Source: a virus
Length of the DNA: 64,000 nucleotides
Strand: one strand, 5' to 3'
IMG/VR virus record: IMGVR_UViG_3300035670_000127
Span: 1 to 64,000 of that record
A program made the position numbers and the translations under genes. How positions within the stretch are numbered: the first letter of the stretch is position 1; each line of letters begins with the position of its first letter. The notes beneath the pieces were generated by a model. It had not been told where the DNA came from, did no database searches, and was given only the letters and a program-made list of their open reading frames with translations. Shown in pieces: positions 1 to 64,000 of this stretch.

Positions 1-1
1 A

Positions 2-1387
2 CCCGTCCCCTATTTGAACCCCACTTAGGTCGGGTGTCCCAGAAAAGGTAAAATCTACTGAGCTCCCTGACACGAAAGTAATAGCCGTGCAAGTGAGGTT
101 CATTAGGTAGCTATCTATAATACTCTCCATTTGTTCCCCGTCAACTGCATTAAGGCATGATGTCTTCACGGCGTTATCAGATACCGTTATCGTTCTAAAT
201 TCATTGTCTAGCCAGCCGACACGAGTCCTATCCGAAGCGTTGGCATTGGTCACACTGCCAGCGAGCCGGTCGGCTTCCTGTACCGTGTAATTTTTTTCAT
301 ACCCCAAGCGATAACGCCAGTAAGGAGGCGGGAGGGCTTTGATTTGGAGAGTATCCCGCACCCGCTTGTAATCGTAAATCACATCGGACGGGTTAGCAGG
401 GGAGGCTACTCTAACCACGGTAAATTTACCGTCAAAGTTGAAAAAATAGGCACAGCCTAGACCTTCAAAAATCTTATCCAAAACGTCTAGGATATTCTCC
501 CTTTGAGTCAGGTATAAACCAATGGGGTATGAGGGTAGGTTATTAAGTGAGGTTGCATTAATATCGTTGCTAGTTAAGCCTCCCCACACGGTTAAGATGT
601 GATTAACCAGTAAGCTAGGGGTGTTTAGAAACACGCCGCTATATTTCATACCTTGCACATCCATTGTAATCGTGCCAACGGGGCTGTTTACTAATGTAAT
701 CGTGCCGTTCACCAAATCCGTTGTGTATCCACTCGTTGGGGTTAAGGTGACGCCGTTATCATACACGTCGGCCACGGATTGCACTGCCCCGTCATTAAAC
801 TTGTAGGTCAAGGCATTTTCCACTGTTAGGATAGGTTCAATATTTCTAAGGTAGCCGAAGGCTAACGGGGTCGGCTCATTCTTTTTGGGCCCGGACGTCA
901 ATACATTGGAATTGAGAGCTTTGTCTAACAATCCGATTTTATCACGAATCGTTATGGAAAAAGTATAGAAATCTGAAAACTCCACATTTTCAATCGTGCC
1001 TATCAAAAACGGCTGTAAATTGAAGTCGGTATATGGCCATGAGGGGTCGCCTATCAAAATCTTAATTTCACGGCCTGCGAAGCTATAATTTATCCAATCA
1101 TCTAATGAACCGTCGGTGTTGTCAATATTTAAAGTACCGTAGGAGCTGTCGCCACGGGGTGAATCTAAGAAACCAATCTCTCTAGTAAACTCTAAACCCG
1201 CGTTTAATAGCTTAGGTAGGAATATCGCGTTAGCCGGGTTATCCGTCGGCTCAGTCGCATAATTTCTGTTAGAGATATAGAAGGTATTCTCTACTGAATT
1301 AGCTAAGGAATAGCCTTTTAAAATAAGCAATACGCAACGGTTTTTATCGTAAGAGGATAACCATGTCTGGTATTGGAGTAAGGTCAT
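2..1387 (-). CDS. Phage tail/baseplate-hub-like protein, 5' part (runs off the left edge of the window)
   Basis: Not in the ORF track. The first ~120 codons, translated by hand from ATG at 1387, read MTLLQYQTWLSSYDKNRCVLLILKGYS...SYGTLNIDNTDGSLDDW...; the rest is assumed open to the edge. It lies directly downstream of the tape measure gene. Confidence 0.7.
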   Translation of the reverse strand, partial: MTLLQYQTWLSSYDKNRCVLLILKGYSLANSVENTFYISNRNYATEPTDNPANAIFLPKLLNAGLEFTREIGFLDSPRGDSSYGTLNIDNTDGSLDDWINYSFAGREIKILIGDPSWPYTDFNLQPFLIGTIENVEFSDFYTFSITIRDKIGLLDKALNSNVLTSGPKKNEPTPLAFGYLRNIEPILTVENALTYKFNDGAVQSVADVYDNGVTLTPTSGYTTDLVNGTITLVNSPVGTITMDVQGMKYSGVFLNTPSLLVNHILTVWGGLTSNDINATSLNNLPSYPIGLYLTQRENILDVLDKIFEGLGCAYFFNFDGKFTVVRVASPANPSDVIYDYKRVRDTLQIKALPPPYWRYRLGYEKNYTVQEADRLAGSVTNANASDRTRVGWLDNEFRTITVSDNAVKTSCLNAVDGEQMESIIDSYLMNLTCTAITFVSGSSVDFTFSGTPDLSGVQIGDG

Positions 1388-1453
1388 ATTTTAGTACCTT
1401 TTTGGATAAGGGGTTTGGTAATTGAGTGGTTAGATATTGAGATACTATCTCTA

Positions 1454-1516
1454 ACTCACCTTACGCAAGGGGCTGTGAGAAACTTAGTTTCTATGGTGCC
1501 GTTGCGTAAGGTGAGT
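1454..1516. other. Long hairpin between the TMP stop and the next tail gene
   Basis: ACTCACCTTACGCAA (1454-1468) and TTGCGTAAGGTGAGT (1502-1516) form a 15-bp perfect inverted repeat around an inner AGAAAC-TTA-GTTTCT stem. Confidence 0.6.
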
Positions 1517-1527
1517 CTCTACAAAAA

Positions 1528-4500
1528 TCACTTACGGATAAGAGTAGGTTGCTGTCCTTTTTTGAGGGCGGCGACGACGGGGGCGGCTACCGTATTGCCC
1601 ATATTATTAACGGCATTTGCAATCATTGAGTCACGGCGTTCTCCACTTTGGTTGCCCATCTTTAACTCAGTCAGTAAAGCGGTCAAAAGCTCTTCAATAC
1701 GCTTGCTATTGCCAGTTTGCCCACTCTCGTTCGCCTGCGCCCGTATCCCATATTTTCTAAGATAACCGGCCGCTTCTGGGTCAATAATAATTTCTCCTTT
1801 GTGGACATTTGCGGGCATGTCTTTCGCCACATAAGGAGTGCCAACATCAAAGCTAGGCACGTCACTACTCGACCCTTCTTTACCCTTTTGTTCGTCCTCC
1901 GTCTCGGTAGCCGGTAAAGCGGCCTGTGTGACAGAAATTGAGATTCCATTGATAGCCTCTACCAATTCGTTATGGAATGCCAAATCTCTCTCGGTGGTGA
2001 AATTCCATTCGTATTGGTGTAAATCACTTAAAGATTTTTGATATTTCCCAGCCTCATAATGCCACATTAACGCGGTGGTTAAATCCTCATTTCTCCACAT
2101 TAACCTGACGGCATCTTGCATAGCCACTGCGGCCAAATCCTCCCCACGCCATGCTAATTCTTCAGCTCGCCATGTCGCCCAGCGTTGCCCTTCGGTCTCA
2201 ATTACAAAATCCCTGCTTTTTACATCTTCGTCTCGCCACTTGAGAGTCTGTTCCGTCGCCTCTTTTCTCAATTTTTCATTGGATTTAAGGTCGTCATCAC
2301 GTTGCACTTTAGTCAGGTCTTTCCATTGGATAAAGAGGTTATCTAATTTGATTATAATGTCCTTTGCCCCGCTAGATGACACACTGCCACCGATGCTGAC
2401 AGGACTACTGCCAATCCCCGCTTTAACGGCGGTGTTAGCAACATTTGAAATGCCAGTCGCCGTGCTAGTCAAAGCCGCCGGAGTTGCCTGCGACTGGGGT
2501 AGCTGTGCAAGATAATCTTGAATGCTAGTTGCCTTCATAGTCCCCACATTGGCACTGGTAAAGCCTGCTATATCCACTTTAGGGATGGTCGAGAGAGTGG
2601 ATTTAGTAGTGGCTAATTTACCATTCAGTCCATCCAAATCGGCCTTTAAGTCAGTCACCCCCATGAGGCTCTTTTTGAGTCCTTCTAGGGTCTCTTTAGC
2701 TTTTAGGAAGCTATCGTAGGTGTCTATCTTGACGTCGATCCCTTTGGCGTCAATCATTAACTGAGTCGACCTCTTATCCATAGCGGTGTATAATTCAGAC
2801 TCAGTACGTCCCTTATTAACAGTGGCCGACCCCATTTGCGATAACCCAGTCGAGAGTCCAGTAATGGCTAAATTCAACTCGCGGTACTTAGCAAGGTCTA
2901 TAGCTTTTGCATCATCTTGTTTAGCCTGGAACGCGGCGAGAAACTCCTTATTCGTTTGCAGATAGTTGGCTTTAAAGTTAGGCCAAAAACTATCCCAGTC
3001 AGTGTCTTTTCTATCCACTAGGAGTCTCTCCATAGCAGTGCCCAGCCCACCCATATCATCTCCCTTGAATCCGTAATCCGACTGTAGCATCTTTTTGATG
3101 CCTTCATTGTCTATACTACCACTGTAATCATAATCCCCATTAGTACCTCTTTTTTGAGTAGAGTATTTCGCCAGCTTATCAAAAATTTCATCAAAGGAGG
3201 CGTTGATATTATTCTTAGTGGCAAACCCACGAAAATCTGCAAACGCGGCAACGGCATTATCAATCGCCGTCTGATTATTAGCAAACCCCTTCTCCTTGGT
3301 GGCAATCTCTGCCTTAACCTTCTCCCCTTTAACCGCACCGATAAGCTCCCGCAACGGCCCCGTGATATTCCGTTGCATAGCCTCGTCAAGGCGTTGCGCG
3401 ACCTCCAATTGCTTTTCAGGGGATAACTGGGTCATCAATGCCGATATATTGCTATTAAGACTATCCTTAATCCCCATATCCATAGCCACTAAATAGTTCC
3501 CTAATTGAATCAATTGCCCCAGGGACGCTTGTTGCACGGCACTGATTTCAACTGCAAAAGCCGTGTCATCAAAGGTCTTAGCCGCTTCGGCCTCAAAGGC
3601 GACCTTCATAGCAACCAAGGAGGTATCTAATTTTTGTAACTCGTCCCTAGCGGCCTCTCGCAGGCCATTAATCTGCTTATCCGAATTTTCCCTGTCAGCC
3701 TGTATCTGCTTATCGGCATCCGTCTTAGTTTGTTCAATTAACTTATCCGTGTCAGTTTTTTGAGACTCAATGAGCTTAGTAAAATGCTCTTTTTGAGATT
3801 CCTGCATGGCAGTAAATTGTTCGTCTGGGATAGGAGTCGCGGCGGGGTTGGCTAGTTGACCAGTTAAGTCCCTATCCATAACTCCTAAGATAGAGTCCAC
3901 CGCTTGCAATTTATCATAAGCCGCTTGTTGCAAGGGTAGGAGGTTAGCCACGGCCTTACCTGTTTCTGTTTCGTCAATAGGCACGACCTTGGCAATCTCA
4001 GCCGCTTGCTTTTCAGCTTCGCTTCGCATCCCCTCTACATTTTCATTCACGTCATCAAAAATTTTGGCGTAGTCATCTGAACTGGCATAATAAGATTGTG
4101 CCTCTTTCAAGTAAGCCTGCGCTTTACCGGACACCTCACCCATAGCCGTCTCATCACCGCCCTTGGCTAAACGCATAGTTTCTTCATACTGGCGTCTCGC
4201 TTCCTCTAATCGTTTCGCAGGGTTAAAGGTGGACAGCTCTCCTAACTTCAAGTCATCTAAAAAGCCCTTGAGTTGCTTGGAAAAATCAATTAGCTTTTTG
4301 TAGTGGTCACGTTGCGTTTGCTGAGTCTTTTGTACCTCCTCAAAACGTTTATTCTCCGCCTCTATTTGTTCATTGAGTGACTCCAAAACGAGAGACTTAT
4401 ACTCCTCCAACTTCTTAACGCTCGCCTCGGTGACGGGCATGTTTTGAGAGATACTATCTTGAATAGCGGCTAACTTTTCAGCGGTGGAGGTGCCCGCTAA

Positions 4501-7500
4501 AGACATGTCCTTAGCTAACTTCTCAATATCGGTTGCGAGTGAGTCTTTGAAAGATGCGACGGCATCTTGAATCTTTTCAATTTCTTCACGTAGTTTTTTC
4601 GCGGCATCTTGTTGCTTCTCCGCGGTCTTTTGCTTCTCCTCACTTTCTTTTTCCAAAGCCTTGATAGCCTCGTCGCGGGTCTTTTCAATTGATTCTACTT
4701 GCTTATCGCGTGCCTCCTCTATTTTCTTTTGGGTTGCCTCATGGGCTTTGTTAATCCCATCAATCTCTTGTTCAAGCGCGGCCAGAATCGCCTTACGATA
4801 TTCCTCTCCTAATTTAACCGCCTGCTTCCCGTCTTCTATAGACAGGCGACTGGCCTCCTGTGCCGCTTTAATAGATTGCACTGCGGCCTCTCCTGACACA
4901 GCCAAAGCCGCACTGTTTTTCTGAAGGTCGGCCACCGTCAATCCTGCGTCCCTAATCGCCTCTGCGTCTAACTCGACGGGCTTACTTAATTGCAAGGGTT
5001 GGGTAATGGATTGGGTACTTTGCAAACTGACAGCGCTGGCTTGTGCAAACTCGCCTCTCGCTTTATCTCGCAATGCCACCTTAGAGGAGGTCTGATTAAG
5101 GTCGGTATTTATCTTGTCTATATCGTCCCCAATGGCGGACAACGTGCCTCCAAGGCTATCCACTAGCTTATTAAACTCACCTATGATTTCCTCATGGGCT
5201 TTTTGAGTCGCTTCCTTTTCTTTATTGATAGCCTCGATTTTGTACTTAGACTCATCCATAACCAGTTTGCGATATTTACCCAAATCCTCCACCGCTTTTT
5301 CAATAGCCTTTGGACTCTCCTTAGTCACCTCCTTAGCTAGGTCAAAGGATTGCAAGTCATTTAAACTCGCTTGCAAGGTCTTCATTTGGGCGGCGCGGCG
5401 ATTGGCTTGCAACGATTCAGATTGGGTATCAAAGGACTGAATATCAGACACGAGGTTATCAGACAGACTGGTCATCTTATCTGCCAACTTATTGAACACG
5501 TCAAAAAACTTATCAATCTGTTTCATCACCTCGGCCTCGGCGGCCTCGGCTTTCTTTTTAGCCTCTTCTGCGGCCTTCTCAGCCTCCTGTTTAGCTTTTT
5601 CCGCGGCCTCCTCTGCCAATTTAGCAGTTTCTTCTTCGTTGGATTTGACAGCACTGATATATCCTTTCGTGCTATTGATAAACTCATCCACCGTCACCCC
5701 AGCGGATTTAGCCATCGATTCCAGTCGACCTGTATCCATATTAGCAAGGGCATTGGCCATCGATTTAGAATCGCGGCCTAAAGAGGTGATAGCACCCGTA
5801 AGTGAGGGGTAGTCCTTTGCGGTTTTCTGAATAGTATAATCGGCGTCCTTTAATGAACTCCCCATTCTATCCATTTCGTCTTTGAAACCGTTTAAGGAAT
5901 CCGTGATGGCCTTAGCTTCGTCGCCCATTTGCTTCAGTGCGCCCACATAGCTATTCACGTCCCCTATGAACTCGTCTGTACTCACTCCCAAACCCTTAGC
6001 CATTTCAACTACCTTGTCAGGTGCCATTGAGGCAAACTGCCCGGCCACCTCCTCTGCGGTTTTGCCACTCAAGCCTAAAGACGAAATTAATCCGGGATAC
6101 TTGCTAGTCACCTCACTGATAGCAAACTGAGAGTCAGTCATACCACTGGTCATCTTTTTAAATTCGTTTTGCATCCCTTTGACGCTATTGATGGCACTCT
6201 TAGTTTCTTCCTCTTGAGAGGCAAGGGTATTGATATAGGTCGTGGCATTTTCCAAAAACTGGTCGGTGGTCATTTTACTGGCCGCGGCCATATCTGCCAG
6301 TTGCTTATCATCTAATTTAGCCAACTGAGTCGCCGCGTCTTTAGAGTTGCCACCGAGGGCTTGCATATTGGTGATTAATCCAGGGAACTGAGTCGTGAGC
6401 TTACTCATAACCAGCTCGTTTGCTGACATCACCCCTCCCAGTTTAGACATTTCGTCTCTAAAAGAGGTCATTTTCTCCGCTTGCGCCTTCGTCTCCTCTG
6501 CCTGTGCATTCAACACCCCGATATAGCTATCCACATCGGCCATTAAGGTTTCGACACTCACATTCAAAGACTTGGCCATGTCAGCAATTTGCTGTTCATT
6601 CATAGAATCGAATTGCTTACCCACCTCCTGGGCCGTCACCCCGACCTTAGATAACGAATCGGCTAAACTAGGGTACTTACTCTTGAGTTTATCCATAGTG
6701 GCTTCATTATCCGTCATACCTGTTGCCAACTGGTGCATTCTATCTTTAAACGACCCTATCTGCCCTTGCAATTCCTTAACAGCCCCTAAGTAAGCCAATG
6801 TCGCCTCCTTAGCTTCGTCGGCGGCGATACCGTTGCCGGTTGCCCATTGCGCCACCTCCTCATCGGTCATACTCTTAATTGCGGTGGCCGCTTCAGTGAC
6901 ATTCACGCCCATGGCATTCGTTGCAAGGTTAAGGGCAGGGTACTTATTAGCTAAGTCAGTAATTGTCTTTTCGGCCCCAGTGAGAGGGTTAATTAAATCA
7001 TCTAATCCTGTGCGTAGGCTTGCGAAAATATCAGTGGTAGGCAACGTGCTAACAAAAGACTGAATATCGGCCTTTAAGACATCCGTGGTGACTCCTAAAG
7101 AAGCGGCCAGTGCGTCTAAGTCGGCGTCACTCATATTGGCAAACTGGGTTGCCGCTTGCTGTGCTGTTTGACCAGAATTGAGAATTTGCTGTGACAGGGA
7201 GGGGTACTTATCGGCCAGTCCATTGAGAGTCACCTCATTATCAGTCATTCCCTGACCCAGTTTTAGCATAGCAGAATGAAACGAGTTGAAAGACTCCTCA
7301 TTGGCGGCCATGGTATTAACCCACGTCGTGCTATCCGTGCGCAATTCGTCAGTGGTCTTATTCAGTGATTTAGCCAGTGACTCAAATTCAGTGTCGCTTA
7401 AACTACTAAAGTAGGTCGCGGCATCTTTAGCTGACATAGAGGAGCTGTTAATGGTGCTCGCTAGGGTTGGGTAAGAGGCTGTTAGGTTTTTCAAAGCAAT

Positions 7501-10500
7501 ATCGTTATCCCCATACGTCCCCGTCGCCTTTAACATCGTTTCGGTATAACTAACCATTGCCTCCCGATTGGATTTGACCGCTTCATCATTGGCGGCCATG
7601 GCACCGACCCACGCTTGAGAGTCAGCTAAAAATTCGGCGCGTTTTTCGCCATAGATACCCAGTTGATCCATCAATGCCTCCATATCCATAGTTGCGAACT
7701 GAGTAGCGGCCTCCTTAGCCGTCATAGAGGAATCATTGATAGCAGACGATAGCATGGGATATTTAGCCGTGAGTCCTTCCATTGTCACTTGAGAGTCGTT
7801 GGCAACCCCTGCGGTTTTACGCATTTCATTTTGGAAGTCAGCAATCGATTTAGTGCTCTCCTTTAACGCCTCGTCCTGACTCTTAACCACTCCTAGCCAT
7901 GTAGAGGCGTCGGCCTTGAGAGTGTCAAAGTCAGTCCCCAAAGAAGCGGCGAGAGCCTTCAATTCGTCATCTGATAAACTATTAAACCGTTCCGCGGCCT
8001 CCTTAGCAGTGAGAGAGGAATCGTTAATGATACCTGACAGGGCTGGGTACTTGTCACTCAGGTTTTTGAGTGACACTTCATTTTCAGTCATTGACCCACT
8101 CATAATCGCCAGGCTATCTCTAAATTCCCTCATACTGGCCGCTTGTGCCTTAGCTTCTTCCGCTTGTGTTTTAGTCGCCTCCTCTATTGATTGGGTGGAA
8201 CTCACAAGCGTTTCAGCATCGGCCTTAAACTGGTCAGTGGTGACTCCAAAACGCACGGCGGCGCTGGCAATGTCGGCATCCGACATAGTTGAAAAATAGG
8301 TTGCTAATTCTTTAGATGACTTACCTTGAACCTCACTAAAGCCGCTATAAGTGCCGGCTAGTTTTTCTATACTAACCTGTGCATCCGTCGTCCCACTAGC
8401 AATCTGTGACATCTTGGTCCTAAATTCAATAAACCCTTGTGCTAAATTCTTAGTATCCTCCTCTATCGTTTTGGTGCTATTCACCCACGATTCAGTATCG
8501 GCCTCGAATTTTTCCACTGACACGCCATACTGGTTAGCCAATTGTTCAATTTGAGTGTTATCCATTGCACTGAAAAATTTAGCCATTCCTTTTGCATCCA
8601 TCCCTTGAGTCAAGTCGGTCAAATAGGGGCTCTTTTGAGACAGGTTTTTGACGTTTAGACTGGCGTCGGATTCACCTGTAGCCATTTGACCCATCTTGTC
8701 ACGCCATGAATCCATCCCTTGCTGTAACTCATTCACCGCCCCAAAGTAAGCCGTGGTCTTTTCTTTTAGCTGGTCGGTAGTGAGACCGTATTGTTCTGCA
8801 AATGCAACAAGCTGGTCGTCAGGCATGGCTAACATAGCTTTAGCCGCTTCCTTAGTATCCAAAGTCATAGCTTTAGCCGCAAGTCCTAAGCCGGCAAATT
8901 CTGAATCCAATTGGTTAATCGTTTGTTGCTTCCCTACCTTCTCCGGCGCGGCAAACTCTTGTAGAGAGTCACGGAAAGATTTCATAGCCTCTTCTTGCGC
9001 CTTCAAAGCCCCGACGTATGCTTCACCGTCTGCTAATAACTGTTCGACAGTCACACCTAAAGAAGCGGCGAGGCTCTCTAGTTGACCATCATTCATAGTT
9101 GATAACTGGGTAGCTAATTCCTTAGAGGTGACACTTTGGTCTGCAAACAATGCAGTGAGGGACGGATAAGACTCTTTCATTCTATCCAAAGTCAGTTGAT
9201 ATTCGGTGGTCGTCCCAGCCGTCACAGCCATCTTATTTCTAAACTCACCCATGGCTTTTTCGGATTGTTTCATCATATCCACTAATCCTAAAAAGTCACC
9301 CGTCACCTTAGAAACCTCCTGCCCCGTCGCAGTGGCTATGGCTTGCAATTCTTCAATACTCATATTTTGGAATGAAGCCATTAATTCCTTAGAGGAGTCA
9401 GCATTTAGATACTGCGCGGCACTGGTCTGCCCATAGACTTGATTCAACTCATACATGACCTTAGCATTGCCCTCTAATCCAAGGCTCATCATCTTAACGC
9501 CCGACCTAAAGTCATCTAAGTTTTTAGCCGCGGCCTTCGCTGCTTCTTGTGCCTCTTTCTTAGCAGCCGCTTCTTGTTCTCTCGCTTCTTCTTTAGCCCG
9601 TTTTTCCTCTTCTTTCGCTTGCTTCTCGGCCTCCCTTGCTTCCTCTTTCGCTTGCTTTTCAGCTTCTTTCGCACTGGCCTTATCTGATTCCTCTGCTTCC
9701 TTCGCGGCTTCAGAAGCGGTCTTTTCATTACGTGCTTGGAATATATACGGTGCGGCTGGTGATTGGTTAATGGTGTTGTATGCAGTCTCCCCAACGGTTG
9801 AGAATGTCTGTCCTATTTGGTCAAGTGCTCCGCTACTTTTCAGTTCACTCATTACCTGACCCATAACCTGTATCTTTTGCTTTGCATCTGCCACAATAGC
9901 GGCCAGGGCATCGGCGGCGAGTAAGCCACCTGTAGAAACAGCCGCCCCCGCCACCGTCCCGCCTGTTGCAACGTTAGTGGCCGACATCGTCCCGCTTTCA
10001 ATTAGGTTAGTGGCCGCGACGGTACTGCCAGTTGTCAGGTTACTTGTTGAAACGAGACTAGCGTCGGCTAAATTCGTTCCTGCGAGAGCGCCGGCGTCGG
10101 CTAGGTTAGTGCCAGCCATGGCGCCTCCTTCCGTGATATTCATAGCGGCTTGTGCTGAAGAGGATAGAAACGGCTCCACCACCCCTTGATAAATCGTTTG
10201 CATCACGCCGTTTAGCACCGTGCTAATCATTTGGTTATAGAATTGACTGGTGAAGTTGTCAGCAAACATTTTCCCAGCTTCCGCCGCCGACCCGACGTTG
10301 GCATCTGTGAGTACCTTCATTAAATCACCACCCAATGACTCCCCATTGATATTACTAAACATGTTGCTTTGTTCTTGTAGAATACCAATGTAGGTCTGGG
10401 TGTCGGCCATTAACGTCTCGACTGTTACCCCTAGCGCGTCGGCCATCCCCTGTAACTCCTCTGGACTCATTTGGTCAAAGAAGCCGGCCACTTGAGTGGC

Positions 10501-13500
10501 AGTCATTCCCGCGTTTTCAAGAGATTCAGATAGCTGTGGGTACTTGTCTTTTAGCTTAGTCAGTGCCGCTTCATTATCCGTTGCACCTGTTGCTAACTTG
10601 TGCATTTCGTCCTTAAACGAACCAATATTGGTTTGCAATTCAGAGGAGGCGTTTAAGTAATCCGTGGTCTTTTGGGTGATGTCTTCTATCGAAAGACCCG
10701 TCAACCCCATACTTTCTGCCCATGCCATCAGCTCCCCTTCAGACATGGTTGCCAATTGCCGTGCCGCTTCTTTAGTATTGAGTGTCAAAGCGGACGTACC
10801 TAGATTCAGATTAGGGAACTCCTTAGCTAAATCACGAATGGTCTTTTCTGCCCCGCCAGTGGAATCATAGATGCCTCTCATTGAGTCTCTAAATTTATCC
10901 ACTTGTTCAGAATTGGCATACAATTCGTCAAGGGCAGGGGCGAGTTTTAGAATAGAGTCATGTAGATTACGTTGCGACTCATTGGTCAAATCGAACCCTT
11001 GAACCAAATCAAACAGTCCCTTACGGGTCTTAGGTACCTCTAACCCCAAGCTCTTAAACGAGTTGCCAATCGACTGATTGAGGTCGGTGGCCTTCTTAGC
11101 TTGCTGTTTAAGGGAGGTGCCGGACGTGCCTCCAAATTTTTGATTGAAGTCCTCTATGGCTTTGTAGTAATTAGCAAACTGTGGGGCGCCTTTAAGGAGG
11201 GCACTGAAAGTCGCTTCACCATCTTTACCCAATTCAGAAACAGATTGAGTGAGTTTAAAAAACTCCTCACGGGTCTGTGGGAAGGCGGTATTGATGCCAG
11301 GCAACGTTTGTGACTGAATCTCTTTTAAGGAGGTGTTTAACCCAGTGAGACTGTTACTGAATTCGAGGTTAGTGCCTGACACTGAAGCGAAGTTATCCTT
11401 AAAGAAGCCAAGGGAAGCACTGAATTTATCCATGTCTCCAAAACCCTTAACAAGGTCTTCAGAAAAGACCCCCATGTTAAGACCAGTCTGTTTAAAGACT
11501 TCCTTCGTCTCCATCATTTTACCAATGAATGCCGTAAGCTCCTGTTCCGTTCCCTCGAAGCTACTTACCATAGATTTAAGTGTTTTGTAGAAACCCGCTT
11601 CGCCTTTATCTTTGATGATAGTTTCTCCGGTGACTTCCTCCCCGCTGGCAAGTTTAACGGCATCTTGAATACGGGTTGCGAACACCTCTGCTAACTCGCC
11701 ACTGATAGACTCAGGTAGGGCGATTCCAGTCAGGTCGGTGAAAATTTTACCTATCTCGCCCGTCAAGGTACCTTGCAATTCGTCAATAGGCATCCCCTTC
11801 ATTTGTTCGGCGGAGGCATTTACAAATTCAGTGAGACGTTCCCCTAATTTAGCAGACACGTCATCTTGCAACCCGCCCTTGACCGCGGTGTCGGCACTGG
11901 CAACGAATTTGGTTAAAACTCCGTCCCACGTCTCAGCCCGTGCGGCTTCACTAAAGGTACCATCTAAAACTTGTTTAAAGGTATTCTTAAACCCGCCTCC
12001 TAAATTCGTCTCGATGTCCTCGCCTGCAACCATGATATTATCGACGGCTGACTTGACCATCATCACACGCATCTTTTCAAAAGCCTTATCAAACCATTCG
12101 GGGCCTTTATTTTCCATAGCGGCGATGTGATAGCGGAAGTTATCCATTTTTCCTAAGAGACCGTTTTTATCCATTCCTAATGACTCACTCACGGCCTCAA
12201 TAGATTTTTTCGTTTCCCCTAGCATGTCACTAAGTTTTTTGACGCTGGCATCATCTAGGGATTCATGTCCCATTTTAGAACCGCCTAGCCATCCCTTCTT
12301 GGTTTCTTTAAAGCCTTTGCCAAAAGAGGCTGACATGCCCTTCATAGAAACCTCTACCCATTCGGCCTCACGTACCCATTTAGCACCGATACCGGATAAG
12401 GACACTAACTTGCCTGCTATCATTCCTCCAATCGGACCGAGTGGAGTCATAGACCCTAACAACTGGGCTGCCCCAGCGGCGGCGCCGGCCATGTCACCTG
12501 AGAGTAAAGAAGTGGCGGCTGACAGAGCCGACATACCTGGCGTCGAACCGCCTCCTAATAAAGAACTGATTCCTTTTCCAACCTCTCCAAATGAACCCGT
12601 GAGACTACCTAACTGACCGGACAAGCCACTGATAAATTTGCCAGCCTCCTCGGTGCCACCCATGAGTCCGCCTAAACTCTTAGTTAATGTGCCCGCTAGG
12701 TCGCCTTTGCCTCCTAATAAAGAGCCTATAGAAGACATGAGTCCACCACCTTCTTTACCCCCACCTCCAAATAAACTACCGATGCCTTTGGTGATAGATG
12801 ACATAAAACCGCCACCCTCACCTCCGCCACTGAATAAACTGCCAATGCCTTTGGTGATGGTACTCATGAAACCACCGCCTTCTTTACCGCCTCCAAATAA
12901 ACTGCCAATCCCACTGGTTATGGAAGATAGGAAACCTTCGCTTTTGCCACCAGCCCCTCCAAAGAGGTTACCAATACTACTCGCCATGTTTCCAAAAAAG
13001 CCCTTAACGCCATCCGTGATGCCCTTAAACATATCCATAATGCCACCGCTTTTTCCTTCGCAGGCGTCCTTTGCTACGTCCGTTGCTTCTTTTAGGTCGG
13101 CGGCCTTTTCAATAACGGGGTTGTTAGTGGCTTCGGCTAAACATTGTCCGGCGGCTTGTGACAACCCCTCCTTCGCTTGGTCTGCTATGTCGGCCACCTG
13201 TTTAGTGGCATCGCCCGTGGTTTGTACAATAGCCTCCCCTGCGGTTTGGGTACTGCCTGCGTGGGTTGTCATAGCCACGGTATCTTGAGTGATACTGGCA
13301 ACCCGCGACGCCTCGACTGCGGCCATAGCTTGGTCAAAGGAAGCGGCTGTAGAAACTTTAGTTGCACCCAAGGTAGCCTCCACCGCGGCCAGTTCCTGCT
13401 GGGCGGTGGCTTGGGCTTTGGATGCGTCGGCGGAAGCATTGGCGGCGGCTAAAACAGTTTGCGCATGTTTTTCAGAGGATTGCTTTTGAAGGTCGGTGGC

Positions 13501-16500
13501 GGCGACCTGCGTTTGCGCTTGTGTTTGCGCGGCTTTTGAGACGCCACCCAGTGCCTCTTGAACGTCCTTAGCGGCGAGTTTAAACGGGTCGGTGGCAAAC
13601 ATGGTTGCCTTCTTATTCTGTGCTAACCACTTATCTAATTCAGTCCATGCGACTCCACCGACTTGCTTGCCACCTTGTCTAATACTATGGGATTCAGAAA
13701 TACCCATTTTGCCCGTCACTTTATCCACCGTGACTTGCACGATGTGATCAATATTTTTGTCTATGTCACTCCCAGCGCGTACTCGACCTCTATCCCAGCC
13801 GTGGTCTCCTTTATCTAGGCCAATCATCATTCCTTCCCTTAATTGACCTTTGAAGTCGCCCGTTTTACGGCTGTCAATGAGGGTGCCTGTTTTATCTACT
13901 ATATTTTGAATGATGTTATGACTGGAATCTTGCAATAGCTTCATGTCGGCTTTATCAAACACCACCTCCCCCGCTTGTTGATTGATATTCTCAAAAGCGG
14001 TTTTGGTTAGTAGACTAACCCAGCCACTGCAATCAATTTTACCCAATTCGATATTCTTAGCACCCAGTTGATAGGACACGCCTTTCTGAATGTACTTGTT
14101 AGTGGTTTCTGATAACACGTCGAGGGTGCTATCATGTATTGCAACCCCTCCGCCGGTGGGTTGAGTGTGCGAAGGACTGCCTTTGATTGCTTTGGTGACA
14201 ACCTTAGTTGATTCCTCGGCCGCTTTGGCAGTAACAGTGACAACTCCTTTGCTAACCTCGCCTTGAAAGTCATCTTTAAATTGCGAAGGGAGGGGTAACT
14301 TATTCCATTTACCTATCCAACCCTGTATATATTTTTCAGCTAAGGCGACCCCACTGAGTCCTTTACCTTCACCTCCGACTAGATTTTTTTTGACGTTTCG
14401 TGTCACTTCACTACTAAGGTGATTAACGCCCGTGGTCAATGTTTTAAGTATCTGACTTAATCCGCCAGCCCCTTGATTATGCGCCATCCACGCCTTCAAT
14501 CCTTCATTGATATTCATTTTTTCAGCAGTCTCGCGCCAACCCTTGCTGAATTTATCCAATGTCTTCTGGTTAATCTCCCAATACTTAATAGCACCTTCCG
14601 CGGCGGCCCTTGGGTCATATTCTTTTCCAGAAATACCCACCTCTTTCGATGCCGCCCCCTTGAATTGGAATAATCCCATGTATCCAGAGGAGTTCTTTAC
14701 ATTCGCATTAAAGGAGGACTCCAATGACGCCATTCGACTTAATTCAAGAAGGCTGTAATTGAATTTTTTAGCCGCTCCCTCTAATGCAGATGCTACCTCA
14801 TCAGTGACCTTGACGTATTTTTGATTGGCAGATATAATCTCTTTATTGGTGGATACCACCTCTTTACTAGAGGTTGTTATTGCAGAGGGTGTTACGCCGG
14901 CAACGGATTGACTACCCACCACGCTACCTCCACCGCGACCTGCCCGACCAACTAAGACATCTGAAGCGGCCTCTTTTAAATTGGCGGCGGATTGTTCAAG
15001 GCTCTCCGCTTTACTGGCTAGAGTCGCCGCTTTTTGAATTGCCTCATTGACGTCAGCACCCAATTTATCAACTGTTTTGCCAATCCTCTCGCCGGCTTCA
15101 TTGACGGCTTTGGCGATGGTGCCAGCCGCGCTATTCGAAGCCTTCCCCACTTGTTCACCTGACTTCGCCAGGAACTGGGTAGCCTTATCCATATCGCGCT
15201 GGACAGATGAATTGGCATTCTCTTTCCCTAACCCAAATAAGCCTAAGAATTTTTCTTTTGCCTTATTTTGTAAAGCCTCTTGCTGTGATTTTAGAACGTC
15301 CTTAAAGAAACTTTTAAGGGCACTTTTAGCTGACATTTGGCCGCTTGAAAACGAATCAAAGTAGCCTCCCGCTTTTTCACGTAGGACTTCCAATGATTTC
15401 TTTTGGTCTTCTAACGCTTGCTTTTGTACGTTAGCAGATTGACGGCTTTGGATGATGCGTTGCCCCTCTTCCACCCCCACTTTACGCATAATTTCAAGAT
15501 ACTCAGTTTGCTTATCAGATAAAGTGGATTCTGATAGTTGCTTTTGCATCTCACTCAGTGCCTTCTTGCGTTCGGCCAATTCCTGAGTTTGGGATATTTC
15601 TAAAGCGATTTGTTCTGGGTATTTTTGCTGTAGGTCAAAGAGACGCGCTTGTGACTCTGTCATCGTTGCTTTAGCCAATTCATTTTTAGCCGCGGTCAAT
15701 TCTTGATTGGCATTTGCTAACAGCTTAACCTGTGCGATTTGTGGACCGTATTCAACACCTTGGTCTTTGACGGTCTGGAAGGTATCTCTCTGTTGGTCGG
15801 TGAATCCCGATATGGCCAATTCATCACGAGCATTGGACACCGTTTCATAAGACCCTTTCAGTTGCTTTGCATAATCCTCCGCTACCTTCGTCACCTCTTT
15901 ATATTTATCTGCCAACTTTAATAAATCTGATGCTTGGTCTCTTAAACTGTCTTTAATTTCACGGGCAGAATCTTTTGCGGCTTCGATGTTAGCTTTTTCC
16001 ATTTGCCTTGCGGCGGCCCCGGATTCCTTTAAAGCCTCATTCTTTTGTTTATAGACCTCCCCTAATTCACGAACCGCTTGCTTCGCTTCGTGCGCGACTT
16101 TACGGGCTTCCACTAACTCGGTGCTCTTAATCTGTTTCTTCTCCCTACGGCTACTGGTTTCTGCAATCTTTTGTTGAATCTCAAATACCTTATCCGAAGC
16201 CGCTTGCGCCTGCGCTTTAGCCGCTTCGAGGGCTTGTTTAGCACCATCGACGTCGGCTTGCAAGGCACTGACTGACGCACTCGAAGCCTCAGTTAAACCA
16301 GTTAATGCCGTCCCTGTTTGAGTGGCCATGTCTTGCACTGAACCTACTAAAGCACCGCTGTTTTGAGAGACGCCTTCGGCAAGGGTTGCAGGAATTGATT
16401 GACCTGACTTAGTGAGGTCTGATAACGGCCCCTCCTTAGCGTCTGAAAAGGGGAGATATTGACGAACCGCGGTTAACGAATCAGAAACGGTTTGGGTTAA

Positions 16501-19500
16501 TTGGGTAGCACCTTCTTTAATCCCAGTGCCTATAGTGGCAATCAATTTACGCCCTGACTCTGCAAAATCAATTGAGGTGATGTAATTCAATACCCCATCA
16601 AAAACCTCACGCGCCGACTCAATTAGGAGGCTTGCACCTCCTGCGATAGAGGTTTTTAGTTTATTAATTATTTGCGTCCCTTGGCCTATCCAATCGATTC
16701 CTGACAGGTAATTGGTCACGGCAGTAAAGAGACCTGTCACGGCATCTACTATTAAGGTTGGAACGCTTAGGATTCCATTTACGAACGCCTTGACCAAACC
16801 ACTGCCACTAGCAACCAATTGAGAGAACGGACCCTCTTTGGCATCGCTATTGGGGAATAGATTCCAAATGTAACTAAACACACCCGCAACCGCGTCATAA
16901 ACCGCTTTACCTGCGGATTTAATTCCACCCCAAAACGCTGTGAGGAGACCCACACCAGACTGATACCATGATTCAGGTAAAATGGCACTGATAGCCATTT
17001 TAACTAACCCTAAAACCGCGGAGGTTAGATTAGATGCGACTGACCAAATACCTTTAACCAATCCTGTTATCAGTGCCAATGCCGCGTCCCCAAAATTGCC
17101 ACTGCTAATTGCCGCGGTAACGTCCCCAATCATGGTGCCTACGATTCGAGTGAGGTCACTAAATAAGTTAGCAGGCGCCATGAGAACATCACCCAACCCA
17201 CGCCACATTTCATTAAGGGAGCCGGTGACTTGTGAAATCCCCGCTGGTAAATTTTGGAAAGAGGTCAGGAGGCCGTTAGCAAAGTCAGCAAATCTAAAAT
17301 TGGCAACCGCTGTCACTGCTATTTGAATAGCTTCACTGACGGCACGACCAAATTCTATAAACACACCTACCACTGCAATAGCTGAATCCTGGACTACTGT
17401 GAATTGACTATAAAGAAACGAACCTATCTGCCAACCGACGAAAAATGCCGCTAGGCCACCTGCGGCTGTGGATACAGCTGTGAATGCACCTCCTAGTGAG
17501 ACGAGACCCATAGAGATTGCAGTGAATGCACCCATTCCTACAACCTCCAAATTTTCCATAGCTAAAGCAAATCCATCTGTTAGAGGTTGCAGTAAGCCAA
17601 AAGAGGCTAACATCTCCTCAAAATCTCGTTTAAACTTCTCCTTGATTTTGCTTAAATCAAATGCCGACTCTAGGTTAGCTTGGGTTTGTTGCGTTTGTGC
17701 GCTATTGTCAGGTAACATCCCCATTTCTGAAGCGGAGGCATCCTGACTTGAAAACATAGTGAGACCCACAGTGCCAGCCACCGCGGCTGTCATTATTGCG
17801 GACTTCTTGCCTAACATCCCACTTAATCTTGAACCCGTGGTCGCGGCGGCAACTTCCCCTTGAGTGGTGAACCGTGCCCAGAAATTGGCAGTGTATGCAG
17901 AGGCGGCAGTGAACGCACGTCCTATGAAACCACTGACTGGGGCAATAGCAGGGGCGGCTAAACCTCTAAACCGTGCCCAGAAATTGACAGTCGATGCCGA
18001 TGCAACCGTTAGACTTCGGTTAAGTAACCCAGTCGTCGTCGCTATTGCCGCAGTCCCCATGGTTTTGAAACTCGCCCAAGTGTTTATCATTAGGCCGCTT
18101 CCGGCAACCCACATTCTATTCAATAATCCCACACCACCTGACGTAGCCGTCTTTAATTTGGTTACGAATGAGGAGAATAGGATTGTAGAATGGGCACTTC
18201 CTGCAATCCACATTCTTTGAATAAAACCAGTTGCTGAAGTGGTTGCTAACGCCGCTTGTTGACGGAATCGTGTCCATAGACTTTGGATATTAGGTGACAA
18301 TCTTTGATAAGAGGCGGATAGATAGGTCGAGGTGGTTGTTATCGTTGCCAACGCTTTGGTTTTAAACCCCTGCCATAGAATCGAACCACCTACAGTTCCC
18401 ACTACAAACATGCGTTGCAAAACCATTCCCGTGCTACGTGCGGCAACAGTGGCAGACTGGGTAAAGGACGCCCACAAAACAGGAATGCGGGTCATAGACG
18501 CATTCCAAAGGTTTAGCATAAACGGCTTAAACCCGGCGATTGCGGCTGTCCCCATGGCTTTGAATTTTAGCCATGCGGTATTCCATAAATTGACAAACGT
18601 TGCACCCATAACAGTCATACTGCGTTGCAACATCTGTCCAACCCCTGCTAACGCCGCTTTTGCGCTGAGTTTAAAACTCTCCCAAAAACGAATTGGATAG
18701 GCACTCGCCACGACCCACATTCGTTGCATATAACCTTGCATTGCAACCACGGCACTGCTATTTTTGAATGCAGTCCAAACACGATTCATCTGTGTGGTCG
18801 CGAAGGTGCTAATTGCGGTCCATGCCCGTCGCCAAATTGAAACAGTTTCATCTGCCGAACGGCGGCCACCGCTTCTTTGTGGAGGCGGTGGCGGTGGTAC
18901 CGGAGCTTGTTGCTGACTCTGTTGACCCATTGGCAACCCCTGCATCCCACCTCCTTTATTTTTGGTCATTGCTTTTTTAATAGAGGAGGTAATCGCAGAG
19001 GAGATTCCGTAACTTAATGCACCAGCAAAAACGGCCGCTAACGCCACAGCCGCTGGTTTTCCTAAGTCCTCTACTTTCTGAAGTGCCCATTCCAAACCAC
19101 TGGTGATACCACCTCCTATGGATTGGCCAAAATCACCAAATAGAGATACCAAACCACGGGTGATTAAATCACCAAGCGCACGGCCAATTTCACTGATGCC
19201 GTTTTGTTTTATGGTCTCAATAAACGCCTTAACCTCGTCCTTATAATTAGCTAATGCACCCAGTGCCGTTGGAATAAAACTTAATACCAGGGTCAAGGGA
19301 TTCGTGGCCTTTAACAACAATGGAACTAACGTCATAAAAACAGGGACGAAAGCCGCTATACCTGCTATACTTGCAATAGCAATTTTTGACATGCTATCAA
19401 GGTCTTTCCACCATTTTATAATTCCGCTGATAGCATCTCCTATTTCAGTTTTAAAAGCCCAAACCGCCTGGATTCCATTGTACAAAAGACCCCATGAGAA

Positions 19501-22500
19501 TTTACCGCCCGCAATCAATGCTATGTTAATCAATTCGTTCCCTAGCGATTTGATTAACTTCAATTGGTCTTTTGAGAAAATAGGGTCTTGTTCCATCACC
19601 AATTCTTGACTGGCTTTAGCAATCCCTTTCACCCCATTCTCTGCACCTACGGCATCTTCTTTTATTAACCCAAAGGACTGCCCTAACGCAATGAAGGCAC
19701 TGGCATTTATCGCCGTCGCTTTGATGACAGTGTCGGCTGTCATCTGCATAGAAATTCCTAAGCTCTCTATCTTTTTAGTGGTGAAGCTAATCGCAACCGG
19801 AATAGACTCCTTGAAGTAATTTATCACCACACTGAGCTTATCATGCACCATGAATGCAATCTGAGAGAAAATACCACCGATTACATCACTTACTTTATTA
19901 AAAGCGAAGCCGATTTTTTGGGCAATAGACATCCCTTGGGTCGCCTCTTGAAACCCAATGAATATTGACTTTACCTTGGTTTGCAATGCATTGATTCGTT
20001 CTAGGAAGGGGGCTATGATTGCGGCGTTAAACGATTTAGAAATAGTCGCCCAGTATAACGCTGTTACCTCCGCTGTCTCGTCCCAAAAATTACGCACTGC
20101 ATAAGAAATTTTTGGCCATATACTTGCGAACTTAGATAAAACCGGGATGACCCGTGCTAAGTATATTTCAGTGATAATTGCACCCACCGTAGTGAGGGAT
20201 GCGAGTATTGACTGAGCTGATAAAATAACGAGATTACGAATGGATAAGAATGCCGTTGCAATCGCAACACGGGTTAGTTGAATAGCCGTTGCTAATCTTT
20301 GACTGTGAATCACCATGTTTGCTATCGCAATGATATACCCTTCCGCAAAAACTGACAGTGTGACACCGGATAAACCAATTAGGAGACCTGAGATAACTAC
20401 CTTTTGAGTGGTATCAAGTTGATTGAAAAAGTTTATGGCCGTGTCACTCCAAATCTTAATTTCATTTAGGGAACGGTTTAGATTTTCTGTTACTGACACC
20501 TCTGCAAAAGTAGGGTGCCAATACTCACTCACTGATGCAAATAAGTCACGTACTACATTATTAAATTCTCTCCCCTGACTCCTTATCCCGGCAAGCATTG
20601 TTTCAATTAATGCCTCTCCACTTTCGTATAGAGTAGAAAACGGCCCCTCCTTTGCATTGGAATGGGGAAAGAGATTTGCCACATAATTGAATATACTTAA
20701 CACCGAGTCATAAATGTCTTTACCGGCTTGTGCAATCCCAGAGGCAAAAGTTGTCACCAGAGCGCGACCAGCGGAACTCATATCTATCATCATCAATGTG
20801 GATAGATTTTGTTCAATTTGGTCAAGAAAACTGAAATTCATTGCCAGGCTAAACTGCGCGGCAAGGTAGGCTACGCTTTGAATAAGAGAGTTTATTGAAC
20901 TTACAGCTAAAAAGATAACGGGCGTGAATAGCTTTATTCCTTCAACTAGCGGCACGATTCCAATGCTAACTACTTTTCCTAAAACAGTCCCCAATGCGTA
21001 GGCCGTTGCCCCAAATACCATGAGAGGCTCTGTCTCTCCAAATAATTTACTTAATTCATTTGACAGTGGGGCGAAGGCTTCACTTAAAATTTTTATTGAA
21101 GGTGCAAGGGCATCAAACAAACCTTCAAATGCGAGTTGAATGGGTTCAATACCGGCTAAGAATCCGTCTTTAAATGCAGTAATGACGGGGACGACTGACT
21201 GAATAACATCGACTATAGCTTGGATACTGGCAGTGCCTAATCGCACGATAGGGCGAAGAATAGGGACGACTATATCGAAAATGGATAATGCCATTTCCTC
21301 CATATTGCCAGTCAATTGATTCCAGTCTCCTTTGAGGTTGTCTAACATCTTTTTAGAGGCTCGGTCTGCAAACCCTGTGCTATCAGTCACGGTGGTTCTG
21401 AACTCCTTAAATTCTGTCGTCATAACCTTAACTGCTTTACCGCCTTGAATCACAGTTTTTTCAAATTCCTTTGACTTCTTAGCCAACTCCAACATAGCAG
21501 GCGTTGCTTCGACCCCAAATAGGGTTTTGAAGGTATCTAATTTGTCAGCATCCGTCATCTTTTCGGTGACTTTATTCAAATCTGCCATGATGTCGGCAAA
21601 ATCACGAATTTTACCTTTACTGTCAGAAACCTTTAACCCTAAGCCACCTATAGTCTCCGCGGCTTTATCGGTCGGCCCAGCTAACCTTAACATGGCCATT
21701 CGTAAAGCTGTGCCACCTGTGGTGTCGCCAATAGCAACGTTAGCTAACATACTGGTTGCCGCAGTGAGGGTTTGAATGGATTGGTTAGCCGCGGCAAAAA
21801 CGGGGGCACTGTATTTCATACTCTCCCCTAACTCACCCACACCCACATTACTTGCATTTGCCGCTTTAGCAAATAAGTCGGCAACCATAGTTGATTCTTT
21901 TGTTTCCAACCCAAATGCACGTAGCATTTTTGCCGCAATCTCACTTGACGTTGCCAAGTCCTCACCGGATGCCGAGGCTAAGTTCAATACGCCCGGCAAA
22001 GCTGACATGGTTTCATTAACTGTAAATCCTGCCCGTGCTAAATTAAGTCCGGCATCTCCCACCTGCGTCGCACTGAAAACAGATGCCTTGGCTAGGTCGC
22101 GCATCCCCCCCCCTAGCATACTCAATTGCTGGTCGGTTGCGTCTGATACAGCCGCTATAGTGGACATCCTAGATTCAAATTCAGAACCAATGACAACGAC
22201 CTTTTTAAAAGGTTCTGCCATTTGGCTAACTGAATCGATAATATTTTTTATGCTAAAGGCGAATTGGCCTATGGAATTAATAGAGTCCTTAAAACTCTCC
22301 TTAACCCCATTCGAAAAATCTTTGATTTTAGAATTTAAAGAAGTGAGAGGTTTTAAAGAATCAGTGGCAGAATCTTTAATGGCAGTAAAGCCACCTGCCA
22401 CCTCTTTCAATTGCTTATTGACATCGGCCATTTTCTCCTTAGTTCCCGTAAGCAACCCGGACTGTTTCTTAATTTCTTCAGATGACTGTCTATTGGCATT

Positions 22501-22686
22501 AGCCACTTCTTTAGCATTAGCCACAGCCGCGTTAGAGGAGGCCGCGGCGATTTTCGCCATCTCCTTTAAATAGCCTGCTATTTCTTTTAAAGAATCGAGT
22601 AATTCGTTATTTGCTTTTGATACGTTGCCAGTGTCGGCCTGAAACTTAACACTGACTACCATTGTGCTATTGCTTGCCGTGCTCAT
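1528..22686 (-). CDS. Giant phage tail tape measure protein (7,052 aa) with TP901-type core, SLT-like and NlpC/P60-like domains
   Basis: N-terminal TMP core (FESRMSTIAAVS...FSATQVGDAGLNLARAGF...LPGVLNLASA...ELGESMKYSAP); three (D/N)AKEGP motifs; Trp-periodic repeats; LESSFNANV..GLFQF..AHNQGAGG (SLT-like); IDCSGWV..IDHI (NlpC/P60-like); C-terminal PSFDVGTPYV..VHKGEIII, typical of TMP ends. Confidence 0.92.
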   Translation of the reverse strand: MSTASNSTMVVSVKFQADTGNVSKANNELLDSLKEIAGYLKEMAKIAAASSNAAVANAKEVANANRQSSEEIKKQSGLLTGTKEKMADVNKQLKEVAGGFTAIKDSATDSLKPLTSLNSKIKDFSNGVKESFKDSINSIGQFAFSIKNIIDSVSQMAEPFKKVVVIGSEFESRMSTIAAVSDATDQQLSMLGGGMRDLAKASVFSATQVGDAGLNLARAGFTVNETMSALPGVLNLASASGEDLATSSEIAAKMLRAFGLETKESTMVADLFAKAANASNVGVGELGESMKYSAPVFAAANQSIQTLTAATSMLANVAIGDTTGGTALRMAMLRLAGPTDKAAETIGGLGLKVSDSKGKIRDFADIMADLNKVTEKMTDADKLDTFKTLFGVEATPAMLELAKKSKEFEKTVIQGGKAVKVMTTEFKEFRTTVTDSTGFADRASKKMLDNLKGDWNQLTGNMEEMALSIFDIVVPILRPIVRLGTASIQAIVDVIQSVVPVITAFKDGFLAGIEPIQLAFEGLFDALAPSIKILSEAFAPLSNELSKLFGETEPLMVFGATAYALGTVLGKVVSIGIVPLVEGIKLFTPVIFLAVSSINSLIQSVAYLAAQFSLAMNFSFLDQIEQNLSTLMMIDMSSAGRALVTTFASGIAQAGKDIYDSVLSIFNYVANLFPHSNAKEGPFSTLYESGEALIETMLAGIRSQGREFNNVVRDLFASVSEYWHPTFAEVSVTENLNRSLNEIKIWSDTAINFFNQLDTTQKVVISGLLIGLSGVTLSVFAEGYIIAIANMVIHSQRLATAIQLTRVAIATAFLSIRNLVILSAQSILASLTTVGAIITEIYLARVIPVLSKFASIWPKISYAVRNFWDETAEVTALYWATISKSFNAAIIAPFLERINALQTKVKSIFIGFQEATQGMSIAQKIGFAFNKVSDVIGGIFSQIAFMVHDKLSVVINYFKESIPVAISFTTKKIESLGISMQMTADTVIKATAINASAFIALGQSFGLIKEDAVGAENGVKGIAKASQELVMEQDPIFSKDQLKLIKSLGNELINIALIAGGKFSWGLLYNGIQAVWAFKTEIGDAISGIIKWWKDLDSMSKIAIASIAGIAAFVPVFMTLVPLLLKATNPLTLVLSFIPTALGALANYKDEVKAFIETIKQNGISEIGRALGDLITRGLVSLFGDFGQSIGGGITSGLEWALQKVEDLGKPAAVALAAVFAGALSYGISSAITSSIKKAMTKNKGGGMQGLPMGQQSQQQAPVPPPPPPQRSGGRRSADETVSIWRRAWTAISTFATTQMNRVWTAFKNSSAVVAMQGYMQRMWVVASAYPIRFWESFKLSAKAALAGVGQMLQRSMTVMGATFVNLWNTAWLKFKAMGTAAIAGFKPFMLNLWNASMTRIPVLWASFTQSATVAARSTGMVLQRMFVVGTVGGSILWQGFKTKALATITTTSTYLSASYQRLSPNIQSLWTRFRQQAALATTSATGFIQRMWIAGSAHSTILFSSFVTKLKTATSGGVGLLNRMWVAGSGLMINTWASFKTMGTAAIATTTGLLNRSLTVASASTVNFWARFRGLAAPAIAPVSGFIGRAFTAASAYTANFWARFTTQGEVAAATTGSRLSGMLGKKSAIMTAAVAGTVGLTMFSSQDASASEMGMLPDNSAQTQQTQANLESAFDLSKIKEKFKRDFEEMLASFGLLQPLTDGFALAMENLEVVGMGAFTAISMGLVSLGGAFTAVSTAAGGLAAFFVGWQIGSFLYSQFTVVQDSAIAVVGVFIEFGRAVSEAIQIAVTAVANFRFADFANGLLTSFQNLPAGISQVTGSLNEMWRGLGDVLMAPANLFSDLTRIVGTMIGDVTAAISSGNFGDAALALITGLVKGIWSVASNLTSAVLGLVKMAISAILPESWYQSGVGLLTAFWGGIKSAGKAVYDAVAGVFSYIWNLFPNSDAKEGPFSQLVASGSGLVKAFVNGILSVPTLIVDAVTGLFTAVTNYLSGIDWIGQGTQIINKLKTSIAGGASLLIESAREVFDGVLNYITSIDFAESGRKLIATIGTGIKEGATQLTQTVSDSLTAVRQYLPFSDAKEGPLSDLTKSGQSIPATLAEGVSQNSGALVGSVQDMATQTGTALTGLTEASSASVSALQADVDGAKQALEAAKAQAQAASDKVFEIQQKIAETSSRREKKQIKSTELVEARKVAHEAKQAVRELGEVYKQKNEALKESGAAARQMEKANIEAAKDSAREIKDSLRDQASDLLKLADKYKEVTKVAEDYAKQLKGSYETVSNARDELAISGFTDQQRDTFQTVKDQGVEYGPQIAQVKLLANANQELTAAKNELAKATMTESQARLFDLQQKYPEQIALEISQTQELAERKKALSEMQKQLSESTLSDKQTEYLEIMRKVGVEEGQRIIQSRQSANVQKQALEDQKKSLEVLREKAGGYFDSFSSGQMSAKSALKSFFKDVLKSQQEALQNKAKEKFLGLFGLGKENANSSVQRDMDKATQFLAKSGEQVGKASNSAAGTIAKAVNEAGERIGKTVDKLGADVNEAIQKAATLASKAESLEQSAANLKEAASDVLVGRAGRGGGSVVGSQSVAGVTPSAITTSSKEVVSTNKEIISANQKYVKVTDEVASALEGAAKKFNYSLLELSRMASLESSFNANVKNSSGYMGLFQFKGAASKEVGISGKEYDPRAAAEGAIKYWEINQKTLDKFSKGWRETAEKMNINEGLKAWMAHNQGAGGLSQILKTLTTGVNHLSSEVTRNVKKNLVGGEGKGLSGVALAEKYIQGWIGKWNKLPLPSQFKDDFQGEVSKGVVTVTAKAAEESTKVVTKAIKGSPSHTQPTGGGVAIHDSTLDVLSETTNKYIQKGVSYQLGAKNIELGKIDCSGWVSLLTKTAFENINQQAGEVVFDKADMKLLQDSSHNIIQNIVDKTGTLIDSRKTGDFKGQLREGMMIGLDKGDHGWDRGRVRAGSDIDKNIDHIVQVTVDKVTGKMGISESHSIRQGGKQVGGVAWTELDKWLAQNKKATMFATDPFKLAAKDVQEALGGVSKAAQTQAQTQVAATDLQKQSSEKHAQTVLAAANASADASKAQATAQQELAAVEATLGATKVSTAASFDQAMAAVEASRVASITQDTVAMTTHAGSTQTAGEAIVQTTGDATKQVADIADQAKEGLSQAAGQCLAEATNNPVIEKAADLKEATDVAKDACEGKSGGIMDMFKGITDGVKGFFGNMASSIGNLFGGAGGKSEGFLSSITSGIGSLFGGGKEGGGFMSTITKGIGSLFSGGGEGGGFMSSITKGIGSLFGGGGKEGGGLMSSIGSLLGGKGDLAGTLTKSLGGLMGGTEEAGKFISGLSGQLGSLTGSFGEVGKGISSLLGGGSTPGMSALSAATSLLSGDMAGAAAGAAQLLGSMTPLGPIGGMIAGKLVSLSGIGAKWVREAEWVEVSMKGMSASFGKGFKETKKGWLGGSKMGHESLDDASVKKLSDMLGETKKSIEAVSESLGMDKNGLLGKMDNFRYHIAAMENKGPEWFDKAFEKMRVMMVKSAVDNIMVAGEDIETNLGGGFKNTFKQVLDGTFSEAARAETWDGVLTKFVASADTAVKGGLQDDVSAKLGERLTEFVNASAEQMKGMPIDELQGTLTGEIGKIFTDLTGIALPESISGELAEVFATRIQDAVKLASGEEVTGETIIKDKGEAGFYKTLKSMVSSFEGTEQELTAFIGKMMETKEVFKQTGLNMGVFSEDLVKGFGDMDKFSASLGFFKDNFASVSGTNLEFSNSLTGLNTSLKEIQSQTLPGINTAFPQTREEFFKLTQSVSELGKDGEATFSALLKGAPQFANYYKAIEDFNQKFGGTSGTSLKQQAKKATDLNQSIGNSFKSLGLEVPKTRKGLFDLVQGFDLTNESQRNLHDSILKLAPALDELYANSEQVDKFRDSMRGIYDSTGGAEKTIRDLAKEFPNLNLGTSALTLNTKEAARQLATMSEGELMAWAESMGLTGLSIEDITQKTTDYLNASSELQTNIGSFKDEMHKLATGATDNEAALTKLKDKYPQLSESLENAGMTATQVAGFFDQMSPEELQGMADALGVTVETLMADTQTYIGILQEQSNMFSNINGESLGGDLMKVLTDANVGSAAEAGKMFADNFTSQFYNQMISTVLNGVMQTIYQGVVEPFLSSSAQAAMNITEGGAMAGTNLADAGALAGTNLADASLVSTSNLTTGSTVAATNLIESGTMSATNVATGGTVAGAAVSTGGLLAADALAAIVADAKQKIQVMGQVMSELKSSGALDQIGQTFSTVGETAYNTINQSPAAPYIFQARNEKTASEAAKEAEESDKASAKEAEKQAKEEAREAEKQAKEEEKRAKEEAREQEAAAKKEAQEAAKAAAKNLDDFRSGVKMMSLGLEGNAKVMYELNQVYGQTSAAQYLNADSSKELMASFQNMSIEELQAIATATGQEVSKVTGDFLGLVDMMKQSEKAMGEFRNKMAVTAGTTTEYQLTLDRMKESYPSLTALFADQSVTSKELATQLSTMNDGQLESLAASLGVTVEQLLADGEAYVGALKAQEEAMKSFRDSLQEFAAPEKVGKQQTINQLDSEFAGLGLAAKAMTLDTKEAAKAMLAMPDDQLVAFAEQYGLTTDQLKEKTTAYFGAVNELQQGMDSWRDKMGQMATGESDASLNVKNLSQKSPYLTDLTQGMDAKGMAKFFSAMDNTQIEQLANQYGVSVEKFEADTESWVNSTKTIEEDTKNLAQGFIEFRTKMSQIASGTTDAQVSIEKLAGTYSGFSEVQGKSSKELATYFSTMSDADIASAAVRFGVTTDQFKADAETLVSSTQSIEEATKTQAEEAKAQAASMREFRDSLAIMSGSMTENEVSLKNLSDKYPALSGIINDSSLTAKEAAERFNSLSDDELKALAASLGTDFDTLKADASTWLGVVKSQDEALKESTKSIADFQNEMRKTAGVANDSQVTMEGLTAKYPMLSSAINDSSMTAKEAATQFATMDMEALMDQLGIYGEKRAEFLADSQAWVGAMAANDEAVKSNREAMVSYTETMLKATGTYGDNDIALKNLTASYPTLASTINSSSMSAKDAATYFSSLSDTEFESLAKSLNKTTDELRTDSTTWVNTMAANEESFNSFHSAMLKLGQGMTDNEVTLNGLADKYPSLSQQILNSGQTAQQAATQFANMSDADLDALAASLGVTTDVLKADIQSFVSTLPTTDIFASLRTGLDDLINPLTGAEKTITDLANKYPALNLATNAMGVNVTEAATAIKSMTDEEVAQWATGNGIAADEAKEATLAYLGAVKELQGQIGSFKDRMHQLATGMTDNEATMDKLKSKYPSLADSLSKVGVTAQEVGKQFDSMNEQQIADMAKSLNVSVETLMADVDSYIGVLNAQAEETKAQAEKMTSFRDEMSKLGGVMSANELVMSKLTTQFPGLITNMQALGGNSKDAATQLAKLDDKQLADMAAASKMTTDQFLENATTYINTLASQEEETKSAINSVKGMQNEFKKMTSGMTDSQFAISEVTSKYPGLISSLGLSGKTAEEVAGQFASMAPDKVVEMAKGLGVSTDEFIGDVNSYVGALKQMGDEAKAITDSLNGFKDEMDRMGSSLKDADYTIQKTAKDYPSLTGAITSLGRDSKSMANALANMDTGRLESMAKSAGVTVDEFINSTKGYISAVKSNEEETAKLAEEAAEKAKQEAEKAAEEAKKKAEAAEAEVMKQIDKFFDVFNKLADKMTSLSDNLVSDIQSFDTQSESLQANRRAAQMKTLQASLNDLQSFDLAKEVTKESPKAIEKAVEDLGKYRKLVMDESKYKIEAINKEKEATQKAHEEIIGEFNKLVDSLGGTLSAIGDDIDKINTDLNQTSSKVALRDKARGEFAQASAVSLQSTQSITQPLQLSKPVELDAEAIRDAGLTVADLQKNSAALAVSGEAAVQSIKAAQEASRLSIEDGKQAVKLGEEYRKAILAALEQEIDGINKAHEATQKKIEEARDKQVESIEKTRDEAIKALEKESEEKQKTAEKQQDAAKKLREEIEKIQDAVASFKDSLATDIEKLAKDMSLAGTSTAEKLAAIQDSISQNMPVTEASVKKLEEYKSLVLESLNEQIEAENKRFEEVQKTQQTQRDHYKKLIDFSKQLKGFLDDLKLGELSTFNPAKRLEEARRQYEETMRLAKGGDETAMGEVSGKAQAYLKEAQSYYASSDDYAKIFDDVNENVEGMRSEAEKQAAEIAKVVPIDETETGKAVANLLPLQQAAYDKLQAVDSILGVMDRDLTGQLANPAATPIPDEQFTAMQESQKEHFTKLIESQKTDTDKLIEQTKTDADKQIQADRENSDKQINGLREAARDELQKLDTSLVAMKVAFEAEAAKTFDDTAFAVEISAVQQASLGQLIQLGNYLVAMDMGIKDSLNSNISALMTQLSPEKQLEVAQRLDEAMQRNITGPLRELIGAVKGEKVKAEIATKEKGFANNQTAIDNAVAAFADFRGFATKNNINASFDEIFDKLAKYSTQKRGTNGDYDYSGSIDNEGIKKMLQSDYGFKGDDMGGLGTAMERLLVDRKDTDWDSFWPNFKANYLQTNKEFLAAFQAKQDDAKAIDLAKYRELNLAITGLSTGLSQMGSATVNKGRTESELYTAMDKRSTQLMIDAKGIDVKIDTYDSFLKAKETLEGLKKSLMGVTDLKADLDGLNGKLATTKSTLSTIPKVDIAGFTSANVGTMKATSIQDYLAQLPQSQATPAALTSTATGISNVANTAVKAGIGSSPVSIGGSVSSSGAKDIIIKLDNLFIQWKDLTKVQRDDDLKSNEKLRKEATEQTLKWRDEDVKSRDFVIETEGQRWATWRAEELAWRGEDLAAVAMQDAVRLMWRNEDLTTALMWHYEAGKYQKSLSDLHQYEWNFTTERDLAFHNELVEAINGISISVTQAALPATETEDEQKGKEGSSSDVPSFDVGTPYVAKDMPANVHKGEIIIDPEAAGYLRKYGIRAQANESGQTGNSKRIEELLTALLTELKMGNQSGERRDSMIANAVNNMGNTVAAPVVAALKKGQQPTLIRK

Positions 22687-22810
22687 AGGTTCACCTGTCT
22701 TAGGGTTGCGTTTTAAATGATGTCCTTACTCTATAATTGTAATGTGCATTAATCACAAGAAAGAGGCTTTGACAAGATAAGTTTTAGGGTGAAAAAACTA
22801 ACCTATTTTT

Positions 22811-22839
22811 TTGACAATAAACTAAGGCTTTGCTAGTAT
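22811..22839 (+). promoter_or_regulatory. sigma70-type promoter
   Basis: TTGACA-17 nt-TAGTAT with a TGn extended -10, upstream of ORF 22914. Confidence 0.65.
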
Positions 22840-22913
22840 TATAGACTATATACTACTCCCTTTTTAAGGTGATTAGTAACCACTAACTTTGCACTTAACA
22901 AGAGGTACGCAAA

Positions 22914-23156
22914 ATGACACAAAACGAAAATACGGTGGGCTTACGCCTGACAGGTAAAACCGACCCTTTGATAAGGGAGGCAATGAGACAATTGAATGCG
23001 ACTGGACTCAGTATAGACTGGGACGATAAACCGCAACGAGAGAGTCATTACAGCTATATCGTTGGCCGACTGGCTTTGGATGGTGACTTCGGTAACGAGT
23101 CGCCACTACCCACTTATCAATTAAGACCTGAAATATTTCACGGGGCGAGGGTATAG
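22914..23156 (+). CDS. Small hypothetical protein, possibly ribbon-helix-helix-like DNA binding
   Basis: GAGG RBS and promoter upstream; N-terminal alternating strand VGLRL followed by helices. Confidence 0.5.
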   Translation: MTQNENTVGLRLTGKTDPLIREAMRQLNATGLSIDWDDKPQRESHYSYIVGRLALDGDFGNESPLPTYQLRPEIFHGARV

Positions 23157-23160
23157 GGTT

Positions 23161-23349
23161 ATGGAATTGGGTAAATCGAATTCAGCTCCTGTCGGCAGTT
23201 TAAGCGCTTTGGAACTTGAGATAGAGGGGTTAGAGGCGTTAGCACGTCGCCTTGCTAATTTGGAGTTGCTTATCAAGTCTCAATTAGACTTCCTGACAGA
23301 CGCGACGTCGCGCTTTTTGGAGGTGGAGAGGCAACGCGGTGAGAGGTAA
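23161..23349 (+). CDS. Small coiled-coil hypothetical protein
   Basis: Starts 4 bp after the previous stop; leucine heptad pattern. Confidence 0.5.
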   Translation: MELGKSNSAPVGSLSALELEIEGLEALARRLANLELLIKSQLDFLTDATSRFLEVERQRGER

Positions 23350-23353
23350 AAAG

Positions 23354-23392
23354 ACGCGGGCAGTAAAGAGGATTTAAGAAATCTGCCCGCGT
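23354..23392. terminator. Hairpin after ORF 23161 (possible terminator)
   Basis: ACGCGGGCAG and CTGCCCGCGT form a 10-bp stem with a 19-nt loop; no clear U tract on the + strand. Confidence 0.35.
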
Positions 23393-23519
23393 TATACAAT
23401 ATCAAAATGATGTTCACGAGGTGTACGTTGGCAATATGGGGTTGCAGTGCATAAATATCAATCCATATCTAGTTTAAATCTAGTTACTGAATTTATTTTA
23501 ACTTTTTTTCAAAAAAGAC

Positions 23520-23548
23520 TTGCATTTGTTTTTAGGAGGTGCTAGCAT
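23520..23548 (+). promoter_or_regulatory. sigma70-type promoter upstream of iscB
   Basis: TTGCAT-17 nt-TAGCAT with a TGn extension, the same design as the 22811 promoter. Confidence 0.55.
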
Positions 23549-23558
23549 AAACCACAGC

Positions 23559-23584
23559 ATAACATTGGCGAGGAGACCATTACC
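23559..23584 (+). ncRNA. Probable 3' remnant of an IscB omega RNA
   Basis: ATAACATTGGCGAGGAGACCATTACC immediately before iscB resembles, from recall, the conserved 3' end of IscB-associated omega RNAs. The upstream scaffold is not recognisable. Confidence 0.45.
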
Positions 23585-23599
23585 TTTTTTATAAAGTGT

Positions 23600-25007
23600 A
23601 TGAATCAAGAAACATTAGTATTTACCACCTCTCCTAAAAAAGAGGTTAAAGTTAATCGGCCGGCCGTGTATGAAGCGGGGCCGATAGGTGGAGTATTTCT
23701 ACTTAACCATGATAAGTCACCATTGATACCAGTCACCAATGACAGGGCGCGGTGGCTGTTAGATAACAAACAGGCCGCTGTTTATCGGCGCTATCCATTT
23801 ACTCTCATACTGAATAAGAGTCACCAATCCCTTGAACAAGCGTACCCAATCGAGTTCAAAGTTGACCCAGGTAGCAAAACAACTGGATTGGCTTTGGTTG
23901 CCTACATCGATGGAAAATATACCGTCATTTGGGCGGCGAATCTAAGGCATAGAGGTGATATTAAAAGTGGACTGGAATCCCGTCTGTCAATTCGACGTGG
24001 GAGACGCAACCGACATACTCGTTATCGCCCGGCGCGGTTTATGAATAGGGTAGGTTCTAAAAAGGAGGGTTGGTTAGCACTGTCATTGTTATCAAGGGTG
24101 CGTAACGTAGCCAACTGGTTAACGAAGCTAAGAAAGTACGTCCCCATCACTAGCGTCGCAGTGGAATCTGTGCGATTCGATATGCAAAAACTACGCAACC
24201 CAGAGATTAACGGGGTTGGCTATCAACAAGGCGAGTTAATGGGGTACGAGGTACGAGAGTATCTACTTGAAAAGTTTAATCGCAAGTGTGCTTATTGTGG
24301 AAAGGATGGCGTCAAAGAGAAGGGCGTCAAATTACAGATAGAACACGTCACCCCAAGGTCAAGAGGAGGCGCAGACTCAGTTTCCAACCTCGTCATTGCG
24401 TGTCAAAAATGCAATCAGAAAAAGGGGTCGCAGTCCATTGAGGAGTTTTTAGCAAGCCGCACCGACGACCTTAAAAAAAAATCAAGACCCAGTTAAAGAC
24501 ACCTTTGAAAGACGCGGCGGCGGTAAATGCAACCCGTTATAAAATTTTAGAGGTGTTGAAACAAAGCGGCCTACCAGTGACAGACTGGACTGGGGTGCGG
24601 ACGAAAATGAATCGCATTAAACAAGGCTACCCTAAAGACCATTGGATTGATGCCGTTTGTGTGGGTGAGACTGGGGAGGCTGTTAGCATCCCTGATTCTT
24701 TAAAACCATTGCAAATCAAGGCAATGGGGCGAGGCAATCGTTTAATGCAAAGCCATGATGCTTACGGGTTTCCTAATAAGAAACCTAATAACAAAGCCAA
24801 GCGAGTGCATGGGATACAGACGGGGATATAGTGGAAGTGGAAGGGGTAACCGGACGAGTATCTGCTATTTCAGTCAACTCGCACTCTGTCAGCATCCCAG
24901 TCGATGGTAAACGTAAATCCTTCTCTCTTAGAAAAAGAGAGGCTAAAATTATACAACGGACTGATGGGTATAAGTACGATAGAATTAAGCAAGTGCCCTT
25001 TTTGTAA
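23600..25007 (+). pseudogene. iscB: IscB (IS200/IS605 OMEGA RNA-guided nuclease) with two frameshifts
   Basis: PLMP-like PLIP..RARWLL..RRYPFT; RuvC-I VDPGSKTTG; bridge helix RRGRRNRHTRYRPARF; RuvC-II VESVRFDMQ; HNH EHVTPRSRGGADSVSNLVIACQKCN; RuvC-III HWIDA. Frame breaks occur at the A9 run (24473-24481) and the G4 run (24822-24825). The repaired frame reads ..KIKTQLKTPLKDAAAVN.. and ..QTGDIV..QRTDGYKY..stop at 25007. Confidence 0.9.
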
Positions 25008-25203
25008 AGAGGGCGTAATGACGAGGCGTGTTATATAGGGAACGCATACCTATAAAGGTCGCAGTATCACGGTGGATCAACCGGGTGAGTTTTGCAACCT
25101 TTGTGAAGAGGGTATTCTAAATGGTGATGATTTAAAATCCACCTCTGAAATTATTGTGGAGTTTCAGAGGGTAGTGGACGAGGGTAAAGCAACTTTAACT
25201 TGA
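24964..25203 (+). pseudogene. MqsA/YgiT-type zinc-finger protein with an in-frame TAG
   Basis: Hand translation gives MGISTIELSKCPFCKEGVMTRRVI*GTHTYKGRSITVDQPGEFCNLCEEGILNGDDLK..., with two CxxC motifs and TAG at 25036-25038. There is no C-terminal HTH. Confidence 0.7.
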
Positions 25204-25254
25204 GTTAAGGAGGTGTAGTAATCAGCTAGTTATTGTCTATTTTTTAACCCAGTG

Positions 25255-25290
25255 CGGACGCCATATTTAACTGCCCATGGCGTCCGTTTT
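25255..25290 (+). terminator. Rho-independent terminator
   Basis: CGGACGCCAT and ATGGCGTCCG stem followed by TTTT. Confidence 0.6.
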
Positions 25291-25294
25291 ATAG

Positions 25295-25348
25295 GTTAAG
25301 AAGTGCGTCCCTCAATTAGGATTCATGCGGGTTGAGGAGGTGGGAAGG
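25295..25348 (+). repeat. ~54-bp imperfect direct repeat, copy 1 (left of the HAD gene)
   Basis: GTTAAGAAGT..CCTCAA..ATGCGGGTTGAGGAGGTG.GAAGG; shares 18 consecutive identical nt with 26013-26066. Confidence 0.7.
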
Positions 25349-25389
25349 AGGAGGGTTTGAGGGTTAAGAAGAATGAAAGGTAAGAAATT

Positions 25390-26010
25390 ATGAATGTAAA
25401 AAACTATGCAAGAATACTCTACTTTGGAAAGTATATATCTGTATTTTGCGATAGAGAGTGTCCACCAGACGACCATACATTTGAAGGGCGAGATGGGCGA
25501 CCTGAAACTCCAGACTCATTCCCGAACAAATGGTGTGTGAGACGGTGTGGGAAATGCGTTCTTTGCTATTTACATATCTTTGATGCGGATGGTACGTTAC
25601 GCCGTGCGAAGTCAAATTCGTTTGCGCCGTCCAGTCCGGATGATTGGGAGCTTTTACCGGGGGTCAGGAAATGGTTTATAGATAATAAACCATTATGGGG
25701 GATTGCAAGCAATCAAGGAGGTGTTGCTTTTGGAAAGGTGAAGAGTGAATACGCTTATGAAGCACTGCAAAGAACAGCAGCTTCATTAGGAGGGTTACCA
25801 AATGAGGCTATTCGTATGGAAACTTCCTTTGATAAAAGGAATCCACGACGCAAACCAAATCCATGGATGTTGGTAGAGTTAATAGAACACTACAATATAT
25901 CGTCCGAGAGGACATTGATGGTTGGTGATATGGAAAGTGATAAACAGGCGGCGGAAGCTGCTGGTTGTCATTACATTCATCCAAGAGATTTGTTTGGATG
26001 GGAAAATTGA
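25390..26010 (+). CDS. HAD-IIIA family phosphatase (GmhB/PNKP-3'-phosphatase-like) with a Cys-containing N-terminal extension
   Basis: IFDADGTL (DxD), SNQGGV, RRKPNPWM and MVGDMESDKQAA motifs. Confidence 0.85.
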   Translation: MNVKNYARILYFGKYISVFCDRECPPDDHTFEGRDGRPETPDSFPNKWCVRRCGKCVLCYLHIFDADGTLRRAKSNSFAPSSPDDWELLPGVRKWFIDNKPLWGIASNQGGVAFGKVKSEYAYEALQRTAASLGGLPNEAIRMETSFDKRNPRRKPNPWMLVELIEHYNISSERTLMVGDMESDKQAAEAAGCHYIHPRDLFGWEN

Positions 26011-26012
26011 AA

Positions 26013-26066
26013 GTTAAGAAGTACCTCCTCAAGCCTCTATTTATGCGGGTTGAGGAGGTGAGAAGG
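26013..26066 (+). repeat. ~54-bp imperfect direct repeat, copy 2; contains an ACCTCCTCAA/TTGAGGAGGT hairpin
   Basis: Direct comparison with 25295-25348. Confidence 0.7.
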
Positions 26067-26099
26067 GAGTTAATCTAAGCGTTATTTCAAAGGTGACAC

Positions 26100-26480
26100 A
26101 TGAATTTAAAATCGGAAAGAAAGAGGGTGAAAAAGTTAGATTTTCAAATAAATGAAAGAAGAATGTTGGATGCTTACGAATTACATTTTAAATCATCTGG
26201 TTCTGACATATTCCTGTTTGATACACCTAGTAAAGAACTTGCATTCGCCGCTGAACTTATTGCAAACACCTATAGGGTTGGGGAAGGGAGGTATGAGGTC
26301 AGCGTAAATACTGACACAGACCGATACATAGTTTGCCCAAAGGAGTGGGTGAGTGAAGTCGATGTGGTGGATGTTGATTCTCTTGAAAAAACGGGAACGG
26401 AAGCAATTCTGAAAGTTAAGGAGCACCTACCTAAAACGAAGATTAGAATTGATGAGAGAATGCGTATCATATTTTTTTAG
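26100..26480 (+). CDS. Hypothetical protein
   Basis: AAGGTG RBS; operon-like position. Confidence 0.6.
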   Translation: MNLKSERKRVKKLDFQINERRMLDAYELHFKSSGSDIFLFDTPSKELAFAAELIANTYRVGEGRYEVSVNTDTDRYIVCPKEWVSEVDVVDVDSLEKTGTEAILKVKEHLPKTKIRIDERMRIIFF

Positions 26481-26503
26481 ACTATCCGAAGAAGGAATTA
26501 ATT

Positions 26504-26863
26504 ATGCCAACTAAACAAAGGTCAATTGGAATCAATCCCCTTTATGAAACTATAGATAAGGTACTCTATGAAGCCCTTACTTCTTTACAGGAAGGCGGAC
26601 TGATTTATGGGGAGGAACTTTTTAAAAAACTACAAAAAACCGAGGCGTTCAAGGGAGTTAGAAAGACTCAAAAAACCCTCTTAGGAATGGTTAGCCGTTC
26701 CTACAAAAGGGGACGGGCGGCTGGTCAATTCAAAGGAGTGGATAAAATAAATGTGAGGTTGTACAATATCAATGGTACTGTGTCCAATATCGTTGCTTAC
26801 GAAAGAGGAATAATCAATGAATCAGATTCAAATGTGGCAGACTCAGTTCCTGACGGTGGATAG
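26504..26863 (+). CDS. Hypothetical basic protein
   Basis: AAGGA RBS; overlaps the start of the helicase. Confidence 0.6.
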   Translation: MPTKQRSIGINPLYETIDKVLYEALTSLQEGGLIYGEELFKKLQKTEAFKGVRKTQKTLLGMVSRSYKRGRAAGQFKGVDKINVRLYNINGTVSNIVAYERGIINESDSNVADSVPDGG

Positions 26864-28100
26864 GAGTCAAAACGAATTAGGAAGGGAGGCTATTATTCAG
26901 TTTTTAAGAAGCGGGCACTCGGTCTTTTTAACCGGCGGTGCCGGTAGTGGTAAGACCCACATGCTTAAACAAATAGTCTCTCAATTTCAGCAGGCCGCTA
27001 TCTTAGCACCGACTGGAATTGCCGCGTCGAATGTCGGTGGGCAGACCATTCATAGCTTCTTTAATCTGCCACCGCACTTGCAGAAACCTAGCGAATTGAA
27101 TGTTAAAATCAAGAACGCATACCTCATTAAGAGGTTGCAGTTATTGGTGAATGACGAGATTAGCATGGTCAATCCGCTCCTTTTGGACTGCATAGATAAT
27201 TTGATGCAACGAATAAGAGGTTGCGGTCTTCCGTTCGGTGGGTGTCCAGTCCTTTTTTGTGGTGACTTGGCACAGCTACCGCCCGTTATTCAAGATAAGA
27301 AAACAGGGGACGGGTTAAGTCAGCGAGAGGTGTTAAGCAAGATGGGTTACCCCTCTACTTTAGTTACTGATTCCAAAGCGTGGAGGAGTATAAAGTACGT
27401 GGTAGATTTGCAAGGGAGCTGGCGTCAAGATGGCGACCCGCATTTCTTTAACCTCCTTTCTGATATACGAAACCACTTATTGGATAAGAAGAGGGACTCG
27501 TTAAGAAGTACCTTTTCTGAAATCAATAGTCAATGCGTGGGTCGTAACCTACCTCCTCAATTCACTACCCTTGCCTCTACTAATAATCGAGTGCGAGAGA
27601 TTAACGGTATTGAATTGGATAAGATGCAGGGGAAGGAATGTTGTTATGATGCCACTGTGGTAGGTGAATGGCGGGACGAATTTAGCCGGGCACCTCGACA
27701 GTTAATTCTTAAAGAAGGGGTGCAAGTAATATGTGTTGCTAACGACCCACTGAAGCAATTTGTGAACGGTTCAATTGCCGAGGTGGTCGAATTAGAACCG
27801 AAGGCGGTTTGGGTTAAGTTAGAGGATAAGCAAGTTATCAAAGTGCAACCTAATCGCTGGGATAACTGGCAGTACAAGTGGGATGAGGAGAGTGGTCGAA
27901 TGTCAGTCCAGTCAGCCGGCCACTTCATTCAACTCCCTTTTCAAGTGGGGTACGCCCTCACTATTCACAGTTCCCAGGGACTGACTTTGAAACGAGTTAA
28001 TTTTATGACAGAGCGGCTGTTTGATAAACGGTTAGCTTACGTCGCTTTGTCAAGATGTCCCAGTTTGCAGTCCCTGAGTTTGTCTCAATCGCTACATTAG
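26817..28100 (+). CDS. Pif1/RecD-like SF1B DNA helicase
   Basis: GGAGSGKT, APTGIAA, GQTIHSFF, DEISMV, GDLAQLPP, YALTIHSSQGLT and YVALSR motifs. Confidence 0.9.
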   Translation: MNQIQMWQTQFLTVDRSQNELGREAIIQFLRSGHSVFLTGGAGSGKTHMLKQIVSQFQQAAILAPTGIAASNVGGQTIHSFFNLPPHLQKPSELNVKIKNAYLIKRLQLLVNDEISMVNPLLLDCIDNLMQRIRGCGLPFGGCPVLFCGDLAQLPPVIQDKKTGDGLSQREVLSKMGYPSTLVTDSKAWRSIKYVVDLQGSWRQDGDPHFFNLLSDIRNHLLDKKRDSLRSTFSEINSQCVGRNLPPQFTTLASTNNRVREINGIELDKMQGKECCYDATVVGEWRDEFSRAPRQLILKEGVQVICVANDPLKQFVNGSIAEVVELEPKAVWVKLEDKQVIKVQPNRWDNWQYKWDEESGRMSVQSAGHFIQLPFQVGYALTIHSSQGLTLKRVNFMTERLFDKRLAYVALSRCPSLQSLSLSQSLH

Positions 28101-28111
28101 AGGAGTTACTT

Positions 28112-28303
28112 ATGAGTTTACCGTACACTACCAGAGCCGCGGGTTTGGTTGCGTTTTTGGTGTTGGTTGCGGATTACTACCTTGTCAATTTTGGATGGTT
28201 AGAATGGCAATGGGGTAATTTGTTATTTGAGGTGTTTTGCCTCGTTTTGGCACTGCCAACCTTAACCGAGGGGTTCAATAAAGTGAGGGGGGTTAAGGAA
28301 TGA
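28112..28303 (+). CDS. Small two-TM membrane protein
   Basis: GAGGAG RBS before ATG 28112; two hydrophobic segments. Confidence 0.6.
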   Translation: MSLPYTTRAAGLVAFLVLVADYYLVNFGWLEWQWGNLLFEVFCLVLALPTLTEGFNKVRGVKE

Positions 28304-28704
28304 GGTTGTTATTTTTGATTCTCTTTTTGCCTCTCTTGACGGCCTGCCCTACCCAACCTGTGTGGGACGTGCAATTTGATTACAAACCGCCACCTGACAG
28401 TCAGTCGGCTTGTGTAGAGGGTTGCAATAAAACAGCGAAGCTCATAGGGTTGCAATGCACACTCTGCAATCAAAAGGAGTATAACTTGCGCCGGGATGGG
28501 TTTTTCCAAGCTAAAATGAAATGCACGAATCAAACGTGCCGTGATTTATTGGAATTAATTAGGCCAACGGCAGATTCTCATTATGAGGTATGCAATGACC
28601 AGTGTGACGACGATAAGGCTAAATTTAACGCCTGCTATGTGGGTTGCGGTGGGGAGGTCAAGGAGAGTAGGATGTGTGTAAGTAATTGTGGGAACGTGCA
28701 ATAA
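28300..28704 (+). CDS. Cysteine-rich lipoprotein
   Basis: Signal peptide with LTAC lipobox; 12 further Cys in CxxC/CxxxC pairs. Confidence 0.75.
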   Translation: MRLLFLILFLPLLTACPTQPVWDVQFDYKPPPDSQSACVEGCNKTAKLIGLQCTLCNQKEYNLRRDGFFQAKMKCTNQTCRDLLELIRPTADSHYEVCNDQCDDDKAKFNACYVGCGGEVKESRMCVSNCGNVQ

Positions 28705-28743
28705 AAAACGGCCTGTATTGATGCCACAATACAGGCCGTTTTT
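28704..28743. terminator. Bidirectional Rho-independent terminator
   Basis: AAAAACGGCCTGTATTG and CAATACAGGCCGTTTTT between convergent genes. Confidence 0.85.
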
Positions 28744-28745
28744 AT

Positions 28746-28940
28746 TTAGCCGTGCGTCAAGTAAAAGTTAAGAAGGGTACCCAACACCTCCTTATTGCTA
28801 AGGTGGCCGCTATCACTAGGTCTGCCCTTTTCCATTTTCGCCCTCGTCTTCTGTAAAAGGGCGGTAATGGGGTCTTTTTTTGGCCAAATAATCGACTTCA
28901 AGGGTTCTTGCTTCAGTTTTTGGTTTTCTTTCATTTGCAT
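28746..28940 (-). CDS. Small hypothetical protein
   Basis: GAGG RBS; ends at the terminator. Confidence 0.55.
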   Translation of the reverse strand: MQMKENQKLKQEPLKSIIWPKKDPITALLQKTRAKMEKGRPSDSGHLSNKEVLGTLLNFYLTHG

Positions 28941-28949
28941 ACCTCTTAG

Positions 28950-29333
28950 TTAGAACGGTATAATATGGTTGTCTCGCACCTCTTCCATTTTGGAATGGAA
29001 GTGTTCCTTACACATTTCCCTTAACGCGGTGTCAATCTCCTCGTCAGTTTCAGCCTCGGCCTCCGCTACCCACTCCGGCGCGTCGTTTTGATACGCATGG
29101 TAAGTCAGGTCAATCGCTAGGAAGTAAAACCCGTCCCCTGCGAGTTTGCGCTTCTCGGTAAGCCAGTCACCCTCCTCTATACTCCAGTAGCCGCCGTGGT
29201 CGGGGTTATAAGTAAGGTAGCAAGGGGAGGATAGCGTTTGCAGAGGTTTCTTTTGAAACGCCTCAAATACCGATTCTAATGAATCACACCCCTGTTTATT
29301 GGCGGGGCATATACTGCATTTGTGGTCACACAT
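28950..29333 (-). CDS. Hypothetical acidic protein
   Basis: ORF track; GAGG upstream; tight operon spacing. Confidence 0.6.
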   Translation of the reverse strand: MCDHKCSICPANKQGCDSLESVFEAFQKKPLQTLSSPCYLTYNPDHGGYWSIEEGDWLTEKRKLAGDGFYFLAIDLTYHAYQNDAPEWVAEAEAETDEEIDTALREMCKEHFHSKMEEVRDNHIIPF

Positions 29334-29414
29334 TTTTATTTATAACCTCTTTACTGATACACTGTGATTAATTAATATATAAATATATTATATATGTGTT
29401 CTGTGGCGTATACC

Positions 29415-29451
29415 ATAGAAAATATACCTATTGTGTAGGTATATTTTCTAT
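29415..29451. terminator. 16-bp perfect hairpin after ORF 29456
   Basis: ATAGAAAATATACCTA and TAGGTATATTTTCTAT. Confidence 0.55.
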
Positions 29452-29455
29452 TTAT

Positions 29456-29734
29456 CTACGCTTCTGTGAGGGTTTCTACATACCCCTCTAAATTCTTCAG
29501 TTTTTCCAAAACCTCCGCGTCGTCTGCGAAATTCTCAATTCCCACCATATTTAAGTAGTCATCCATTACCTCGGTTTCCGTCAGTGTTTGTAATTCGTTC
29601 ACTTCGTCAAGTACTTTATAGTAACTCCCTTTTTCTGTGCGATAATACATCCATCCAGTTTCGTCTACCCCTTTGTAAAAAATCTCAGTGGAAGTGGAGG
29701 TATTGTAAATTTTACCGTTTTTTACGATTTTCAT
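29456..29734 (-). CDS. Hypothetical phage protein
   Basis: AAGGTG RBS; MKIVKNGKIYNTSTS..YYRTEKGSYY pattern, recalled as common in small phage genes. Confidence 0.65.
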   Translation of the reverse strand: MKIVKNGKIYNTSTSTEIFYKGVDETGWMYYRTEKGSYYKVLDEVNELQTLTETEVMDDYLNMVGIENFADDAEVLEKLKNLEGYVETLTEA

Positions 29735-29790
29735 AAATCACCTTTTGTAGTATGTGGATTTTTGTTTTAGCAGTATTCCCTGCCCATATC

Positions 29791-29825
29791 CTATATATAT
29801 GGGCAGTTTTTTATTTTTCAATACT
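29791..29825 (-). promoter_or_regulatory. Putative promoter with GTATTGAAAAAT -35 region
   Basis: The minus strand reads AGTATTGAAAAATAAAAAACTGCCCATATATA; the same 12-mer occurs in both promoters at 46565 and 46862. Confidence 0.45.
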
Positions 29826-30180
29826 TTTTTATAAAAATATTTTTATATATTTTTTAGGCACGAGTTAGCTATGCTTATTTATTATAAATATAGAAATAGT
29901 ATGCACAAGCTACCCTCCATTCATTCTGGAATAATAAGCGGCAGGTGGTGCCGGGCGACCTTAATGGCAGACCGTTTTACGCACCCCATACAAAGCGATG
30001 GCGGTTATGATTACTGTGTTCTAAATTCGTTCAATATAGCCTCTAAAATTCGATTTTACCTACACGGGTGATGACAGGCACTACACAATCACTGATTTAC
30101 TGAAATTGACGAAACCTCGCGTCATTACAGCGTTTTGTGTCTAGGATACGTCAAGTGCGTGTCTATGCAAAACTCGTTTT

Positions 30181-30429
30181 TGTATAGACTGTATAGACTC
30201 TGTCATCAACCCCTAGACGGTGAAAACCCGCGCCGTTATTGGCTTGTATGGACTGTATAGGGCCAACGGGTGTTTTTTCCATTTACTTATATATCCGGCG
30301 ATATAAAATACTTTCTTCTATATTAATCATGTAATGTAGTGTATACACTCTATACAGTCCATACAAGCCTTTAAATTCGTGCCTTCCCGTTGTATAGGGT
30401 TTAAACAGGTACTCTATACACCCTATACA
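30181..30429. other. Putative replication origin: TGTAT(A/G)G iterons in inverted arms around an AT-rich core
   Basis: Iterons at 30181, 30190, 30245, 30254 and 30391 (forward) and 30350, 30359, 30414 and 30423 (reverse). A perfect 20-bp inverted repeat (30241-30260 / 30350-30369) flanks an 89-bp AT-rich spacer. The site lies just 3' of the D5 helicase gene. Confidence 0.75.
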
Positions 30430-30475
30430 GGTTTAAAGTAATGTTTTAAAGGGTTTGTTAATTGGTTTCTGTCTT

Positions 30476-32146
30476 TTATCCCTTCGCTTTCTCTTCTAAA
30501 ATCCCCAGCCAATCCGTAGTCCAGTTCCTCTCGTTTTCCATCAAATCCTGACATATCACCCGTGCGACTTTAACCGGGTGCGTAGCCAGTAATTTAGCGA
30601 CGTGGGATACCACTACCCCCTGCACCCCAGTGTGATATTCCATTGCCGTGCAAAGTTCCTCTGCCAGTTCTGCGATTGCCCCGTCAACTGATTCAGTCAC
30701 CTCACTACCCAACCCTTCGTTTTTAAATGCGTACTCTACAATTGAGTTTTCAGTGCCCTCTACTATCTTGAGTCCAATGAATCCCGACCTTGTCTTTTCG
30801 CCCGGCACCCTCATCTGCCTCTTTCTTTCTACACCGTCCACACCCAGAATGATGGTAATCACTTCCTCCAACTGAGTTGAAAAAGTATTGGTGCTAATCT
30901 GCCCCTTCCGCCCGTTTTGTTTGCACCAGCGAATGAAATTTGGATACAAATAGTTGTCTGCTAACTCAAACATATTCTCCGTACTCACACCCAAAGCACC
31001 GACTTGCACTCTCACTTCAGGTGAAAACTCGACGTTTTGAGATAACCAAGCGATAAGTGGGTTGGTTTCGATCAGGGTTGCCATTTTGGCATCTTGGGAG
31101 GATTTCACTAGGTGGTCGGTATTGCGTAATAGGCTCTCCATTCGGCTAACATCCATCCCCAATACCCAGTTCAGCAAGCCAGGTATCTCACCCTCAAAAT
31201 CCTCAGACAAATTACGCCGTTTTGAGGGGTGTACGACATGGTCAAGCCTCGCCGATATACGTCGCCGTGCAATTGCACTGGATGTATCTGAAAAATAAAT
31301 GGGTGCATTGGCCGCGATAACAACCATGCCAGTGAATGTAAACGCCTCGTCCTGCTGTTTATTTTTCACCTCCTTTCGCAGCTTATCCTGCCCAGTGAGT
31401 GATTTAAAAATGGAACCCTCCCCACCGTATTTGGATGCGTCATTAATCAGAACCAGTCTCTTACCTTGGATAGCCGCTGTCTCAAAACGGTTTTCTTCAA
31501 GGTATTTCATTGTGGTGATATAGTAATTGGGTTCGCCAATCATAGAGGTTAGCAATCGCGTTAACGTCCCTTTCCCTGACCCGCCTGGACCTACGATTTC
31601 CATATACCGTTGCAAGTCATACCGCCCCAATAACACGGCCAGAAAGAAGGCACGAATCAACTCTATCAACTCCTTATCCCCTTTCGTTGCTTCGAGTAAC
31701 CATTTATGAATGGTTGGGCACGTTGCATCCTTATTGAAATCGTAAGGCAACTGCCAGGTGATTCTATTCATAGGGTCGTGGGAGGGTGTAAATTCATGGG
31801 TGCGAATATTAAGAGTGCCATTAGGGAACGGTATGAGGTCAGGACATACTTCATTATCCCATTTATCAACGTAGAGGTCGCCCATCAGAAATTGGGTGAC
31901 ACCCTGTGCAAAATTAATACTAAAATCGGAGGTAAATCGTGAGTGGATAGCCTCCCGTATGATTTGCTGAATGTGGACTTTTTTAGCCTTGGTCCAAACG
32001 GCGTCTTGATACATCCGCCATTCGCCGGTATCTGAATCAAACGCGAGTGTGGAGGCGAAAGAGGGCGCTAATTGTCTAGCTATTTCGTTTTGGCTAGGCT
32101 TTCTAGGAGAAGCGGCAGGTTTGCCATTTTGTGACTTTTTAGACAT
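30476..32146 (-). CDS. D5/P4-alpha-type SF3 replicative helicase (no N-terminal primase domain)
   Basis: D5_N-like LIPFPNGTLNIRTHEF; Walker A GPGGSGKGT; Walker B LVLINDA; FKSLTGQD; motif C IAAN; AIARRRI; C-terminal wHTH-like LYPNFIRWCKQNG. Confidence 0.9.
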   Translation of the reverse strand: MSKKSQNGKPAASPRKPSQNEIARQLAPSFASTLAFDSDTGEWRMYQDAVWTKAKKVHIQQIIREAIHSRFTSDFSINFAQGVTQFLMGDLYVDKWDNEVCPDLIPFPNGTLNIRTHEFTPSHDPMNRITWQLPYDFNKDATCPTIHKWLLEATKGDKELIELIRAFFLAVLLGRYDLQRYMEIVGPGGSGKGTLTRLLTSMIGEPNYYITTMKYLEENRFETAAIQGKRLVLINDASKYGGEGSIFKSLTGQDKLRKEVKNKQQDEAFTFTGMVVIAANAPIYFSDTSSAIARRRISARLDHVVHPSKRRNLSEDFEGEIPGLLNWVLGMDVSRMESLLRNTDHLVKSSQDAKMATLIETNPLIAWLSQNVEFSPEVRVQVGALGVSTENMFELADNYLYPNFIRWCKQNGRKGQISTNTFSTQLEEVITIILGVDGVERKRQMRVPGEKTRSGFIGLKIVEGTENSIVEYAFKNEGLGSEVTESVDGAIAELAEELCTAMEYHTGVQGVVVSHVAKLLATHPVKVARVICQDLMENERNWTTDWLGILEEKAKG

Positions 32147-32248
32147 AATACTGTCCCTTTAGTTAAACTAAAAAATATGAAGGGCAGTATAAAGTATAAA
32201 TATGGAGGGGAGGGTACTAAATTTTTTTGAAAAAGTTTCAAAAAACGC

Positions 32249-32277
32249 TTGACAATTTAGAATTGTGTAGCTATACT
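32249..32277 (+). promoter_or_regulatory. Near-consensus sigma70 promoter for the antisense RNA
   Basis: TTGACA-17 nt-TATACT, with no ORF downstream on the + strand. Confidence 0.8.
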
Positions 32278-32283
32278 ATAGGT

Positions 32284-32396
32284 ATAGTCAATAAGAAAAG
32301 CTGATTTGCCCTTCAATCAAAAATCGGTTTTTCCTTTGACTACCCTCCTAGAACCTGACGCACTGCTTATGAAAGGAATTGCGTCAGGTTTTTTTT
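32284..32396 (+). ncRNA. Predicted ~110-nt counter-transcribed antisense RNA complementary to the helicase mRNA leader
   Basis: It has its own promoter, a long stem-loop (32285-32342, with G-U pairs favouring the + strand) and an AACCTGACGCA/TGCGTCAGGTT-U-rich terminator (32352-32396). Confidence 0.7.
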
Positions 32397-32410
32397 ATGC
32401 TTATGAACTT

Positions 32411-32439
32411 ATTATAGCATAAGTGAATCTGAAAGTCAA
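32411..32439 (-). promoter_or_regulatory. sigma70 promoter for the D5 helicase gene (~255-nt leader)
   Basis: Minus strand TTGACT-17 nt-TATAAT with a TGn extension. Confidence 0.8.
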
Positions 32440-32456
32440 GGTTTGGATTGCACAAT

Positions 32457-32495
32457 AAAAAAGCGGTTATAGCATGTCTGCTTAATCGCTTTTTT
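32457..32495. terminator. Terminator after the WD40 gene
   Basis: AAAAAAGCGGTTA..TAATCGCTTTTTT; it insulates the helicase promoter. Confidence 0.65.
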
Positions 32496-32499
32496 ACCA

Positions 32500-33468
32500 T
32501 TATTTAATCCTACCCTTTAACCCCGTCAACTTCGGTATAATCCGAAGTCTAACCTCCCCCGTTTCCACATCCCAAATGCGCACGGTTCTATCCCATGAAC
32601 CCGATGCGACGGATTTACCGTCCGGACTGAATGCCACCGAGGTCACCCAGTCACTGTGGCCTGTCAGGGTGTGAATCAATTGCCCGTCCTGAACTTCCCA
32701 AATCCGTACCGTTTTATCGTAGGAAGCGGAGGCAACTAATTCTCCATTTGGACTGAATGCGACTGAGGTGACGATGTCGGTATGACCTTGCAATTCAATT
32801 TCTATATTCTCTTGCGAGAATAGACGAACCGTGTTATCTGTACAACCCATTGCCAGAATACCATAGCAATTGAATGCAAGGGAGGTGGCATACCCAGTCA
32901 CATTGTAATTAAGAATCCGATACTCTTTTTCGACATCCCATACGGAAACCACACCGTTCCTTGATGCCGACACGAGTCTATTGCCGCTGTTATTAAATGC
33001 CACCGCCGCCACACCGACGTCGTGTCCTTTTAACTCAGTTACCTCGTCCGTAATGAGATTCCATAATTTCAAATTATGAACTGCGTTATCGACCCCGATG
33101 GCAACCACCTTGTTATCCGGACTGAATGCGACGCTTGTGATTCCACAAGGATAGCCTTCTTCTTCCACTCGAATGGGAATGGGTGTTACGCAAAATTTGG
33201 TTAGGTACTTCCCGTCTCTGTCCCGAAGCATCACGGTATTATCTCTTGACCCGCTGGCAATAATACCTAGACCATTAATAGCAATTGCCTCAATTGTAGA
33301 GTGATGACCGTCCATTTGCTGAATTATGTCGCCACTATTTATGTCGAATACACGGATTAGGCCGTCATTGCAACCAGCGACTAATTGGGAGTAAGCATTG
33401 AAGGTAATCGAGTTAATTCTATGAGTTTCACTTTCATAGAATGGTAGTCTGCATATATTGTGTGTCAT
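32500..33468 (-). CDS. WD40-repeat beta-propeller protein
   Basis: About seven GH..V.SVAFSP.G..LASAS.D.TVRIW[DE] repeats. Confidence 0.92.
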   Translation of the reverse strand: MTHNICRLPFYESETHRINSITFNAYSQLVAGCNDGLIRVFDINSGDIIQQMDGHHSTIEAIAINGLGIIASGSRDNTVMLRDRDGKYLTKFCVTPIPIRVEEEGYPCGITSVAFSPDNKVVAIGVDNAVHNLKLWNLITDEVTELKGHDVGVAAVAFNNSGNRLVSASRNGVVSVWDVEKEYRILNYNVTGYATSLAFNCYGILAMGCTDNTVRLFSQENIEIELQGHTDIVTSVAFSPNGELVASASYDKTVRIWEVQDGQLIHTLTGHSDWVTSVAFSPDGKSVASGSWDRTVRIWDVETGEVRLRIIPKLTGLKGRIK

Positions 33469-33471
33469 GTT

Positions 33472-33667
33472 TCAGTTTCCTCTGTGGAGGATAGAATTAA
33501 AGTCAATTCTCTCCTTATAATCTTGCCCGAATAAGTTTTCAACATCCTCGTTGTACCTTCTAACCAATCCCTCTACCTCCTCAATATCCTTTCTTAGTCT
33601 GTCACAGTGACATAAAAGCAGTCTCTTCTCCTCAGGAATTGCGGATTTGTTCTTGCGTCCATTTCAT
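33472..33667 (-). pseudogene. Probable frameshifted small gene
   Basis: ATG 33667 (MKWTQEQI..) stops early, but another frame reads AIPEEKRLLL..ILHRGN* to 33472. The span is 3n+1 and is bounded by near-identical junction repeats. Confidence 0.35.
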
Positions 33668-33670
33668 GTT

Positions 33671-33871
33671 TCAGTTCCCTCTTTCTGATAATTGTAAAAT
33701 ACTCGCCTGATTCTCTAATGGGCATTCCAATACCCTTTTGAGTTCTTCTTTGATTTCATCCCTACCTTGTTTTCGTTTAGCTTTTTTACGAGCCCTGTCA
33801 CCTCCTCTAATTTCAGAGTATAAGCACCTTCCATCATCTACTCTGGCAGTTCTATTTGAGTATGGTTTCAT
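33671..33871 (-). CDS. Small basic hypothetical protein
   Basis: ORF track; operon context. Confidence 0.5.
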   Translation of the reverse strand: MKPYSNRTARVDDGRCLYSEIRGGDRARKKAKRKQGRDEIKEELKRVLECPLENQASILQLSERGN

Positions 33872-34026
33872 AATTAAAGCCTAGATAGTCTTCTAATTGG
33901 CGTTCCAGTACCCTCCCTAGCCTACTAATCACGTAGCACATTCCTTGCCGACCATTTCTGTTTCACACCACTCAGGCTTTGGCAAACCGACGTGGTATCC
34001 CATGTTTATCTGTTAGCAAGAATGAT

Positions 34027-34269
34027 TTATAAATCATTATAAGCGTAGCTTGAATCAGAGGATTTATAGAGAAACCGTCGCCTCCCAGACCATGCCAACC
34101 AACATTCTAAATCGGTCAACTCTTGCCATCGACGGAGTTGTAAAAATCTACTCTGCTTACTCCAACCTGTTTGCCATCCATAATACCCAGTTCTGTTTCT
34201 GGGTTTTAAATAGGTATCTTCGTGATACATATCGTTTGAATACCAAGGTTTTGCTATAATACTCGCCAT
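34027..34269 (-). CDS. Small aromatic-rich hypothetical protein
   Basis: Strong AAGGAGG RBS. Confidence 0.45.
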   Translation of the reverse strand: MASIIAKPWYSNDMYHEDTYLKPRNRTGYYGWQTGWSKQSRFLQLRRWQELTDLECWLAWSGRRRFLYKSSDSSYAYNDL

Positions 34270-34327
34270 CCTCCTTTCCTCTTGTTAAACCCCGCCTTCG
34301 CTTTCGCAGTAGCGGGGTACTGTGTTT

Positions 34328-34933
34328 TTATTCTGGTATGCCGTAACGGCTTGTTATTTTCACCCATGCTTTCAACGCCGCGATGGCGTCGTATCGCGGG
34401 TTATGCGGACTACCGTTTGGTGGAATTACACCCTCCTTCTTTAAGAAGGAATCCACTGAATGCGGATTCTCTCCTTTTAACAGGAGAAGCGTACCTACAT
34501 CATGGATGCACATGGGTGACGGTTTTGGTGAGCTTGCATCCCAAATGTTGTATCCCTCTAGCATCCCACGGTTTTTAAGGGATTGGGCAAAATACCCCTC
34601 AGATGCAATTGTGTTAAATAACCCCGTTTCCACCGGATTTGGACAATGTGCGATGACAACGAGTTGTTCGTCTACCGTCCCTACTTGCATGTCCAACCAC
34701 CAATCTGAAAAGGATTGGTAAAGTTCGGTAGTGTCTTCCACCGTTTCAACAATCACCTGGCACTGAGGCCAAACGTTTTCTTTTACCCACTGGTCTGGCC
34801 AGTGAGTCGGCTCTTCTGCGATTCTCTTTTCAAAGAGAATTTGAGAACCATCGGTGGTGTGAGTGACAACCGATATAGCGAATGCCTTGTCACGTAAAGC
34901 AAAAGTTTCTGCGTCAATCGATATTAATTTCAT
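34328..34933 (-). CDS. DEDDh-type 3'-5' exonuclease-like protein
   Basis: ExoI ISIDAET; ExoIII HNPRYDA. Confidence 0.65.
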   Translation of the reverse strand: MKLISIDAETFALRDKAFAISVVTHTTDGSQILFEKRIAEEPTHWPDQWVKENVWPQCQVIVETVEDTTELYQSFSDWWLDMQVGTVDEQLVVIAHCPNPVETGLFNTIASEGYFAQSLKNRGMLEGYNIWDASSPKPSPMCIHDVGTLLLLKGENPHSVDSFLKKEGVIPPNGSPHNPRYDAIAALKAWVKITSRYGIPE

Positions 34934-34979
34934 TGTAGTTTCCTCTTACGTTTTGTGTTTAAAACCTTGACGATGTTTG

Positions 34980-35378
34980 TCAGCTTGGGCATGCAATTCC
35001 AATTCTGCAATAGCCTTCTGTTTCTCGTTTCTTCTCCGCGTCTCTGCATGGTGCAATGCGTCTTTCCTTTCGGCTACGCTCCATAACAAGCACCGTCAAA
35101 GCGTTTGCTAATACCCCAGCCGCCACCCTCTCAATCGTACCTACGAAAGGAGAATTGGCGACTACCTTATCTTGCAACTTAGCAATCACATCACCACCGC
35201 CTAAATGATTGCTAATCAATTGCACTGCCCTTTCAGTGGGTGTTACTCCAATCCTATCTGCCTCTGCGGCCAGGCAACCATACAACTTCGGATAAAGAGA
35301 TAATTCTAAGTTATATGGGTCTGGTAAAGTGCAATGCACAGTGCCAGCTAATCCCGTCATCTCATTGAACATATTCAC
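34980..35378 (-). CDS. Hypothetical protein
   Basis: ORF track; 4-bp overlap with the upstream gene. Confidence 0.5.
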   Translation of the reverse strand: MNMFNEMTGLAGTVHCTLPDPYNLELSLYPKLYGCLAAEADRIGVTPTERAVQLISNHLGGGDVIAKLQDKVVANSPFVGTIERVAAGVLANALTVLVMERSRKERRIAPCRDAEKKRETEGYCRIGIACPS

Positions 35379-35746
35379 ACCTCTCCATCCATTCTGTCAC
35401 TCCTGCTATACAAGGTATGATTCAGTTTCTTAAATAAGACCGTAACCTTACCATTGTTATCGTATCCTTTTTGCACGGATAGCAGGCATAAATGGATAGC
35501 AAAGCTAATATGTAACCACTTCTCCTCTGTTGGACTCAATCCTATACTTGCTGCACCCACTACCGCATAATGCGACTGAATATAATTTATCACTTGCGAT
35601 GGTAAGGTGTGCTCGTCCTCACCCATACAACATGCCCATAATTTATGTGACTGGGTAACCATATCATCCCAGTCTAATACCCCTAAGGCACCGTAAACTT
35701 CACTTGCTAATATATAATTAGCACCATAGTAATTAATTACTCGCAT
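35375..35746 (-). CDS. Hypothetical protein
   Basis: ORF track; RBS present. Confidence 0.55.
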   Translation of the reverse strand: MRVINYYGANYILASEVYGALGVLDWDDMVTQSHKLWACCMGEDEHTLPSQVINYIQSHYAVVGAASIGLSPTEEKWLHISFAIHLCLLSVQKGYDNNGKVTVLFKKLNHTLYSRSDRMDGEV

Positions 35747-35760
35747 ATCACACCCTTTCG

Positions 35761-36609
35761 TTAAAATAATCCCGTTTGCTTCGCCTCATCTTTTTTGAGG
35801 GATGGAGGCAATTCCTTACACCCAAGCACCTCTTTATATTGGGTCGCGTTAATTGGGTGGGCACTCTCAAAAACTGAGCCTAGCTGTTTCAAAAAGAAGT
35901 AAGTCCCGGCTACATGGCAAGCCGCCATTAAATCCACTGCCCAATCTAACAGCATGGGTCGCGCCTTCGCTTTTTGAGTGCGTTCTCCACCACAAACTAC
36001 CCAGTCAACCTGACCTAATTGCGACCTATCAAACTCAATATGGGTTAGCATAGGTTCAATAGATAGCCACATGTTTGTGGCACTGGAATTAACCAGTGAA
36101 TCGATTTTATACACCTCCTCTTGACTGCAAATTGTCACCCCGACCCAAAGGTTAGGGATAGCTAAATCGTAGTGTTGCAACGATTCGTGCCTCTTAGTCA
36201 GAATAAGGAACTGCTGTTGCGGCCTCGTCCTGACAAAAGCTAATACCTTATTGACCACCTCGTCGGCCATAGACTGAGTTACTTTTTCTTTGCCGCCATC
36301 TAACTTTTCATCGAAGTGATAAAGATAAGTCGCCTCATTATAAAACTCCCTTAACCCTAGCAAATCGCACATGTCGCCAATAAAAACAACTTCTTTTTTA
36401 GGCGCGTACCTGTTAGGATTATCCAACTCCCAACCTTTGATAGACGGCTTAAATCCAAATTGGCTATAATGAAGGTTGGGCATGTTAGACAGCCTCCTTT
36501 TTACGATAGCCTCTGCATAGCAGTTGTCACACCCATTAGATACTTTGACCATTCCGCAACCCGTAACTGGATTCCAAGTATGGTCACAGTATTCAATTTT
36601 CGTTGGCAT
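35761..36609 (-). CDS. Phage Gp37/Gp68 (DUF5131) family protein
   Basis: TKIEYCDHTWNPVTGC..SNGCDNCYAE, FLILTKR, WVGVT, LSIEPML, DWVVCGGE and FFLKQLG motifs. Confidence 0.88.
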   Translation of the reverse strand: MPTKIEYCDHTWNPVTGCGMVKVSNGCDNCYAEAIVKRRLSNMPNLHYSQFGFKPSIKGWELDNPNRYAPKKEVVFIGDMCDLLGLREFYNEATYLYHFDEKLDGGKEKVTQSMADEVVNKVLAFVRTRPQQQFLILTKRHESLQHYDLAIPNLWVGVTICSQEEVYKIDSLVNSSATNMWLSIEPMLTHIEFDRSQLGQVDWVVCGGERTQKAKARPMLLDWAVDLMAACHVAGTYFFLKQLGSVFESAHPINATQYKEVLGCKELPPSLKKDEAKQTGLF

Positions 36610-37009
36610 TTTCGTTACCTCCAGTGCTTAATGTCGTTAGATGCCCTGAATCTAATATGATTAGACCGGCATCATGTAGCTTAGTATCTAATTGAATGAT
36701 TTCGTCATCTGTGAATGTCTTCTTTAAGAATGACCTTACTCTGTATATAGTCCTCTTTCTTGCATCCTCTTTTCTGATAACCTCCGCCTCTTCATCCGAA
36801 TAAGGTTCGGCTCTGCAACTATCGCAACTAAATTTTGAACTAGGCATTGTATCTGTGCCATCTATTCGTCTAAACCGATGGCCGCCCGCCTCAAAATAGT
36901 TTTTGGTGACATGATTCACTACATGAATCGATTTCTGTTGGCCGTGGTATGTACTCCACTTAACCGCAATTACCTTGTCACCCCGTGATAAATCTTGGAA
37001 TTTTGTCAT
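36593..37009 (-). CDS. Hypothetical phage protein (paralogue of 37019-37408)
   Basis: Shared KF..GDKVI..H.T..F..RFR..G..PY..FL..FT.DE..L pattern. Confidence 0.7.
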   Translation of the reverse strand: MTKFQDLSRGDKVIAVKWSTYHGQQKSIHVVNHVTKNYFEAGGHRFRRIDGTDTMPSSKFSCDSCRAEPYSDEEAEVIRKEDARKRTIYRVRSFLKKTFTDDEIIQLDTKLHDAGLIILDSGHLTTLSTGGNENANEN

Positions 37010-37018
37010 TTCACCTCC

Positions 37019-37408
37019 TCAATCTTGGTCGTTATCTTTACCCAATCCCCATGCGTTAGCTTCGGTAAGTATGTCATGCAATTTCAGCAACTCATCAGGT
37101 GTGAACCTCCTTATTAGGAATCCTTTTGTTTTCGATATAGCCCGCCGTTGCCGATTTTCAGATTCAACTTCGTCGGCGAGTTCCTTTGTATAAGGAGTTG
37201 CCGAATAACTCCATGAGTCAGAAGTTCCACCTCCTTTTTCGTCACCATTATCTTTTCTAAACCGTGTCTGTGTTCCATGATAATCCACATCAAAGAAATG
37301 TGGTGTAATATGAATAACATTAGATACTGTTCTAAGACTGATGTAATTGCCGTAAGCGGTAACTATCACCTTGTCACCAACTGACACGCTCTCAAATTTA
37401 CGTTCCAT
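37019..37408 (-). CDS. Hypothetical phage protein (paralogue of 36593-37009)
   Basis: Same shared pattern as 36593-37009. Confidence 0.7.
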   Translation of the reverse strand: MERKFESVSVGDKVIVTAYGNYISLRTVSNVIHITPHFFDVDYHGTQTRFRKDNGDEKGGGTSDSWSYSATPYTKELADEVESENRQRRAISKTKGFLIRRFTPDELLKLHDILTEANAWGLGKDNDQD

Positions 37409-37475
37409 TTTAGCCTCTTAATTAAGTTAGTATCATCCTCTAATCCACTCACTAGAATGGACTAGAGGCTAACAG

Positions 37476-37811
37476 CTACCGTCTATTCGGCGACCTCCTC
37501 GGTTCAGCGACATCATGGGTCTTGTCAAAGGATTGAAAGTATTTTAAAATTGTGCCCCAATTCAAGTCTTCTTGTCTTTTTACAATTTCGGTTGCGTACT
37601 CAATCGGCATCCAAACCACTTCACCACTGCGTACCATGTTCACATCCTCGATAAGGTTGAGGTGATGGGTATTGCAAAGTACATCGATTGATCTGTATTG
37701 GTAAAACTTCGCTGTCGCATTGAGTGATACACACCACTCCAAATCGCCACCAACCATCTGTTTTTCCACCGGCAACACCTTTTGCATTGCATCGATTTTC
37801 ACTTGATTCAT
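37476..37811 (-). CDS. Hypothetical protein, weakly AntA/AntB antirepressor-like
   Basis: VSLNATAKF..LIEDVN..WMPIEYATEI loosely resembles AntA. Confidence 0.45.
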   Translation of the reverse strand: MNQVKIDAMQKVLPVEKQMVGGDLEWCVSLNATAKFYQYRSIDVLCNTHHLNLIEDVNMVRSGEVVWMPIEYATEIVKRQEDLNWGTILKYFQSFDKTHDVAEPRRSPNRR

Positions 37812-37879
37812 AATAACTGCCCTTTTAGGTTAATTTGTTAAACACACTTAGCTTATTTCACAGTTTATGCCAAAACGAA

Positions 37880-37915
37880 AAAAGCTATTGGATTCAAATA
37901 CATCCAATAGCTTTT
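37880..37915. terminator. Terminator after ftsK
   Basis: AAAAGCTATTGGAT and ATCCAATAGCTTTT. Confidence 0.75.
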
Positions 37916-37951
37916 CATTGGTAGTGTCAAGGCATGTGTCCAATTTTTGGA

Positions 37952-39991
37952 CTACGCTTTACACTTGCTAATTTCTGATTTTATATGGCCAATATACCTG
38001 TCTATAAGCCCGTCATTATCAGTGTGGTTTCTACTAAAAACAGGGGTGTGCAATCTCGTTACTTTGTCACCCGTATCTCTCAGCAATGCGTCCCCCGTTT
38101 CAATTAGCTTATTCGCAGGGAAGTTCGCCCCTCCAAAGGTATAAGCATCCTTCGGGCTGTTAAGCAAGAATGATAGCTTGGTCGACTCCTCTATCAATCT
38201 ACTGCCACTCGCGCCAAATATCCCTTTCATTGCAAACGTGCCGACGGAGTAGAAAAAAATTCCGTACTTACGGCCAGTGGTGACAATACTAGCGATAATC
38301 GACCCCAGCCGCTCCCTAGTGCCTTTATCATTAAACAAGGCACCTACCTCCTCCAATACAATAAAGATAATAGGAAGCGTGTCTTTACCCTCTTTGGTCA
38401 ACTTCGCATTTACCGTGGTGATGTGCTGACATTGATATTTCTGTAGCAATGCCACTCGATTCTGAAGCTCGTTAGCCAACTTCTCAAGCATTTTCACCGA
38501 CTCAAGGTGAGAGGTTGCCGTCCCCTGAATAAAACTATCTTTTAGCGGCGCATACTTCATTGCCGTCGCCCCGTTTATATCACTGATATAATAGGCTAAC
38601 TTGAGTCGCTTGGTCTTAATTGACCACAGCATTTGGTAAATCAAAATAGAGTGCAATAAGCTACTTTTGCCACTCCCTTTACGTCCCACGATAAGAAGGT
38701 CTTGCAGTTTAAATCCGCACTTGATAACACGGTTAGCACCTACGTCTGTGCCTAGTAAAATTGGCAATTCAACACCTTTAGGAATTGATGCAATACTCCC
38801 TTTAATTAACTCCTTAAACAACACCGTTCCCCTGGCGTCGCTTGGTTTATTCACCACGTACACGTAATGGCTATCCTGCACCTCAAAAGTGACATCGTTT
38901 TGACCTACCCCCATTAACCTAGCTATCTCCCCTTCTGCTTTACGCCACGTCTCCTGCTGGCCGATAACAGCGGAGGTGGGAGACATGGTAAAACGAGTGG
39001 TAAAGATTCCATCGTGGCGGTTAAGGTCGGTGAAGCCTAACCCTAAAGTGATTAACCCGTCCCTTATCTTATCCTCTATTACATCTCCCTTGCTAGGGTT
39101 TGGTAATTGAGTGGTTAGTTTAGGTGACACGGCCTTAACCACTTGCAACTCCTTCTTAGGAGGTGCGGCCTTAGCCACTAGCCTGACTGGTTCTGTCACT
39201 TTAGGAGGTGCGGGCATAACAGGCGTGGTCACAATGTCTGTCAATACCGGCACCTCGTTTTGAAACGGTTTAGAAGTTATCCCAATCCTCTGGTGGCTGC
39301 TGCTGATTGGGTCGGCTGTTTCCTGAGTTAACGGCATGGGGTCTGTCGTTTCTATTGCCTGAGTTCGTTGGCCTCTCACTCGGTCTGCCCATGCGGGGAG
39401 CGTGAGAGGTGGGATTTTTTTTTTAACAGCGATTTGTATTCTATTCACTACCGGCTCCATACGGTGGCCATAGAGGTCGTAGCCCAAGACAAACATGCTT
39501 AGGCAACATACCGCAATAATCGCCAATCCCCCTAACATAACAAGCGACATAGTAACCCCAAACCACTCGACTGGGTATAACCACACCTGCCCCACGATAT
39601 TCAACATATTGCCACTTCTGTCAGTAGGGATAGGCCATTGATTCTCGATAATCTTAATCACCTCCCAACCCGATATGAAAAACTGGGTAACTATAAGGCT
39701 AACGCCTCCTTTTACCAGCACCCAAATTGTTTCGCCTTGAGTAATAATGGCCTGACATGACCCTAGCCAAAAGATGATAGACGACAGGATAATAAAAGTA
39801 TCCAAATAGTATCTGCCAAATACCATCTCCAACGTCAAATAGACAGGTACTGCCACCGTACCCACATCCCCAGGTGCGACATTGAGTGTGATAGCGTCTT
39901 GCAAATGCAACATCCCTTTGATATACCAGAAAGATATATACGAGACAATTGCACAACCCGCAAGAACTTTAATCGATCCATGTTTTTCCAT
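37952..39991 (-). CDS. FtsK/SpoIIIE-family DNA translocase with N-terminal TM segments and a Pro-rich linker
   Basis: LPILLG, LLIVGRKGSGKSSLLHSIL, IVLEE, GRKYGI and ANKLIETGDALL motifs. No C-terminal gamma domain is evident. Confidence 0.85.
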   Translation of the reverse strand: MEKHGSIKVLAGCAIVSYISFWYIKGMLHLQDAITLNVAPGDVGTVAVPVYLTLEMVFGRYYLDTFIILSSIIFWLGSCQAIITQGETIWVLVKGGVSLIVTQFFISGWEVIKIIENQWPIPTDRSGNMLNIVGQVWLYPVEWFGVTMSLVMLGGLAIIAVCCLSMFVLGYDLYGHRMEPVVNRIQIAVKKKIPPLTLPAWADRVRGQRTQAIETTDPMPLTQETADPISSSHQRIGITSKPFQNEVPVLTDIVTTPVMPAPPKVTEPVRLVAKAAPPKKELQVVKAVSPKLTTQLPNPSKGDVIEDKIRDGLITLGLGFTDLNRHDGIFTTRFTMSPTSAVIGQQETWRKAEGEIARLMGVGQNDVTFEVQDSHYVYVVNKPSDARGTVLFKELIKGSIASIPKGVELPILLGTDVGANRVIKCGFKLQDLLIVGRKGSGKSSLLHSILIYQMLWSIKTKRLKLAYYISDINGATAMKYAPLKDSFIQGTATSHLESVKMLEKLANELQNRVALLQKYQCQHITTVNAKLTKEGKDTLPIIFIVLEEVGALFNDKGTRERLGSIIASIVTTGRKYGIFFYSVGTFAMKGIFGASGSRLIEESTKLSFLLNSPKDAYTFGGANFPANKLIETGDALLRDTGDKVTRLHTPVFSRNHTDNDGLIDRYIGHIKSEISKCKA

Positions 39992-40003
39992 AACCTTAAC
40001 CTC

Positions 40004-40606
40004 CTAATAGTAGTGATGAATGACATTCCCCTTGTTACCCCCTCCTCTACGGCGGTTGCCGTGCGACTGGTTAGGGCTATACACAAAGTAGGTTAGGGCA
40101 CTGATTGCCATGGCGATAGCGACTGCCAAAATAAACATAATTGCAAGGAGGTGCTCTTCGGTTGACCAAGTGGGTCTCAGTGCGACAGACTCCTCAATCA
40201 TGCGGCTTAACGTGCCGCTACCTATGTATCCACCCGCATTGACCACCTCCTTTTCATTGAGGGTATAAGAGTAGGTAAAGTAGCTGGGCATCCAACTCGT
40301 TGGAATAGAAGTGGCTTGCAAGTACACATTCCAAGCTCCCGCTATCGTCGACGCGGCGACTGCTATCACCAGAAAGACAGCAATAACAAATGCTCTCCAT
40401 ACGGGTTTTGAGAATGACAACATAATAATGAACGCGAGGGTGGTAAGCATGGGGACGACATACCCCACTCCCCCAAAAAGCAAAGTGAGTACCCTAGTTA
40501 GAGGTTCAAATGCCCCTGCATACAGGGAGGTAGTGAGACCGAGGCTTCCTACTATAACAAGCCCGTTGGCTATGGAAAAAAAATTTTTTTGCGATTTATT
40601 ACTCAT
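40004..40606 (-). CDS. Four-TM membrane protein resembling the FtsK membrane domain
   Basis: Hydrophobic helices; LLFGGVGYVVP and AGGYIGS patterns. Confidence 0.6.
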   Translation of the reverse strand: MSNKSQKNFFSIANGLVIVGSLGLTTSLYAGAFEPLTRVLTLLFGGVGYVVPMLTTLAFIIMLSFSKPVWRAFVIAVFLVIAVAASTIAGAWNVYLQATSIPTSWMPSYFTYSYTLNEKEVVNAGGYIGSGTLSRMIEESVALRPTWSTEEHLLAIMFILAVAIAMAISALTYFVYSPNQSHGNRRRGGGNKGNVIHHYY

Positions 40607-40640
40607 AAAATCCTCTTTAAAATGAAACGGTTACGGGAGG

Positions 40641-40800
40641 TTGACACAAATTGCGTTAGTTTGTGTTCGGTTGACACAGGTTGACACAGTTTGACGCAAT
40701 CTGCTATTATTTTACACAAGTTGATACAGTTTAACACAATTTGTGTCAACCTGTGTTAATTTAGCACAAATTGACGCAATCTGTGTCAACTTGTGTAAAG
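40641..40800. repeat. parC-like centromere: ~16 phased 10-bp units of TTGACACA or its inverse
   Basis: Exact 10-bp periodicity (ttgacacaaa, ttgacacagg, ttgacacagt, ttgacgcaat, ttgatacagt, ttgtgtcaac, ctgtgtcaac and others), directly upstream of the actin-like ATPase. Confidence 0.8.
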
Positions 40801-40854
40801 TATCGTATAAAAATTTTTACCTGTCAAGGTATATTAAAAAGAGGGTTTATAAAC

Positions 40855-42009
40855 ATGCAGAATTTATCTGAAATATTACTACATGGAATCACCAACGGGT
40901 TAAGAAAACCGAATATTGTTTTCGGAGGCGTCGACGCTGGGAATGGTTATTCAAAGGGGCTGTTTTACGTTTTAGTAAACAACCGCTATCAGGTGGTTGA
41001 AGTATGTATCCCATCGATAGTCGCCGCGGGTCGAATCGAGACTAATCCGTTCCTTGCTAGTAATGAGGGGATTCAAGAGAAGCTATTGCAACTAACCAGC
41101 GGTGATGGCCTCCCTTTCACAGTGGCAATGGACATGTCCGTCGATGCAAACAAAATGAATGCGCTACCAACTGGAGGAGATGTGTATCAATCCTCTATCG
41201 CACGAGGCGCATTGGTTCACGCCGTTATTACGAAAGCATTGACTAGCATCGATGCTAATTTTGGAGGTCAGGAAATCACCTGCTATTTAGCGGGTACGAC
41301 CATGGCGAGTAACTATTGGGTGGATAATGGTTTGCAAAAAAATCAGCAACGAATCGCAGAGGTTGCCGCGGCTATTGGGTCTCCTTTCAGTACCTCTAAT
41401 CAGTACCCAATTATCAATATTGCCCGTACCGAGGTCTTTGGAGAGACTTTGGCCGCAATGTTATCTGTTACCATCGATGAGAATGGAAACAATAACGGGG
41501 AGTATGCAGATGGTAGTGAAATTGTCTTTGTTGACGTCGGACATACGGACACTGTGATTTTGGTTGCGGAGATTAAAAACGGTCTCCCAAACATTATCAA
41601 ACGTCAATCTATCCGAATGGGGATAGGTAGTGGTGTGTTAGAGGTCGTAGCGCATCGCGTCGGACATGTCACCGAAAAACCAGTATCCGCCGAACTAGGT
41701 TTATTATCTCGTCCTTCGGTAAAACATCGTGGCCGGACGATAGATTTGCTTCCCTTCCAAAAGGAGGCAATGAACGGGTTAAGTCAACAAGTGCTAGGCT
41801 ACATATCCAAAGCGATAGGTAGGGGTGATGATTTTGATGCGACTTACTTGGTCGGCGGTTTCCCACAAGTCGCCATCAAGTTATTCGGGCCGGGTTACTT
41901 TACCAATTACGGGCAGATACATAACTTGCAAGTGCCCGACCTGCCCATCTATGCCAACGCACGGGGCGCATTGCGGGGGCTCATTAAACGAATTATCAAC
42001 AAGAGGTAG
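40855..42009 (+). CDS. parM: ParM/StbA-family actin-like partition ATPase
   Basis: Phosphate-1 GVDAGNGYSK; phosphate-2 FVDVGHTDT; adenosine YLVGG; connect-2 YANARG. ATG 40855 has a GAGGG RBS. Confidence 0.85.
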   Translation: MQNLSEILLHGITNGLRKPNIVFGGVDAGNGYSKGLFYVLVNNRYQVVEVCIPSIVAAGRIETNPFLASNEGIQEKLLQLTSGDGLPFTVAMDMSVDANKMNALPTGGDVYQSSIARGALVHAVITKALTSIDANFGGQEITCYLAGTTMASNYWVDNGLQKNQQRIAEVAAAIGSPFSTSNQYPIINIARTEVFGETLAAMLSVTIDENGNNNGEYADGSEIVFVDVGHTDTVILVAEIKNGLPNIIKRQSIRMGIGSGVLEVVAHRVGHVTEKPVSAELGLLSRPSVKHRGRTIDLLPFQKEAMNGLSQQVLGYISKAIGRGDDFDATYLVGGFPQVAIKLFGPGYFTNYGQIHNLQVPDLPIYANARGALRGLIKRIINKR

Positions 42010-42015
42010 GAAACG

Positions 42016-42429
42016 ATGCCTAAACAACGAATGACTAAACAAAGAAGGAAGGCGAAAGGAGCGGCCAAAGTGAGACGACTTAATTTGAATTTACATCCTG
42101 AGACAAACCAGCGACATGCGCTGATAGCACACCTATTAGACAGAATGGGTATCCCCACTTCGCAGGCAACTTACGAGGTGCTGTTAGAGTGGGCACTAGA
42201 CACAGCGAGACTGATAGCTAAGGAGAAGTATAGGCTTGATGACATGACAATTAAACACATGTCGCCAGGCGATTTACTAAGGGTAATCACAGACGATTAC
42301 GTCCCTCCAATTGCCACCGTCAAGGTGGTCCGTGAGACGACAGTTATTCCGCAAATTCCAACTGAAAGAGGACAATACAATGAAATTCAGACTGACACTA
42401 GCGACGACTTTGACATTGACAGCATTTAA
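42016..42429 (+). CDS. Putative ParR-like centromere-binding adaptor
   Basis: Directly follows parM; basic N-terminus with RHH-like RRLNLNLHP; acidic C-terminal tail DDFDIDSI. Confidence 0.6.
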   Translation: MPKQRMTKQRRKAKGAAKVRRLNLNLHPETNQRHALIAHLLDRMGIPTSQATYEVLLEWALDTARLIAKEKYRLDDMTIKHMSPGDLLRVITDDYVPPIATVKVVRETTVIPQIPTERGQYNEIQTDTSDDFDIDSI

Positions 42430-43156
42430 TGTCTATGCACAAGCGTATGACATTTGCACGACGCCGAATGGAGGTACTACCTTTTGCAAAACAGCGGCAC
42501 CTTCTAACATAATACCGCAACCCATGGCTTCGGCCAGCTTTATGCCGCAGGTGGCACCAATAACACCGCCGCCGGTTCAAATGGCAACCCCACAAGCGGC
42601 CACGGCGCCGTGGTGGTGCAGTAATGGGAGGCCACAGAATCCAACTGAAGCGACTATTTGCCAAAACCCGTCGCTACATGCGTGGGATTCAGCTTACAAC
42701 CAAGTGTGGAAGACCTTGCCGTCAAGTAGTAGGCCAACGAAGGCGACCTTAGCAGACCGCGATAAACATGGCACGGATGTAGCGGCTATCCAATCATGGT
42801 ATATGTCTGCTATTCAACAAATGCAACAACAACCAGCGACTCCCACTGCTGAGCAACCAGTCGCATTGAGTAGTGGGGCGGCAACCTTCGATTGGTGCCG
42901 GAAAAGACTCAATGAATCTGAAAGAGTCTTATGTCAAGTCGGCACCGATGAATTGGCGAACTTGGATAGACAATTGCAAGCCGCATTTAATCAAAAAAAA
43001 GCGGCTTTAAAAGGGAAGCCGGGCGAACTGGTTAGTCAGCAACGGGAGTGGATAAAGCAAAGGAACTCGATTGTATCCGCAGGTGTTTCCAACCCACAGG
43101 CGGTTCAATTACAACTAAAACAGGCTTACAGCCAACGGCTCAGTGAATTACAATAA
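42380..43156 (+). CDS. Secreted protein with two LprI (DUF1311, lysozyme-inhibitor-like) domains
   Basis: Signal peptide MKFRLTL..VYA; WWC..TEATICQNPSLHAWD and FDWC..SERVLC..LANLD..QQREWIKQRN. Confidence 0.7.
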   Translation: MKFRLTLATTLTLTAFNVYAQAYDICTTPNGGTTFCKTAAPSNIIPQPMASASFMPQVAPITPPPVQMATPQAATAPWWCSNGRPQNPTEATICQNPSLHAWDSAYNQVWKTLPSSSRPTKATLADRDKHGTDVAAIQSWYMSAIQQMQQQPATPTAEQPVALSSGAATFDWCRKRLNESERVLCQVGTDELANLDRQLQAAFNQKKAALKGKPGELVSQQREWIKQRNSIVSAGVSNPQAVQLQLKQAYSQRLSELQ

Positions 43157-43178
43157 CTTTTAAAGAAAGGAGGGTGAT

Positions 43179-43835
43179 ATGAATCAAACAACGAACTTAC
43201 TAATGATTATCATAACCCTCCTTTCTTTATTAATGCTTGATAACGGTGCCGGTGTACTGCAAACTTCAGCGGCATCCAAAGAGGTAAAAGCCACTCTCTA
43301 TCTGACCCAAGTAAATGCCTCCCTTAGCTACCCACAATCTAACTATATCAGCGGACTGGGTTATATCGGTGGGGGAGATATGAAGTCGTTATTAGGTAGT
43401 TATGAGGGGTATCGTAATTGCAGGTATAGTGATACCAAAGGGATTCCAACGATAGGTATTGGGTGGAATTTGGAGGCGAACCGTGGGATTACGGGTCGAT
43501 TAATTGGTGTTAGTATGCCTAATTGCATAAACGACGGGGAGGTCAACACACTGTATGAATATAGCGTCAACCGCGCTACCGACGAGTTATACGATTACCT
43601 CCCATGGGCACGTAATTTACCGGTCGGTGTGAGAGAGGTACTGGTTAGAATGTCGTTCAATATGGGGATTGGCAACGATAGCCGCGGCCTCCTTAGTTTT
43701 AAGAATACCCTGGCCATGCTGAAAAGAGGTGACTATCGAGGGGCGGCGGAAGGGTTTAGAAATTCTCAATGGTGCCGTGATGTCAAATCGCGGCGGTGCA
43801 ATGAGGAAGCGGATAGAATAGCAAGAGGAGTTTAA
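43179..43835 (+). CDS. T4-type (GH24) lysozyme with an N-terminal signal/anchor
   Basis: EGYRNCRYSDTKGIPTIGIGWNL (E-8-D-5-T triad); MSFNMG..LLSFKNTL..SQWCRDVKSRR. Confidence 0.85.
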   Translation: MNQTTNLLMIIITLLSLLMLDNGAGVLQTSAASKEVKATLYLTQVNASLSYPQSNYISGLGYIGGGDMKSLLGSYEGYRNCRYSDTKGIPTIGIGWNLEANRGITGRLIGVSMPNCINDGEVNTLYEYSVNRATDELYDYLPWARNLPVGVREVLVRMSFNMGIGNDSRGLLSFKNTLAMLKRGDYRGAAEGFRNSQWCRDVKSRRCNEEADRIARGV

Positions 43836-43837
43836 TA

Positions 43838-44743
43838 ATGGAAACCACACAAACTACACAAACCACAGACGGTCAACATATTCATGTCCACATTCACCTC
43901 TCACCTAATGAGGTGGTATCAATACCAGGAAGCAAGGGCGAGGGTGTGACAGAAACTAAAAAAGAGACACCGAAGGCAACACATCTTAACTCTCTTTTGA
44001 CTGTTTTTATCATGGTGTTGCTAACCGCGGTTTTACATAAGTACGGGTTAGTTAATTTGGGTGATGTGGGGTTAAATCTCAATGAGTTAAAAGTCGCTTT
44101 GAACCCGTTCCCATCGTCCCCATTGCCTCCACCGTTAATGTCGTCACCTCCCACGAATAGCGGCGGGTTGCAGGCCGTGAATTACAGTCCCGCGGTATTA
44201 ACAACTCAGCAGTGCATAGCAAGCGGGGTGTCCCTCCAGTTAAGTGGGTACTCAGTTCCCGCTTCGGATAGCAACATAGCGGGACTACCTAAAGAAGTAT
44301 GCCACAATGGTTGCATCTATACCGTAGTGGAGAATGAGTCGGGGGTTGGAATTGAGGGAGGTAAAATGAGATTCGTAGGTCGGTTTATGCCGGTCCCACG
44401 GGCTTGCAACGAAGGCAACCTAATTGAAAATAACGGAATGCAAAAGGCGAGTTTGACTATCATTCCTTTATTGTATGGATACAAGTCATTGTGGGAATAT
44501 TTTACGGGCGGCGACCCTGCGAGTGAACCGAGTGGCAAAGCAATACCACACATTCAAATCCCCTTTGTTGAAAAAAAGATTGAGGAGGCACGGATTAAGG
44601 TGGGCGAGTGGGTTAAGGCACTGACTAAATGGATAGTTATCTTTATCGGGGGGGGTGTGATTCTGATTGGATTATTCACTAATAGATTAAGTAGGTTAAT
44701 CCTTATTATAACAGGTGTTACTGCGGTATGGTATGTCTATTAG
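43838..44743 (+). CDS. Membrane protein with a Cys-containing extracytoplasmic domain
   Basis: One N-terminal and two C-terminal hydrophobic helices. Confidence 0.65.
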   Translation: METTQTTQTTDGQHIHVHIHLSPNEVVSIPGSKGEGVTETKKETPKATHLNSLLTVFIMVLLTAVLHKYGLVNLGDVGLNLNELKVALNPFPSSPLPPPLMSSPPTNSGGLQAVNYSPAVLTTQQCIASGVSLQLSGYSVPASDSNIAGLPKEVCHNGCIYTVVENESGVGIEGGKMRFVGRFMPVPRACNEGNLIENNGMQKASLTIIPLLYGYKSLWEYFTGGDPASEPSGKAIPHIQIPFVEKKIEEARIKVGEWVKALTKWIVIFIGGGVILIGLFTNRLSRLILIITGVTAVWYVY

Positions 44744-44749
44744 GGAGAT

Positions 44750-44788
44750 AAAAAAAGCCCCGCTGTTTTTGAAACAGGGGGCTTTTTT
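44750..44788. terminator. Bidirectional terminator
   Basis: AAAAAAGCCCC..GGGGCTTTTTT between convergent genes. Confidence 0.8.
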
Positions 44789-44799
44789 ATTGGTGGTGA

Positions 44800-45300
44800 T
44801 TAGGATTCTTTCCCAAGCCATTGGTCTCTCATTCTTTCATACTTCTTGAACCTTTCGGGTTCAAACAACCTACATAATTCCATTTCTTCTCCTTTTATCC
44901 ATGCGAATGGGGCTCTTTCAGCACCATCTCCGAAGTAGTGGCCCAAATTTTTGACCACGAATCCTTCGTGGTCTTCCAGCGCAACCATATAAACGGTTTC
45001 GGCTGGTGCGCCTATCCTTGCCACAACAACTTGTCCGCACCTCACCCCTCCTTTTGGGGTTGCGGAGTACGGTGTGTATCCGGTTTCCTCGCACACCTTA
45101 TGGACAAGCTGAATTGCAGGGGTGATGAGTCGATTTAAATCTGCGAAATGAGGGAGTCGTGTTATCTTGTCAACCCTTATGATCCTGTCATCTTCATCAC
45201 AAATGAGTCTCTCGAACCCGCGATGACGGTAAGAGAGTTCTACTGCATGGGTTTCCGTTTTTTCAAACGAAAATAAATCTGAAAAGCTGTCTAAAAACAT
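44800..45300 (-). CDS. Hypothetical protein
   Basis: AGAGGA RBS. Confidence 0.65.
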   Translation of the reverse strand: MFLDSFSDLFSFEKTETHAVELSYRHRGFERLICDEDDRIIRVDKITRLPHFADLNRLITPAIQLVHKVCEETGYTPYSATPKGGVRCGQVVVARIGAPAETVYMVALEDHEGFVVKNLGHYFGDGAERAPFAWIKGEEMELCRLFEPERFKKYERMRDQWLGKES

Positions 45301-45378
45301 GGTCGTTTCCTCTTTATTTTATTGGCGATAGTTAGGTTAGAAAATCACGTCCTCTTTTGGGGTTTGTTAAATTGGTTA

Positions 45379-45436
45379 GTGTTACTCTAAAATCACCCTG
45401 TGCCGGTCCCACGGAGTGACTTTAGACTAGCGGCTA
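45379..45436. repeat. Intergenic palindromic element, copy 1
   Basis: GTGTTACTCTAAAATCAC..GTGACTTTAGA..GGCTA. Confidence 0.75.
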
Positions 45437-45673
45437 ATCACCGTTAGAAAACAGCACCGTATCTGCCGCGTAATACCTCCCTTTGTCGTGCCAAAACGCG
45501 GTGATTCTATCCATTCCTTCGCAAAATCCGAAGGATGCAATGACCGTTTGGCCATTCGTTAATTCCACCTCTCGCTTAAAGAACTTCGGCGGGAGTGCGT
45601 TTAAAAAGGAATCAAACTCCTCCTCTGTTACCTCTACAATCTTTCCTTCTTGAATCTCTTTCCAGTTAATCAT
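45434..45673 (-). CDS. Small phage protein
   Basis: GAGGA RBS; EVTEEEFDSFLNALPP pattern. Confidence 0.65.
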   Translation of the reverse strand: MINWKEIQEGKIVEVTEEEFDSFLNALPPKFFKREVELTNGQTVIASFGFCEGMDRITAFWHDKGRYYAADTVLFSNGD

Positions 45674-45693
45674 ACTGTAGTCCTCGTTTATTG

Positions 45694-45742
45694 GTGTTAC
45701 TCTAAAGTCACCTCTAACCGAGTGACTTTAGAGTAACGGCTA
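45694..45742. repeat. Intergenic palindromic element, copy 2
   Basis: GTTACTCTAAAGTCAC and GTGACTTTAGAGTAAC form a 16-bp perfect stem. Confidence 0.8.
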
Positions 45743-46138
45743 TTACCGAGATGCCATGCAAGCCGCATCCGAGTTCCTGTGAGCTTTTCTTATGAGACCC
45801 ATCGTTTTGGAATTTTTTGGGAGTGGTGATAAAACGAAGTTGCCTTCGTGCGTCATCACCTCCAATACCTCCTTCTCTTTCACCGTCTTTGTAATCCCGT
45901 TGCCTTCGTAATAGGTTTGCCAAGTCACTCGGCAACCTTCATAGGTATCCCCAGATACAAACCCAAACCCACATTCACCCGACAAGATAATCCATGCCAC
46001 CGTTCTGGCGGTTTTTTCAGATACGGTGACTCCTTGTTTTCTTGATTCTCTCAAGATACTTCTAACGTAAACTTGAGTTGCTTCCTTAGAGTAAGAGGCG
46101 GATTGTTCTGCTAATGTTTCTGCTAGTGAGTATTTCAT
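45743..46138 (-). CDS. Hypothetical protein (MKYSLAET...)
   Basis: AAGGTG RBS before ATG 46138. The track start at 46180 lies inside the ribozyme. Confidence 0.65.
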   Translation of the reverse strand: MKYSLAETLAEQSASYSKEATQVYVRSILRESRKQGVTVSEKTARTVAWIILSGECGFGFVSGDTYEGCRVTWQTYYEGNGITKTVKEKEVLEVMTHEGNFVLSPLPKNSKTMGLIRKAHRNSDAACMASR

Positions 46139-46162
46139 GTAACACCTTGTTAATTTTTGAGG

Positions 46163-46229
46163 TAGCTGCCTCGTCAGCACCGGGAGTCAATTCTCGGTGG
46201 ACTCCCCAAACATCGGGGAGTTTCGGCTA
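46163..46229 (-). ncRNA. Type II hammerhead ribozyme
   Basis: Minus strand: GCC-GAAA-CUCCCC(loop)GGGGAG-UC-CACCGAGA(loop)..CGGUG-CUGACGA-GGC. The complete core is present (CUGANGA, GAAA, GUC cleavage triplet). Predicted cut between 46200 and 46199. Confidence 0.88.
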
Positions 46230-46474
46230 TTTATTTTGGGATGCAAGTTGAATTGCATCCGCTGGACTAACCCTATACCATTTGTTTGGGAAGTGTACCC
46301 ACATCGGGGAATCCAATACTATTGCTACGAAGCGACTTAAAACAGCACAAATTCCATTCTCTCGGTTTATAAATCCTTATGCAGTCTCGCGACTCTATAT
46401 CCATACACTTTACGCTTAACCGTGTCTCATCCGCGCTTCGCTGGCAATTGATAATTTTTTAGATTGTTACTTCA

Positions 46475-46510
46475 GTGTTACTCTAAAATCACCTCTAAAC
46501 GAGATGATTT
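46475..46510. repeat. Intergenic palindromic element, copy 3 (degenerate)
   Basis: GTGTTACTCTAAAATCACCTCTAAACGAGATGATTT. Confidence 0.65.
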
Positions 46511-46564
46511 CGTGGTTATTCGTTTGTAGTTACTTCGCTATCCATATAATAAGTCCATCCCTAA

Positions 46565-46882
46565 ATTTTTCAATACACTTTACTTTAAATATTTTCTATA
46601 CTAAAGTTTTCGTGTTATACTTTTTATTATTCAAGTATTGTGCCACACGCCAAAAGCTAATGAAAATGCGCCTGTAGCGAATGTGGCGGTTTTCACTTTT
46701 ATGACATTTTGTCAGCCTGTATTAGCATACTAATCGTGGGTCGGCGCATAAATAAAGGGTTTGCGGTATATTTGGCTGTTATGGCATTTTGTCACCTAGT
46801 CCAAGAAAGTTAATGGTGACGCGGGTTTTGATTATGACAAAATGTCAAAGCGATATTTTATAAGTAAAGTGTATTGAAAAAT
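46565..46882. promoter_or_regulatory. Divergent control region bounded by a 21-bp perfect inverted repeat, with three TGACA-N3-TGTCA operators
   Basis: AAGTAAAGTGTATTGAAAAAT at 46862-46882 and its inverse at 46565-46585. Palindromes at 46702-46714, 46782-46794 (one mismatch) and 46835-46847. Confidence 0.7.
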
Positions 46883-46942
46883 ATCAGATTGGCACTATAT
46901 TATAATCAATAAAATAATTCACATAAGCGCGGGTGTACACGC

Positions 46943-48301
46943 ATGAAAAAAGTAGCTAAGGTGCTGATTGTATCACCAAATCATCAGTTGTCATTACACA
47001 TCGGGGGTGTGGTAAAAAGGTGTGGTTATAGCGCACGGGTTATCTCGTCCGCTTTTGATATGAATGAATTGGATGAATACCAATTCGTTCTGGTTGACGA
47101 AGAATTTGTAGAGTTTGCAAGTGAGGGTTGGATTATCCTTTGCCGACAAGAAACCGCTGATTATCACCGTCAAAACGGCCTTATTCCTATCGTTAAGCCG
47201 TGCCTGCCCCATGATATTTACCGGTGCTTAGGGGTGTCCCCACCTAGCTTGTTAGTGGGCAGTTCCGAAGCGATGGTGTTGCTTCGGAAAATGGTTAGCA
47301 GACTTGCACCCCACGGGTTGCCTATTTACATTCATGGTGAGACGGGCGTGGGTAAAGAAGTGGTTGCAATGGAATTGCACAACCTGTCAGGCCGTCAGGG
47401 GGAGTTGGTCGTGGTCAATTGCGCCGGCTTTAGCAATGAGCTGTTAGCAAGCGAGTTGTTTGGACATGAAAAAGGCTCTTTCACGGGCGCGGATAAGGAG
47501 AAGAAGGGGTTATTTGAACTGGCGCACGGCGGAACTATCTTTTTAGATGAGATAGGTGATATGCCTCTCCAGTGCCAGGCGAAGTTATTGAGGGTTTTGG
47601 AAAATGGTACTTTCATGCGGGTGGGAGGGACTAAACAACTTTCCTCCAATGCCCGCGTGGTGTGCGCAACCCATTACTCGCTTCCTCAATTGGTTAAGGA
47701 GAAGCAATTTAGGGGTGACTTATACCAACGGTTAAACGGCTTTACGATTAACATACCACCTCTTAGGGAACGGCTAGGTGACGTGCCCGGACTGGTTCAG
47801 TCATTCCTGCCGGGCGTCGGCTTTACTGGGGAGGCAATGCAATACATGCAATCGCTTCGCTGGCCGGGCAATGTCAGGGAACTGAAACAGGTCTGCCAAC
47901 GGATTGAGATTTTTAGGGATGGGGAGGTGACTAAGGGTGTGGTCAAGATGGTCACCGACATTGACATCGTGGTTAATGATGCACTCCCACTACCTGAGTC
48001 CAAAGGAGGGGATCATCAAGAGATTATCGGTGCGTTAGCTAACCTCACTGCGACGCTATCTAGTATGCAAGCCGGCGGGGCAGTCAAGACAGTGGTGGCA
48101 GTTGAAAAAGAAGAGAGGTCGGTTAATAATGGTGTGGTGTTGAGATTTAACGGTGTACCCACTCGAAACGACGTAATGAGGGCTTACTTCAAGGAGGTTT
48201 ACGACCTTTGCGGGGGTAACATGAAACGAGTGGCAGAGGCAATGGGTATCTCTCGCACCACGTTGTACACAATGAGAAGCGAGTTAGAGTTAGAGGAATA
48301 A
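46943..48301 (+). CDS. sigma54-type enhancer-binding protein (NtrC family AAA+ with Fis HTH and a degenerate receiver)
   Basis: GETGVGKE; SELFGHEKGSFTGA; FLDEIGDM; FRGDLYQRL; WPGNVREL; GNMKRVAEAMGISRTTLY. Confidence 0.92.
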   Translation: MKKVAKVLIVSPNHQLSLHIGGVVKRCGYSARVISSAFDMNELDEYQFVLVDEEFVEFASEGWIILCRQETADYHRQNGLIPIVKPCLPHDIYRCLGVSPPSLLVGSSEAMVLLRKMVSRLAPHGLPIYIHGETGVGKEVVAMELHNLSGRQGELVVVNCAGFSNELLASELFGHEKGSFTGADKEKKGLFELAHGGTIFLDEIGDMPLQCQAKLLRVLENGTFMRVGGTKQLSSNARVVCATHYSLPQLVKEKQFRGDLYQRLNGFTINIPPLRERLGDVPGLVQSFLPGVGFTGEAMQYMQSLRWPGNVRELKQVCQRIEIFRDGEVTKGVVKMVTDIDIVVNDALPLPESKGGDHQEIIGALANLTATLSSMQAGGAVKTVVAVEKEERSVNNGVVLRFNGVPTRNDVMRAYFKEVYDLCGGNMKRVAEAMGISRTTLYTMRSELELEE

Positions 48302-48305
48302 AGGT

Positions 48306-48815
48306 ATGACTACCACAGAAAGAAGTAAGGGATTGATAGAAAGGGAGATGTTGAAGTTCCTTAGAAAACATCCACAGGCCGAGCTATTTTCAAGGGAGGC
48401 TATACTGGGTGAAGTTTTCACAAAAGGGGAATCTAACCTGTTAACACGGGTGCTAAAAAAGCATGGGTTCTATCCAATCAATTCACCGCAAGGGAGGCTT
48501 TGGAGCCGCAAGCCGCGTGGTGAAAAGTGGATTAACCCAAGGAGGGCGGTTTTAGAGGCGGTATTGGATTTATATCTAAGAAGCGAGAACCCAGAGGAGG
48601 TCACGACTCAAGAGTTCCTAACCCGCTTTTTACCCGATGCCGTGGCAACCCGGATGTCTGATAAACACCTCCTTGCAAGGATTTTGGAGAGTAAGGGATG
48701 GGCTAGGAAAAGTGAGGCTATGCCGCTTCTGAGAGGCACTCGAACGGCAATGGCTAGGGTGTGGATTAAACCTAAACCAAGACCCAAAAGACAGGAGGTT
48801 AAACCAGTAGAATAA
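48306..48815 (+). CDS. Basic DNA-binding-like protein with two winged-helix-like repeats
   Basis: Two similar ..L.R.L...G[FW]..R.W units, reminiscent of primase/VapE C-terminal domains. Confidence 0.5.
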   Translation: MTTTERSKGLIEREMLKFLRKHPQAELFSREAILGEVFTKGESNLLTRVLKKHGFYPINSPQGRLWSRKPRGEKWINPRRAVLEAVLDLYLRSENPEEVTTQEFLTRFLPDAVATRMSDKHLLARILESKGWARKSEAMPLLRGTRTAMARVWIKPKPRPKRQEVKPVE

Positions 48816-48821
48816 GTGAGA

Positions 48822-48850
48822 GGCCGTCAGCTAAATTGACGGCCATTTTT
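48822..48850 (+). terminator. Rho-independent terminator
   Basis: GGCCGTCA and TGACGGCC followed by a T run. Confidence 0.7.
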
Positions 48851-49701
48851 TATTGCCCAGAGGCGGTGGCAAAATCGGCTTTGACAGTGGGTTGTATATA
48901 AGCTGGTAGGGTACTCACTCTGCTTTGTATTGCCTCGTTTGCTACTTGAGTGCCTCCCAGTCCCTTCGCATAGTTGAACCCAGGGGAAGTGCCGACTGGA
49001 ATAGATTCTGTTTTGCCAGTGTGGGGATTGGTATGGGTATAAGTGTCCTTCATACTCACTTGTTTAGTCTCCCCATTTTTCCCCTTGTAGGTCATCTTAT
49101 CGTTATCCGGGTCGAATGGGGTTAAGCCGTGCCTTTCCATTTGAGAGACTGAAAAACTCCTTAATTCGCAACGGCAACGGTGGTGAAAAGGCGGACCCCC
49201 GCGACTACCCCATTGCTGAATAGTCATACTCACACCTCCCATCATTGCACAATTGCCACATGTCCTTGCGCCGCCAGCCGTCATTAGGCTGGCATAAGGG
49301 CGAGTGTCAGCCGTCTCCCGCATACGTTGCATAATCCCTGCATTTAACGCGGTGTGTAAATTCGTCTCATAAACCACCTCTGCGCGGCGTGCGATTCCCT
49401 CGCGGGGTTGGAATCCAGTTTTCTCTGCAATGGCCTTAAAATCGCGTTTAAAGTCGGCTAACGTGCCTCCGTTAGTCAACACGTTGTTTAGACTTTCGTG
49501 TACTTGTGTAATCGCGTCGGCACGTACCATTCCGGTTACATAAAAAGTTGTTTCTTGCAAGGCCGCTGCTACCTGCCCACGCATTTCAACTGGAATATCT
49601 AGTTTATTATTCAGTGTGTCAATCGCCTCGGTAAACTGCACCGTTTGCCAATCAAAATTACTGCCAGTGGATTGGGTTAAATTAGTTTCGTTAGGGTTCA
49701 T
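48850..49701 (-). CDS. Mu gp30/MuF-like head morphogenesis protein
   Basis: GGTLADFKRDF..RAEVVYETNLHTA..PPFHHRCRC..PGFNY. Confidence 0.88.
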   Translation of the reverse strand: MNPNETNLTQSTGSNFDWQTVQFTEAIDTLNNKLDIPVEMRGQVAAALQETTFYVTGMVRADAITQVHESLNNVLTNGGTLADFKRDFKAIAEKTGFQPREGIARRAEVVYETNLHTALNAGIMQRMRETADTRPYASLMTAGGARTCGNCAMMGGVSMTIQQWGSRGGPPFHHRCRCELRSFSVSQMERHGLTPFDPDNDKMTYKGKNGETKQVSMKDTYTHTNPHTGKTESIPVGTSPGFNYAKGLGGTQVANEAIQSRVSTLPAYIQPTVKADFATASGQ

Positions 49702-49768
49702 TTAAGTCACCTAGAGGGTTTGGTTAATTGATTGCTTGTCTTTGGGTAGAATACCCCTTTAGAAAATC

Positions 49769-50144
49769 TGTATAGACTGTATGCAGTCGGTTAATCGAAC
49801 CCCATACACGGAACCCTGCATATCTACAAGCCCCTATCCGTGCGGGTTTCCACCGTATAGGGTTCGATAATGGAGTGCATACGGTCCTATACAAATTCAC
49901 TTTTGTATTGGCCAACCCCATACTGGCAGTTTCATAAGAAACCTAGCAACGGCGCGGTGTTTAGTTAAATTAACCTCGCTGTCAGTGCGTATAGGGTTGT
50001 ATGCCGTAGTGGGTCTGTATAGACTGAAAACAGGATTTTACCGAATCCTAGAGTGCCCTGTTTATGCGGGTCTAGGGGATTCGATAATTGCGTTTAAAGA
50101 CCCTATTTTTACCAAACCCTATACAAGTCTATACAGTCTATACA
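49769..50144. repeat. Second cluster of TGTATAG-family iterons
   Basis: Copies at 49769, 49778, 49802, 49854, 49887, 49988, 49998, 50016, 50119, 50129 and 50138, in both orientations. Confidence 0.75.
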
Positions 50145-51952
50145 CTCACATCCGCCCATTGTTTTTCCTTTTCGTACCCCAATAGCCATGCCAAAACCAT
50201 CGATTCAGTCAAGGCGGTTTGCGCCTCTTTACGTGGGAGTTGATAGAATCGGATTAACTGAGTTTGTAGGTCGGCGACCGAGTCGGCTTTTTCAACTATG
50301 TCCACTAATCGTTCTAAGTCTTTAGCTAAGAAACGGCTGTAGCTTTTTGCCGACCTTAGTTTGATAATATCCAGTGGGTCATTAGGGGATAAGGTACTCA
50401 CCCAATCTCTATTCCCGGCACTGTATTCATGACCACATTCACCGCATTGGCAACCCTCCCCATGGTATGCTGAAAACGCCACCGTGTCTCGATGTTCAAG
50501 GTCGTCAGGAAGTGCGAGACCATCTTCAATTTGTCTCTCTTCTTGAGGTAGGTCGGCCTCTACCACATCTTGAACCGTTGGTTCATTGCTATCTGATTCA
50601 CTGCCAACCTGAGAGGATTCAGTCACCACCTGAGTCGCTTCCTCTAGCGAATCCCATTCACCCTCATACCCAGGTAAAATCGCCTCACCTTTGGTTGCTA
50701 ATTCTACTTGCAATCTATCGCTTACAAATTGCAATGGTAAGGGTAGGTACTTACGGATAATATCAAAACTCTCAGCCGCGGTCTTTTTAGCCTCACTTTC
50801 CTCGTAAAACTCAAAATAAGGAGATCTAACCTTCTCTCCAAAGTTAAACCGCGTGACTAAGAAAAAGAGGTGATTCATAGTGGAGGCTATCATCTTACGA
50901 TGCGCCTCGGTGACCATCCCTTCGGATTCCAAATGAGTAGCGGCGGCGGCCCGTGAGCCTTGGTCTGTGATTTCAACTCCTAAAGTAGAGGATAGAATCG
51001 CTTTGGATAACTCACTATTCACTAGGTCAATAAAGCCACTGTGAATCATTTTCTCACTCGTCTTAGCCTCCATAAATTCGACGGCGACGTTATCCGGGAC
51101 GGCGGCGCAAGCCGAATCTAACATGTTGCTTAACTGATTCAGAATGGTATCAATTGCCTCCGCTTTGGTGCCGGGTGGGTATTTACCAATTGCCCATGGA
51201 CTGCCATGCCGTTCGATAAATTTGACATAATACTCCATCACCATGCGCTTGAAATTCACTAGCCAATAGCAGGAGGATAGAGCGGCAAAACCGTAGGGAT
51301 TATCCACTGTCGCACGGTGGCGAGTAAGGAGGTAATTATTGGGGTGCAAGGGTTCACCTAAGAAGTTCCCACGAGTCCTGACCAAAGGGAGGCCGTAAGG
51401 TGTGAATAACACCCGTCGCCTGGGCACGTCAATCAATTCGATAGGTAACAGATACTTGCCTTTGTAATCCCAAACAATCTCCTTTAAATCAAAACCATAA
51501 AGGACGCATTCATAAACCTTAAAATAGAAGTCATCCCAGCTAAAGTTAGGGGAGGGTGGCGTATCCAAAATCTTTTCACACAATGCCGCGGCCAGCTTAT
51601 CTACTTTACGCAACCCGCCCGGCTGTACGTGCGTCTCAAAACGTACTAAACCGGCATACATTCTTTGGATAATGCCAGCGACATGCGCATCCTCTGCCAA
51701 CCTCTCATACACGGGCACGGTCTGGGCGTACCCTAGCCTAGCCAACGTTGGGTCGGGGTTAAGGACGTAAGGGAGAGCGTGAATGAAGTCAGGGTCGTTG
51801 TCGACGCTAGTGACTCGTTGCCCGGTCATCTCCCCAGTTGTATTCTCTTCCCCTTGTTGATAGGTTGGGATAGATAACGTTGGAAACGGCGCACTGAATT
51901 GATAGGCTTTTATTAACGAATCGTAAAGACTGGGTCGGTTAATGCTTTTCAT
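50138..51952 (-). CDS. Mu gp29-like (DUF935) portal protein
   Basis: NPDPTLARLG..DAHVAG..NPYGFAALSSCYW..FIERHGSPWAIGKYPPG..ELSKAILSSTL..GSRAAAATH. Confidence 0.9.
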   Translation of the reverse strand: MKSINRPSLYDSLIKAYQFSAPFPTLSIPTYQQGEENTTGEMTGQRVTSVDNDPDFIHALPYVLNPDPTLARLGYAQTVPVYERLAEDAHVAGIIQRMYAGLVRFETHVQPGGLRKVDKLAAALCEKILDTPPSPNFSWDDFYFKVYECVLYGFDLKEIVWDYKGKYLLPIELIDVPRRRVLFTPYGLPLVRTRGNFLGEPLHPNNYLLTRHRATVDNPYGFAALSSCYWLVNFKRMVMEYYVKFIERHGSPWAIGKYPPGTKAEAIDTILNQLSNMLDSACAAVPDNVAVEFMEAKTSEKMIHSGFIDLVNSELSKAILSSTLGVEITDQGSRAAAATHLESEGMVTEAHRKMIASTMNHLFFLVTRFNFGEKVRSPYFEFYEESEAKKTAAESFDIIRKYLPLPLQFVSDRLQVELATKGEAILPGYEGEWDSLEEATQVVTESSQVGSESDSNEPTVQDVVEADLPQEERQIEDGLALPDDLEHRDTVAFSAYHGEGCQCGECGHEYSAGNRDWVSTLSPNDPLDIIKLRSAKSYSRFLAKDLERLVDIVEKADSVADLQTQLIRFYQLPRKEAQTALTESMVLAWLLGYEKEKQWADVSV

Positions 51953-51954
51953 AT

Positions 51955-52299
51955 TTAGGTTACCTCTTTAGGTACGCTTCGCTTCAGCTCCCCATTGGCT
52001 TGCATGTACTCAACTAAGAGGTTCACGGCGGTACTCAATACACCGTCTTTTAGAGTGTACACGTTAGACAGTAGCTGGTGTTGCATGTCATCAATTCGCC
52101 GCATAACATACTTCTTTTTTTCTGCGCTACTGATGTCCAAACGAGCCGCCTCCCTAATCAGTTCATAGATAAGGGATTGTATGTCAGGGGTAATCAGTTT
52201 GTTGATAAGCAACCAAAGGAGGTCGGTATCATTTTGTGCATTAACCAACCCCTTTAACCACACCCATATCAACTTCAAATAATAGCTAAGAGTCTGCAT
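51955..52299 (-). CDS. Hypothetical protein
   Basis: GAGGAG RBS before ATG 52299. Confidence 0.6.
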   Translation of the reverse strand: MQTLSYYLKLIWVWLKGLVNAQNDTDLLWLLINKLITPDIQSLIYELIREAARLDISSAEKKKYVMRRIDDMQHQLLSNVYTLKDGVLSTAVNLLVEYMQANGELKRSVPKEVT

Positions 52300-52807
52300 T
52301 TTGCTTCTCCTCTTTGAATTTACATTTCGCACATTTGCACTTACGGCACTTAGATTGATGCCAGTTACTTTGGGTATATAATCGTCCCTTTAGAATCCGT
52401 GTAATAATCCCTTCCTTGCTATGGGGGTCGGTGGACTCATAAAAATTCAGTTCTAAATTGACTTGGAAAATGAGGTATAGTAACACGATGCCCTGGATAC
52501 TCTCCAATAGAGTCCACAATACATCAAGCGTATCACCAATTAACCCGCCGCTACCTTGCAACACCCAGCTCGTTTCTAGGAGGGCATACATGATAGTATA
52601 GAAAATGATAAGCACCACCCCGCGTCCCCGTTCCTGTTTGGTGATAGCGGGATTCTCCCACTTCTTTCTATTCATACGATACAGCGTGTAGATTCCAAAA
52701 GAAGCGGTGATTAGAAACAGTATGATGTTCCCTACCCCATTAGGGAATGCGAATAATAGCACTCCAATGGCAATTAAAAAATAGAGCGTCTGCCAATTAA
52801 TATTCAT
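52286..52807 (-). CDS. Multi-TM membrane protein (holin-like candidate)
   Basis: About four hydrophobic helices and a charged C-terminus. Confidence 0.55.
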   Translation of the reverse strand: MNINWQTLYFLIAIGVLLFAFPNGVGNIILFLITASFGIYTLYRMNRKKWENPAITKQERGRGVVLIIFYTIMYALLETSWVLQGSGGLIGDTLDVLWTLLESIQGIVLLYLIFQVNLELNFYESTDPHSKEGIITRILKGRLYTQSNWHQSKCRKCKCAKCKFKEEKQNADS

Positions 52808-53205
52808 TTGTCCTTACCTCTATTTGAATCATCAGTGGTGAGGGTTGTTTGCACTGGTGATTGGTCGACGTCGGTACGCTTTACGCTAGTTCCTCCCATT
52901 TCAATAGTCCCCTTCATATTATCAAACCGCCTCCTTAATAAAAAGAGAGCCTCATCGTGAAAAGCACCGGATAATACCGTAAATCCCATTTGCAGTTTAA
53001 CATCCACAAAGCCTGCGAGTAGGATATAGATAGTGGGTGACACAAAGCTAACTGACAATATGATTCGTCCTACTTGAAACCCGTTTCTAAAATCCTTTTT
53101 GGAGAGTGCGTTGACGAATGCACCTAGCAACCCTAATGTACATGAAATAGCTAAATTTACAATATGGTCGTGGTTTTCATTAATTAATTCCAGAATCACA
53201 TCCAT
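52804..53205 (-). CDS. Putative holin (three TM segments)
   Basis: Short TM helices with LGLLGA and SGAF motifs; hydrophilic tail. Confidence 0.55.
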   Translation of the reverse strand: MDVILELINENHDHIVNLAISCTLGLLGAFVNALSKKDFRNGFQVGRIILSVSFVSPTIYILLAGFVDVKLQMGFTVLSGAFHDEALFLLRRRFDNMKGTIEMGGTSVKRTDVDQSPVQTTLTTDDSNRGKDK

Positions 53206-53217
53206 TTAAATCTCCCT

Positions 53218-53577
53218 TTAATTTTTATCACCTGCCCGTTTCAAAGTGCGATTCCATACCGTGGTGAATCGTGGAACGTTCAATTGGCAGCCACGGTATT
53301 GCATAAGGAGTAGGGTGCGCGACTCAGTGGGCAGGGAGAGTAAAATTTGATAGATAGGATTATTGTGGTTACGTTGTAAAGTCGCCTCCTTTTTAGGGAT
53401 TCGTAGCTTGGTAGTGAGTAGGCAAATTTGCAAGGTACGGTCAATTCCAATAAGTGACACGAGAGGTCGAATCGCCTTTGGGAAGCAATCCGTGTCCACT
53501 CGTTCGAAAAAGACCTGTACCTTGTATTGCATACAGGCCGACATCATACCTTGTAATTCCTTACTTATGCTTTTCAT
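53218..53577 (-). CDS. Mu Mor/C-like transcription activator (N-terminal-domain-like)
   Basis: LVSLIGIDRTLQI..LRIPK..LLMQYRGCQLNVPR pattern. Confidence 0.5.
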   Translation of the reverse strand: MKSISKELQGMMSACMQYKVQVFFERVDTDCFPKAIRPLVSLIGIDRTLQICLLTTKLRIPKKEATLQRNHNNPIYQILLSLPTESRTLLLMQYRGCQLNVPRFTTVWNRTLKRAGDKN

Positions 53578-54004
53578 TCAACACCCGTCTCGCTTCGCGT
53601 TCCATAATCTCTATACCCTCTATCATCAATAAGGACACACGTCCGAAGCCATAACGCTCTCGCACCTCTTCCTCTGGGGAGAGGTGATAAAGATTCACTT
53701 TGGCGTACAAAACCGACCAGTCCAATCCCAGAATGCCCCCCATGGCACCGTATAACCAATGACTGGATACACGTTGCCAAAAGAGGAAGGTTTCCCAGTT
53801 TTTAGGGAGGATATGACATTCGTCAGGGGTTGCCATTTGCCTAAATTGTTCGGCTAACTTAGCCGCGGTATCGGGGTCAACAAGGAGGTTAATATCAGAC
53901 TCAACCTCCTCTATAGGTTTATCGTCGCCCCCTTGACCGCTGGCCCAATAATTGGCAACCTCAACTAAATTATCCTCCTCAAATTGATTGCGGTACGACC
54001 CTAC
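53561..54004 (-). CDS. Tail assembly chaperone frameshift extension (gpT/DUF1799-like), reached by -1 frameshift
   Basis: The -1 frame is open from 54004 (VGSYRNQFEEDNLVEVANYWASG..) into NWETFLFWQRVSSHWLYGAMGGILGLDWSVL. Confidence 0.8.
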   Translation of the reverse strand, partial: VGSYRNQFEEDNLVEVANYWASGQGGDDKPIEEVESDINLLVDPDTAAKLAEQFRQMATPDECHILPKNWETFLFWQRVSSHWLYGAMGGILGLDWSVLYAKVNLYHLSPEEEVRERYGFGRVSLLMIEGIEIMEREARRVLNEKHK

Positions 54005-54507
54005 TTTTTTTTGTCGGGTTGGTGAATATTAATGACATTCTTTGAGTAGTATTCCACTACTTGCTGAACCGTGGTGACAAAGCTAAAGAAGGCGTCTAAC
54101 ACCTCCCCTTGCATAGCGTCGCCTTTCTTTAATTGGGCAGTCACTTTACGAGTAATGGGTTTATCATACTCGTCTTTCAGTGGGTTGCCGTCGCCGTCGG
54201 TTTCCGGAACTGACAGGTCAATAACCAGTCCGTCCTCACTCAATACCACGACCTCTGTGCAAACCTCTAATACAGCCTTTTTGTTAGACCGCAGGGTATC
54301 TACAAATTTTCGTTTAGGGGCTTTGACTACCTCGCCGCCCTCGTCAACTGTGTCCTCTGTGTCAACCATCTCGCCGATGTACTCACCCCATTTTTCGGCA
54401 TCCATCACATAAAACTTGACTCCTAACATGACAGCATTTCGTTCGCCGCGACCTAAGCTAATCTTGACGCTTTTCTGATTCGTGATATTACTAAATGTTA
54501 AAGGCAT
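54001..54507 (-). CDS. Tail assembly chaperone (gpG-like)
   Basis: Follows the tail tube gene; AGAGG RBS before ATG 54507; ends AAA AAA AAG TAG (slippery A-AAA-AAG). Confidence 0.8.
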   Translation of the reverse strand: MPLTFSNITNQKSVKISLGRGERNAVMLGVKFYVMDAEKWGEYIGEMVDTEDTVDEGGEVVKAPKRKFVDTLRSNKKAVLEVCTEVVVLSEDGLVIDLSVPETDGDGNPLKDEYDKPITRKVTAQLKKGDAMQGEVLDAFFSFVTTVQQVVEYYSKNVINIHQPDKKK

Positions 54508-54580
54508 ATTTGAACCTCTTGTAATGAAATAAATTGAGGTTAATGCCAGCGACTTTATCACTAGCATTAACCAGTCGACA

Positions 54581-56077
54581 CTAGACAAAAAGGATATAGA
54601 ACTCGTCGTCTCCTTTGTTGCCAGTGCAAGTGAAATTTAAGTTATAGACTACCAGTTCCTCACGGTCTCCTAATTCTGGCATGTCCAACTGAGCATAAGG
54701 GATAACCACTTTAAATCGGTTGCCGTGCGTACTCCCAAACAAAGCCTCAATCCTTAACTTGGTGCCGGCTTTCGCAATTGCGATAGGGTTAAAGTCAGCC
54801 AACGAGGAGGGTGCAAGCGGGTCAATTGAACCCGTGGGTTTCCGTCCCGTGATACCGACACTGGACATACCGTTAGCATCAGATAGGTCCATGTGTTTAG
54901 TGACGGTGTTGGCTAATTTCAGTTCCAACTTACTGCACGCCATCAAAGTGGGAGACAAGTCGCCAATTACGATGGTTGCACCCATAAGAGGGAACGGTAA
55001 AATACTAGGTACGGTTGCTGTTGGGGGGCTGGTATCGGTGGGGTCGGTGTAAAGACCTGTCAAGGCAAAGGAGGCGGTGGCCAATTTACCCACTTCAAAG
55101 GTAAACGTCGGGTCGGCTCGCATTCCAGTTGAAATATGCTTCATTAGGTCTCGTACATAATGCAGTGTCATTGATTCCATTTCACTGCATGAACTGGTTG
55201 GCACGTACACAATACCATCAGACGCCGTTGCCACCGTGGCAGAGCCTCCCCCCGCCCCTGTCACTGCACCGATTCCAAAGCTCCCCGTGGTAACAACCGT
55301 CAAGGTTGCGGCCCCGCCTCCGCCCGTCTTCGCATCCAATAGCGTCCCAGTCACCGCCGCGGTGCCGGTATAAGTGCCCGCCGTCCACCCTAAAGTGGCG
55401 AGTGCGTTAGGACTGCCAGCGGCTAAAATAAAGGTTTGTGTACCTCCTGCCGTGGTTGTGCGAATGCCGACGTAATTGGTGCTGGCATACGCCTCCACAC
55501 CTGTTACGTTCGCCGTGCCCAATTGGGCATTAATTTCAGTGACCACTTCAGCTACATTTGCACATGCACTGTCAAGGGTGACCTCGGTGGCCCCGGCGTT
55601 ATTCACGTTAATAGAAAAGGTTTGCGACGTGCCACTCCAATCGTGTCCACTAGACAAGTTAACCGTGCCGACGTGCGTTGCTTTCGTGGCCGCTTGGGTT
55701 ATCGTTTCAGTGGTGACCCAGCTTCCTGTACTGCCCGTGCAAGTGAGTAAGTAGGCCGCTTTTTTCACTAACCCACTGGCTTGCATTAAGTCGTCATAGA
55801 AAGGAGCTTGCACCTTGTTACTTTGGTCAACTCCACCTCCTAAAAATTCAACTGCAATCGTAGAGGTAGCCGACATCGCACCACTGAGTTTGCCAACTGG
55901 GGAGAAGTTAGGCATCATCATGGTACGCTCTTGCATATCATTTTCCATTTTAAAGTCGGCACCGCTATTCACTGGGATAGTGGTATATCCACTTAATGGG
56001 TCGACTCCGTATTGGGATTCAAGGACGGTTAACGCTCCTATTTTTTTGGACATCAGTCCACAATTTTGAAAGGCCAT
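54581..56077 (-). CDS. Major tail tube protein with an inserted Thr/Gly-rich domain
   Basis: ESQYGVDP..APFYDDLMQASGL..FEVGKLATASFALTGLY..GITGRKPTGSI..GDDEFYI; position after the tail terminator. Confidence 0.8.
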   Translation of the reverse strand: MAFQNCGLMSKKIGALTVLESQYGVDPLSGYTTIPVNSGADFKMENDMQERTMMMPNFSPVGKLSGAMSATSTIAVEFLGGGVDQSNKVQAPFYDDLMQASGLVKKAAYLLTCTGSTGSWVTTETITQAATKATHVGTVNLSSGHDWSGTSQTFSINVNNAGATEVTLDSACANVAEVVTEINAQLGTANVTGVEAYASTNYVGIRTTTAGGTQTFILAAGSPNALATLGWTAGTYTGTAAVTGTLLDAKTGGGGAATLTVVTTGSFGIGAVTGAGGGSATVATASDGIVYVPTSSCSEMESMTLHYVRDLMKHISTGMRADPTFTFEVGKLATASFALTGLYTDPTDTSPPTATVPSILPFPLMGATIVIGDLSPTLMACSKLELKLANTVTKHMDLSDANGMSSVGITGRKPTGSIDPLAPSSLADFNPIAIAKAGTKLRIEALFGSTHGNRFKVVIPYAQLDMPELGDREELVVYNLNFTCTGNKGDDEFYILFV

Positions 56078-56094
56078 GGTTTAATTCCTCAAGG

Positions 56095-56889
56095 TTAAAA
56101 AGTCACTGGCTTAGGTCGGTTTCTATAACTACAAATTTGAGAGGTACAAGAGAACTGGTCAAGCCAGTGATATGAGTCCAGTTCTAAACCGTAAGCCGTC
56201 CCGCCGCGGTAGGTTAAGGGCATGGTAGGACGGTCAAATTCAGTGGTAGGGAGTTGCCAGCCCAGCAGGGAGTCCACTATCTTAGTATGCAATGCCCAAA
56301 TAATATCCATTGAGTTCACGCCATACTCATCTGTCACATTGTCTGCCACTAACAGGATTCCAAAATAGTCCTCCACCTGCTGTCGCACTTCATACCCTAA
56401 CGTCTGATTAGCAGTGGACTGAGTGCGTAATCGCATCACAAAAACCGCTGGTGTGGAGGCCACTTGGTCTTCGGTTAGAAGCCCTCTAAAGTCAGTCGTG
56501 CCCTCTACTTGAGTCACCTCGTTTTTGAAGTCATCAATGGCGATTTGACCATAGAGGTCTTCCCTTAGTTTCAACACAATATTACGCCTGGCGGTGGAGG
56601 CTAAGGTCTGATTAAAAGTCGGCTGTAACTCTAACGTGCCTGCTAACTCTAAGGAGGGGTTGGTTAATAAGTTTATGTCACTTATTAACGTCACCTCCCC
56701 TGCTAGGGTTTGGGTACTCAATTCATAGTTTTGTGTCTCACCCGTACTAGATTGCCTCCCACTTGCACGGCGACTGACTATGGGAGTGTCGGTGGCAGAC
56801 GCGGCACTGGCCGACCTGCTATTGAGGTCGGCTTGTGCAATTGCACCCGCTGTCACAGTCGCGCTGGAGGTGGAGGTGAAATTAATCAT
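56095..56889 (-). CDS. Mu gp37-like tail terminator/completion protein
   Basis: TPAVFVM..FGILLV..LLGWQLP..WLDQF; synteny. Confidence 0.7.
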   Translation of the reverse strand: MINFTSTSSATVTAGAIAQADLNSRSASAASATDTPIVSRRASGRQSSTGETQNYELSTQTLAGEVTLISDINLLTNPSLELAGTLELQPTFNQTLASTARRNIVLKLREDLYGQIAIDDFKNEVTQVEGTTDFRGLLTEDQVASTPAVFVMRLRTQSTANQTLGYEVRQQVEDYFGILLVADNVTDEYGVNSMDIIWALHTKIVDSLLGWQLPTTEFDRPTMPLTYRGGTAYGLELDSYHWLDQFSCTSQICSYRNRPKPVTF

Positions 56890-57266
56890 ATCGTGTCGAT
56901 GTTAATCACTATATCCCCACTGTCAAAAAACAGCGGTTTACCGGGCGTAAGTACCGCGGGGTTGGTCAGAGGAGCGGCCCATAGAATCTTATCGGCATCG
57001 GCGTCCAGGATACCGATATAGGTGATGGTGACCTCGGTAGGGGGGCCTGCGAAAAAGACTGGACTATTCACACCCGTACCATCAAACGTAATCACCTTGC
57101 GTTCATAACCCACGTAAGACGCTTCCTGACTTGCATTGTTTTCTCTAATTCCGTCGCTTCCTGTATAGGCCGCTATGTGTAAAGTGGTAGGGAGTGCAAA
57201 CGCATCTGCCCCTTGAACCAATTTCTTTAATTTATTTGCAGTGTAAGCCGTGAATATGCCTGCCAT
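56886..57266 (-). CDS. Small virion/tail protein (paralogue of 57276-57659)
   Basis: LHIAAYT..EASYVGYERKVITF..ITYIGILDA pattern. Confidence 0.65.
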   Translation of the reverse strand: MAGIFTAYTANKLKKLVQGADAFALPTTLHIAAYTGSDGIRENNASQEASYVGYERKVITFDGTGVNSPVFFAGPPTEVTITYIGILDADADKILWAAPLTNPAVLTPGKPLFFDSGDIVINIDTI

Positions 57267-57275
57267 AATGAAGCC

Positions 57276-57659
57276 CTATATATCTGTCAACTCCAGTGTG
57301 ATTTTACCAGTCTCATACCAAAGCGGTTGACCTATTAAAGGAGTGACTGGCAGTTCAAAAGGAATAGCTATTAAGATTCTATCCACCTCCTCCATCGTGC
57401 CTACTAAGGCTTGGTGCGTGATACTCACTTCGGTGGCAAAACCGTCAAAATGAAACGGCTTGCTTATCATACTTTCGTCAAATAGCACCGGCTGTTTCTG
57501 ATAGTTGACGTCGGCCACCTCGCCCGTCGGGGTATCTGTCTCAATGCCGTTGCCACTGGTATAAAGCGCGAGTCTCAAATTGGTGACAGGTGGGAGTGTT
57601 TCAATTCCAAGGAGGTGTTTAACTAACCTCTCTTTCATATAATCTGTGATAATTGCCAT
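57276..57659 (-). CDS. Small virion/tail protein (paralogue of 56886-57266)
   Basis: TDYMKERLVKHLLG..LALYT..EVADVNYQKQPVLF..ITHQAL. Confidence 0.65.
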   Translation of the reverse strand: MAIITDYMKERLVKHLLGIETLPPVTNLRLALYTSGNGIETDTPTGEVADVNYQKQPVLFDESMISKPFHFDGFATEVSITHQALVGTMEEVDRILIAIPFELPVTPLIGQPLWYETGKITLELTDI

Positions 57660-57665
57660 ATTTTC

Positions 57666-58106
57666 TTATCCTCTCAAACGTAGGAATTTTTCAATGATAC
57701 GTTGCGCTTCGTCTATGTCATCTTGATTAATGCCTAAATAGGGTCGCGCAGGTAAATTCAGTCTATGTCCTTTTCCGGTTCGCCCACCGTATTGGTGAAT
57801 ACGTGCATACACTGGAAAATTGCCGACTCCTATTTCAACCTCATCTTTACTCGCTTTATAGTTAATAGCTTGTCTTAGCATTCCTTTATCCACTAGCGTT
57901 TTACCGCCGTCGCGGATGGCGCGTTTTGACTTTAGCCACGGTTTGCCATCGGGGTCGACTCCTTTGTCAAAACGCATGGCAATCTCTGTCATCATATACT
58001 CCCCTATTTCTTTAAAGGGGTAGCTAAGGTCGCGGATGCGTGAATTTAATTCCCGTATTCCTTTCTCACTTCTATTTGTATCCACTTCTATCTGTAGCGG
58101 GACCAT
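57666..58106 (-). CDS. Virion morphogenesis protein (Mu gpG / P2 gpS family)
   Basis: RFDKGVDPDGKPW..LVDKGML..YARIHQYGG..LPARPYLGI. Confidence 0.9.
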   Translation of the reverse strand: MVPLQIEVDTNRSEKGIRELNSRIRDLSYPFKEIGEYMMTEIAMRFDKGVDPDGKPWLKSKRAIRDGGKTLVDKGMLRQAINYKASKDEVEIGVGNFPVYARIHQYGGRTGKGHRLNLPARPYLGINQDDIDEAQRIIEKFLRLRG

Positions 58107-58621
58107 GCGATTTTACTTACACTCTGTTTAACTGAAAAAGGAGGAGAAAGGGAAGGGTAGGTTAGGGTGATGTTAGCTTCCTCTTCTCCTAAACTGAGTC
58201 CTCCGCGGTTGCCAGTGGTGATACCGTCTAACCAGCTAATTGAAGTATCGTAGGCCGACTTAATCGTGGCACTGGGTTTATGCGCGGCTAGGAGGTAGCG
58301 TGCGATAAAATTGGTATGCCGTCTTAATAACTCAAGGTTTGCTGAGAGGAGGTCGTCACTCAAAGGGACTTGATAGCGGCGTATGAGGTAGGCGTTCACC
58401 ACACTCTCAGCCGCTGTAATATTCTCCTCTAACCGCGTCAATGCACCCTGCCCTAATTCCAATTGTTCATTGGAAAAAGAAGAGGTGTCGCCACCTGTAA
58501 TGATTGCCCTTAGCACGGCGGCTGGGACTACCTTAATCACCACCGTGTCGATTGGGGAGGCGTACTTAGTAAGCCGTTGGACTCCAAATTGTTGCATCAT
58601 TGCAAGCGGCGACGTGTACAT
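58088..58621 (-). CDS. Mu gp36 (DUF1320) head-tail connector
   Basis: MY.S...M...FG..AESVVNAYLIRRYQVPL..IARYLL..YDTSISWL. Confidence 0.85.
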   Translation of the reverse strand: MYTSPLAMMQQFGVQRLTKYASPIDTVVIKVVPAAVLRAIITGGDTSSFSNEQLELGQGALTRLEENITAAESVVNAYLIRRYQVPLSDDLLSANLELLRRHTNFIARYLLAAHKPSATIKSAYDTSISWLDGITTGNRGGLSLGEEEANITLTYPSLSPPFSVKQSVSKIAWSRYR

Positions 58622-58633
58622 GGGGTATGCCTC

Positions 58634-59752
58634 TTAAACCGCCTTGATACTAGCGAAGCATTCGGGCCGCACCATGATGGGCAGAGGTGCCGACTGAATC
58701 ATTAGCATTTGTGCAGACGGTTCCTCAGTGAACCACGTTTTTGGAAACCGTGACATAGCGTATAGGTTATTACGTGGTAAAGTGGGGAGGGTGTTAGGCA
58801 TACGGGAAGCATTGGTGGTGGCCGTCGGGCTTTGAAAATCTTGAATAGCACCGTAAGCAAAAATATTACGGGCGCCGCTAAAACCGATGAAGATTTTATC
58901 CGCCGGCATCATGTCACAAGTGTTGCCATTATCATCTTCATAATACTGGTTGTAAGCATACAAATTGAGACCACCCATGCCTTTAAGGGTACCTAAAAAC
59001 TCAGCCCCATTGGCTTGAATGACAGTAGGGTTAATCACGCCTAAGTCCACTCGCAGTGTGTTTAGAAGGGAGGTGGCATTAGCAGAGATTTTCGGGTGCG
59101 ACAAAAAGGCATCGCGGACATTTCGACCCATGATAACGAAGTCAGCCGGGCCCATTTTACCGTCTTGCTGAATAAGGCGTTGCCATGCGGTAAAGAGTGC
59201 AATCGGGTCGCTGTTAGAACTGCTAAATAGGTCGTTGCCGGTGAGGATGATTTTGTGGGTCGACGGCATCTCGTAGTCTATTATCTCGTTAACACCGTCT
59301 CCTCCAATGGTGATAGACCCCGTATCAAGTAACTGGCTAATCATCCATTCCTCACGGCGAGAGATACGGTCACTCAGGTCTTGCAGTTCCCAACCCAGTA
59401 ATTCCATTGCCCGTTGCTGTTGATTAAACGCCCCGCCCGTGGTAAATGGCAGTTCACCTGGTAGACGGTTAAGAGCATCAATCGCTTGCAGACTCTTTTT
59501 CGCCTTGACTAAAGGAGGCCGATAAATTTTGGTGCTAATGGGTAATTTTTCCACATTAGGGGCGACGGTGTTACTGGCAACAAATGGTGCGAGGCGCCGG
59601 CTACCGATAAGCTCATCAATAGCCACCGATAGGGTTTGCGATTGTTGCGTCTCCTTAAACAAAAAGTCGCGCAAAAAAGTAGAGAGCGGTGGGATAGTTT
59701 TAACCGCGCTCAGTAGCGTAATGGGGTTAAGTAATAATTCAGTGACAGTCAT
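58634..59752 (-). CDS. Major capsid protein (lambda gpE family)
   Basis: FLRDFLF..RRLAPFV..RISRREEWMISQLLDTG..SDPI..FPKTW..PSAQMLMIQSAPLP. Confidence 0.9.
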   Translation of the reverse strand: MTVTELLLNPITLLSAVKTIPPLSTFLRDFLFKETQQSQTLSVAIDELIGSRRLAPFVASNTVAPNVEKLPISTKIYRPPLVKAKKSLQAIDALNRLPGELPFTTGGAFNQQQRAMELLGWELQDLSDRISRREEWMISQLLDTGSITIGGDGVNEIIDYEMPSTHKIILTGNDLFSSSNSDPIALFTAWQRLIQQDGKMGPADFVIMGRNVRDAFLSHPKISANATSLLNTLRVDLGVINPTVIQANGAEFLGTLKGMGGLNLYAYNQYYEDDNGNTCDMMPADKIFIGFSGARNIFAYGAIQDFQSPTATTNASRMPNTLPTLPRNNLYAMSRFPKTWFTEEPSAQMLMIQSAPLPIMVRPECFASIKAV

Positions 59753-59775
59753 AATTTAGTTCCTCTCTCGTCTCG

Positions 59776-60420
59776 TTAAGTCGTCTGAAAGGCTACGGCG
59801 TGAATGCCTAAAGCCCGTAATGGCCATTTCACAGTACCGAAGGTATGACCCGTTCCGTAGCTAAGGTCGCGGGCGTTAACCCTCCCTGCTAATAAGACAG
59901 GGGCAGTTTGTTCGGCGGAGGTTGCGTCGGTATCTTGCAGTAGGATAGCCACTGGCGTAGCTGACCCGTCCACCGCGGCACTGGCTGACAATTTGTAGTT
60001 AGAGGCTAGGACTGGTACGGTGATAACGTCATCAGTTGCAAACGCCGTCCCGCCCGCCGTGATGGTAAATATCAAGTGGGTCGTGGTCTGCTGGGAGCCG
60101 GTGGCAATCGTAGTACTAATCACGTTGCCTAGTGGGTCGGTTAATGTGAATTTAGCAGTGCTTCCCGACGTAGGTGCCGTGTTGCAAATAAGACCGTACA
60201 CACCCCCAATCACTTGTGCGCCGAGACTAATCGACCCTATCGTGCCGTTGCCGGTATTGTCAGCACCGTAAGCAGGAGTGCCAGCGGCGGTGGCGATTCG
60301 ACCTAGCACTGCACCAGCGGTTAGGTTGCCCGTGGTGATAATGCCCGACTCAGTATGAATAGGGTAGTTGCCGTCTAGGAGATTGGAAGGTGCTAATTCA
60401 ACTTTCGTGTATAGGTTCAT
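59776..60420 (-). CDS. Head decoration protein (gpD-like) with an inserted domain
   Basis: GAVLGRI..DGSATPVAILLQDTDAT..LRALGI; between the protease and capsid genes. Confidence 0.8.
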   Translation of the reverse strand: MNLYTKVELAPSNLLDGNYPIHTESGIITTGNLTAGAVLGRIATAAGTPAYGADNTGNGTIGSISLGAQVIGGVYGLICNTAPTSGSTAKFTLTDPLGNVISTTIATGSQQTTTHLIFTITAGGTAFATDDVITVPVLASNYKLSASAAVDGSATPVAILLQDTDATSAEQTAPVLLAGRVNARDLSYGTGHTFGTVKWPLRALGIHAVAFQTT

Positions 60421-61634
60421 GGGTGCATTCCTCTATAGGTAGGGGTAAATGCCGTCGGCGGTTGTCGGTAGCCGGCTGTGATATGTTGCACAACCTCGTT
60501 AAATTGTTGTGCGGGGTCGGCGACAGGCATGGCGGTGTAATCGTGCCGACTGTTTTGATATTGAGTAGGGAGCTTCTCTAAAAGAGACTTAAAGAAATCG
60601 ACGGGTCTCGCTTCGATCATTTGCCCACTCTCGTTTTGATACGTCACTTTCTTAGCGGCCAATTTGGGATTAACCGAAGCGGCGTAGGCAAAAATAGGAT
60701 TGGGGCTGTCAATTCGTTCTAAGAAGCAAATGAAGTCGGCAATCCCGTCGAGTAGGGCGGGGGTGACTTTACCGGCGGCTTGCAATTGACTCACGAATAA
60801 CTGGGCACTGGCAAGCATTGCTTCGGCGGCGGAGGCGACCCCTTGATTTAACAAGAGTTGCCTTTCGTGCTCACTCATTATCACCATGCCGGGCGGCGGG
60901 GTAGCTGGCGCCGGCGGTTTCATGGGTTTGGGCGGGGGAGGTGGACTGGCGTCGGCAACCACTGGGGGTTGGTCGATTGCCAATTCGTAATTGAGAGGTT
61001 CTTTTTCGTTGGCGGCTTGTGGGTCGCCCGTCTTTTTTGGTGGAGTGGCGGCTTCAGAAACAGTTTTGTCAGGCTGTTTAGTTTCCGTTTCCATTGCCAC
61101 TTCTTTACCGTCAGGTTGTTTGATAGGCATGGCCATAGTTAATTCTCCTGTCATTAAGGATAAGGGTTGAGTCGGTGAGGCTTCGGGGGACGGTACGGGG
61201 AACTCGTGGGAGCTTATATACCGTTTAAATTGAATCGCGGGTTGCAATTCTATTGCGGGGGGGACGGCACCTAGAAAAGCTAGGTGACCTAATTCAAAAC
61301 CGCGGTCTGTCTGGTCTATCCTGACAGAGCGATTGGGATATTGTTTGTTTTTAAAACTGATTGCAAATGTTTCTAATACATTTGCTAATTTTGCGTAGAG
61401 TCTGTCACCTTCTTTTTTGAGGTGAGAGACCCATCCATAGGCGGGAGAAGCGTCCGAAGTTTGATGGCCTAAGACGATTGGAACGGAGAAGGTATTAGGT
61501 TGAAAGTTGGCCACTATGTCGTCAAGGTTGCCCTCTGTCCAAGTGGTCTCGTTGCCCTGGCTATCAATATGTTTGCCAGCCCTAAAAACCTCCATCCATT
61601 CAAACAGCTCAGGCACCGTGTCTTGAATATTCAT
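60417..61634 (-). CDS. Mu-like head maturation protease/scaffold
   Basis: EVFRAGKH..PIVLGH..PAYGWV..YPNRSV..HLAFLGAVPPA; Pro-rich linker and scaffold-like C-terminus. Confidence 0.88.
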   Translation of the reverse strand: MNIQDTVPELFEWMEVFRAGKHIDSQGNETTWTEGNLDDIVANFQPNTFSVPIVLGHQTSDASPAYGWVSHLKKEGDRLYAKLANVLETFAISFKNKQYPNRSVRIDQTDRGFELGHLAFLGAVPPAIELQPAIQFKRYISSHEFPVPSPEASPTQPLSLMTGELTMAMPIKQPDGKEVAMETETKQPDKTVSEAATPPKKTGDPQAANEKEPLNYELAIDQPPVVADASPPPPPKPMKPPAPATPPPGMVIMSEHERQLLLNQGVASAAEAMLASAQLFVSQLQAAGKVTPALLDGIADFICFLERIDSPNPIFAYAASVNPKLAAKKVTYQNESGQMIEARPVDFFKSLLEKLPTQYQNSRHDYTAMPVADPAQQFNEVVQHITAGYRQPPTAFTPTYRGMHP

Positions 61635-61721
61635 TCGGTGTGCCTTTTAGCTTGCTTTAATACTATATTATATAGTGTGATAGGTTTTTTTCACTTTGTC
61701 AATAGGTAGTGAAAAAATATT

Positions 61722-62747
61722 TTACAAGAGGCGATATTGTTTTGGTGACGGGGTTTCGTTTGAGGTCACGTCGGTCTCACTGGCATCGTCAACGGTGCCC
61801 GTTGCTATCCTTTGACGGGCAATTTCAAAGTAACCTGGGTCTAATTCTATCCCAATGAAGTCGCGACCTAAATTTTGACAGGCCAAGCCCGTGGTGCCAC
61901 TGCCCATGAAGGGGTCTATGATGACCTCGCCCGGCTTTGTAGTCAAGTCGGCTAACCATTCCATTAATTTGATAGGTTTAACCGTCGGGTGTTTGATATT
62001 GTACTCGCCTTTGCCTTCGCCGGAGGGGTCGTAGCCGACTAGATTGTGTGGCAGAAATGAAACAAGGTTTTGAGGTGGCTTACCCATTACAACTGCACCC
62101 AAAACAATAGTATTTGCTGGCACTCTTTTCATTCGTCGTTGTTTGTTGAAACTTGCATTTTGTTCATTGTTGCGTGAAAAATCCTCAATTAAAAATTGTT
62201 TAATAGATGTATTATTTTGCTTTGCTTCTAAATAACGAAGTGCCTCCTCATATTTCATTTTGTCACGATAGGGAGTTATCACTTTATTAAAAGCCCCTTT
62301 AATACCGCTAAGGTTCGTAATATCCGCCATGCTTTCAATAAAATCAAGATAGGGTATCCTAGTCTCGTTAAATCGCTTGTTATCCCCCTTGCACACTATC
62401 ATTATATTCTCATACACTCTCCCCATGTCCCCCATTGGGGATGACCGGAACCGCTTATACCATATCACCTCATTCTTATACCTAAAGAGCTTAAACGCTT
62501 CGGTATTCCAGAGGGTGAGGGTGGGCTGACGCCCAAAGTAAATAAGGAAGCAATTCGGCTTCAGAATACGGTAGCACTCTTGAAGGAAGCGGGGTATGTC
62601 AATGCCTGTCTCGATTTTATGTTTCAAAATACCGTAGGGCGGGTCCGTCACCACCGCGTCCACTGACTCATCGGGCAGTGACTTCAAAACTTCAAAGCAA
62701 TCCCCACGGTAAAGTGTAGATTGCTTAACTTGATATTTGTCTGTCAT
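61722..62747 (-). CDS. N4-cytosine/N6-adenine DNA methyltransferase (beta class)
   Basis: VTDPPY precedes HPTVKP and DPFMGSGTTG. Confidence 0.92.
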   Translation of the reverse strand: MTDKYQVKQSTLYRGDCFEVLKSLPDESVDAVVTDPPYGILKHKIETGIDIPRFLQECYRILKPNCFLIYFGRQPTLTLWNTEAFKLFRYKNEVIWYKRFRSSPMGDMGRVYENIMIVCKGDNKRFNETRIPYLDFIESMADITNLSGIKGAFNKVITPYRDKMKYEEALRYLEAKQNNTSIKQFLIEDFSRNNEQNASFNKQRRMKRVPANTIVLGAVVMGKPPQNLVSFLPHNLVGYDPSGEGKGEYNIKHPTVKPIKLMEWLADLTTKPGEVIIDPFMGSGTTGLACQNLGRDFIGIELDPGYFEIARQRIATGTVDDASETDVTSNETPSPKQYRLL

Positions 62748-63277
62748 TCAGACTCCTCTTTCAAATTCTTTTCTAACAGCCGGCCTAGTAACCATAGCAG
62801 GTCGGCCAACCTATTCAAGTACACAGGCACGTATGGATTAACATACTCTCCTGTTTCTTTTAATGCAACCACATTGCACTCTGCACGGCGGCAAATGGTA
62901 CGGGCGACTTCTAAAACAGCAACGTCTAGTCTATCGCCAGGCACTGACCATTCATAGCGTACCCCTTGAGATTCAATAGCGGCGACGTGTTTATCAAGGG
63001 ACTGGACTATCTCTAGCCCGACCTTTTCTTGAATACTTGTGCCTTCAATAGGGGTTGCCAGTGAGGCGCCTAAGTTGAATAAATCATATTGCACCATCTT
63101 AATGATACATGCAACTTTTTTATCACTGCAAAGCGCACGGGCGACTCCCAGCTGGGCGACTAATTCGTCAAGGCTACCCATTGCAATAATCCGTGGGGAG
63201 GCTTTAGAAACCCGTCCCTCTGCTATCAATCCAGTCAGGCCGTCGTCGCCTTTTCTAGTCACAATCGATTTTGGCAT
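62744..63277 (-). CDS. pduO: PduO-type ATP:cob(I)alamin adenosyltransferase
   Basis: TRKGDDGLT, GSLDEL, QYDLFNLGASLA, ARTICRRAE and YLNRLADLLW motifs. Confidence 0.9.
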   Translation of the reverse strand: MPKSIVTRKGDDGLTGLIAEGRVSKASPRIIAMGSLDELVAQLGVARALCSDKKVACIIKMVQYDLFNLGASLATPIEGTSIQEKVGLEIVQSLDKHVAAIESQGVRYEWSVPGDRLDVAVLEVARTICRRAECNVVALKETGEYVNPYVPVYLNRLADLLWLLGRLLEKNLKEESE

Positions 63278-63341
63278 AATTGATTCCTTATGGCAATACC
63301 TATTCTCTTAGGGTTTGGAAAATAGGTATTGTCTCTCACTG

Positions 63342-63998
63342 TTAGTTGATTAAGTCTATACTGCATTGCCCTGATTTGCAATCTTCGGATTCGGCTGCAA
63401 CCCGTCGGTCAAATTGTCTGTCTAAATTGGTGTTATCCCAATCAATCGACTTGATTAATTCCGAACGCCGTTGGTATTCGGCGGCTGTCACTGGGGTTTG
63501 TGGGAGGTACGACTTGTTATCAATACTATCATAATTTTCGTATTTAAGCATAAATGCAGTGCTCACGTAGTCATCCCAATTTCGATAAATCCAGTTGGCC
63601 ATGCCGTCAAGCTCTGGTTCCGTAAAAGTGACGGTGCTACTTACGCTGGTGCCGGAGTAGTTTCTTATTAGCACTTGATAGCGATTAAGTTGGTCAAGTG
63701 CCGTCTCAGCGCACATGTCGATACCAGCCGCATTCGTCTGCCATTTGAAATCACCTTCCCAATGAATTGGAAACCCAATGATTACTGAACCCTCTATGTG
63801 AGGATTGGGTCGCACTTCAAGGCCGTGCGATTCTAGTAACGGCACCACCGGATCCGAGCCTGCAAAATTAACATAGTTAATTAAGTGTTTTGCAATTGGA
63901 TGGTGTGTACCCTCAGATGTCATAAATATACCTTTGCCGACGGTGCCATCTGGTTTAACTGTTGTGTACGTTGCGGAATGAGGTAAATCTAATTCGTC
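63342..63998 (-). CDS. nrdJ: Class II (AdoCbl-dependent) ribonucleotide reductase, C-terminal part (5' end outside the window)
   Basis: The frame extends upstream of the track ORF as ..PHSATYTTVKPDGTVGK..EGTHHP; also YLPQTPVT..EY and a C-terminal CKSGQC redox pair. Confidence 0.82.
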   Translation of the reverse strand, partial: DELDLPHSATYTTVKPDGTVGKGIFMTSEGTHHPIAKHLINYVNFAGSDPVVPLLESHGLEVRPNPHIEGSVIIGFPIHWEGDFKWQTNAAGIDMCAETALDQLNRYQVLIRNYSGTSVSSTVTFTEPELDGMANWIYRNWDDYVSTAFMLKYENYDSIDNKSYLPQTPVTAAEYQRRSELIKSIDWDNTNLDRQFDRRVAAESEDCKSGQCSIDLIN

Positions 63999-64000
63999 TG

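Follow-up and report, generated by a model that had tools for sequence, protein, structure and literature searches.

A 7,052-residue tape measure protein in an uncultured freshwater phage, and the very long non-contractile tail that it may specify

The stretch of DNA analyzed here (the window, positions 1 to 64,000 of IMG/VR record IMGVR_UViG_3300035670_000127, 64,000 nucleotides) comes from an uncultured freshwater phage, whose genome of about 81.2 kb closes circularly in a record of 81,363 bases assembled from short-read metagenome data. On the minus strand, an open reading frame at 1528..22686 starts with ATG and remains open for 7,052 codons with zero internal stops, exactly as the first-pass annotation had described it (one uninterrupted ORF of 21.2 kb). 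An AGGTGA Shine-Dalgarno-like sequence lies 5 nt upstream of this start, and the public gene call places the start 8 codons later, giving a product of 7,044 aa. The gene encodes a tape measure protein (TMP) and starts its own operon, upstream of which a promoter scan returned 4 sites vs 2.4 +/- 1.5 expected and was uninformative. Its features, and the first gene after it, are as follows.

1528..22686, minus strand: TMP gene, 7,052 aa, 752.9 kDa, 26% of the genome
21514..22101, minus strand: PF10145 PhageMin_Tail core, residues 196-391
17857..18834, minus strand: about ten 33-residue repeats with W/F at fixed places and multiples-of-11 spacing, residues 1285-1610
14452..14778, minus strand: SLT lytic transglycosylase domain, residues 2637-2745
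13597..14139, minus strand: conserved Cys/His domain, residues 2850-3030
12397..13089, minus strand: Gly-rich stretch (30% Gly) with three copies of a 21-residue GGFMSSITKGIGSLFGGG-type unit, residues 3200-3430
10912..12399, minus strand: highly conserved block of no known family, residues 3430-3925
10348..10911, minus strand: 96-residue repeat, copies 1-2, residues 3926-4113
5617..9528, minus strand: 96-residue repeat, 14 tandem copies, residues 4387-5690
1531..1989, minus strand: C-terminal end with a W-rich segment and a VHKGEIIIDP..YGI motif, residues 6900-7052
1..1387, minus strand: candidate tail-tip protein, 583 aa, crossing the contig junction

The PF10145 core is recognized with E 2.3e-42 (145.6 bits vs a cut-off of 33.2), and a six-frame search of the genome finds it only here (153.1 bits). 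Among other ruler families searched in the whole genome, PF06791 gave no match and PF20155 gave sub-threshold matches only, all of them within the TMP ORF. Twelve PHROG families annotated as tail length tape measure protein match the TMP, 11 of them at residues 13-1307 and phrog_58 at residues 1600-2282, and a tblastn search with residues 1-3000 matched 1,334 phage records, where all 25 of the matches listed are annotated TMP genes. W/F repeats with a period of 11 or a multiple of it have been described as the 'tape marking' of TMPs (PMC3271669). Residues 1285-1610 contain 16 Trp, and of the 15 gaps between neighbors the final 10 are multiples of 11, as are the distances in 48 of the 120 Trp pairs; this classic marking is restricted to about 330 of the 7,052 residues. 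We conclude from these matches that the ORF is a genuine tape measure gene and the sole one in the genome. The earlier claim of TMP hallmarks at both ends thus stands for the N-terminus, and for the C-terminus it comes down to a resemblance seen by eye: the last 130 residues contain '..VHKGEIIIDP..YGI', which looks like the way in which five giant PF10145 proteins, all of them unrelated, end ('P[GH]E[YF]V..').

Two relatives belong to the same phage lineage and have genomes colinear with this one, namely IMG/VR IMGVR_UViG_3300007177_000352 (hereafter G001; 83,384 bp, TMP of 7,676 aa) and metagenome contig Ga0315902_10000317 (82,480 bp, TMP of 5,389 aa). The tube protein is 86% identical in this lineage, and in G001 a 16-kb head-tail block is inverted relative to this phage. 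The TMPs are colinear to their ends from about residue 1500 (G001) or about residue 2200 (Ga0315902_10000317), and 62 and 55, respectively, of 69 TMP fragments of 200 aa find a match. The differences in TMP length lie chiefly in the hydrophobic N-terminal third, where residues 700-1400 are without counterpart in G001.

Further inside the TMP, the SLT domain (PF01464, E 3e-6, 27.2 bits vs 21.3) is 85-87% identical in the relatives, the Cys/His domain is 70-80% identical in both, and the block at residues 3430-3925 is 66-92% identical. The Cys/His domain contains C2886, one of only 3 Cys in the TMP, and has no Pfam match and only chance-level sequence matches in the PDB; it is possibly a peptidase, a guess from its motif. 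The conserved block gave no PDB sequence match, only sub-threshold Pfam matches and, in the Atlas, hypothetical clusters with low recognition. All three look globular. The 96-residue repeat is new and amounts to 16 copies and 1,536 residues. Its predicted structure is a small helical bundle, with 4-5 short helices and one 41-residue helix per unit, and is discontinuous as a helix; the model covers a monomer and is of moderate quality (pLDDT 78, pTM 0.47). The fold has no match in the PDB at E <= 0.001 (best E 0.98), and a profile search found the repeat in no other protein, which is weak evidence for its absence elsewhere since that search covered only proteins of 344-2,000 aa. Searched by tblastn against 50,697 isolate phage records, neither the repeat array (1,765 aa) nor the C-terminal 400 aa of the TMP gave a match. 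The C-terminal end is conserved in both relatives.

The genes for the tail tube and its assembly form a separate block.

53561..54028, minus strand: -1 frame extension (GT form), 155 codons
54001..54507, minus strand: tail assembly chaperone G, with an A8 slippery run at 54005-54012 directly before TAG
54581..56077, minus strand: tail tube protein, 498 aa, two fused tube domains (about residues 4-350 and 356-498) with an insert at about 113-247
56095..56889, minus strand: tail terminator
57666..58106, minus strand: tail completion / Neck1 protein

This block had been taken to neighbor the TMP, which we correct here: the TMP gene lies about 31 kb away (chaperone end at 53561, TMP start at 22686), with portal, regulatory, partition and replication genes in between, so that it is not directly downstream of the G/GT chaperones, and the same separation is found in G001. 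The gene content claimed for the block was otherwise confirmed. The tube protein has no Pfam match at E <= 0.05, and its model (pLDDT 87.2) matches T5 pb6 with Z 26.0 (rmsd 2.7 A over 305 residues) and the tube of P74-26 (PDB 8ED0) with Z 25.1 (rmsd 2.7 A, 295 of 348 residues). Across 9iny_A, 8xan_A, 7qg9_A and 8ed0_A the match is Z 25-26 over 288-306 residues, against only Z 7-8 for single-domain tubes, which align to residues 4-350 or 356-498. Foldseek gave 11 matches at E <= 0.001, each of them a tube protein or one that resembles it, and PF18906 (Phage_tube_2) scores above its cut-off in four of the eight phmmer relatives tested; of the negative four, one is related over its full length and the other three through the insert only. 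We infer from the model that the protein would form trimeric, pseudo-hexameric rings. Gene G ends in GAC-AAAAAAAA-G-TAG, and the open -1 frame matches phrog_680 (tail; E 4.8e-14). Both the slippery site and the -1 frame are kept in G001, and we regard the pair as a putative G/GT-type chaperone with a predicted programmed -1 frameshift. The terminator matches PF23840 (E 3e-11, 43.9 bits vs a cut-off of 27) and the Neck1 protein matches phrog_26 (E 1.9e-28); between terminator and chaperone there is a single gene only. A sheath gene, reported as missing in the first-pass annotation, is indeed not seen: across all 81,363 bases of the record PF04984 found nothing at E <= 1, while control genomes were positive, and all ORFs of at least 320 aa are assigned to functions other than sheath. 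By its gene content the tail is of the non-contractile type.

Downstream of the TMP, the 583-aa candidate tail-tip protein matches phrog_8917 and phrog_8610 and is followed, beyond the window, by genes of 278, 214 and 122 aa; the proteins of this group match only PHROGs of unknown function and zero Pfam families. Five phage records matched the 583-aa protein, two of which, from two cyanophages, are annotated 'tail protein'. The tip and tube proteins have weak matches to cyanophage, Rhizobium, Rhodobacter and Alteromonas phages, which do not settle the host, and a search of 185,579 species genomes gave no relative (37 pattern matches, 0 confirmed). No isolate phage carries DNA nearly identical to positions 1-24000 or 40000-64000 of the window.

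How long a tail would such a TMP specify? The first-pass annotation used a rule of roughly 0.15 nm per TMP residue and a TMP of about 5,000 aa for Thermus phage P23-45, and both hold up. The TMP of P23-45/P74-26 has 5,002 aa, with tails described as 'exceeding 800 nm' to 'nearly 1 um', and for the Gordonia phage Hotorobo the published description (PMC4982279) gives about 540 nm of tail for a TMP gene of 9,984 bp, i.e., 0.162 nm per residue. Measured long-tailed phages thus fall at 0.16-0.18 nm per TMP residue which, multiplied by 7,052 residues, predicts a tail of about 1.06-1.27 micrometres, and the predicted tail is most likely at least 0.8 micrometre long. Packing volume sets a floor to the tail length, near 0.2-0.4 micrometre: in a lumen 4 nm wide (PMC9022992), a TMP trimer would occupy about 217 nm at full packing and about 362 nm at 60% filling, so that shorter tails are physically possible.

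We favor, as somewhat more probable than its negation, the reading that the ORF encodes a single TMP of a freshwater phage with a long non-contractile tail, in which it acts as the length-setting ruler. We infer the copy number of the TMP, its extended state, the tail length and its role in ejection. By analogy with characterized TMPs, the copies would be held extended by the G/GT chaperones and would run the length of the lumen inside a tube composed of fused two-domain subunits, as in T5 and P74-26. Tube growth would halt at the N-terminal end of the TMP, and in this way TMP length would set tail length. At infection the TMP would be expelled, and its hydrophobic segments, SLT domain and Cys/His domain may help to open the wall and the membrane. 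Several observations do not sit easily with this reading: the TMP lies outside its canonical place after the chaperone genes, W/F marking is limited as described above, repeats folded inside the tube as modeled would add less length per residue, and the C-terminal 400 aa and the repeat array have no counterpart among the isolate phage records.

One could ask whether the gene is real at its full length, since the record is a short-read metagenome assembly in which repeats might have been expanded or unrelated pieces joined, the true gene being much shorter. The contigs that were mapped on the gene are short (the longest listed is 1,293 nt) and do not bridge it. However, the two relatives are independent assemblies from other samples and carry colinear genes with 16 (G001) and 12 (Ga0315902_10000317) copies of the repeat, against 16 here. 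DNA repeats reach at most 104 nt and 86% identity, the repeat copies being 60-86% identical, and TRF did not detect a 288-nt period; the DNA copies are too diverged for the repeats to mislead an assembler. Sequencing-run depth covers the TMP gene in 30 of 30 bins in three of four runs and in 17 of 30 in the fourth, with no indels at the listing threshold across these runs; the runs listed as containing it include no RNA dataset. The gene sequence was found again in lake, wetland and subsurface metagenomes, where one wetland contig carries an in-frame variant 83 codons shorter. Compared with the closer relative, pN is 0.15-0.50 and pS 0.70-0.86, with pN far below pS in all 18 windows along the TMP. 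An assembly artefact is therefore highly improbable, and the misassembly that the first-pass annotation had named as a way in which its claim could fall is not borne out.

A real gene of this length could still encode something other than a ruler from end to end. A true TMP whose chain is largely compact, with the bead-like repeats, enzyme domains and conserved block folded, would give a tail of about 0.3-0.7 micrometre and deliver much of its mass to the host envelope, an alternative that we take seriously but consider unlikely. The repeat model, with its bundle and one long helix per unit, fits such a chain, as do the presence of an SLT domain, the fact that conservation is highest in the Cys/His domain and the 3430-3925 block, and the trimer packing lengths given above. 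Giant TMPs need not be a ruler throughout: that of P23-45 begins with a folded RNA polymerase of 1,200 residues, so that there is a precedent for a giant TMP that includes a folded enzyme. On the other hand, measured phages keep to 0.16-0.18 nm per residue, P23-45 with its folded 1,200-residue domain included, three folded bundles side by side may not fit a 4-nm lumen, and a monomer model with pTM 0.47 is silent on the chaperone-bound or in-tube state. The suggestion in the first-pass annotation that much of the protein is folded cargo delivered at infection finds partial support in the globular-looking domains and the non-continuous repeat helix. We give much less credence to a cleaved polyprotein, in which the N-terminal residues, about 2,100 of them, would measure a tail of about 0.3 micrometre and the other 4,900 or so would become a separate product, within the virion or outside it. 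Those first 2,100 or so residues do resemble a complete ordinary TMP: alignments with ordinary TMPs cover residues of about 160-600 and a second stretch at about 1900-2110, the 878-aa TMP of Vibrio phage X29 is matched to within about 90 residues of its end, and 'AKEGP' is found three times, at residues 672, 1943 and 2077. But the motif resembling a TMP ending sits at the extreme C-terminus and is kept there in all three lineage members, the part of about 4,900 residues is colinear, in the same frame and under purifying selection in all three, neither a cleavage site nor an internal start is evident in the TMP, and the giant TMP of P23-45 is full-sized in virions.

Among the tails measured so far, the longest is that of a thermophile phage, whose ruler has 5,002 residues; the ruler here is 41% longer and that of the relative G001 53% longer. 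The earlier statement that this tail is among the longest stands as a prediction, but among the 9 giant proteins covered here the TMP is exceeded in length by that of G001 (7,676 aa) and by an unrelated PF10145 protein of 7,103 aa. Should the ruler rule apply, the tails of this phage and of G001 would be longer than any known from a virus, and this in a mesophilic phage, which would bear on what limits tail length, on why long tails go with fused tubes, and on what host surface makes a micrometre tail worth a quarter of a genome. If it fails, a TMP can bear kilodaltons of folded, repeated cargo, which changes how tail length is read from genomes. We tentatively speculate further, with less than even confidence, that this freshwater lineage, with TMPs of 5,389, 7,052 and 7,676 residues, has the longest virus tails, of about 0.9-1.3 micrometres, and that tail length is tuned in nature as copies of the 96-residue 'bead and rod' module are gained and lost. 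The idea of tuning is based on the 12 vs 16 repeat copies in the relatives and on the shorter in-frame wetland variant. P74-26, a hot-spring phage unrelated to this lineage, uses the same fused, trimer-forming type of tube, so that on this view tails of extreme length would have arisen at least two times with one tube architecture.

Among known systems, P23-45/P74-26 are closest in design, with a giant single TMP gene (gp96, 53287-68295) in an 84.2-kb genome, similar in size to this one, a matching tube fold and a non-contractile tail, which is also predicted here from the genes. The record for the P23-45 TMP notes a metallopeptidase domain, and the TMP described here also has a cell-wall-degrading domain. 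The sequences themselves are unrelated: none of 69 TMP fragments matches gp96 at E <= 1e-3, and the two tube proteins are unrelated by blastp (best E 0.54). An RNA polymerase of the gp96 type fused to the TMP was considered and rejected here, as there is no conserved DxDxD, the two D.D.D strings present are absent from both relatives, and no fragment matches gp96. The TMP of this phage is 41% longer than gp96 and contains 16 copies of the 96-residue repeat, while gp96 showed no internal repeats in the same test; in P23-45 the TMP gene directly follows the tube and chaperone genes, 31 kb apart here, and P23-45/P74-26 are hot-spring phages, whereas this phage is mesophilic and from freshwater. 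Outside subscription journals, our literature search gave no published TMP above 5,002 aa. The T5 tail is ordinary in length, against about 1 micrometre predicted for this phage, and T5 pb6, which forms trimeric, pseudo-hexameric rings, shares the tube fold. T5 pb6 carries a C-terminal Ig-like domain, where the tube protein here instead has an insert in domain 1, and the T5 TMP, pb2, has membrane-active and wall-degrading parts. The Gordonia phages Hotorobo, Woes and Monty, described in the same paper (PMC4982279), are siphoviruses whose TMP genes have about 9.98 kb and whose tails were measured at about 540 nm; the TMP of each is less than half the length of this one and takes up 13% of the genome, against 26% here.

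The tape measure protein (TMP) of this uncultured freshwater phage is encoded on the minus strand (window 1528..22686) by 7,052 codons with an ATG start, an AGGTGA ribosome-binding sequence 5 nt upstream and no stop inside; the public gene call places the start 8 codons downstream (7,044 aa). A 21-kb stop-free frame cannot be of chance origin, and with a Pfam match to PF10145 (PhageMin_Tail) at residues 196–391 (E 2.3e-42) the uninterrupted 21.2-kb TMP ORF of the first-pass annotation is borne out. The TMP hallmarks it saw at both ends hold for the N-terminus, where PF10145 lies, whereas at the C-terminus there is a likeness by eye, of a motif '..VHKGEIIIDP..YGI' to the ends of five unrelated giant PF10145 proteins. 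Further matches come from 12 PHROG families annotated 'tail length tape measure protein', 11 in residues 13–1307 and phrog_58 at 1600–2282. By tblastn, residues 1–3000 match 1,334 isolate phage records, with no record covering 80% of the query, and the best 25 of these matches all fall on annotated TMP genes. Since PF10145 occurs once in the genome, in the TMP, PF06791 was not found there, and PF20155 (TMP_3) gives four sub-threshold matches (window 5752–7533; best E 2.4e-4, 16.4 bits vs a cut-off of 41), all within the 96-residue repeat array of the TMP, we regard this ORF as the sole ruler candidate of the phage. The PF20155 matches hint that the repeat may be distantly related to this known TMP domain.

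Ordinary TMPs align to residues ~160–600 and then ~1900–2110, and for Vibrio phage X29, whose TMP has 878 aa, the second alignment comes within ~90 residues of the end of the X29 protein. Judged from these places, the protein resembles an ordinary TMP that has been expanded and has ~4,900 extra residues inserted ahead of its C-terminal end.

Features of the TMP (minus strand; residue numbers)
1 to ~660: TMP core
577, 763 and 1102: three segments of membrane-spanning character, hydrophobic third
672, 1943 and 2077: 'AKEGP' motif
1285–1610: 33-residue repeats, ~10 copies, Trp/Phe at fixed places
2110–2600 and 5691–6400: two long, highly charged stretches
2637–2745: SLT lytic transglycosylase domain (PF01464, 27.2 bits vs a cut-off of 21.3)
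2850–3030: conserved Cys/His domain, with 1 of the TMP's 3 cysteines and several histidines
3200–3430: Gly-rich stretch of 21-residue repeats, 30% glycine
3430–3925: strongly conserved block without known family
3926–4113 (2 copies) and 4387–5690 (14 in tandem): 96-residue repeat, 16 copies

Of 15 successive Trp spacings in residues 1285–1610, the last 10 are multiples of 11, and these Trp/Phe repeats are of the same kind as the 'marking on the tape' described for TMPs by Belcaid et al. (PMC3271669). The Gly-rich part holds three 63-nt (21-residue) units of the type GGFMSSITKGIGSLFGGG-E at window 12745–12936, and our guess is that they form a flexible linker or a membrane-active segment. When nine copies of the 96-residue repeat were made into a profile, all 16 copies scored E <= 7.8e-9 against it and eight other rows E >= 0.0034.

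Conservation of the TMP in relatives is highest (66–92% identity) in three parts: the SLT domain, the Cys/His domain and block 3430–3925. These are likeliest to be folded, delivered functions, and the SLT alone among them is identified; a motif judged by eye makes the Cys/His domain a putative, unproven peptidase. The Thermus phage P23-45 is a precedent: its TMP, gp96, begins with 1,200 residues that fold into an active virion RNA polymerase, and virions contain this enzyme within the undivided gp96 chain (PMC10770324). No such enzyme was found in the TMP studied here, whose two D.D.D strings lack conservation in relatives; nor does any TMP fragment match gp96. The proposal of folded cargo thus stands as far as the conserved domains, including the SLT, are likely folded, but a gp96-type RNA polymerase was not found.

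Two relatives allow the giant ORF to be judged as a gene: G001 (IMGVR_UViG_3300007177_000352; 83,384 bp, TMP ORF of 7,676 codons) and the metagenome contig Ga0315902_10000317 (82,480 bp, TMP of 5,389 aa). Fragments of 200 aa from the TMP were placed in the same order in both (62/69 and 55/69, respectively), the unplaced ones being confined to the N-terminal third, and the 96-residue repeat is present in 16 and 12 copies. Against G001, pS is 0.70–0.86, at or near saturation, and pN is well below it (0.15–0.50) in each of 18 400-codon windows, repeat array included; the TMP is thus under purifying selection over its full length. Misassembly of the repeat regions, named by the first-pass annotation as a possible objection, is unlikely, since the repeat copies are 60–86% alike as DNA over <=104 nt and Tandem Repeats Finder detects no 288-nt period in the gene. 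Words of the TMP gene are present in at least 20 sequencing runs, from 17 studies among the runs listed. Four runs were mapped: 30/30 bins were covered in three (two from lake water in other studies, one from the study that is the likely source) and 17/30 in the fourth; mapped contigs are short (longest among those listed 1,293 nt) and do not bridge the gene. Variants are mostly transitions, with no insertion or deletion at the listing threshold. A wetland contig (run X8, depth 8.6) lacks 260 nt of window 8735–8996 and has 11 other letters instead; the net loss of 249 nt (83 codons) keeps the reading frame, falls within the array of 96-residue repeats and looks to be natural variation in ruler length.

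The record from which the window takes the first 64 kb has 81,363 bases (CheckV completeness estimate 92%) and is listed by IMG/VR as linear. Bases 1–145 recur at 81219–81363, identical but for a single C/G difference at base 127, and a 583-codon gene crosses the junction of the contig ends in frame, so the genome closes on itself at ~81,218 bp; these observations point to a genome that is circular or circularly permuted, 26% of which is taken by the TMP ORF. At genome 69916–72606, a gene for a B12-binding radical SAM protein (PF04055 + PF02310) immediately precedes the large terminase gene; the head genes are distant from it, and both they and the TMP lie on the other strand.

The TMP gene usually lies after the tail chaperone genes. 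Here it stands 31 kb from them as the first gene of a separate operon, with genes for proteins of 583, 278, 214 and 122 aa without assigned family after it, and the separation is kept in G001. The head-tail genes form a separate minus-strand block (~48.8–61.6 kb) in the order protease, decoration protein, major capsid protein, adaptor, Neck1/tail completion, terminator (PF23840, E 3e-11), 498-aa protein, chaperone, four small ORFs, portal and minor head protein. The portal and SPP1 gp7-like minor head protein genes (window 50138–53577), downstream of the chaperone after the four family-less ORFs, are where the TMP normally sits, which makes the late-gene order unusual. A ~16-kb block (window 46000–62000; G001 19000–33000) with the head and tail genes and a sigma-54-type activator gene is inverted in G001, the genomes being otherwise colinear and in the same orientation; hence tube and TMP genes share a strand here and lie on opposite strands in G001. 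The chaperone gene ends GAC-AAAAAAAA-G-TAG, and its -1 frame, open for 155 codons, matches a tail PHROG; as slip site and frame both recur in G001, we agree that the chaperone is probably frameshifting. The reported lack of a sheath gene is likewise supported: no sheath family matches in the whole record and all ORFs of at least 320 aa are assigned to other functions, which argues for a non-contractile tail.

A search of the representative library at E <= 0.001 gave 1,811 relatives of the 498-aa protein, and four of eight scanned belong to PF18906 (Phage_tube_2). Its AlphaFold model (pLDDT 87.2, pTM 0.82; alignment of 113 of 150 listed matches) was compared with known tubes.

Structural matches of the tube model
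T5 tail tube (9iny_A): Z 26.0, rmsd 2.7 A, 305 residues
SH-Ab15497 major tail protein (8xan_A): Z 25.6, rmsd 2.5 A, 288 residues
P74-26 tail tube (8ed0_A): Z 25.1, rmsd 2.7 A, 295 residues

Single-domain tubes reach just Z 7–8, on residues 4–350 or 356–498 (structure alignment; Foldseek). With high Z to two-domain tubes and single-domain tubes matching one half, the model identifies a fused two-domain tube protein, in keeping with the tube gene annotated earlier. In T5 and P74-26 this type makes trimeric, pseudo-hexameric rings (PMC10034513, PMC9022992). An inserted, poorly modelled domain (~residues 113–247, window 55337–55741) recurs at 40–57% identity in the representative library, both in very large proteins (900–5,500 aa) that are of other kinds and in small ones (200–260 aa). 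No Pfam family was found in three of the small ones scanned, and the insert is probably a mobile domain that decorates the surface.

In Gordonia phages, a 9,984-bp TMP gene goes with tails of ~540 nm, or 0.162 nm per residue (PMC4982279). Tails of P23-45/P74-26 are given as 'exceeding 800 nm' to 'nearly 1 um' (PMC10034513, PMC9022992), and their TMP, put at about 5,000 aa by the first-pass annotation, has 5,002 aa, hence 0.16–0.18 nm per residue. At 0.15–0.18 nm per residue we would predict a tail of 1.06–1.27 micrometres here, 1.15–1.38 for G001 and 0.81–0.97 for Ga0315902_10000317. Packing volume can set a physical floor: a trimer, the copy number being assumed, is 3 x 752.9 kDa or ~2,730 nm3, and in a lumen 4 nm wide (PMC9022992) would fill ~217 nm at full packing and ~362 nm at 60% filling. 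A two-unit repeat model (AlphaFold; pLDDT 78.1, pTM 0.47; alignment of 20 non-overlapping pieces) has four to five short helices and one 41-residue helix per unit and matches no known fold. Should the units keep this fold within the tail tube, the contribution of the 1,536 repeat residues to tail length would fall short of the linear rule; the model is a monomer of moderate confidence, and the in-tube state is beyond its reach. Tail length, copy number, extended state and ejection are what we infer from how characterised TMPs behave.

Among 4,744 candidate proteins of 3,878–12,341 aa sharing words with the N-terminal 1,000 residues, seven match at E <= 0.001 (7,103, 7,044, 5,449, 4,777, 4,480, 4,446 and 4,287 aa), the second being the TMP itself in the public call. 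Once the TMPs of the two relatives (7,676 and 5,389 aa) are counted as well, it ranks third of nine, so it is among the largest, as had been expected, but not the longest, 7,676 and 7,103 aa being longer. In the literature searched we found no description of a TMP above 5,002 aa. TMPs and siphovirus tails as a kind are already known; what is new is the size of the TMP, the 96-residue module, the detached TMP operon and the co-occurrence of an extreme ruler and a fused tube. That tube is of the type common to P74-26 and T5, whereas the phage carrying it here belongs to an unrelated, mesophilic lineage.

Follow-up and report, generated by a model that had tools for sequence, protein, structure and literature searches.

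A candidate replication and segregation core, with ParM-like partition genes, in the circular genome of a tailed phage from water metagenomes

The locus considered here, at positions 30,181 to 42,429 of a window of 64,000 nucleotides (the whole stretch of DNA analysed, positions 1 to 64,000 of the virus record IMGVR_UViG_3300035670_000127), brings together an SF3 helicase, origin-like repeats, an actin-like protein with putative partition partners and an FtsK-like ATPase in a genome that also encodes a full virion and packaging set; it raises the question whether such a phage is maintained as an extrachromosomal prophage, as the original prediction proposed, or whether the same components serve its replication and packaging. 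We give an even chance to the reading that the stretch is the replication and segregation core of a complete tailed phage which persists as a low-copy plasmid prophage in a freshwater host.

Closure and gene content of the genome

The ends of the 81,363-bp record share a 145-bp overlap, giving a circular map of 81,218 bp, and an independent Logan assembly of run X1 contains an 81,245-bp contig which runs uninterrupted across the record's ends and is broken elsewhere, at about genome positions 73,083-73,109. The phage genome (G000) is complete and circular, with 81,218 bp, and in its closed form no host flanks, att sites or Mu ends were seen. Circularly permuted virion DNA, packaged by the headful, would be just as likely to give a circular map. 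The absence of integrase and transposase, predicted for the window, holds for the whole 81,363-bp record: six-frame searches with Phage_integrase, rve and Resolvase found no tyrosine or serine recombinase and no DDE transposase, and the same profiles found nothing in six frames of an 83-kb relative, G001, which together with the related loci L002, L004, L005 and L006 is used below for comparison. The Mu/D3112-type head genes that had been predicted are so in part: the portal (PF06074, E 1e-71) and MuF belong to the Mu type, whereas the capsid is of lambda gpE type (PF03864) and TerL is a Terminase_6N; with only portal and MuF of Mu type, the missing transposase is therefore unsurprising. TerL, portal, capsid and tape measure make up a full virion and packaging set.

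Six-frame searches of the whole of G000 with DNA_pol_A, DNA_pol_B and DNA_pol3_alpha found no polymerase; DnaN (the beta-clamp), a DnaG zinc ribbon and SSB are encoded, together with a sigma54-type activator carrying an HTH and nucleotide-metabolism genes, a thymidylate-synthase-like gene among them. Genes of the latter kind occur more often in virulent phages. No repressor or lysogeny switch was detected, the HTH_3 search giving only an 11.8-bit match within the sigma54-type activator, and the small ORFs that were scanned against Pfam and PHROGs held no lysogeny-related family; neither a toxin-antitoxin (addiction) gene nor a dimer-resolution gene was found in the genome. All 20 runs containing the genome are water metagenomes kept as contigs, and the record itself comes from a virus collection; relatives of the ParM-like protein (see below) were found neither in GTDB species representatives, one genome per species, by a pattern-based search of limited sensitivity, nor in 50,697 phage records.

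Helicase, antisense RNA and iterons

The elements related to replication are the following:

30476-32146, minus strand: P4-family / D5-type SF3 helicase, 556 aa, Walker A GPGGSGKGT
32147-32439, minus strand: helicase promoter (TTGACT-17-TATAAT at 32439-32411) and untranslated leader of about 258 nt
32249-32398, plus strand: antisense small RNA, with its promoter at 32249-32277 (TTGACA-17-TATACT), two hairpins, and an end formed by a hairpin and U-run
30181-30429, no strand: iteron element c1, 9-bp TGTATAGAC-type repeats in inverted sets flanking an AT-rich core
49769-50144, no strand: iteron element c2, a diverged third copy with six TGTATAGR, between the portal and MuF genes
genome 67152-67733, outside the window: iteron element c3, homologous to the others

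The predicted SF3 helicase is borne out by scores above cut-off for D5_N (62.4 bits), DUF5906 (55.4 bits) and NCBIfam TIGR01613, "phage/plasmid primase, P4 family" (141 bits against 108.7), Pox_D5 remaining below its cut-off (19.3 against 21.4 bits); the closest solved chain is 7ola, "DNA primase" (E 1.4e-14), and no primase domain was found in the protein. Antisense control, likewise predicted, agrees with two convergent sigma70-like promoters, each 11/12, on the minus (32439-32411) and plus (32249-32277) strands; the RNA expected from the latter, about 112 nt long, is complementary over its whole length to the 5' part of the leader and matches no Rfam family, and when taken as 115 nt it has a fold of -40.4 kcal/mol (z -7.7), a stability that none of 200 shuffles reached. 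In G001 the helicase promoter arrangement (L014 9038-9010) and an antisense counterpart (promoter 11/12, fold z -3.1) are conserved despite sequence divergence. The arrangement resembles plasmid copy control, and in a plasmid prophage the constitutive RNA of about 112 nt would pair with the 5' part of the leader and throttle helicase supply. Replication would then start with the helicase acting at or near the iteron element adjoining its gene, and would be carried out by host DNA polymerase III, recruited via the phage beta-clamp, DnaG-type primase and SSB.

The iterons are real and beyond chance, the window having 15 copies of TGTATAGR where 3.43 are expected (sd 2.0), a number that none of 100 shuffles reached; of the iteron origin originally predicted this part stands, while the repeats occupy three dispersed loci rather than one and an operator or regulatory role competes with that of an origin. 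Element c1, immediately 3' of the helicase gene, has seven exact TGTATAGR copies and imperfect 80-nt inverted arms (30181-30260 and 30350-30429), is homologous to the part of c3 at genome 67152-67430, and is an origin candidate. Three clusters are also present in G001 (6544-7023, 36810-37299 and 79363-79613), with the core changed in concert to GACCTATAC, and the one equivalent to c1 sits 3' of the G001 helicase.

It may instead be, with a probability that we place somewhat short of even, that a single phage transcription factor uses the TGTATAGAC-type iterons as operators or enhancers to control three operons, the true origin lying elsewhere or being undefined. The three dispersed clusters of G000 and the three of G001, with their concerted change, would suit such sites, as would their mostly intergenic positions at operon heads (upstream of dnaN in G000 and G001 alike, of MuF in G000 and of the tape-measure gene in G001) and the sigma54-type activator with its HTH; however, c1 and c3 have the classic anatomy of an origin, with inverted repeat sets around an AT-rich core, one cluster adjoins the helicase 3' end in both genomes, and no -24/-12 promoter was found beside any cluster, none of the 17 loose TGGCAC-N5-TTGCW-type matches being near one and the four TGGCAY-N6-TGAA sites being at 37872, 46645, 72828 and 72950. 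Moreover, the octamer bound by the P4 alpha protein is found both at ori and at crr, two distinct regions, so that an origin role is compatible with clusters that are dispersed.

The ParM-like cassette and its repeat arrays

The segregation genes and their neighbours are arranged as follows:

37952-39991, minus strand: FtsK/SpoIIIE-like ATPase, 679 aa, with hydrophobic N-terminal segments, a Pro-rich linker and a motor with Walker A GRKGSGKSS
40004-40606, minus strand: TM200, a polytopic membrane protein of 200 aa by hydropathy, negative in the family search
40641-40800, no strand: parC1, 16 phased 10-bp units of TTGACACAA type in both orientations
40855-42009, plus strand: ParM-like actin-family ATPase, 384 aa, motifs GVDAGNGYSKG, VDVGHTDT and LVGGFPQ on invariant columns
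42016-42429, plus strand: ParR-like adaptor candidate, 137 aa, with a basic N-terminus, then RRLNLNL, and a conserved acidic C-terminal tail, DDFDIDSI
42380-43156, plus strand: LprI-like (lysozyme-inhibitor family) secreted protein, overlapping the end of parR by 50 nt
43179-43835, plus strand: T4-type lysozyme with a hydrophobic N-terminal signal or anchor
43838-44743, plus strand: membrane protein, 301 aa, last gene of an apparent parM-parR-lprI-lysozyme operon

Judged by its sequence, the actin-like protein is a divergent ParM-like one: PF21522 is matched at 31.5 bits (cut-off 27.8) and by six of six family members, the PHROG "partition protein" at E 2.6e-5; the 15 tblastn matches in PLSDB are all annotated ParM/StbA (24-27% identity), and the neighbours in the ESM Atlas all belong to ALP/ParM/StbA families. 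Its start is ATG 40855, in preference to TTG 40771, which was rejected. The ParR-like family is an orphan, with no match in profile and family searches and no Pfam domain or informative name in any of its 22 clusters; the G000 and G001 proteins are 44% identical. In parC1, 11 units match GTTGACACAA with at most two mismatches, so that 11 of the 68 matches in the window fall within 161 bp and in 10-bp phase, against a background of about one per kb; a promoter (11/12) is embedded in the array at 40681-40710 and a leftward promoter-like site lies beside it at 40827-40799. The ParM/ParR/parC cassette of the original prediction is recovered in this form, with the 16-unit parC, and is joined by a second array, parC2, at genome 77305-77474, 36.7 kb from parC1, with the same type of unit and no promoter-like site on the plus strand.

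L002, L005, L006 and G001 have comparable arrays ahead of their ParM genes; in L004 no 10-bp array was obvious at this place. Both arrays of G001 stand at the same two positions as those of G000 but use other words: the G000 arrays contain 9 and 8 G000-type words and those of G001 contain 0 and 0, and of G001-type words the G001 arrays contain 5 and 7 and those of G000 again 0 and 0. Since the G001 repeats differ at every site of a kind, this concerted change, for each kind of repeat, argues that the repeats are functional.

Partition, phage replication or DNA transfer

Two known systems bear on the role of the cassette. ParM-like proteins with RHH adaptors are tabulated for the Bacillus plasmid prophages IEBH, Bp8p-C and vB_BtS_B83 (PMC8026635), a precedent that the contrast originally drawn with P1 and N15 overlooks; the same source warns that partition proteins by themselves are no proof of plasmid life. 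In CGP3, an integrated prophage, efficient replication of phage DNA requires the actin-like AlpC, its adaptor AlpA and the 24 alpS repeats of the promoter region, a similar system thus serving replication rather than partition (PMC4446434).

In a plasmid prophage, ParR would coat the 10-bp arrays of parC1 and parC2 and, through its acidic C-terminal tail, capture the ends of ParM filaments, whose growth would separate sister genomes as in R1 ParMRC; on parC1, ParR might also repress both promoters and set the levels of parMR and of the divergent TM200-ftsK-like operon. The predicted FtsK is confirmed by PF01580 at 37952-39991 on the minus strand (42.8 bits, cut-off 24), with a match to FtsK 2iuu (E 1e-4); its N-terminus, hydrophobic by hydropathy, points to a membrane anchor, and no gamma domain was detected. 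With its polytopic partner, this pump may clear or translocate phage DNA trapped at the division septum, and may make up for the absent dimer-resolution enzyme.

Closure, the lack of recombinase and polymerase, the identity of ParM, the arrays and their concerted change, synteny, the antisense RNA and the Bacillus precedent were counted in favour of the plasmid prophage. Of the extrachromosomal prophage originally proposed, the circular genome without integration enzyme and the conserved module hold, while lysogeny is what we infer, and against it were counted the lack of a repressor, a toxin-antitoxin (addiction) system, a dimer-resolution gene and any carrier or host among those searched, the nucleotide-metabolism genes, L004 without an obvious array, the CGP3 precedent, and parM-parR running into the LprI-like, lysozyme and membrane-protein genes, which suits expression in the lytic cycle better than the upkeep of a prophage.

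A second reading, which we regard as rather unlikely, follows the AlpAC system of CGP3: the phage would be virulent, or its replication confined to the time after infection or induction, and ParM filaments would bring replicating genomes, through ParR-bound arrays, to the membrane or the poles, where they could be replicated and packaged efficiently. TM200 and the membrane FtsK-like protein would form a docking or handling site, with no plasmid maintenance. Besides the requirement for the CGP3 system in replication (PMC4446434) and the warning on partition proteins (PMC8026635), it draws on parMR being contiguous with probable lysis genes, with which it appears co-operonic (no terminator-like site was found on the plus strand between 40855 and 44743), on the nucleotide-metabolism genes and missing lysogeny markers, and on the origin of the record and runs in a virus collection and water metagenomes. 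Yet the antisense RNA, kept in G001 and with a promoter that looks constitutive, would limit copy number by throttling the helicase, which is odd for runaway lytic replication; the host polymerase is needed for replication; CGP3 is integrated, whereas G000 has no integrase; and parC2, promoter-less and far from parMR, looks like a dedicated centromere more than an operator.

Wherever a related locus is long enough to be judged, it has kept the module: the order FtsK-like, TM200, parC, ParM, ParR, LprI-like is found in these loci and in G001, which retains the whole design of G000, and among assessable loci the FtsK-like gene is present in 4/4, TM200, always between the FtsK-like gene and parC, in 5/5, ParR in 6/6 and the LprI-like gene in 5/5. 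All assessable relatives thus have ParMR and a wall-active enzyme linked to a membrane FtsK-like ATPase and a membrane protein, and the genes have one divergent control region in common. This could also suggest, though we hold it highly improbable, that the pump, TM200, ParMRC, the secreted LprI-like protein and the lysozyme serve together to pass phage DNA from one cell to its neighbour, in the manner of Streptomyces TraB-type conjugation, or across the septa of a filamentous host; the genome, however, has its full virion and packaging set, and a lysis cassette is the simpler reading of the lysozyme and membrane protein.

Circular map and gene content

The 81,363-bp IMG/VR record to which the window belongs is classed as 'linear', with a CheckV completeness estimate of 92%; its first and last 145 bases are identical save one mismatch, and a single 81,245-bp contig, obtained from an independent Logan assembly of the run that is probably the source sample (X1), is broken elsewhere (genome ~73,083-73,109, with a 27-bp overlap; genome coordinates are those of the whole record) and spans the ends of the record unbroken. 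Because the ends overlap and are crossed by this contig, the map closes as a circle of 81,218 bp; host flanks, which would have spoken against the original prediction, are absent. Such a map is equally given by a true circle or by circularly permuted virion DNA. The 20 runs containing this DNA are all represented by metagenome contigs; stretches left uncovered in X2, X3 and X5 carry no weight, and the habitat of runs X6-X20 is taken from run labels only.

Virion and packaging genes, a ParMRC locus and a P4-family helicase lie together on this one circular map. TerL, a Mu-type portal, MuF, a lambda gpE-type capsid and a tail terminator are found among the virion genes; the head genes had been described as Mu/D3112-type, which is correct for the portal and MuF and has to be amended for the capsid. 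The replication and recombination genes encode a DnaN clamp, a DnaG-type zinc-ribbon primase, SSB, a PIF1 helicase, a PD-(D/E)XK exonuclease and a Rad52-like annealase. The genes located in this part of the analysis are listed here, L001 being the 17,363 bp of the record that follow the window.

Tape measure and replication genes
Window 1528-22686, minus strand: tape measure, a single ORF of 7,052 aa (26% of the genome), with an N-terminal PhageMin_Tail (E 1.5e-42) and an SLT transglycosylase domain
Genome 75949-76953: DnaG-type zinc-ribbon primase
L001 3841-4995, plus strand: DNA polymerase III beta-clamp

A relative of this phage (G001; an unclosed sequence of 83,384 bp with 91% completeness) is syntenic with it except for an inverted structural block, the identity of the encoded proteins being 46% for ParM, 44% for ParR, 53-54% for the FtsK-like protein, its membrane partner TM200 and the helicase, and 81% for the capsid. 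The tape measure of this relative counts 7,676 aa; that of the present phage implies, from its length, a tail which would be exceptionally long. Right after the ~900-bp gap upstream of the tape-measure gene lies an RRXRR and HNH endonuclease gene (window 23600-24496, plus strand). A protein with a ParB-like N-terminal domain (nuclease or partition; L001 5432-6049, plus strand; phrog_620, E 1e-17, no Pfam match), which has three paralogues in the relative, is encoded 5' of TerL and a radical SAM gene of the B12 type, and may be packaging- rather than partition-related.

Six-frame searches of the whole record gave no match at E<=1 to Phage_integrase (PF00589), rve (PF00665) or Resolvase (PF00239), nor to DNA_pol_A, DNA_pol_B or DNA_pol3_alpha; the positive controls of the former searches matched in 11-14 of 14 genomes, and those of the polymerase searches also behaved as expected. 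The first three families are likewise without a match at E<=1 in the relative, and the statement that no transposase or integrase is present, originally made for the window, holds for both genomes as far as these three families are concerned. With a beta-clamp, a DnaG-type primase and an SSB of its own and no polymerase of family A, B or C, the phage presumably hijacks the Pol III core of its host.

The putative partition locus, its repeats and the FtsK-like gene

Putative partition locus and second repeat array
Window 37952-39991, minus strand: FtsK-like protein
Window 40641-40800: parC1, 16 phased 10-bp units
Window 40855, start ATG: ParM-like gene, preceded by the ribosome-binding site AGAGGG
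Window 42016-42429: ParR-like candidate adaptor; its N-terminus is basic, it contains the stretch RRLNLNL, and its acidic C-terminal tail is conserved
Genome 77305-77474: parC2, of the parC unit type, 36.7 kb from parC1

The ParM/ParR/parC cassette originally read in this region is borne out by a profile match of the first protein and by the 16-unit array, with a candidate for the adaptor. PF21522 (MreB-like_C) is matched in 6/6 members of the ParM family (31.5-31.7 bits, cut-off 27.8), phrog_691 ('partition protein') aligns with residues 52-400 (E 2.6e-5), and in a tblastn search of PLSDB all of the 15 matches are annotated ParM/StbA, at 24-27% identity, while no NCBIfam model matches the protein and the tblastn search of 50,697 phage records gave no match. 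A profile search of 1.84 billion representatives returned 7 clusters at E<=1e-30 and 53 at E<=1e-3. The columns invariant in the family alignment (A1) are D27, G29, N30 and K34, then D227, G229, H230 and D232, and finally G334 and G335, which we take to be the phosphate 1, phosphate 2 and adenosine nucleotide-binding motifs of the actin fold. The protein thus appears, from its sequence, to be an isolated branch of the actin-like segregation proteins. Scans of isolate genomes, with the single protein and with the alignment, revealed no relative; since these scans are pattern-based, the miss is weak evidence.

The candidate adaptor is matched by no Pfam or NCBIfam model, by no PDB entry and by no usable ESM Atlas one, and none of its 22 homologous clusters carries a Pfam domain or a name beyond 'hypothetical protein'; in the PDB, neither the ParM profile nor that of ParR found a meaningful match. 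In this record gene callers cut the protein to 94 aa, the longer form being kept in homologues. Its position and size, together with the basic N-terminus, the RRLNLNL stretch and the acidic tail, would fit a ParR adaptor.

In the ParMRC systems of R1, pSK41 and pB171 (par1), the order is parC, parM, parR, and repeats of ~10-11 bp enclose the operon promoter; ParM is an actin-fold ATPase, and the adaptor, ParR, is a small protein that begins with a basic segment and ends in a tail. Gene order, a repeat array enclosing a promoter, the layout of the candidate adaptor and nucleotide motifs of the ATPase are all shared by the phage locus. It differs from the R1 type in a ParM as distant from the plasmid proteins as the above identities indicate and outside any NCBIfam model, in a ParR that falls in no described family, in a second, promoter-less array 36.7 kb away, in an operon running on into secreted and lysis-type genes, and in a divergent FtsK-like operon which uses the same control region. 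More than one centromere site per molecule is also known from N15, a linear plasmid prophage with dispersed centromeres, and from pB171 par2, which has parC1 and parC2; those are ParA/SopA-type (type I) systems, whereas the present one is type II.

Loose matches to the unit of the parC1 array number 68 in the window; 11 of them fall in the 161 bases of parC1, and these are all in phase. The array encloses the promoter that ranks best in the region (TTGACA-18-TATTAT with a TG before it, 40681-40710, 11/12), and a leftward promoter-like site at its right edge faces TM200 and the FtsK-like gene. The second array, parC2, has a ProQ_C-like gene on one side and a small ORF resembling Hjc on the other; its coding strand contains no promoter-like site. 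In the relative G001, parC1 carries the same embedded promoter and parC2 likewise lies between the ProQ_C-like and Hjc-like homologues; equivalent arrays near ParM occur in three metagenome loci as well (L002, L005 and L006), and in a fourth, L004 (part of an 82,480-bp contig), the 20.8 kb examined contain no 10-bp array upstream of ParM. The words that make up the arrays are specific to each phage: those of the present genome occur 9+8 times in its own two arrays and 0+0 times in those of the relative, whose words occur 5+7 times in its own arrays and 0+0 times here. Both arrays have therefore changed words in concert between two genomes whose ParR proteins are 44% identical; such co-variation, taken as a proxy, suggests that the adaptor binds the repeats.

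The ProQ_C-like gene beside parC2 (L001 12946-13308, plus strand) ends exactly at the array. It is one of two genes for Phage_ProQ_C_like proteins, the other being at window 37019-37408 (minus strand); one of the two scores 31.8 bits, above the Pfam cut-off, and the other 17.8, below it. A duplicated segment was considered as their source and rejected, the two proteins having no detectable mutual similarity (E 0.014). Two lake-water metagenomes of 2025 (runs X3 and X5) contain strains 90-99% identical over L001 1-17363, at contig depths of ~20-40; in X5, a 16-letter insertion cluster falls within parC2 (L001 13429-13436), and the length of this array therefore varies between strains.

Facing away from the array are the genes of TM200, a 200-aa polytopic membrane protein, and of the FtsK-like protein. 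The latter had been named FtsK, an assignment sustained by a PF01580 motor of 42.8 bits (cut-off 24) and by N-terminal hydrophobic segments at residues 65-84, 88-107 and 141-175 (a crude Kyte-Doolittle scan), which are followed by a proline-rich linker and the motor; phrog_1358 also matches (E 1.2e-19), and among solved chains P. aeruginosa FtsK comes closest (2iuu, E 1e-4). Membrane segments, linker and RecA-type motor are as in FtsK/SpoIIIE. The differences are that the match is weak (E 5e-11 in Pfam, and that to 2iuu), that no C-terminal gamma domain (the KOPS-reading winged helix) is detected among the Pfam matches at E<=0.01, the protein stopping ~20 residues past the motor match, and that the gene belongs to a phage, where a dedicated polytopic membrane protein and a ParMRC locus accompany it.

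On the other side of the array, parR is overlapped by 50 nt by a secreted LprI-like gene; 22 nt farther on comes the gene of a lysozyme whose N-terminus is hydrophobic, and 2 nt after that the gene of a 301-aa membrane protein, with no plus-strand terminator-like site from 40855 to 44743. The LprI-family (lysozyme inhibitor) and lysozyme pair (window 42380-43835, plus strand) is kept in L004 and in the relative G001; a pair of inhibitor and enzyme is unusual inside a phage lysis cassette.

Eight short metagenome loci and two IMG/VR loci were reached via the ParM family. Close-relative scans of IMG/VR with ParM, the query P0005, the helicase and the FtsK-like protein returned nothing, the two loci coming from the ParM alignment alone, and a megablast search of phage and plasmid collections with 30000-42500 was negative. 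Every locus of sufficient length keeps the order FtsK-like, TM200, [array], ParM, ParR, LprI-like (FtsK-like in 4/4 loci, TM200 in 5/5, ParR in 6/6, LprI-like in 5/5). The feature of this phage with the least precedent is the conserved coupling, through one control region, of ParMRC with TM200 and a membrane FtsK-like pump; the pump and its partner may serve septal clearance, substitute for dimer resolution, provide a membrane docking site or act in DNA transfer.

The helicase, its predicted antisense RNA and the iterons

Replication module and iteron elements
Window 30476-32146, minus strand: P4-family/D5 SF3 helicase of 556 aa (D5_N 62.4 bits, DUF5906 55.4 bits)
Window 30181-30429: iteron element c1, of a 9-bp repeat
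Window 49769-50144: iteron element c2
Genome 67152-67733: iteron element c3

The D5 helicase of the original prediction passes, besides D5_N and DUF5906, the NCBIfam model TIGR01613 ('phage/plasmid primase, P4 family') with 141.2 bits against a cut-off of 108.7. No fused N-terminal primase domain is found among the Pfam matches of the 556-aa protein, and where it matches PHROG 'DNA primase' profiles, which are longer, the alignment is confined to their C-terminal parts. P4 is a satellite phage-plasmid whose alpha protein is a primase-helicase with a fused N-terminal primase, acting with ori and crr. The TIGR01613 helicase and the short repeats in two orientations, in more than one separate region, are common to both, and plasmid replication is plausible here too; in the present phage, however, the helicase has no primase domain and a separate DnaG-type zinc-ribbon primase is encoded, the repeat clusters are separated by 17-20 kb and not by a few kb, and control would be exerted by an antisense RNA against the helicase leader. 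Synechococcus phage S-EIVl, whose helicase is 28% identical, was dropped as a relative, its annotated content being different (a family A polymerase and a fused 880-aa primase). A WD40 beta-propeller protein of 322 aa (E 1.7e-57; window 32500-33468, minus strand) is encoded inside the replication module and is absent from the matching stretches of L004 and G001.

Two convergent promoters, each scoring 11/12, lie 5' of the helicase, that of the plus strand at 32249-32277. The predicted antisense RNA is ~112 nt long and forms two hairpins with a U-run after the second (-40.4 kcal/mol, z -7.7); it lies entirely within the ~258-nt helicase leader, 138-249 nt upstream of the start codon. The same convergent-promoter, two-hairpin layout is present 5' of the helicase in G001, and the proposal of antisense control thus finds its promoters, a stably folding RNA complementary to the leader, and conservation of the arrangement. 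Because pairing takes place 138-249 nt from the start codon, any antisense effect on the translation or control of the helicase must be indirect. Antisense (ct)RNAs control the copy number of plasmids through their replication genes, as with CopA of R1, RNAI of IncB/IncI and pT181; convergent promoters, a stem-loop RNA of ~110 nt with its own terminator and full complementarity to the leader are shared with them, and the differences are a phage SF3 helicase as target, the upstream position of the pairing and the absence of an Rfam family for this RNA, the sole Rfam match in the genome being a hammerhead elsewhere.

As for the iterons, the repeats originally seen at 30181-30429 are there, and two further elements, c2 and c3, had been missed. 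Elements c1 and c3 are clearly homologous over ~270 bp, their repeat sets following the same order and the centre being AT-rich in both; c2 has greater length and has diverged further. G001 has three clusters too, two at conserved places (3' of the helicase and 5' of dnaN) and the third 5' of the tape measure, and the core TGTATAGAC of the present genome is changed to GACCTATAC in that phage in concert at all sites. In L004, no intergenic iteron region was found 3' of the helicase within the 20.8 kb. Concerted change at all sites of both repeat families, parC and iterons, would be expected if one diverging protein reads each family, and is the strongest evidence here that the repeats are functional. 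What they do is about evenly balanced between two readings: three dispersed sites, mostly operon-proximal, speak for operators, while the anatomy of the elements and the position of one of them adjoining the helicase gene speak for an origin. Sigma54-type promoters were searched for beside the clusters and none was found near any of them. In G001, a 27-bp repeat (5175-5260) was set aside as a coding repeat, as it lies in an ORF with a 9-codon period; between an iteron cluster of that genome and the next gene there are four copies of an ~87-bp AT-rich repeat, each with the words ATTATTGCCATGCCCTATATATA, in its stretch L014 (6100-6430), with no counterpart in the present phage.

Plasmid upkeep or replication of induced phage DNA

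For the lifestyle of this phage, we give an even chance to a plasmid-like replicon, that is, a plasmid prophage. Its parts would be a dependence on the polymerase of the host, an initiator-type helicase restrained by the antisense RNA, a type II partition system and the lack of an integration route. Since a ParM-like protein with RHH partition is tabulated for demonstrated Bacillus plasmid prophages (PMC8026635), the reading has precedent. As in those prophages, a tailed phage carries a type II partition cassette and a putative centromere (PMC8026635). They have known hosts, plasmid carriage demonstrated for several and, in most, Xer-type recombinases (PMC8026635), whereas the present lineage is without a recombinase or a known host; what it has in addition is a pair of centromere arrays, an FtsK-like pump and a helicase of the P4 type with a predicted antisense RNA.

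The main rival is that actin, adaptor and repeats serve the replication of phage DNA and not plasmid upkeep, as in the Corynebacterium glutamicum prophage CGP3, where an actin-like protein (AlpC), an adaptor (AlpA) and 24 promoter repeats (alpS) support phage DNA replication after induction (PMC4446434). The missing terminator between parMR and the apparent lysis cassette favours it, and so does the lack of a lysogeny marker among the ORFs scanned, which is weak evidence because many of these ORFs match nothing; no repressor was identified, HTH_3 reaching only 11.8 bits, inside a sigma54 activator. The two loci have in common a phage actin-like protein, a co-transcribed adaptor and many short repeats in the promoter region; CGP3, however, is integrated, AlpAC act after induction for replication, the adaptor gene precedes that of the actin, the repeats follow a loose TTAAnnG motif as opposed to a 10-bp phased array, and in the passages considered neither a second array nor an FtsK-like partner is described (PMC4446434). 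We regard this alternative as possible, but less likely.

A tailed phage with actin-type partition and without an integrase is of a kind already known: the suggestion of a possibly undescribed lineage does not stand as a concept, the same one being found in the Bacillus plasmid prophages IEBH, vB_BtS_B83 and pBtic235-like (PMC8026635). What is new here is an orphan ParR, a ParM that forms a branch by itself, a pair of centromere arrays far from each other and an FtsK-like partner; further new points are the P4-type helicase with its predicted antisense control, the dispersal of the iterons over three elements, and the lineage, which is uncultured, comes from fresh water and has tape measures of extreme length. 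In a limited, non-exhaustive full-text search of the literature, no type II system was found described whose two centromeres lie far apart, and none with an FtsK-like protein as its dedicated partner. In its boldest form, the plasmid reading would make these uncultured, giant-tailed freshwater siphophages low-copy plasmids which have abandoned integration and possess an undescribed machine, in which ParM, acting on two centromere arrays (on roughly opposite arcs), would be mechanically coupled, via the shared ParR-controlled region, to the membrane FtsK-like pump and its polytopic partner, pushing and septal pumping forming one system that replaces dimer resolution; we consider this whole picture unlikely.

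If the plasmid lifestyle is true, actin-type phage-plasmids would reach beyond Bacillus to an abundant freshwater lineage (runs from 16 studies), which would offer a natural test bed for the way a type II system deals with a pair of centromeres carried by a single 81-kb molecule, for an FtsK-like pump as a dedicated partition partner and for an antisense-RNA copy limit on an SF3 helicase replicon. If instead the parts work as AlpAC do, this would be a second, much better-defined phage cytoskeleton organizing viral replication in bacteria. On either reading, the concerted repeat change supplies specificity pairs (ParR with parC; the iterons with the protein that would read them) for binding work, the helicase C-terminus and the sigma54-type activator being the candidates for the iteron reader.

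Finally, the sigma54 enhancer-binding protein (window 46943-48301, plus strand; Sigma54_activat, E 8e-62, with a Fis-type HTH) is 47% identical to that of G001. The genome has no canonical -24/-12 promoter anywhere, and four TGGCAY-N6-TGAA sites, at 37872 (minus), 46645 (minus), 72828 (minus) and 72950 (plus). Within the divergent region before the activator gene, and just upstream of a 145-aa ORF (45743-46180) whose start it overlaps by ~20 nt, lies a full-length type II hammerhead ribozyme (RF02276; window 46160-46228, minus strand), with 48.6 bits against a gathering score of 37.

Follow-up and report, generated by a model that had tools for sequence, protein, structure and literature searches.

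The helicase gene and its surroundings

The DNA analyzed here is a 64,000-nucleotide stretch (the window) of a linear phage record that is 92% complete, and its source is an 81-kb cyanobacterial phage that probably has an additional life as a plasmid. The gene at the center of this study (30476..32146, minus strand) encodes a P4-family helicase of 556 aa with D5_N (7.5e-17) and DUF5906 (1.2e-14) domains, which scores 141.2 bits against TIGR01613, above the curated cut-off of 108.7, and matches 7ola_A with E = 1.4e-14. The D5_N, DUF5906 and TIGR01613 matches bear out the initial annotation, which had named a D5/SF3 helicase as the controlled gene. The protein begins with D5_N at its N-terminus and has no fused primase domain; its plasmid relatives carry an N-terminal extension of 270-330 aa, and a DnaG-like primase is encoded separately, at genome position 75949-76953. 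The closest cellular homologues of the helicase are replication genes of cyanobacterial plasmids, and these relatives are DUF3854/P4-family proteins that, judged by domain content, would belong to the CyRepA kind.

Upstream, a terminator-like hairpin at the end of a WD40 gene (32450..32497, minus strand; -18.2 kcal/mol, z = -4.6) sets that gene apart from the helicase promoter. Directly downstream of the helicase gene lies an array of TGTATAG-type iterons in both orientations (30181..30430), a candidate origin, and TGTATAGG repeats are also found downstream of the helicase gene in two relatives, L002 and L003. An actin-like (partition) gene behind a 10-bp-phased repeat array is common to the relatives as well. 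The StbA_N (ParM) model had no match in this genome, but it had none in any control genome either and is therefore uninformative. Searches of the genome for integrase, resolvase and rve domains were negative, and the absence of an integrase is conserved in the relatives.

Opposed promoters, a predicted antisense RNA and the helicase leader

Two convergent near-consensus promoters had been noted upstream of the helicase gene, and both are present. The helicase mRNA promoter (32411..32439, minus strand) consists of TTGACT, a 17-nt spacer and a TG-extended TATAAT, and the antisense promoter (32249..32277, plus strand) of TTGACA, a 17-nt spacer and TATACT, each with an 11/12 match. They are the two top-scoring sites within 2.5 kb, to be read with the false positives that consensus scans yield (a mean of 4.9 promoter-like hits in the shuffled region). 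The helicase mRNA is predicted to start at ~32404 on the minus strand, and the two predicted start sites face one another, ~120 nt apart. To follow natural variation, we used contigs from four DNA runs, in which the variants are ~95% identical to the window; among them the sense promoter is unchanged and the antisense -10 element reads TATAAT (32276 C>A).

The predicted antisense RNA (32284..32396, plus strand) is ~112 nt long, has no ORF and is complementary to leader positions ~9-121, giving a perfect duplex overlap of ~113 bp, in agreement with the full complementarity claimed at the outset. The sequence elements of the ~110-nt ORF-less RNA with its own terminator described in the initial annotation are thus confirmed, the RNA itself being predicted, and no ORF preceded by a Shine-Dalgarno (SD) sequence occurs within it. 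It is predicted to fold into two hairpins with -40.4 kcal/mol (z = -7.4; 0 of 200 shuffles equally good). Stem-loop 1 (32285..32342, plus strand) bears a copy of the anti-SD sequence in its 13-nt apical loop (32308-32320). One natural variant of stem-loop 1 has two deletions, two substitutions and a TC insertion at the 3' edge, and keeps both its fold and its loop, in part because 1-nt deletions on either side of an internal loop match each other. The second hairpin is an intrinsic terminator (32352..32396, plus strand) with an 11-bp perfect stem (arms 32352-32362 and 32380-32390), a 17-nt loop, because of which a terminator scanner missed it, and eight T's running to 32396. It stops ~8 nt short of the sense start site and is invariant in the natural variants; in the relatives, a hairpin of other sequence followed by seven T's occupies its position. 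On the sense strand its counterpart is a 5' hairpin without a U tail. Searches of Rfam with the antisense RNA gave no match at E up to 10 except chance-level hits, and nothing elsewhere in the genome stood out convincingly as a trans target of its loop, the 9-mer matches being at chance level.

The predicted untranslated leader of the helicase mRNA (32147..32404, minus strand) is ~258 nt long, from ~32404 to the AUG at 32146, which is close to the ~255 nt originally proposed, and has an MFE of -70.7 kcal/mol (z = -5.7). Three of its segments, all on the minus strand, concern us here: segment A (32307..32315), the putative activator or anti-anti-SD, which lies under the antisense RNA; segment B (32178..32190), the anti-SD strand; and segment C (32148..32159), the SD region that B closes, next to the start codon at 32146-32144. 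B lies ~20 nt upstream of the SD and A ~120 nt upstream of B. The SD hairpin pairs 32190..32180 with 32159..32148 through 11 bp with one bulged A (-11.9 kcal/mol, z = -3.2) and is seen in the MFE and centroid structures alike. The claim that the RBS and start region are sequestered therefore holds for the SD, but the pairing stops at position -2 and leaves the AUG free.

The 9-nt complementarity of A (32307-32315) to 32178-32186 in B is perfect, as had been reported, and is the longest long-range match that reaches the anti-SD zone in the window. Dinucleotide shuffles matched its length in 69 of 3000 cases, a chance probability of ~0.02, so that this match taken alone is suggestive. RNAduplex runs over wide zones produced long, messy duplexes with uninformative z-scores. 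The initial annotation had also placed A in a loop, which is right for the antisense strand (loop 32308-32320) and largely so for the nascent sense RNA, in which A is predicted to be mostly unpaired (P 0.5-0.87), but not for the full-length nested MFE structure, in which A is taken up by a small local hairpin and A:B is crossed by another long-range helix. The 5' arm of this second helix (32341..32348, minus strand) also lies under the antisense RNA and its 3' arm (32209..32216, minus strand) inside a CCUCC-rich tract; a natural variant retains the helix through a register shift. A, B and C are all invariant in the ~95% identical variants. A hairpin followed by a U-run, the signature sought for pT181/pIP501-type attenuation, was absent from the sense leaders of the window, L002 and L003.

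Comparison of three lineages and the predicted effect of masking

We compared three independent lineages, the window phage, L002 and L003, and the A:B covariation rests on these three; further helicase relatives, P0003-P0010 (89-90% and 49-55% identical), lie outside the covariation set. The L002 and L003 helicases are just 53-55% identical to that of the window, and both loci retain the promoter pair, an SD hairpin, the terminator of the antisense RNA and, in the corresponding place, an A:B helix. The sense promoter layout recurs in both, the antisense promoter hexamers and their spacing are identical, and in each relative these two promoters are the sole promoter-like sites. In wider searches, blastn against phage genomes and a single-protein locus search gave no match, and two promoter-pattern scans of viral contigs returned only the three known records, plus 101 chance loci, none of which (0/101) had the helicase.

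The covariation check proposed in the initial annotation came out in favor of the pairing, with a layout conserved in the two diverged lineages and compensatory changes between them. The A:B helix is 9 bp long in the window, 15 bp in L002 and 12 bp in L003, with differing sequences, yet A:B is the longest long-range complement in 3/3 leaders, and the end of B lies 28-35 nt upstream of the AUG in all of them. Shuffles reached the observed length in 0 of 3000 cases for L002 and 3 of 3000 for L003, and with the relatives included the A:B sequence match is significant. Between L002 and L003, the helix shows three double changes (C-G to U-A, G-C to A-U and C-G to A-U), and all 12 shared pairs are kept. 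One base of B, which changes from G to A between these two lineages, retains its pairing in both the A:B and the B:C helices. The SD hairpins of the window, L002 and L003 have predicted energies of -11.9, -10.3 and -13.6 kcal/mol, G-U pairs and bulges included.

With the antisense-covered region masked in silico, opening the SD is predicted to cost 7.2 instead of 1.7 kcal/mol in L002 and 13.3 instead of 7.0 kcal/mol in L003, an ON-to-OFF shift of ~6 kcal/mol in the relatives. The activator of these relatives is predicted to occupy a single-stranded linker and to engage in a nested long-range helix rather than a loop pseudoknot; the pseudoknot form of A:B is particular to the window lineage. 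Under the nested folding model, the SD of the window is closed with or without masking (10.7 versus 9.4 kcal/mol), and the predicted effect there therefore depends on the pseudoknot, which is outside the model and has an estimated energy of ~-14.5 kcal/mol against -11.9 kcal/mol for the SD hairpin.

A Rivularia/Calothrix/Richelia plasmid subgroup (the L038 group) was considered as a homologue of the switch and rejected. Its apparent 10-nt A:B pair lies inside a 17-nt insertion that is missing from half of the members, and sits upstream of the only plus-strand promoter-like site.

Proposed mechanism, alternatives and known systems

We consider it rather likely that a cis-antisense RNA sets the translation of the helicase by masking an activator and so feeds back on copy number. 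The core logic, in which a putative activator and the SD contend for the anti-SD strand and the antisense RNA covers the activator, is supported in silico by the sequence elements, by their conservation and covariation and by the energy shift predicted in the relatives. We infer that both RNAs are produced and that, in the window phage, the pseudoknot forms. The constitutive antisense RNA of ~112 nt would dictate the level of helicase translation. Segment A resembles the SD and could likewise pair with B. If A is free while B is being transcribed, A:B would form and leave the SD open (ON), as a loop-to-tail pseudoknot in the window phage and as a plain long-range helix in the relatives. If the antisense RNA, which carries the sequence of B in its loop or linker, is already on A, B would fold onto the SD and block translation (OFF). 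The dosage of the antisense RNA would track that of the gene and would therefore exert negative feedback on replicon copy number, which would fit a plasmid-like prophage state. That copy number is the quantity controlled we infer from the genomic context, as the iterons, the actin-like partition gene and the lack of an integrase fit phage-plasmid copy control.

The same switch could instead limit the timing or dose of the helicase in lytic growth with no plasmid prophage state, a possibility we regard as real, if somewhat improbable. The genome encodes a complete replication set of the lytic type (clamp, DnaG-like primase, SSB, RNR, exonuclease and Rad52-like protein), no repressor was identified in it and all records are linear; however, the helicase-adjacent iterons, the actin-like gene with its phased repeats and the integrase absence are all conserved in the relatives, and the nearest cellular homologues of the helicase are plasmid replication genes. 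It is also conceivable, but unlikely, that the antisense RNA works mainly by triggering cleavage of the mRNA as a duplex (RNase III or RNase E) or because transcription from one of the convergent promoters interferes with that from the other; A:B would then be a structural or stabilizing element of the leader instead of an activator. The opposed start sites ~120 nt apart and the perfect ~113-bp overlap would suit such a mode, and RNase E processing is central to antisense control in the cyanobacterial plasmid pSYSA (PMC9978351). The position of the antisense terminator, ending ~8 nt before the sense start, would nevertheless limit collision, masking by itself suffices to close the SD in the predicted folds of the relatives, and neither cleavage nor interference explains why A constantly matches, and covaries with, the anti-SD strand.

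Inverted repeats per se cannot separate RNA from DNA function, and a conserved 11-nt inverted pair without covariation precedes the Nostocales plasmid homologues, so that A and B might act as DNA, for example as operators bound by a regulator or by the helicase, rather than as RNA partners. We judge this very unlikely, as the repeats of the three lineages have wholly different sequences and lengths (9, 15 and 12 nt) yet all overlap the anti-SD, the B:C helix contains G-U pairs and bulges, and the A/B repeats are unrelated to the TGTATAG iterons. Even less credible is that these promoter-like motifs and hairpins are chance products of an AT-rich spacer without any regulatory role: the false positives of consensus scans (4.9 hits on average in shuffles) and the p of ~0.02 for the 9-nt match alone would permit it, but it is at odds with a layout conserved across helicases of only 53-55% identity, with the compensatory changes, with the strong fold z-scores and with the invariance in natural variants.

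Inc RNA/RNAI of IncI-alpha (ColIb-P9) and IncB/IncK/IncL-M plasmids, of which IncI-alpha, IncB and IncK form the I-complex, controls repZ/repA through a pseudoknot (Asano and Mizobuchi 1998 and Praszkier and Pittard 2002, through PMC8053102 and PMC10724649). The loop of a stem-loop is there complementary to sequence beside an occluded RBS, the antisense RNA competes with the activator pairing, and a leader peptide (repY/repB) has its translation coupled to that of the initiator. The phage locus likewise encodes a predicted small cis-antisense RNA whose target is a stem-loop far upstream in the initiator leader, and A is complementary to sequence beside the occluded RBS, with the antisense RNA and the activator pairing as predicted rivals for the same site. 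The IncI-alpha/IncB logic invoked in the initial annotation is supported as far as the competition between antisense RNA and activator at the anti-SD strand goes, but does not extend to a leader peptide or, in the relatives, to a pseudoknot, the activator helix of these sister lineages being nested. No conserved SD-preceded ORF was found in the leader across the three lineages, and IncI-alpha/IncB-type translational coupling is therefore absent. Further differences are that the phage loop (32308-32320) lacks the UUGGCG motif, that there is no sequence or Rfam similarity, that the phage antisense RNA of ~112 nt has its own second hairpin, and that the controlled gene is a cyanophage P4-family SF3 helicase, not an IncFII-type RepA/RepZ. 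The phage switch as proposed works like IncI-alpha/IncB control and is outside that family.

A second known system is pSYSA of Synechocystis 6803, where the ssr7036/asRNA1 locus lies upstream of CyRepA1 (Slr7037, with primase and helicase domains); its abundant antisense RNA of ~150 nt lies across coding sequence of a small gene, and control is proposed to act on a primer, as in ColE1, and to involve RNase E processing (PMC9978351). Both replicons are cyanobacterial and place an antisense RNA, a predicted one in the phage, immediately ahead of a replication gene of the primase-helicase type, but the phage locus has no small ORF and the antisense target is the leader of the helicase itself. The initial annotation knew of no description of its combination of elements; an antisense RNA beside a related primase-helicase Rep was already known in pSYSA, for which no SD/anti-SD/activator triad is described.

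In satellite phage P4, the operon of the alpha primase-helicase is under CI RNA immunity; the CI RNA is cut out of the sense leader and acts at seqA/seqC, where it brings about premature termination, and iterons are bound by the C-terminal domain of the helicase. The two phages share the helicase protein family (TIGR01613), a small RNA, predicted in the phage studied here, that pairs with the leader of the replication operon, and iterons. Unlike CI RNA, the RNA described here would be transcribed truly in antisense, from a promoter of its own to its own terminator, and its predicted effect is on translation; the covariance model of the P1/P7 C4 and P4 CI antisense RNA family (Rfam RF01695, named for C4, to which CI RNA is related) gave no hit. 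For the IncQ plasmids R1162/RSF1010, Kim and Meyer reportedly found a 75-nt countertranscript in 1986 (a study listed in PMC10724649). It pairs directly at the translation-initiation region, and as in our model an antisense RNA limits replication genes including a helicase, and with them copy number; IncQ differs in having no activator/anti-SD relay and a helicase of a different superfamily. The literature on antisense RNA at N15 repA or in phage-plasmids yielded nothing usable.

SD-occluding leaders with antisense promoters before Nostocales CyRepA-type plasmid genes hint that the design could be widespread in cyanobacterial replicons. Tentatively, the cassette might define an undescribed group of cyanobacterial phage-plasmids that set their copy number by an RNA relay independent of the enterobacterial I-complex; equally tentatively, the cassette of such a group might comprise a strong antisense promoter, activator, anti-SD, SD, primase-less P4-family helicase, iterons and an adjoining actin-like partition locus. 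Three natural specificities are at hand, and compensatory-mutation tests are straightforward. If confirmed, the switch would represent convergent evolution of copy control by "antisense RNA versus translational activator" beyond enterobacterial plasmids, acting on an SF3 helicase and dispensing with the leader-peptide coupling that is regarded as integral to the principle. It would also provide a compact, sequence-programmable incompatibility and copy-number module of potential use in cyanobacterial vectors, and would argue for phage-plasmids in filamentous cyanobacteria, a group whose replication control has hardly been studied.

The phage and its helicase gene

The window makes up the opening 64 kb of a linear IMG/VR record (81,363 bp, rated 92% complete). 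The record has phage genes for a terminase, a head protease/minor head protein and a tail lysozyme, together with a replication set of clamp, DnaG-like primase, SSB, RNR, exonuclease, Rad52-like protein and PIF1 helicase. The helicase gene studied here (30476-32146, minus) encodes a 556-aa protein with D5_N and DUF5906 domains that scores above the curated TIGR01613 cut-off (P4-family primase C-terminal (helicase) domain); a domain search of the protein found no primase domain in it. Among complete replicons, its best matches are DUF3854/P4-family replication genes of cyanobacterial plasmids (33-38% identity), which makes a cyanobacterial host very probable. The locus of the proposed switch is the 353-bp spacer between this gene and its upstream neighbor, a WD40-repeat gene (32500-33468, minus). 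At 32507-32539, one freshwater metagenome contig has 346 other letters replacing 31 nt at the WD40 gene 3' end, and the upstream gene differs in the related phage loci L002 and L003 too, so that the replication cassette appears to be a separable module. Elsewhere in the window we noticed a single 7052-aa open reading frame (1528-22686, minus) amounting to a quarter of the phage genome, a 298-aa protein with a strong HNH endonuclease match (23600-24496, plus; phrog_2214, 2e-74), and a type II hammerhead ribozyme (46160-46228, minus; 48.6 bits against an Rfam gathering score of 37, E = 6.5e-7) near the start of a 145-aa ORF (45743-46180).

Predicted transcripts and folding of the leader

The convergent near-consensus promoters proposed in the initial annotation are borne out: the predicted sense (helicase) promoter (32439..32411, minus), which has an extended -10 element, and the predicted antisense promoter (32249..32277, plus) both match at 11 of 12 positions and far outrank the remaining sites of the promoter scan. 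The ORF-less plus-strand RNA of ~110 nt with its own terminator likewise holds up as a prediction, with a start near 32284, a length of ~112 nt and a terminator hairpin at 32352-32396 (perfect 11-bp stem, then eight T's). It folds into two hairpins (-40.4 kcal/mol, z = -7.4); no credible ORF was found in it, and an Rfam search gave no match. The predicted helicase leader is ~258 nt long. An AT-only 10-bp inverted repeat (32223-32245) immediately precedes the antisense -35 element and could be UP-like. It persists in natural variants through a shifted register, and in L002 and L003 its place is taken by phased AGATTTTT repeats.

Within the leader, the SD region (C, 32159..32148) pairs with 32190..32180 through 11 bp with one bulge in both the MFE and centroid structures (-11.9 kcal/mol for the isolated hairpin), and the putative activator (A, 32315..32307) is a perfect 9-nt complement of 32186..32178, overlapping the anti-SD strand (B), in agreement with the RBS sequestration and the 9-nt match claimed earlier. 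This match alone is only modestly unlikely, being equalled in 69 of 3000 dinucleotide shuffles. In the window, A is predicted to sit in the loop capping the target stem, the mirror of antisense loop 32308-32320, with an unpaired probability of 0.5-0.87 in the nascent RNA, and A:B would for this reason be a pseudoknot. Because nested folding cannot score it, the model has the SD closed in both the masked and the free state of the window. The 9-bp A:B duplex (-14.5 kcal/mol) is comparable with the SD hairpin, and the formation of A:B might plausibly compete with antisense binding in a race during transcription. A:B is crossed by a second long-range helix, of 8 bp (32348..32341 with 32216..32209, GGAGGGUA with UACCCUCC), which a TC insertion in the natural variants moves to the adjacent CCUCC repeat at an unchanged length of 8 bp.

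Comparison across phage lineages and natural variants

Profile-based searches gave two further phage lineages with helicases 53-55% identical, so that the comparison set comprises three independent lineages: the window, L002 (= L004) and L003 (close to L006). A 91% identical fragment is without the leader. The only two promoter-like sites in L002 and in L003 are the sense (TTGACT-17-(TG)NATAAT) and antisense (TTGACA-17-TATACT) promoters, spaced as in the window, and an antisense terminator hairpin of wholly different sequence, followed by seven T's, lies just past the sense start. In every leader, the longest long-range complement joins the antisense-covered segment (A) to the SD-occluding strand (B); across the three lineages, 28-35 nt separate the 3' end of B from the AUG. 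A:B measures 15 bp in L002 (a length reached by 0 of 3000 shuffles) and 12 bp in L003 (reached by 3 of 3000). Between these two, three A:B pairs are changed on both sides and still paired, all 12 shared pairs are intact, and a B residue that differs (G to A) is still paired in both the A:B and B:C helices. The SD hairpins of the relatives (-10.3 and -13.6 kcal/mol) contain G-U pairs and bulges, which argues for pairing that acts at the RNA level. Moreover, the partner of A is the 3' part of B in the window versus the 5' part in the relatives, indicating that the helix is rebuilt, not merely inherited, with the anti-SD overlap kept.

The MFE structures of the free L002 and L003 leaders have A:B formed and the SD accessible (it opens at a cost of 1.7 and 7.0 kcal/mol, respectively); with the antisense-covered region masked, B folds onto the SD (7.2 and 13.3 kcal/mol), which in the folding model is the expected ON-to-OFF shift. 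The pairing and its overlap with the anti-SD are kept in the relatives, with compensatory changes between them, and the helix is nested there instead of forming the pseudoknot predicted for the window. It is this comparative sequence evidence that makes the case for the switch.

The natural variants, contigs of four metagenomes from four studies (~95% identical), carry roughly twelve substitutions plus several indels in the leader; A, B, C, the antisense terminator and the sense promoter are unchanged, and the antisense -10 element has the consensus form, TATAAT. Antisense stem-loop 1 has lost 1 nt on each side of its internal loop, and the re-folded antisense RNA has the same two hairpins and apical loop (-39.2 vs. 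-40.4 kcal/mol).

Related systems and biological role

The closest mechanistic relatives are the IncI-alpha/IncB/IncK/IncL-M plasmids, in which an antisense RNA blocks a leader peptide and prevents the pseudoknot needed for Rep translation (PMC8053102; PMC10724649). The predicted antisense/activator competition agrees with the IncI/IncB-like control originally proposed, but membership in this group was rejected, as there is no conserved leader ORF (none was found in the helicase leaders of the three lineages), UUGGCG loop motif or RNA homology, and the initiator family differs (TIGR01613). Unlike IncI-alpha/IncB, the sister phage lineages have a nested activator helix, with A in a single-stranded linker. 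An antisense RNA beside a P4-family replication gene is not unprecedented, since the cyanobacterial replicon pSYSA has an abundant one upstream of the primase-helicase CyRepA1. The pSYSA RNA overlaps a small gene, and a ColE1-like action involving RNase E has been proposed for it (PMC9978351). In the literature searched, we found no activator/anti-SD relay on a P4-family replication gene or in a phage.

Cyanobacterial plasmids offer a lead to a similar switch. Leader sequences are strongly conserved among the DUF3854/P4-family genes of Calothrix brevissima NIES-22 plasmid6 (L030, 2040-2185) and 14 aligned Nostocales loci (alignment A3). In these leaders a hairpin loop holds an 11-nt segment whose complement, 28 nt ahead of the start, overlaps with the 5' arm of a hairpin that occludes the SD; between the two segments stands a conserved promoter-like site on the minus strand (TTGCAA-18-TAnnAT). 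The pairing, with two single mismatches and one G-U pair, shows no covariation in this alignment, and no sense promoter was identified. In Chondrocystis sp. NIES-4102 plasmid3 (L164, about 1463-1509), the SD of a 'primase P4' gene lies within a perfect 9-bp hairpin, and a Rippkaea plasmid (L163) has an antisense promoter-like TTGACA-16-TATCGT 80 nt before a P4-family gene start.

Transcription attenuation is ruled out by the lack of a sense-strand terminator after the antisense target, and we regard an antisense-controlled translational relay on the helicase, as stated here, as the probable mechanism. A 129-aa protein matching Pfam Phage_ProQ_C_like (37019-37408, minus; 31.8 bits, cut-off 27) is encoded on the same strand, 5 kb away from the antisense locus. 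In some plasmids, antisense control is aided by ProQ/FinO proteins (PMC8053102); a link here is speculation.

The switch may time helicase synthesis in lytic growth. The surroundings of the gene point to another role, the copy-number setting of the initial annotation. Immediately downstream, TGTATAG-type iterons in both orientations (30181-30430) form a candidate origin, and arrays with the common core TGTATAG(G) follow the helicase gene in L002 (4775-5072) and L003 (4703-5073) as well. About 8 kb away, an actin-like gene (40771-42009, plus; MreB-like_C, 3e-7), with a homologue in all three relative records (47% identity), stands behind a 10-bp-phased array (40631-40780) of roughly twelve TTGACACAG-like units that occur in both orientations; gene and array together look like a type II partition locus. 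No tyrosine recombinase, serine recombinase or rve transposase was found in the phage record, and no tyrosine integrase in the relative records. These features fit a phage-plasmid maintenance module, for which copy-number feedback would be the most natural role of the switch.
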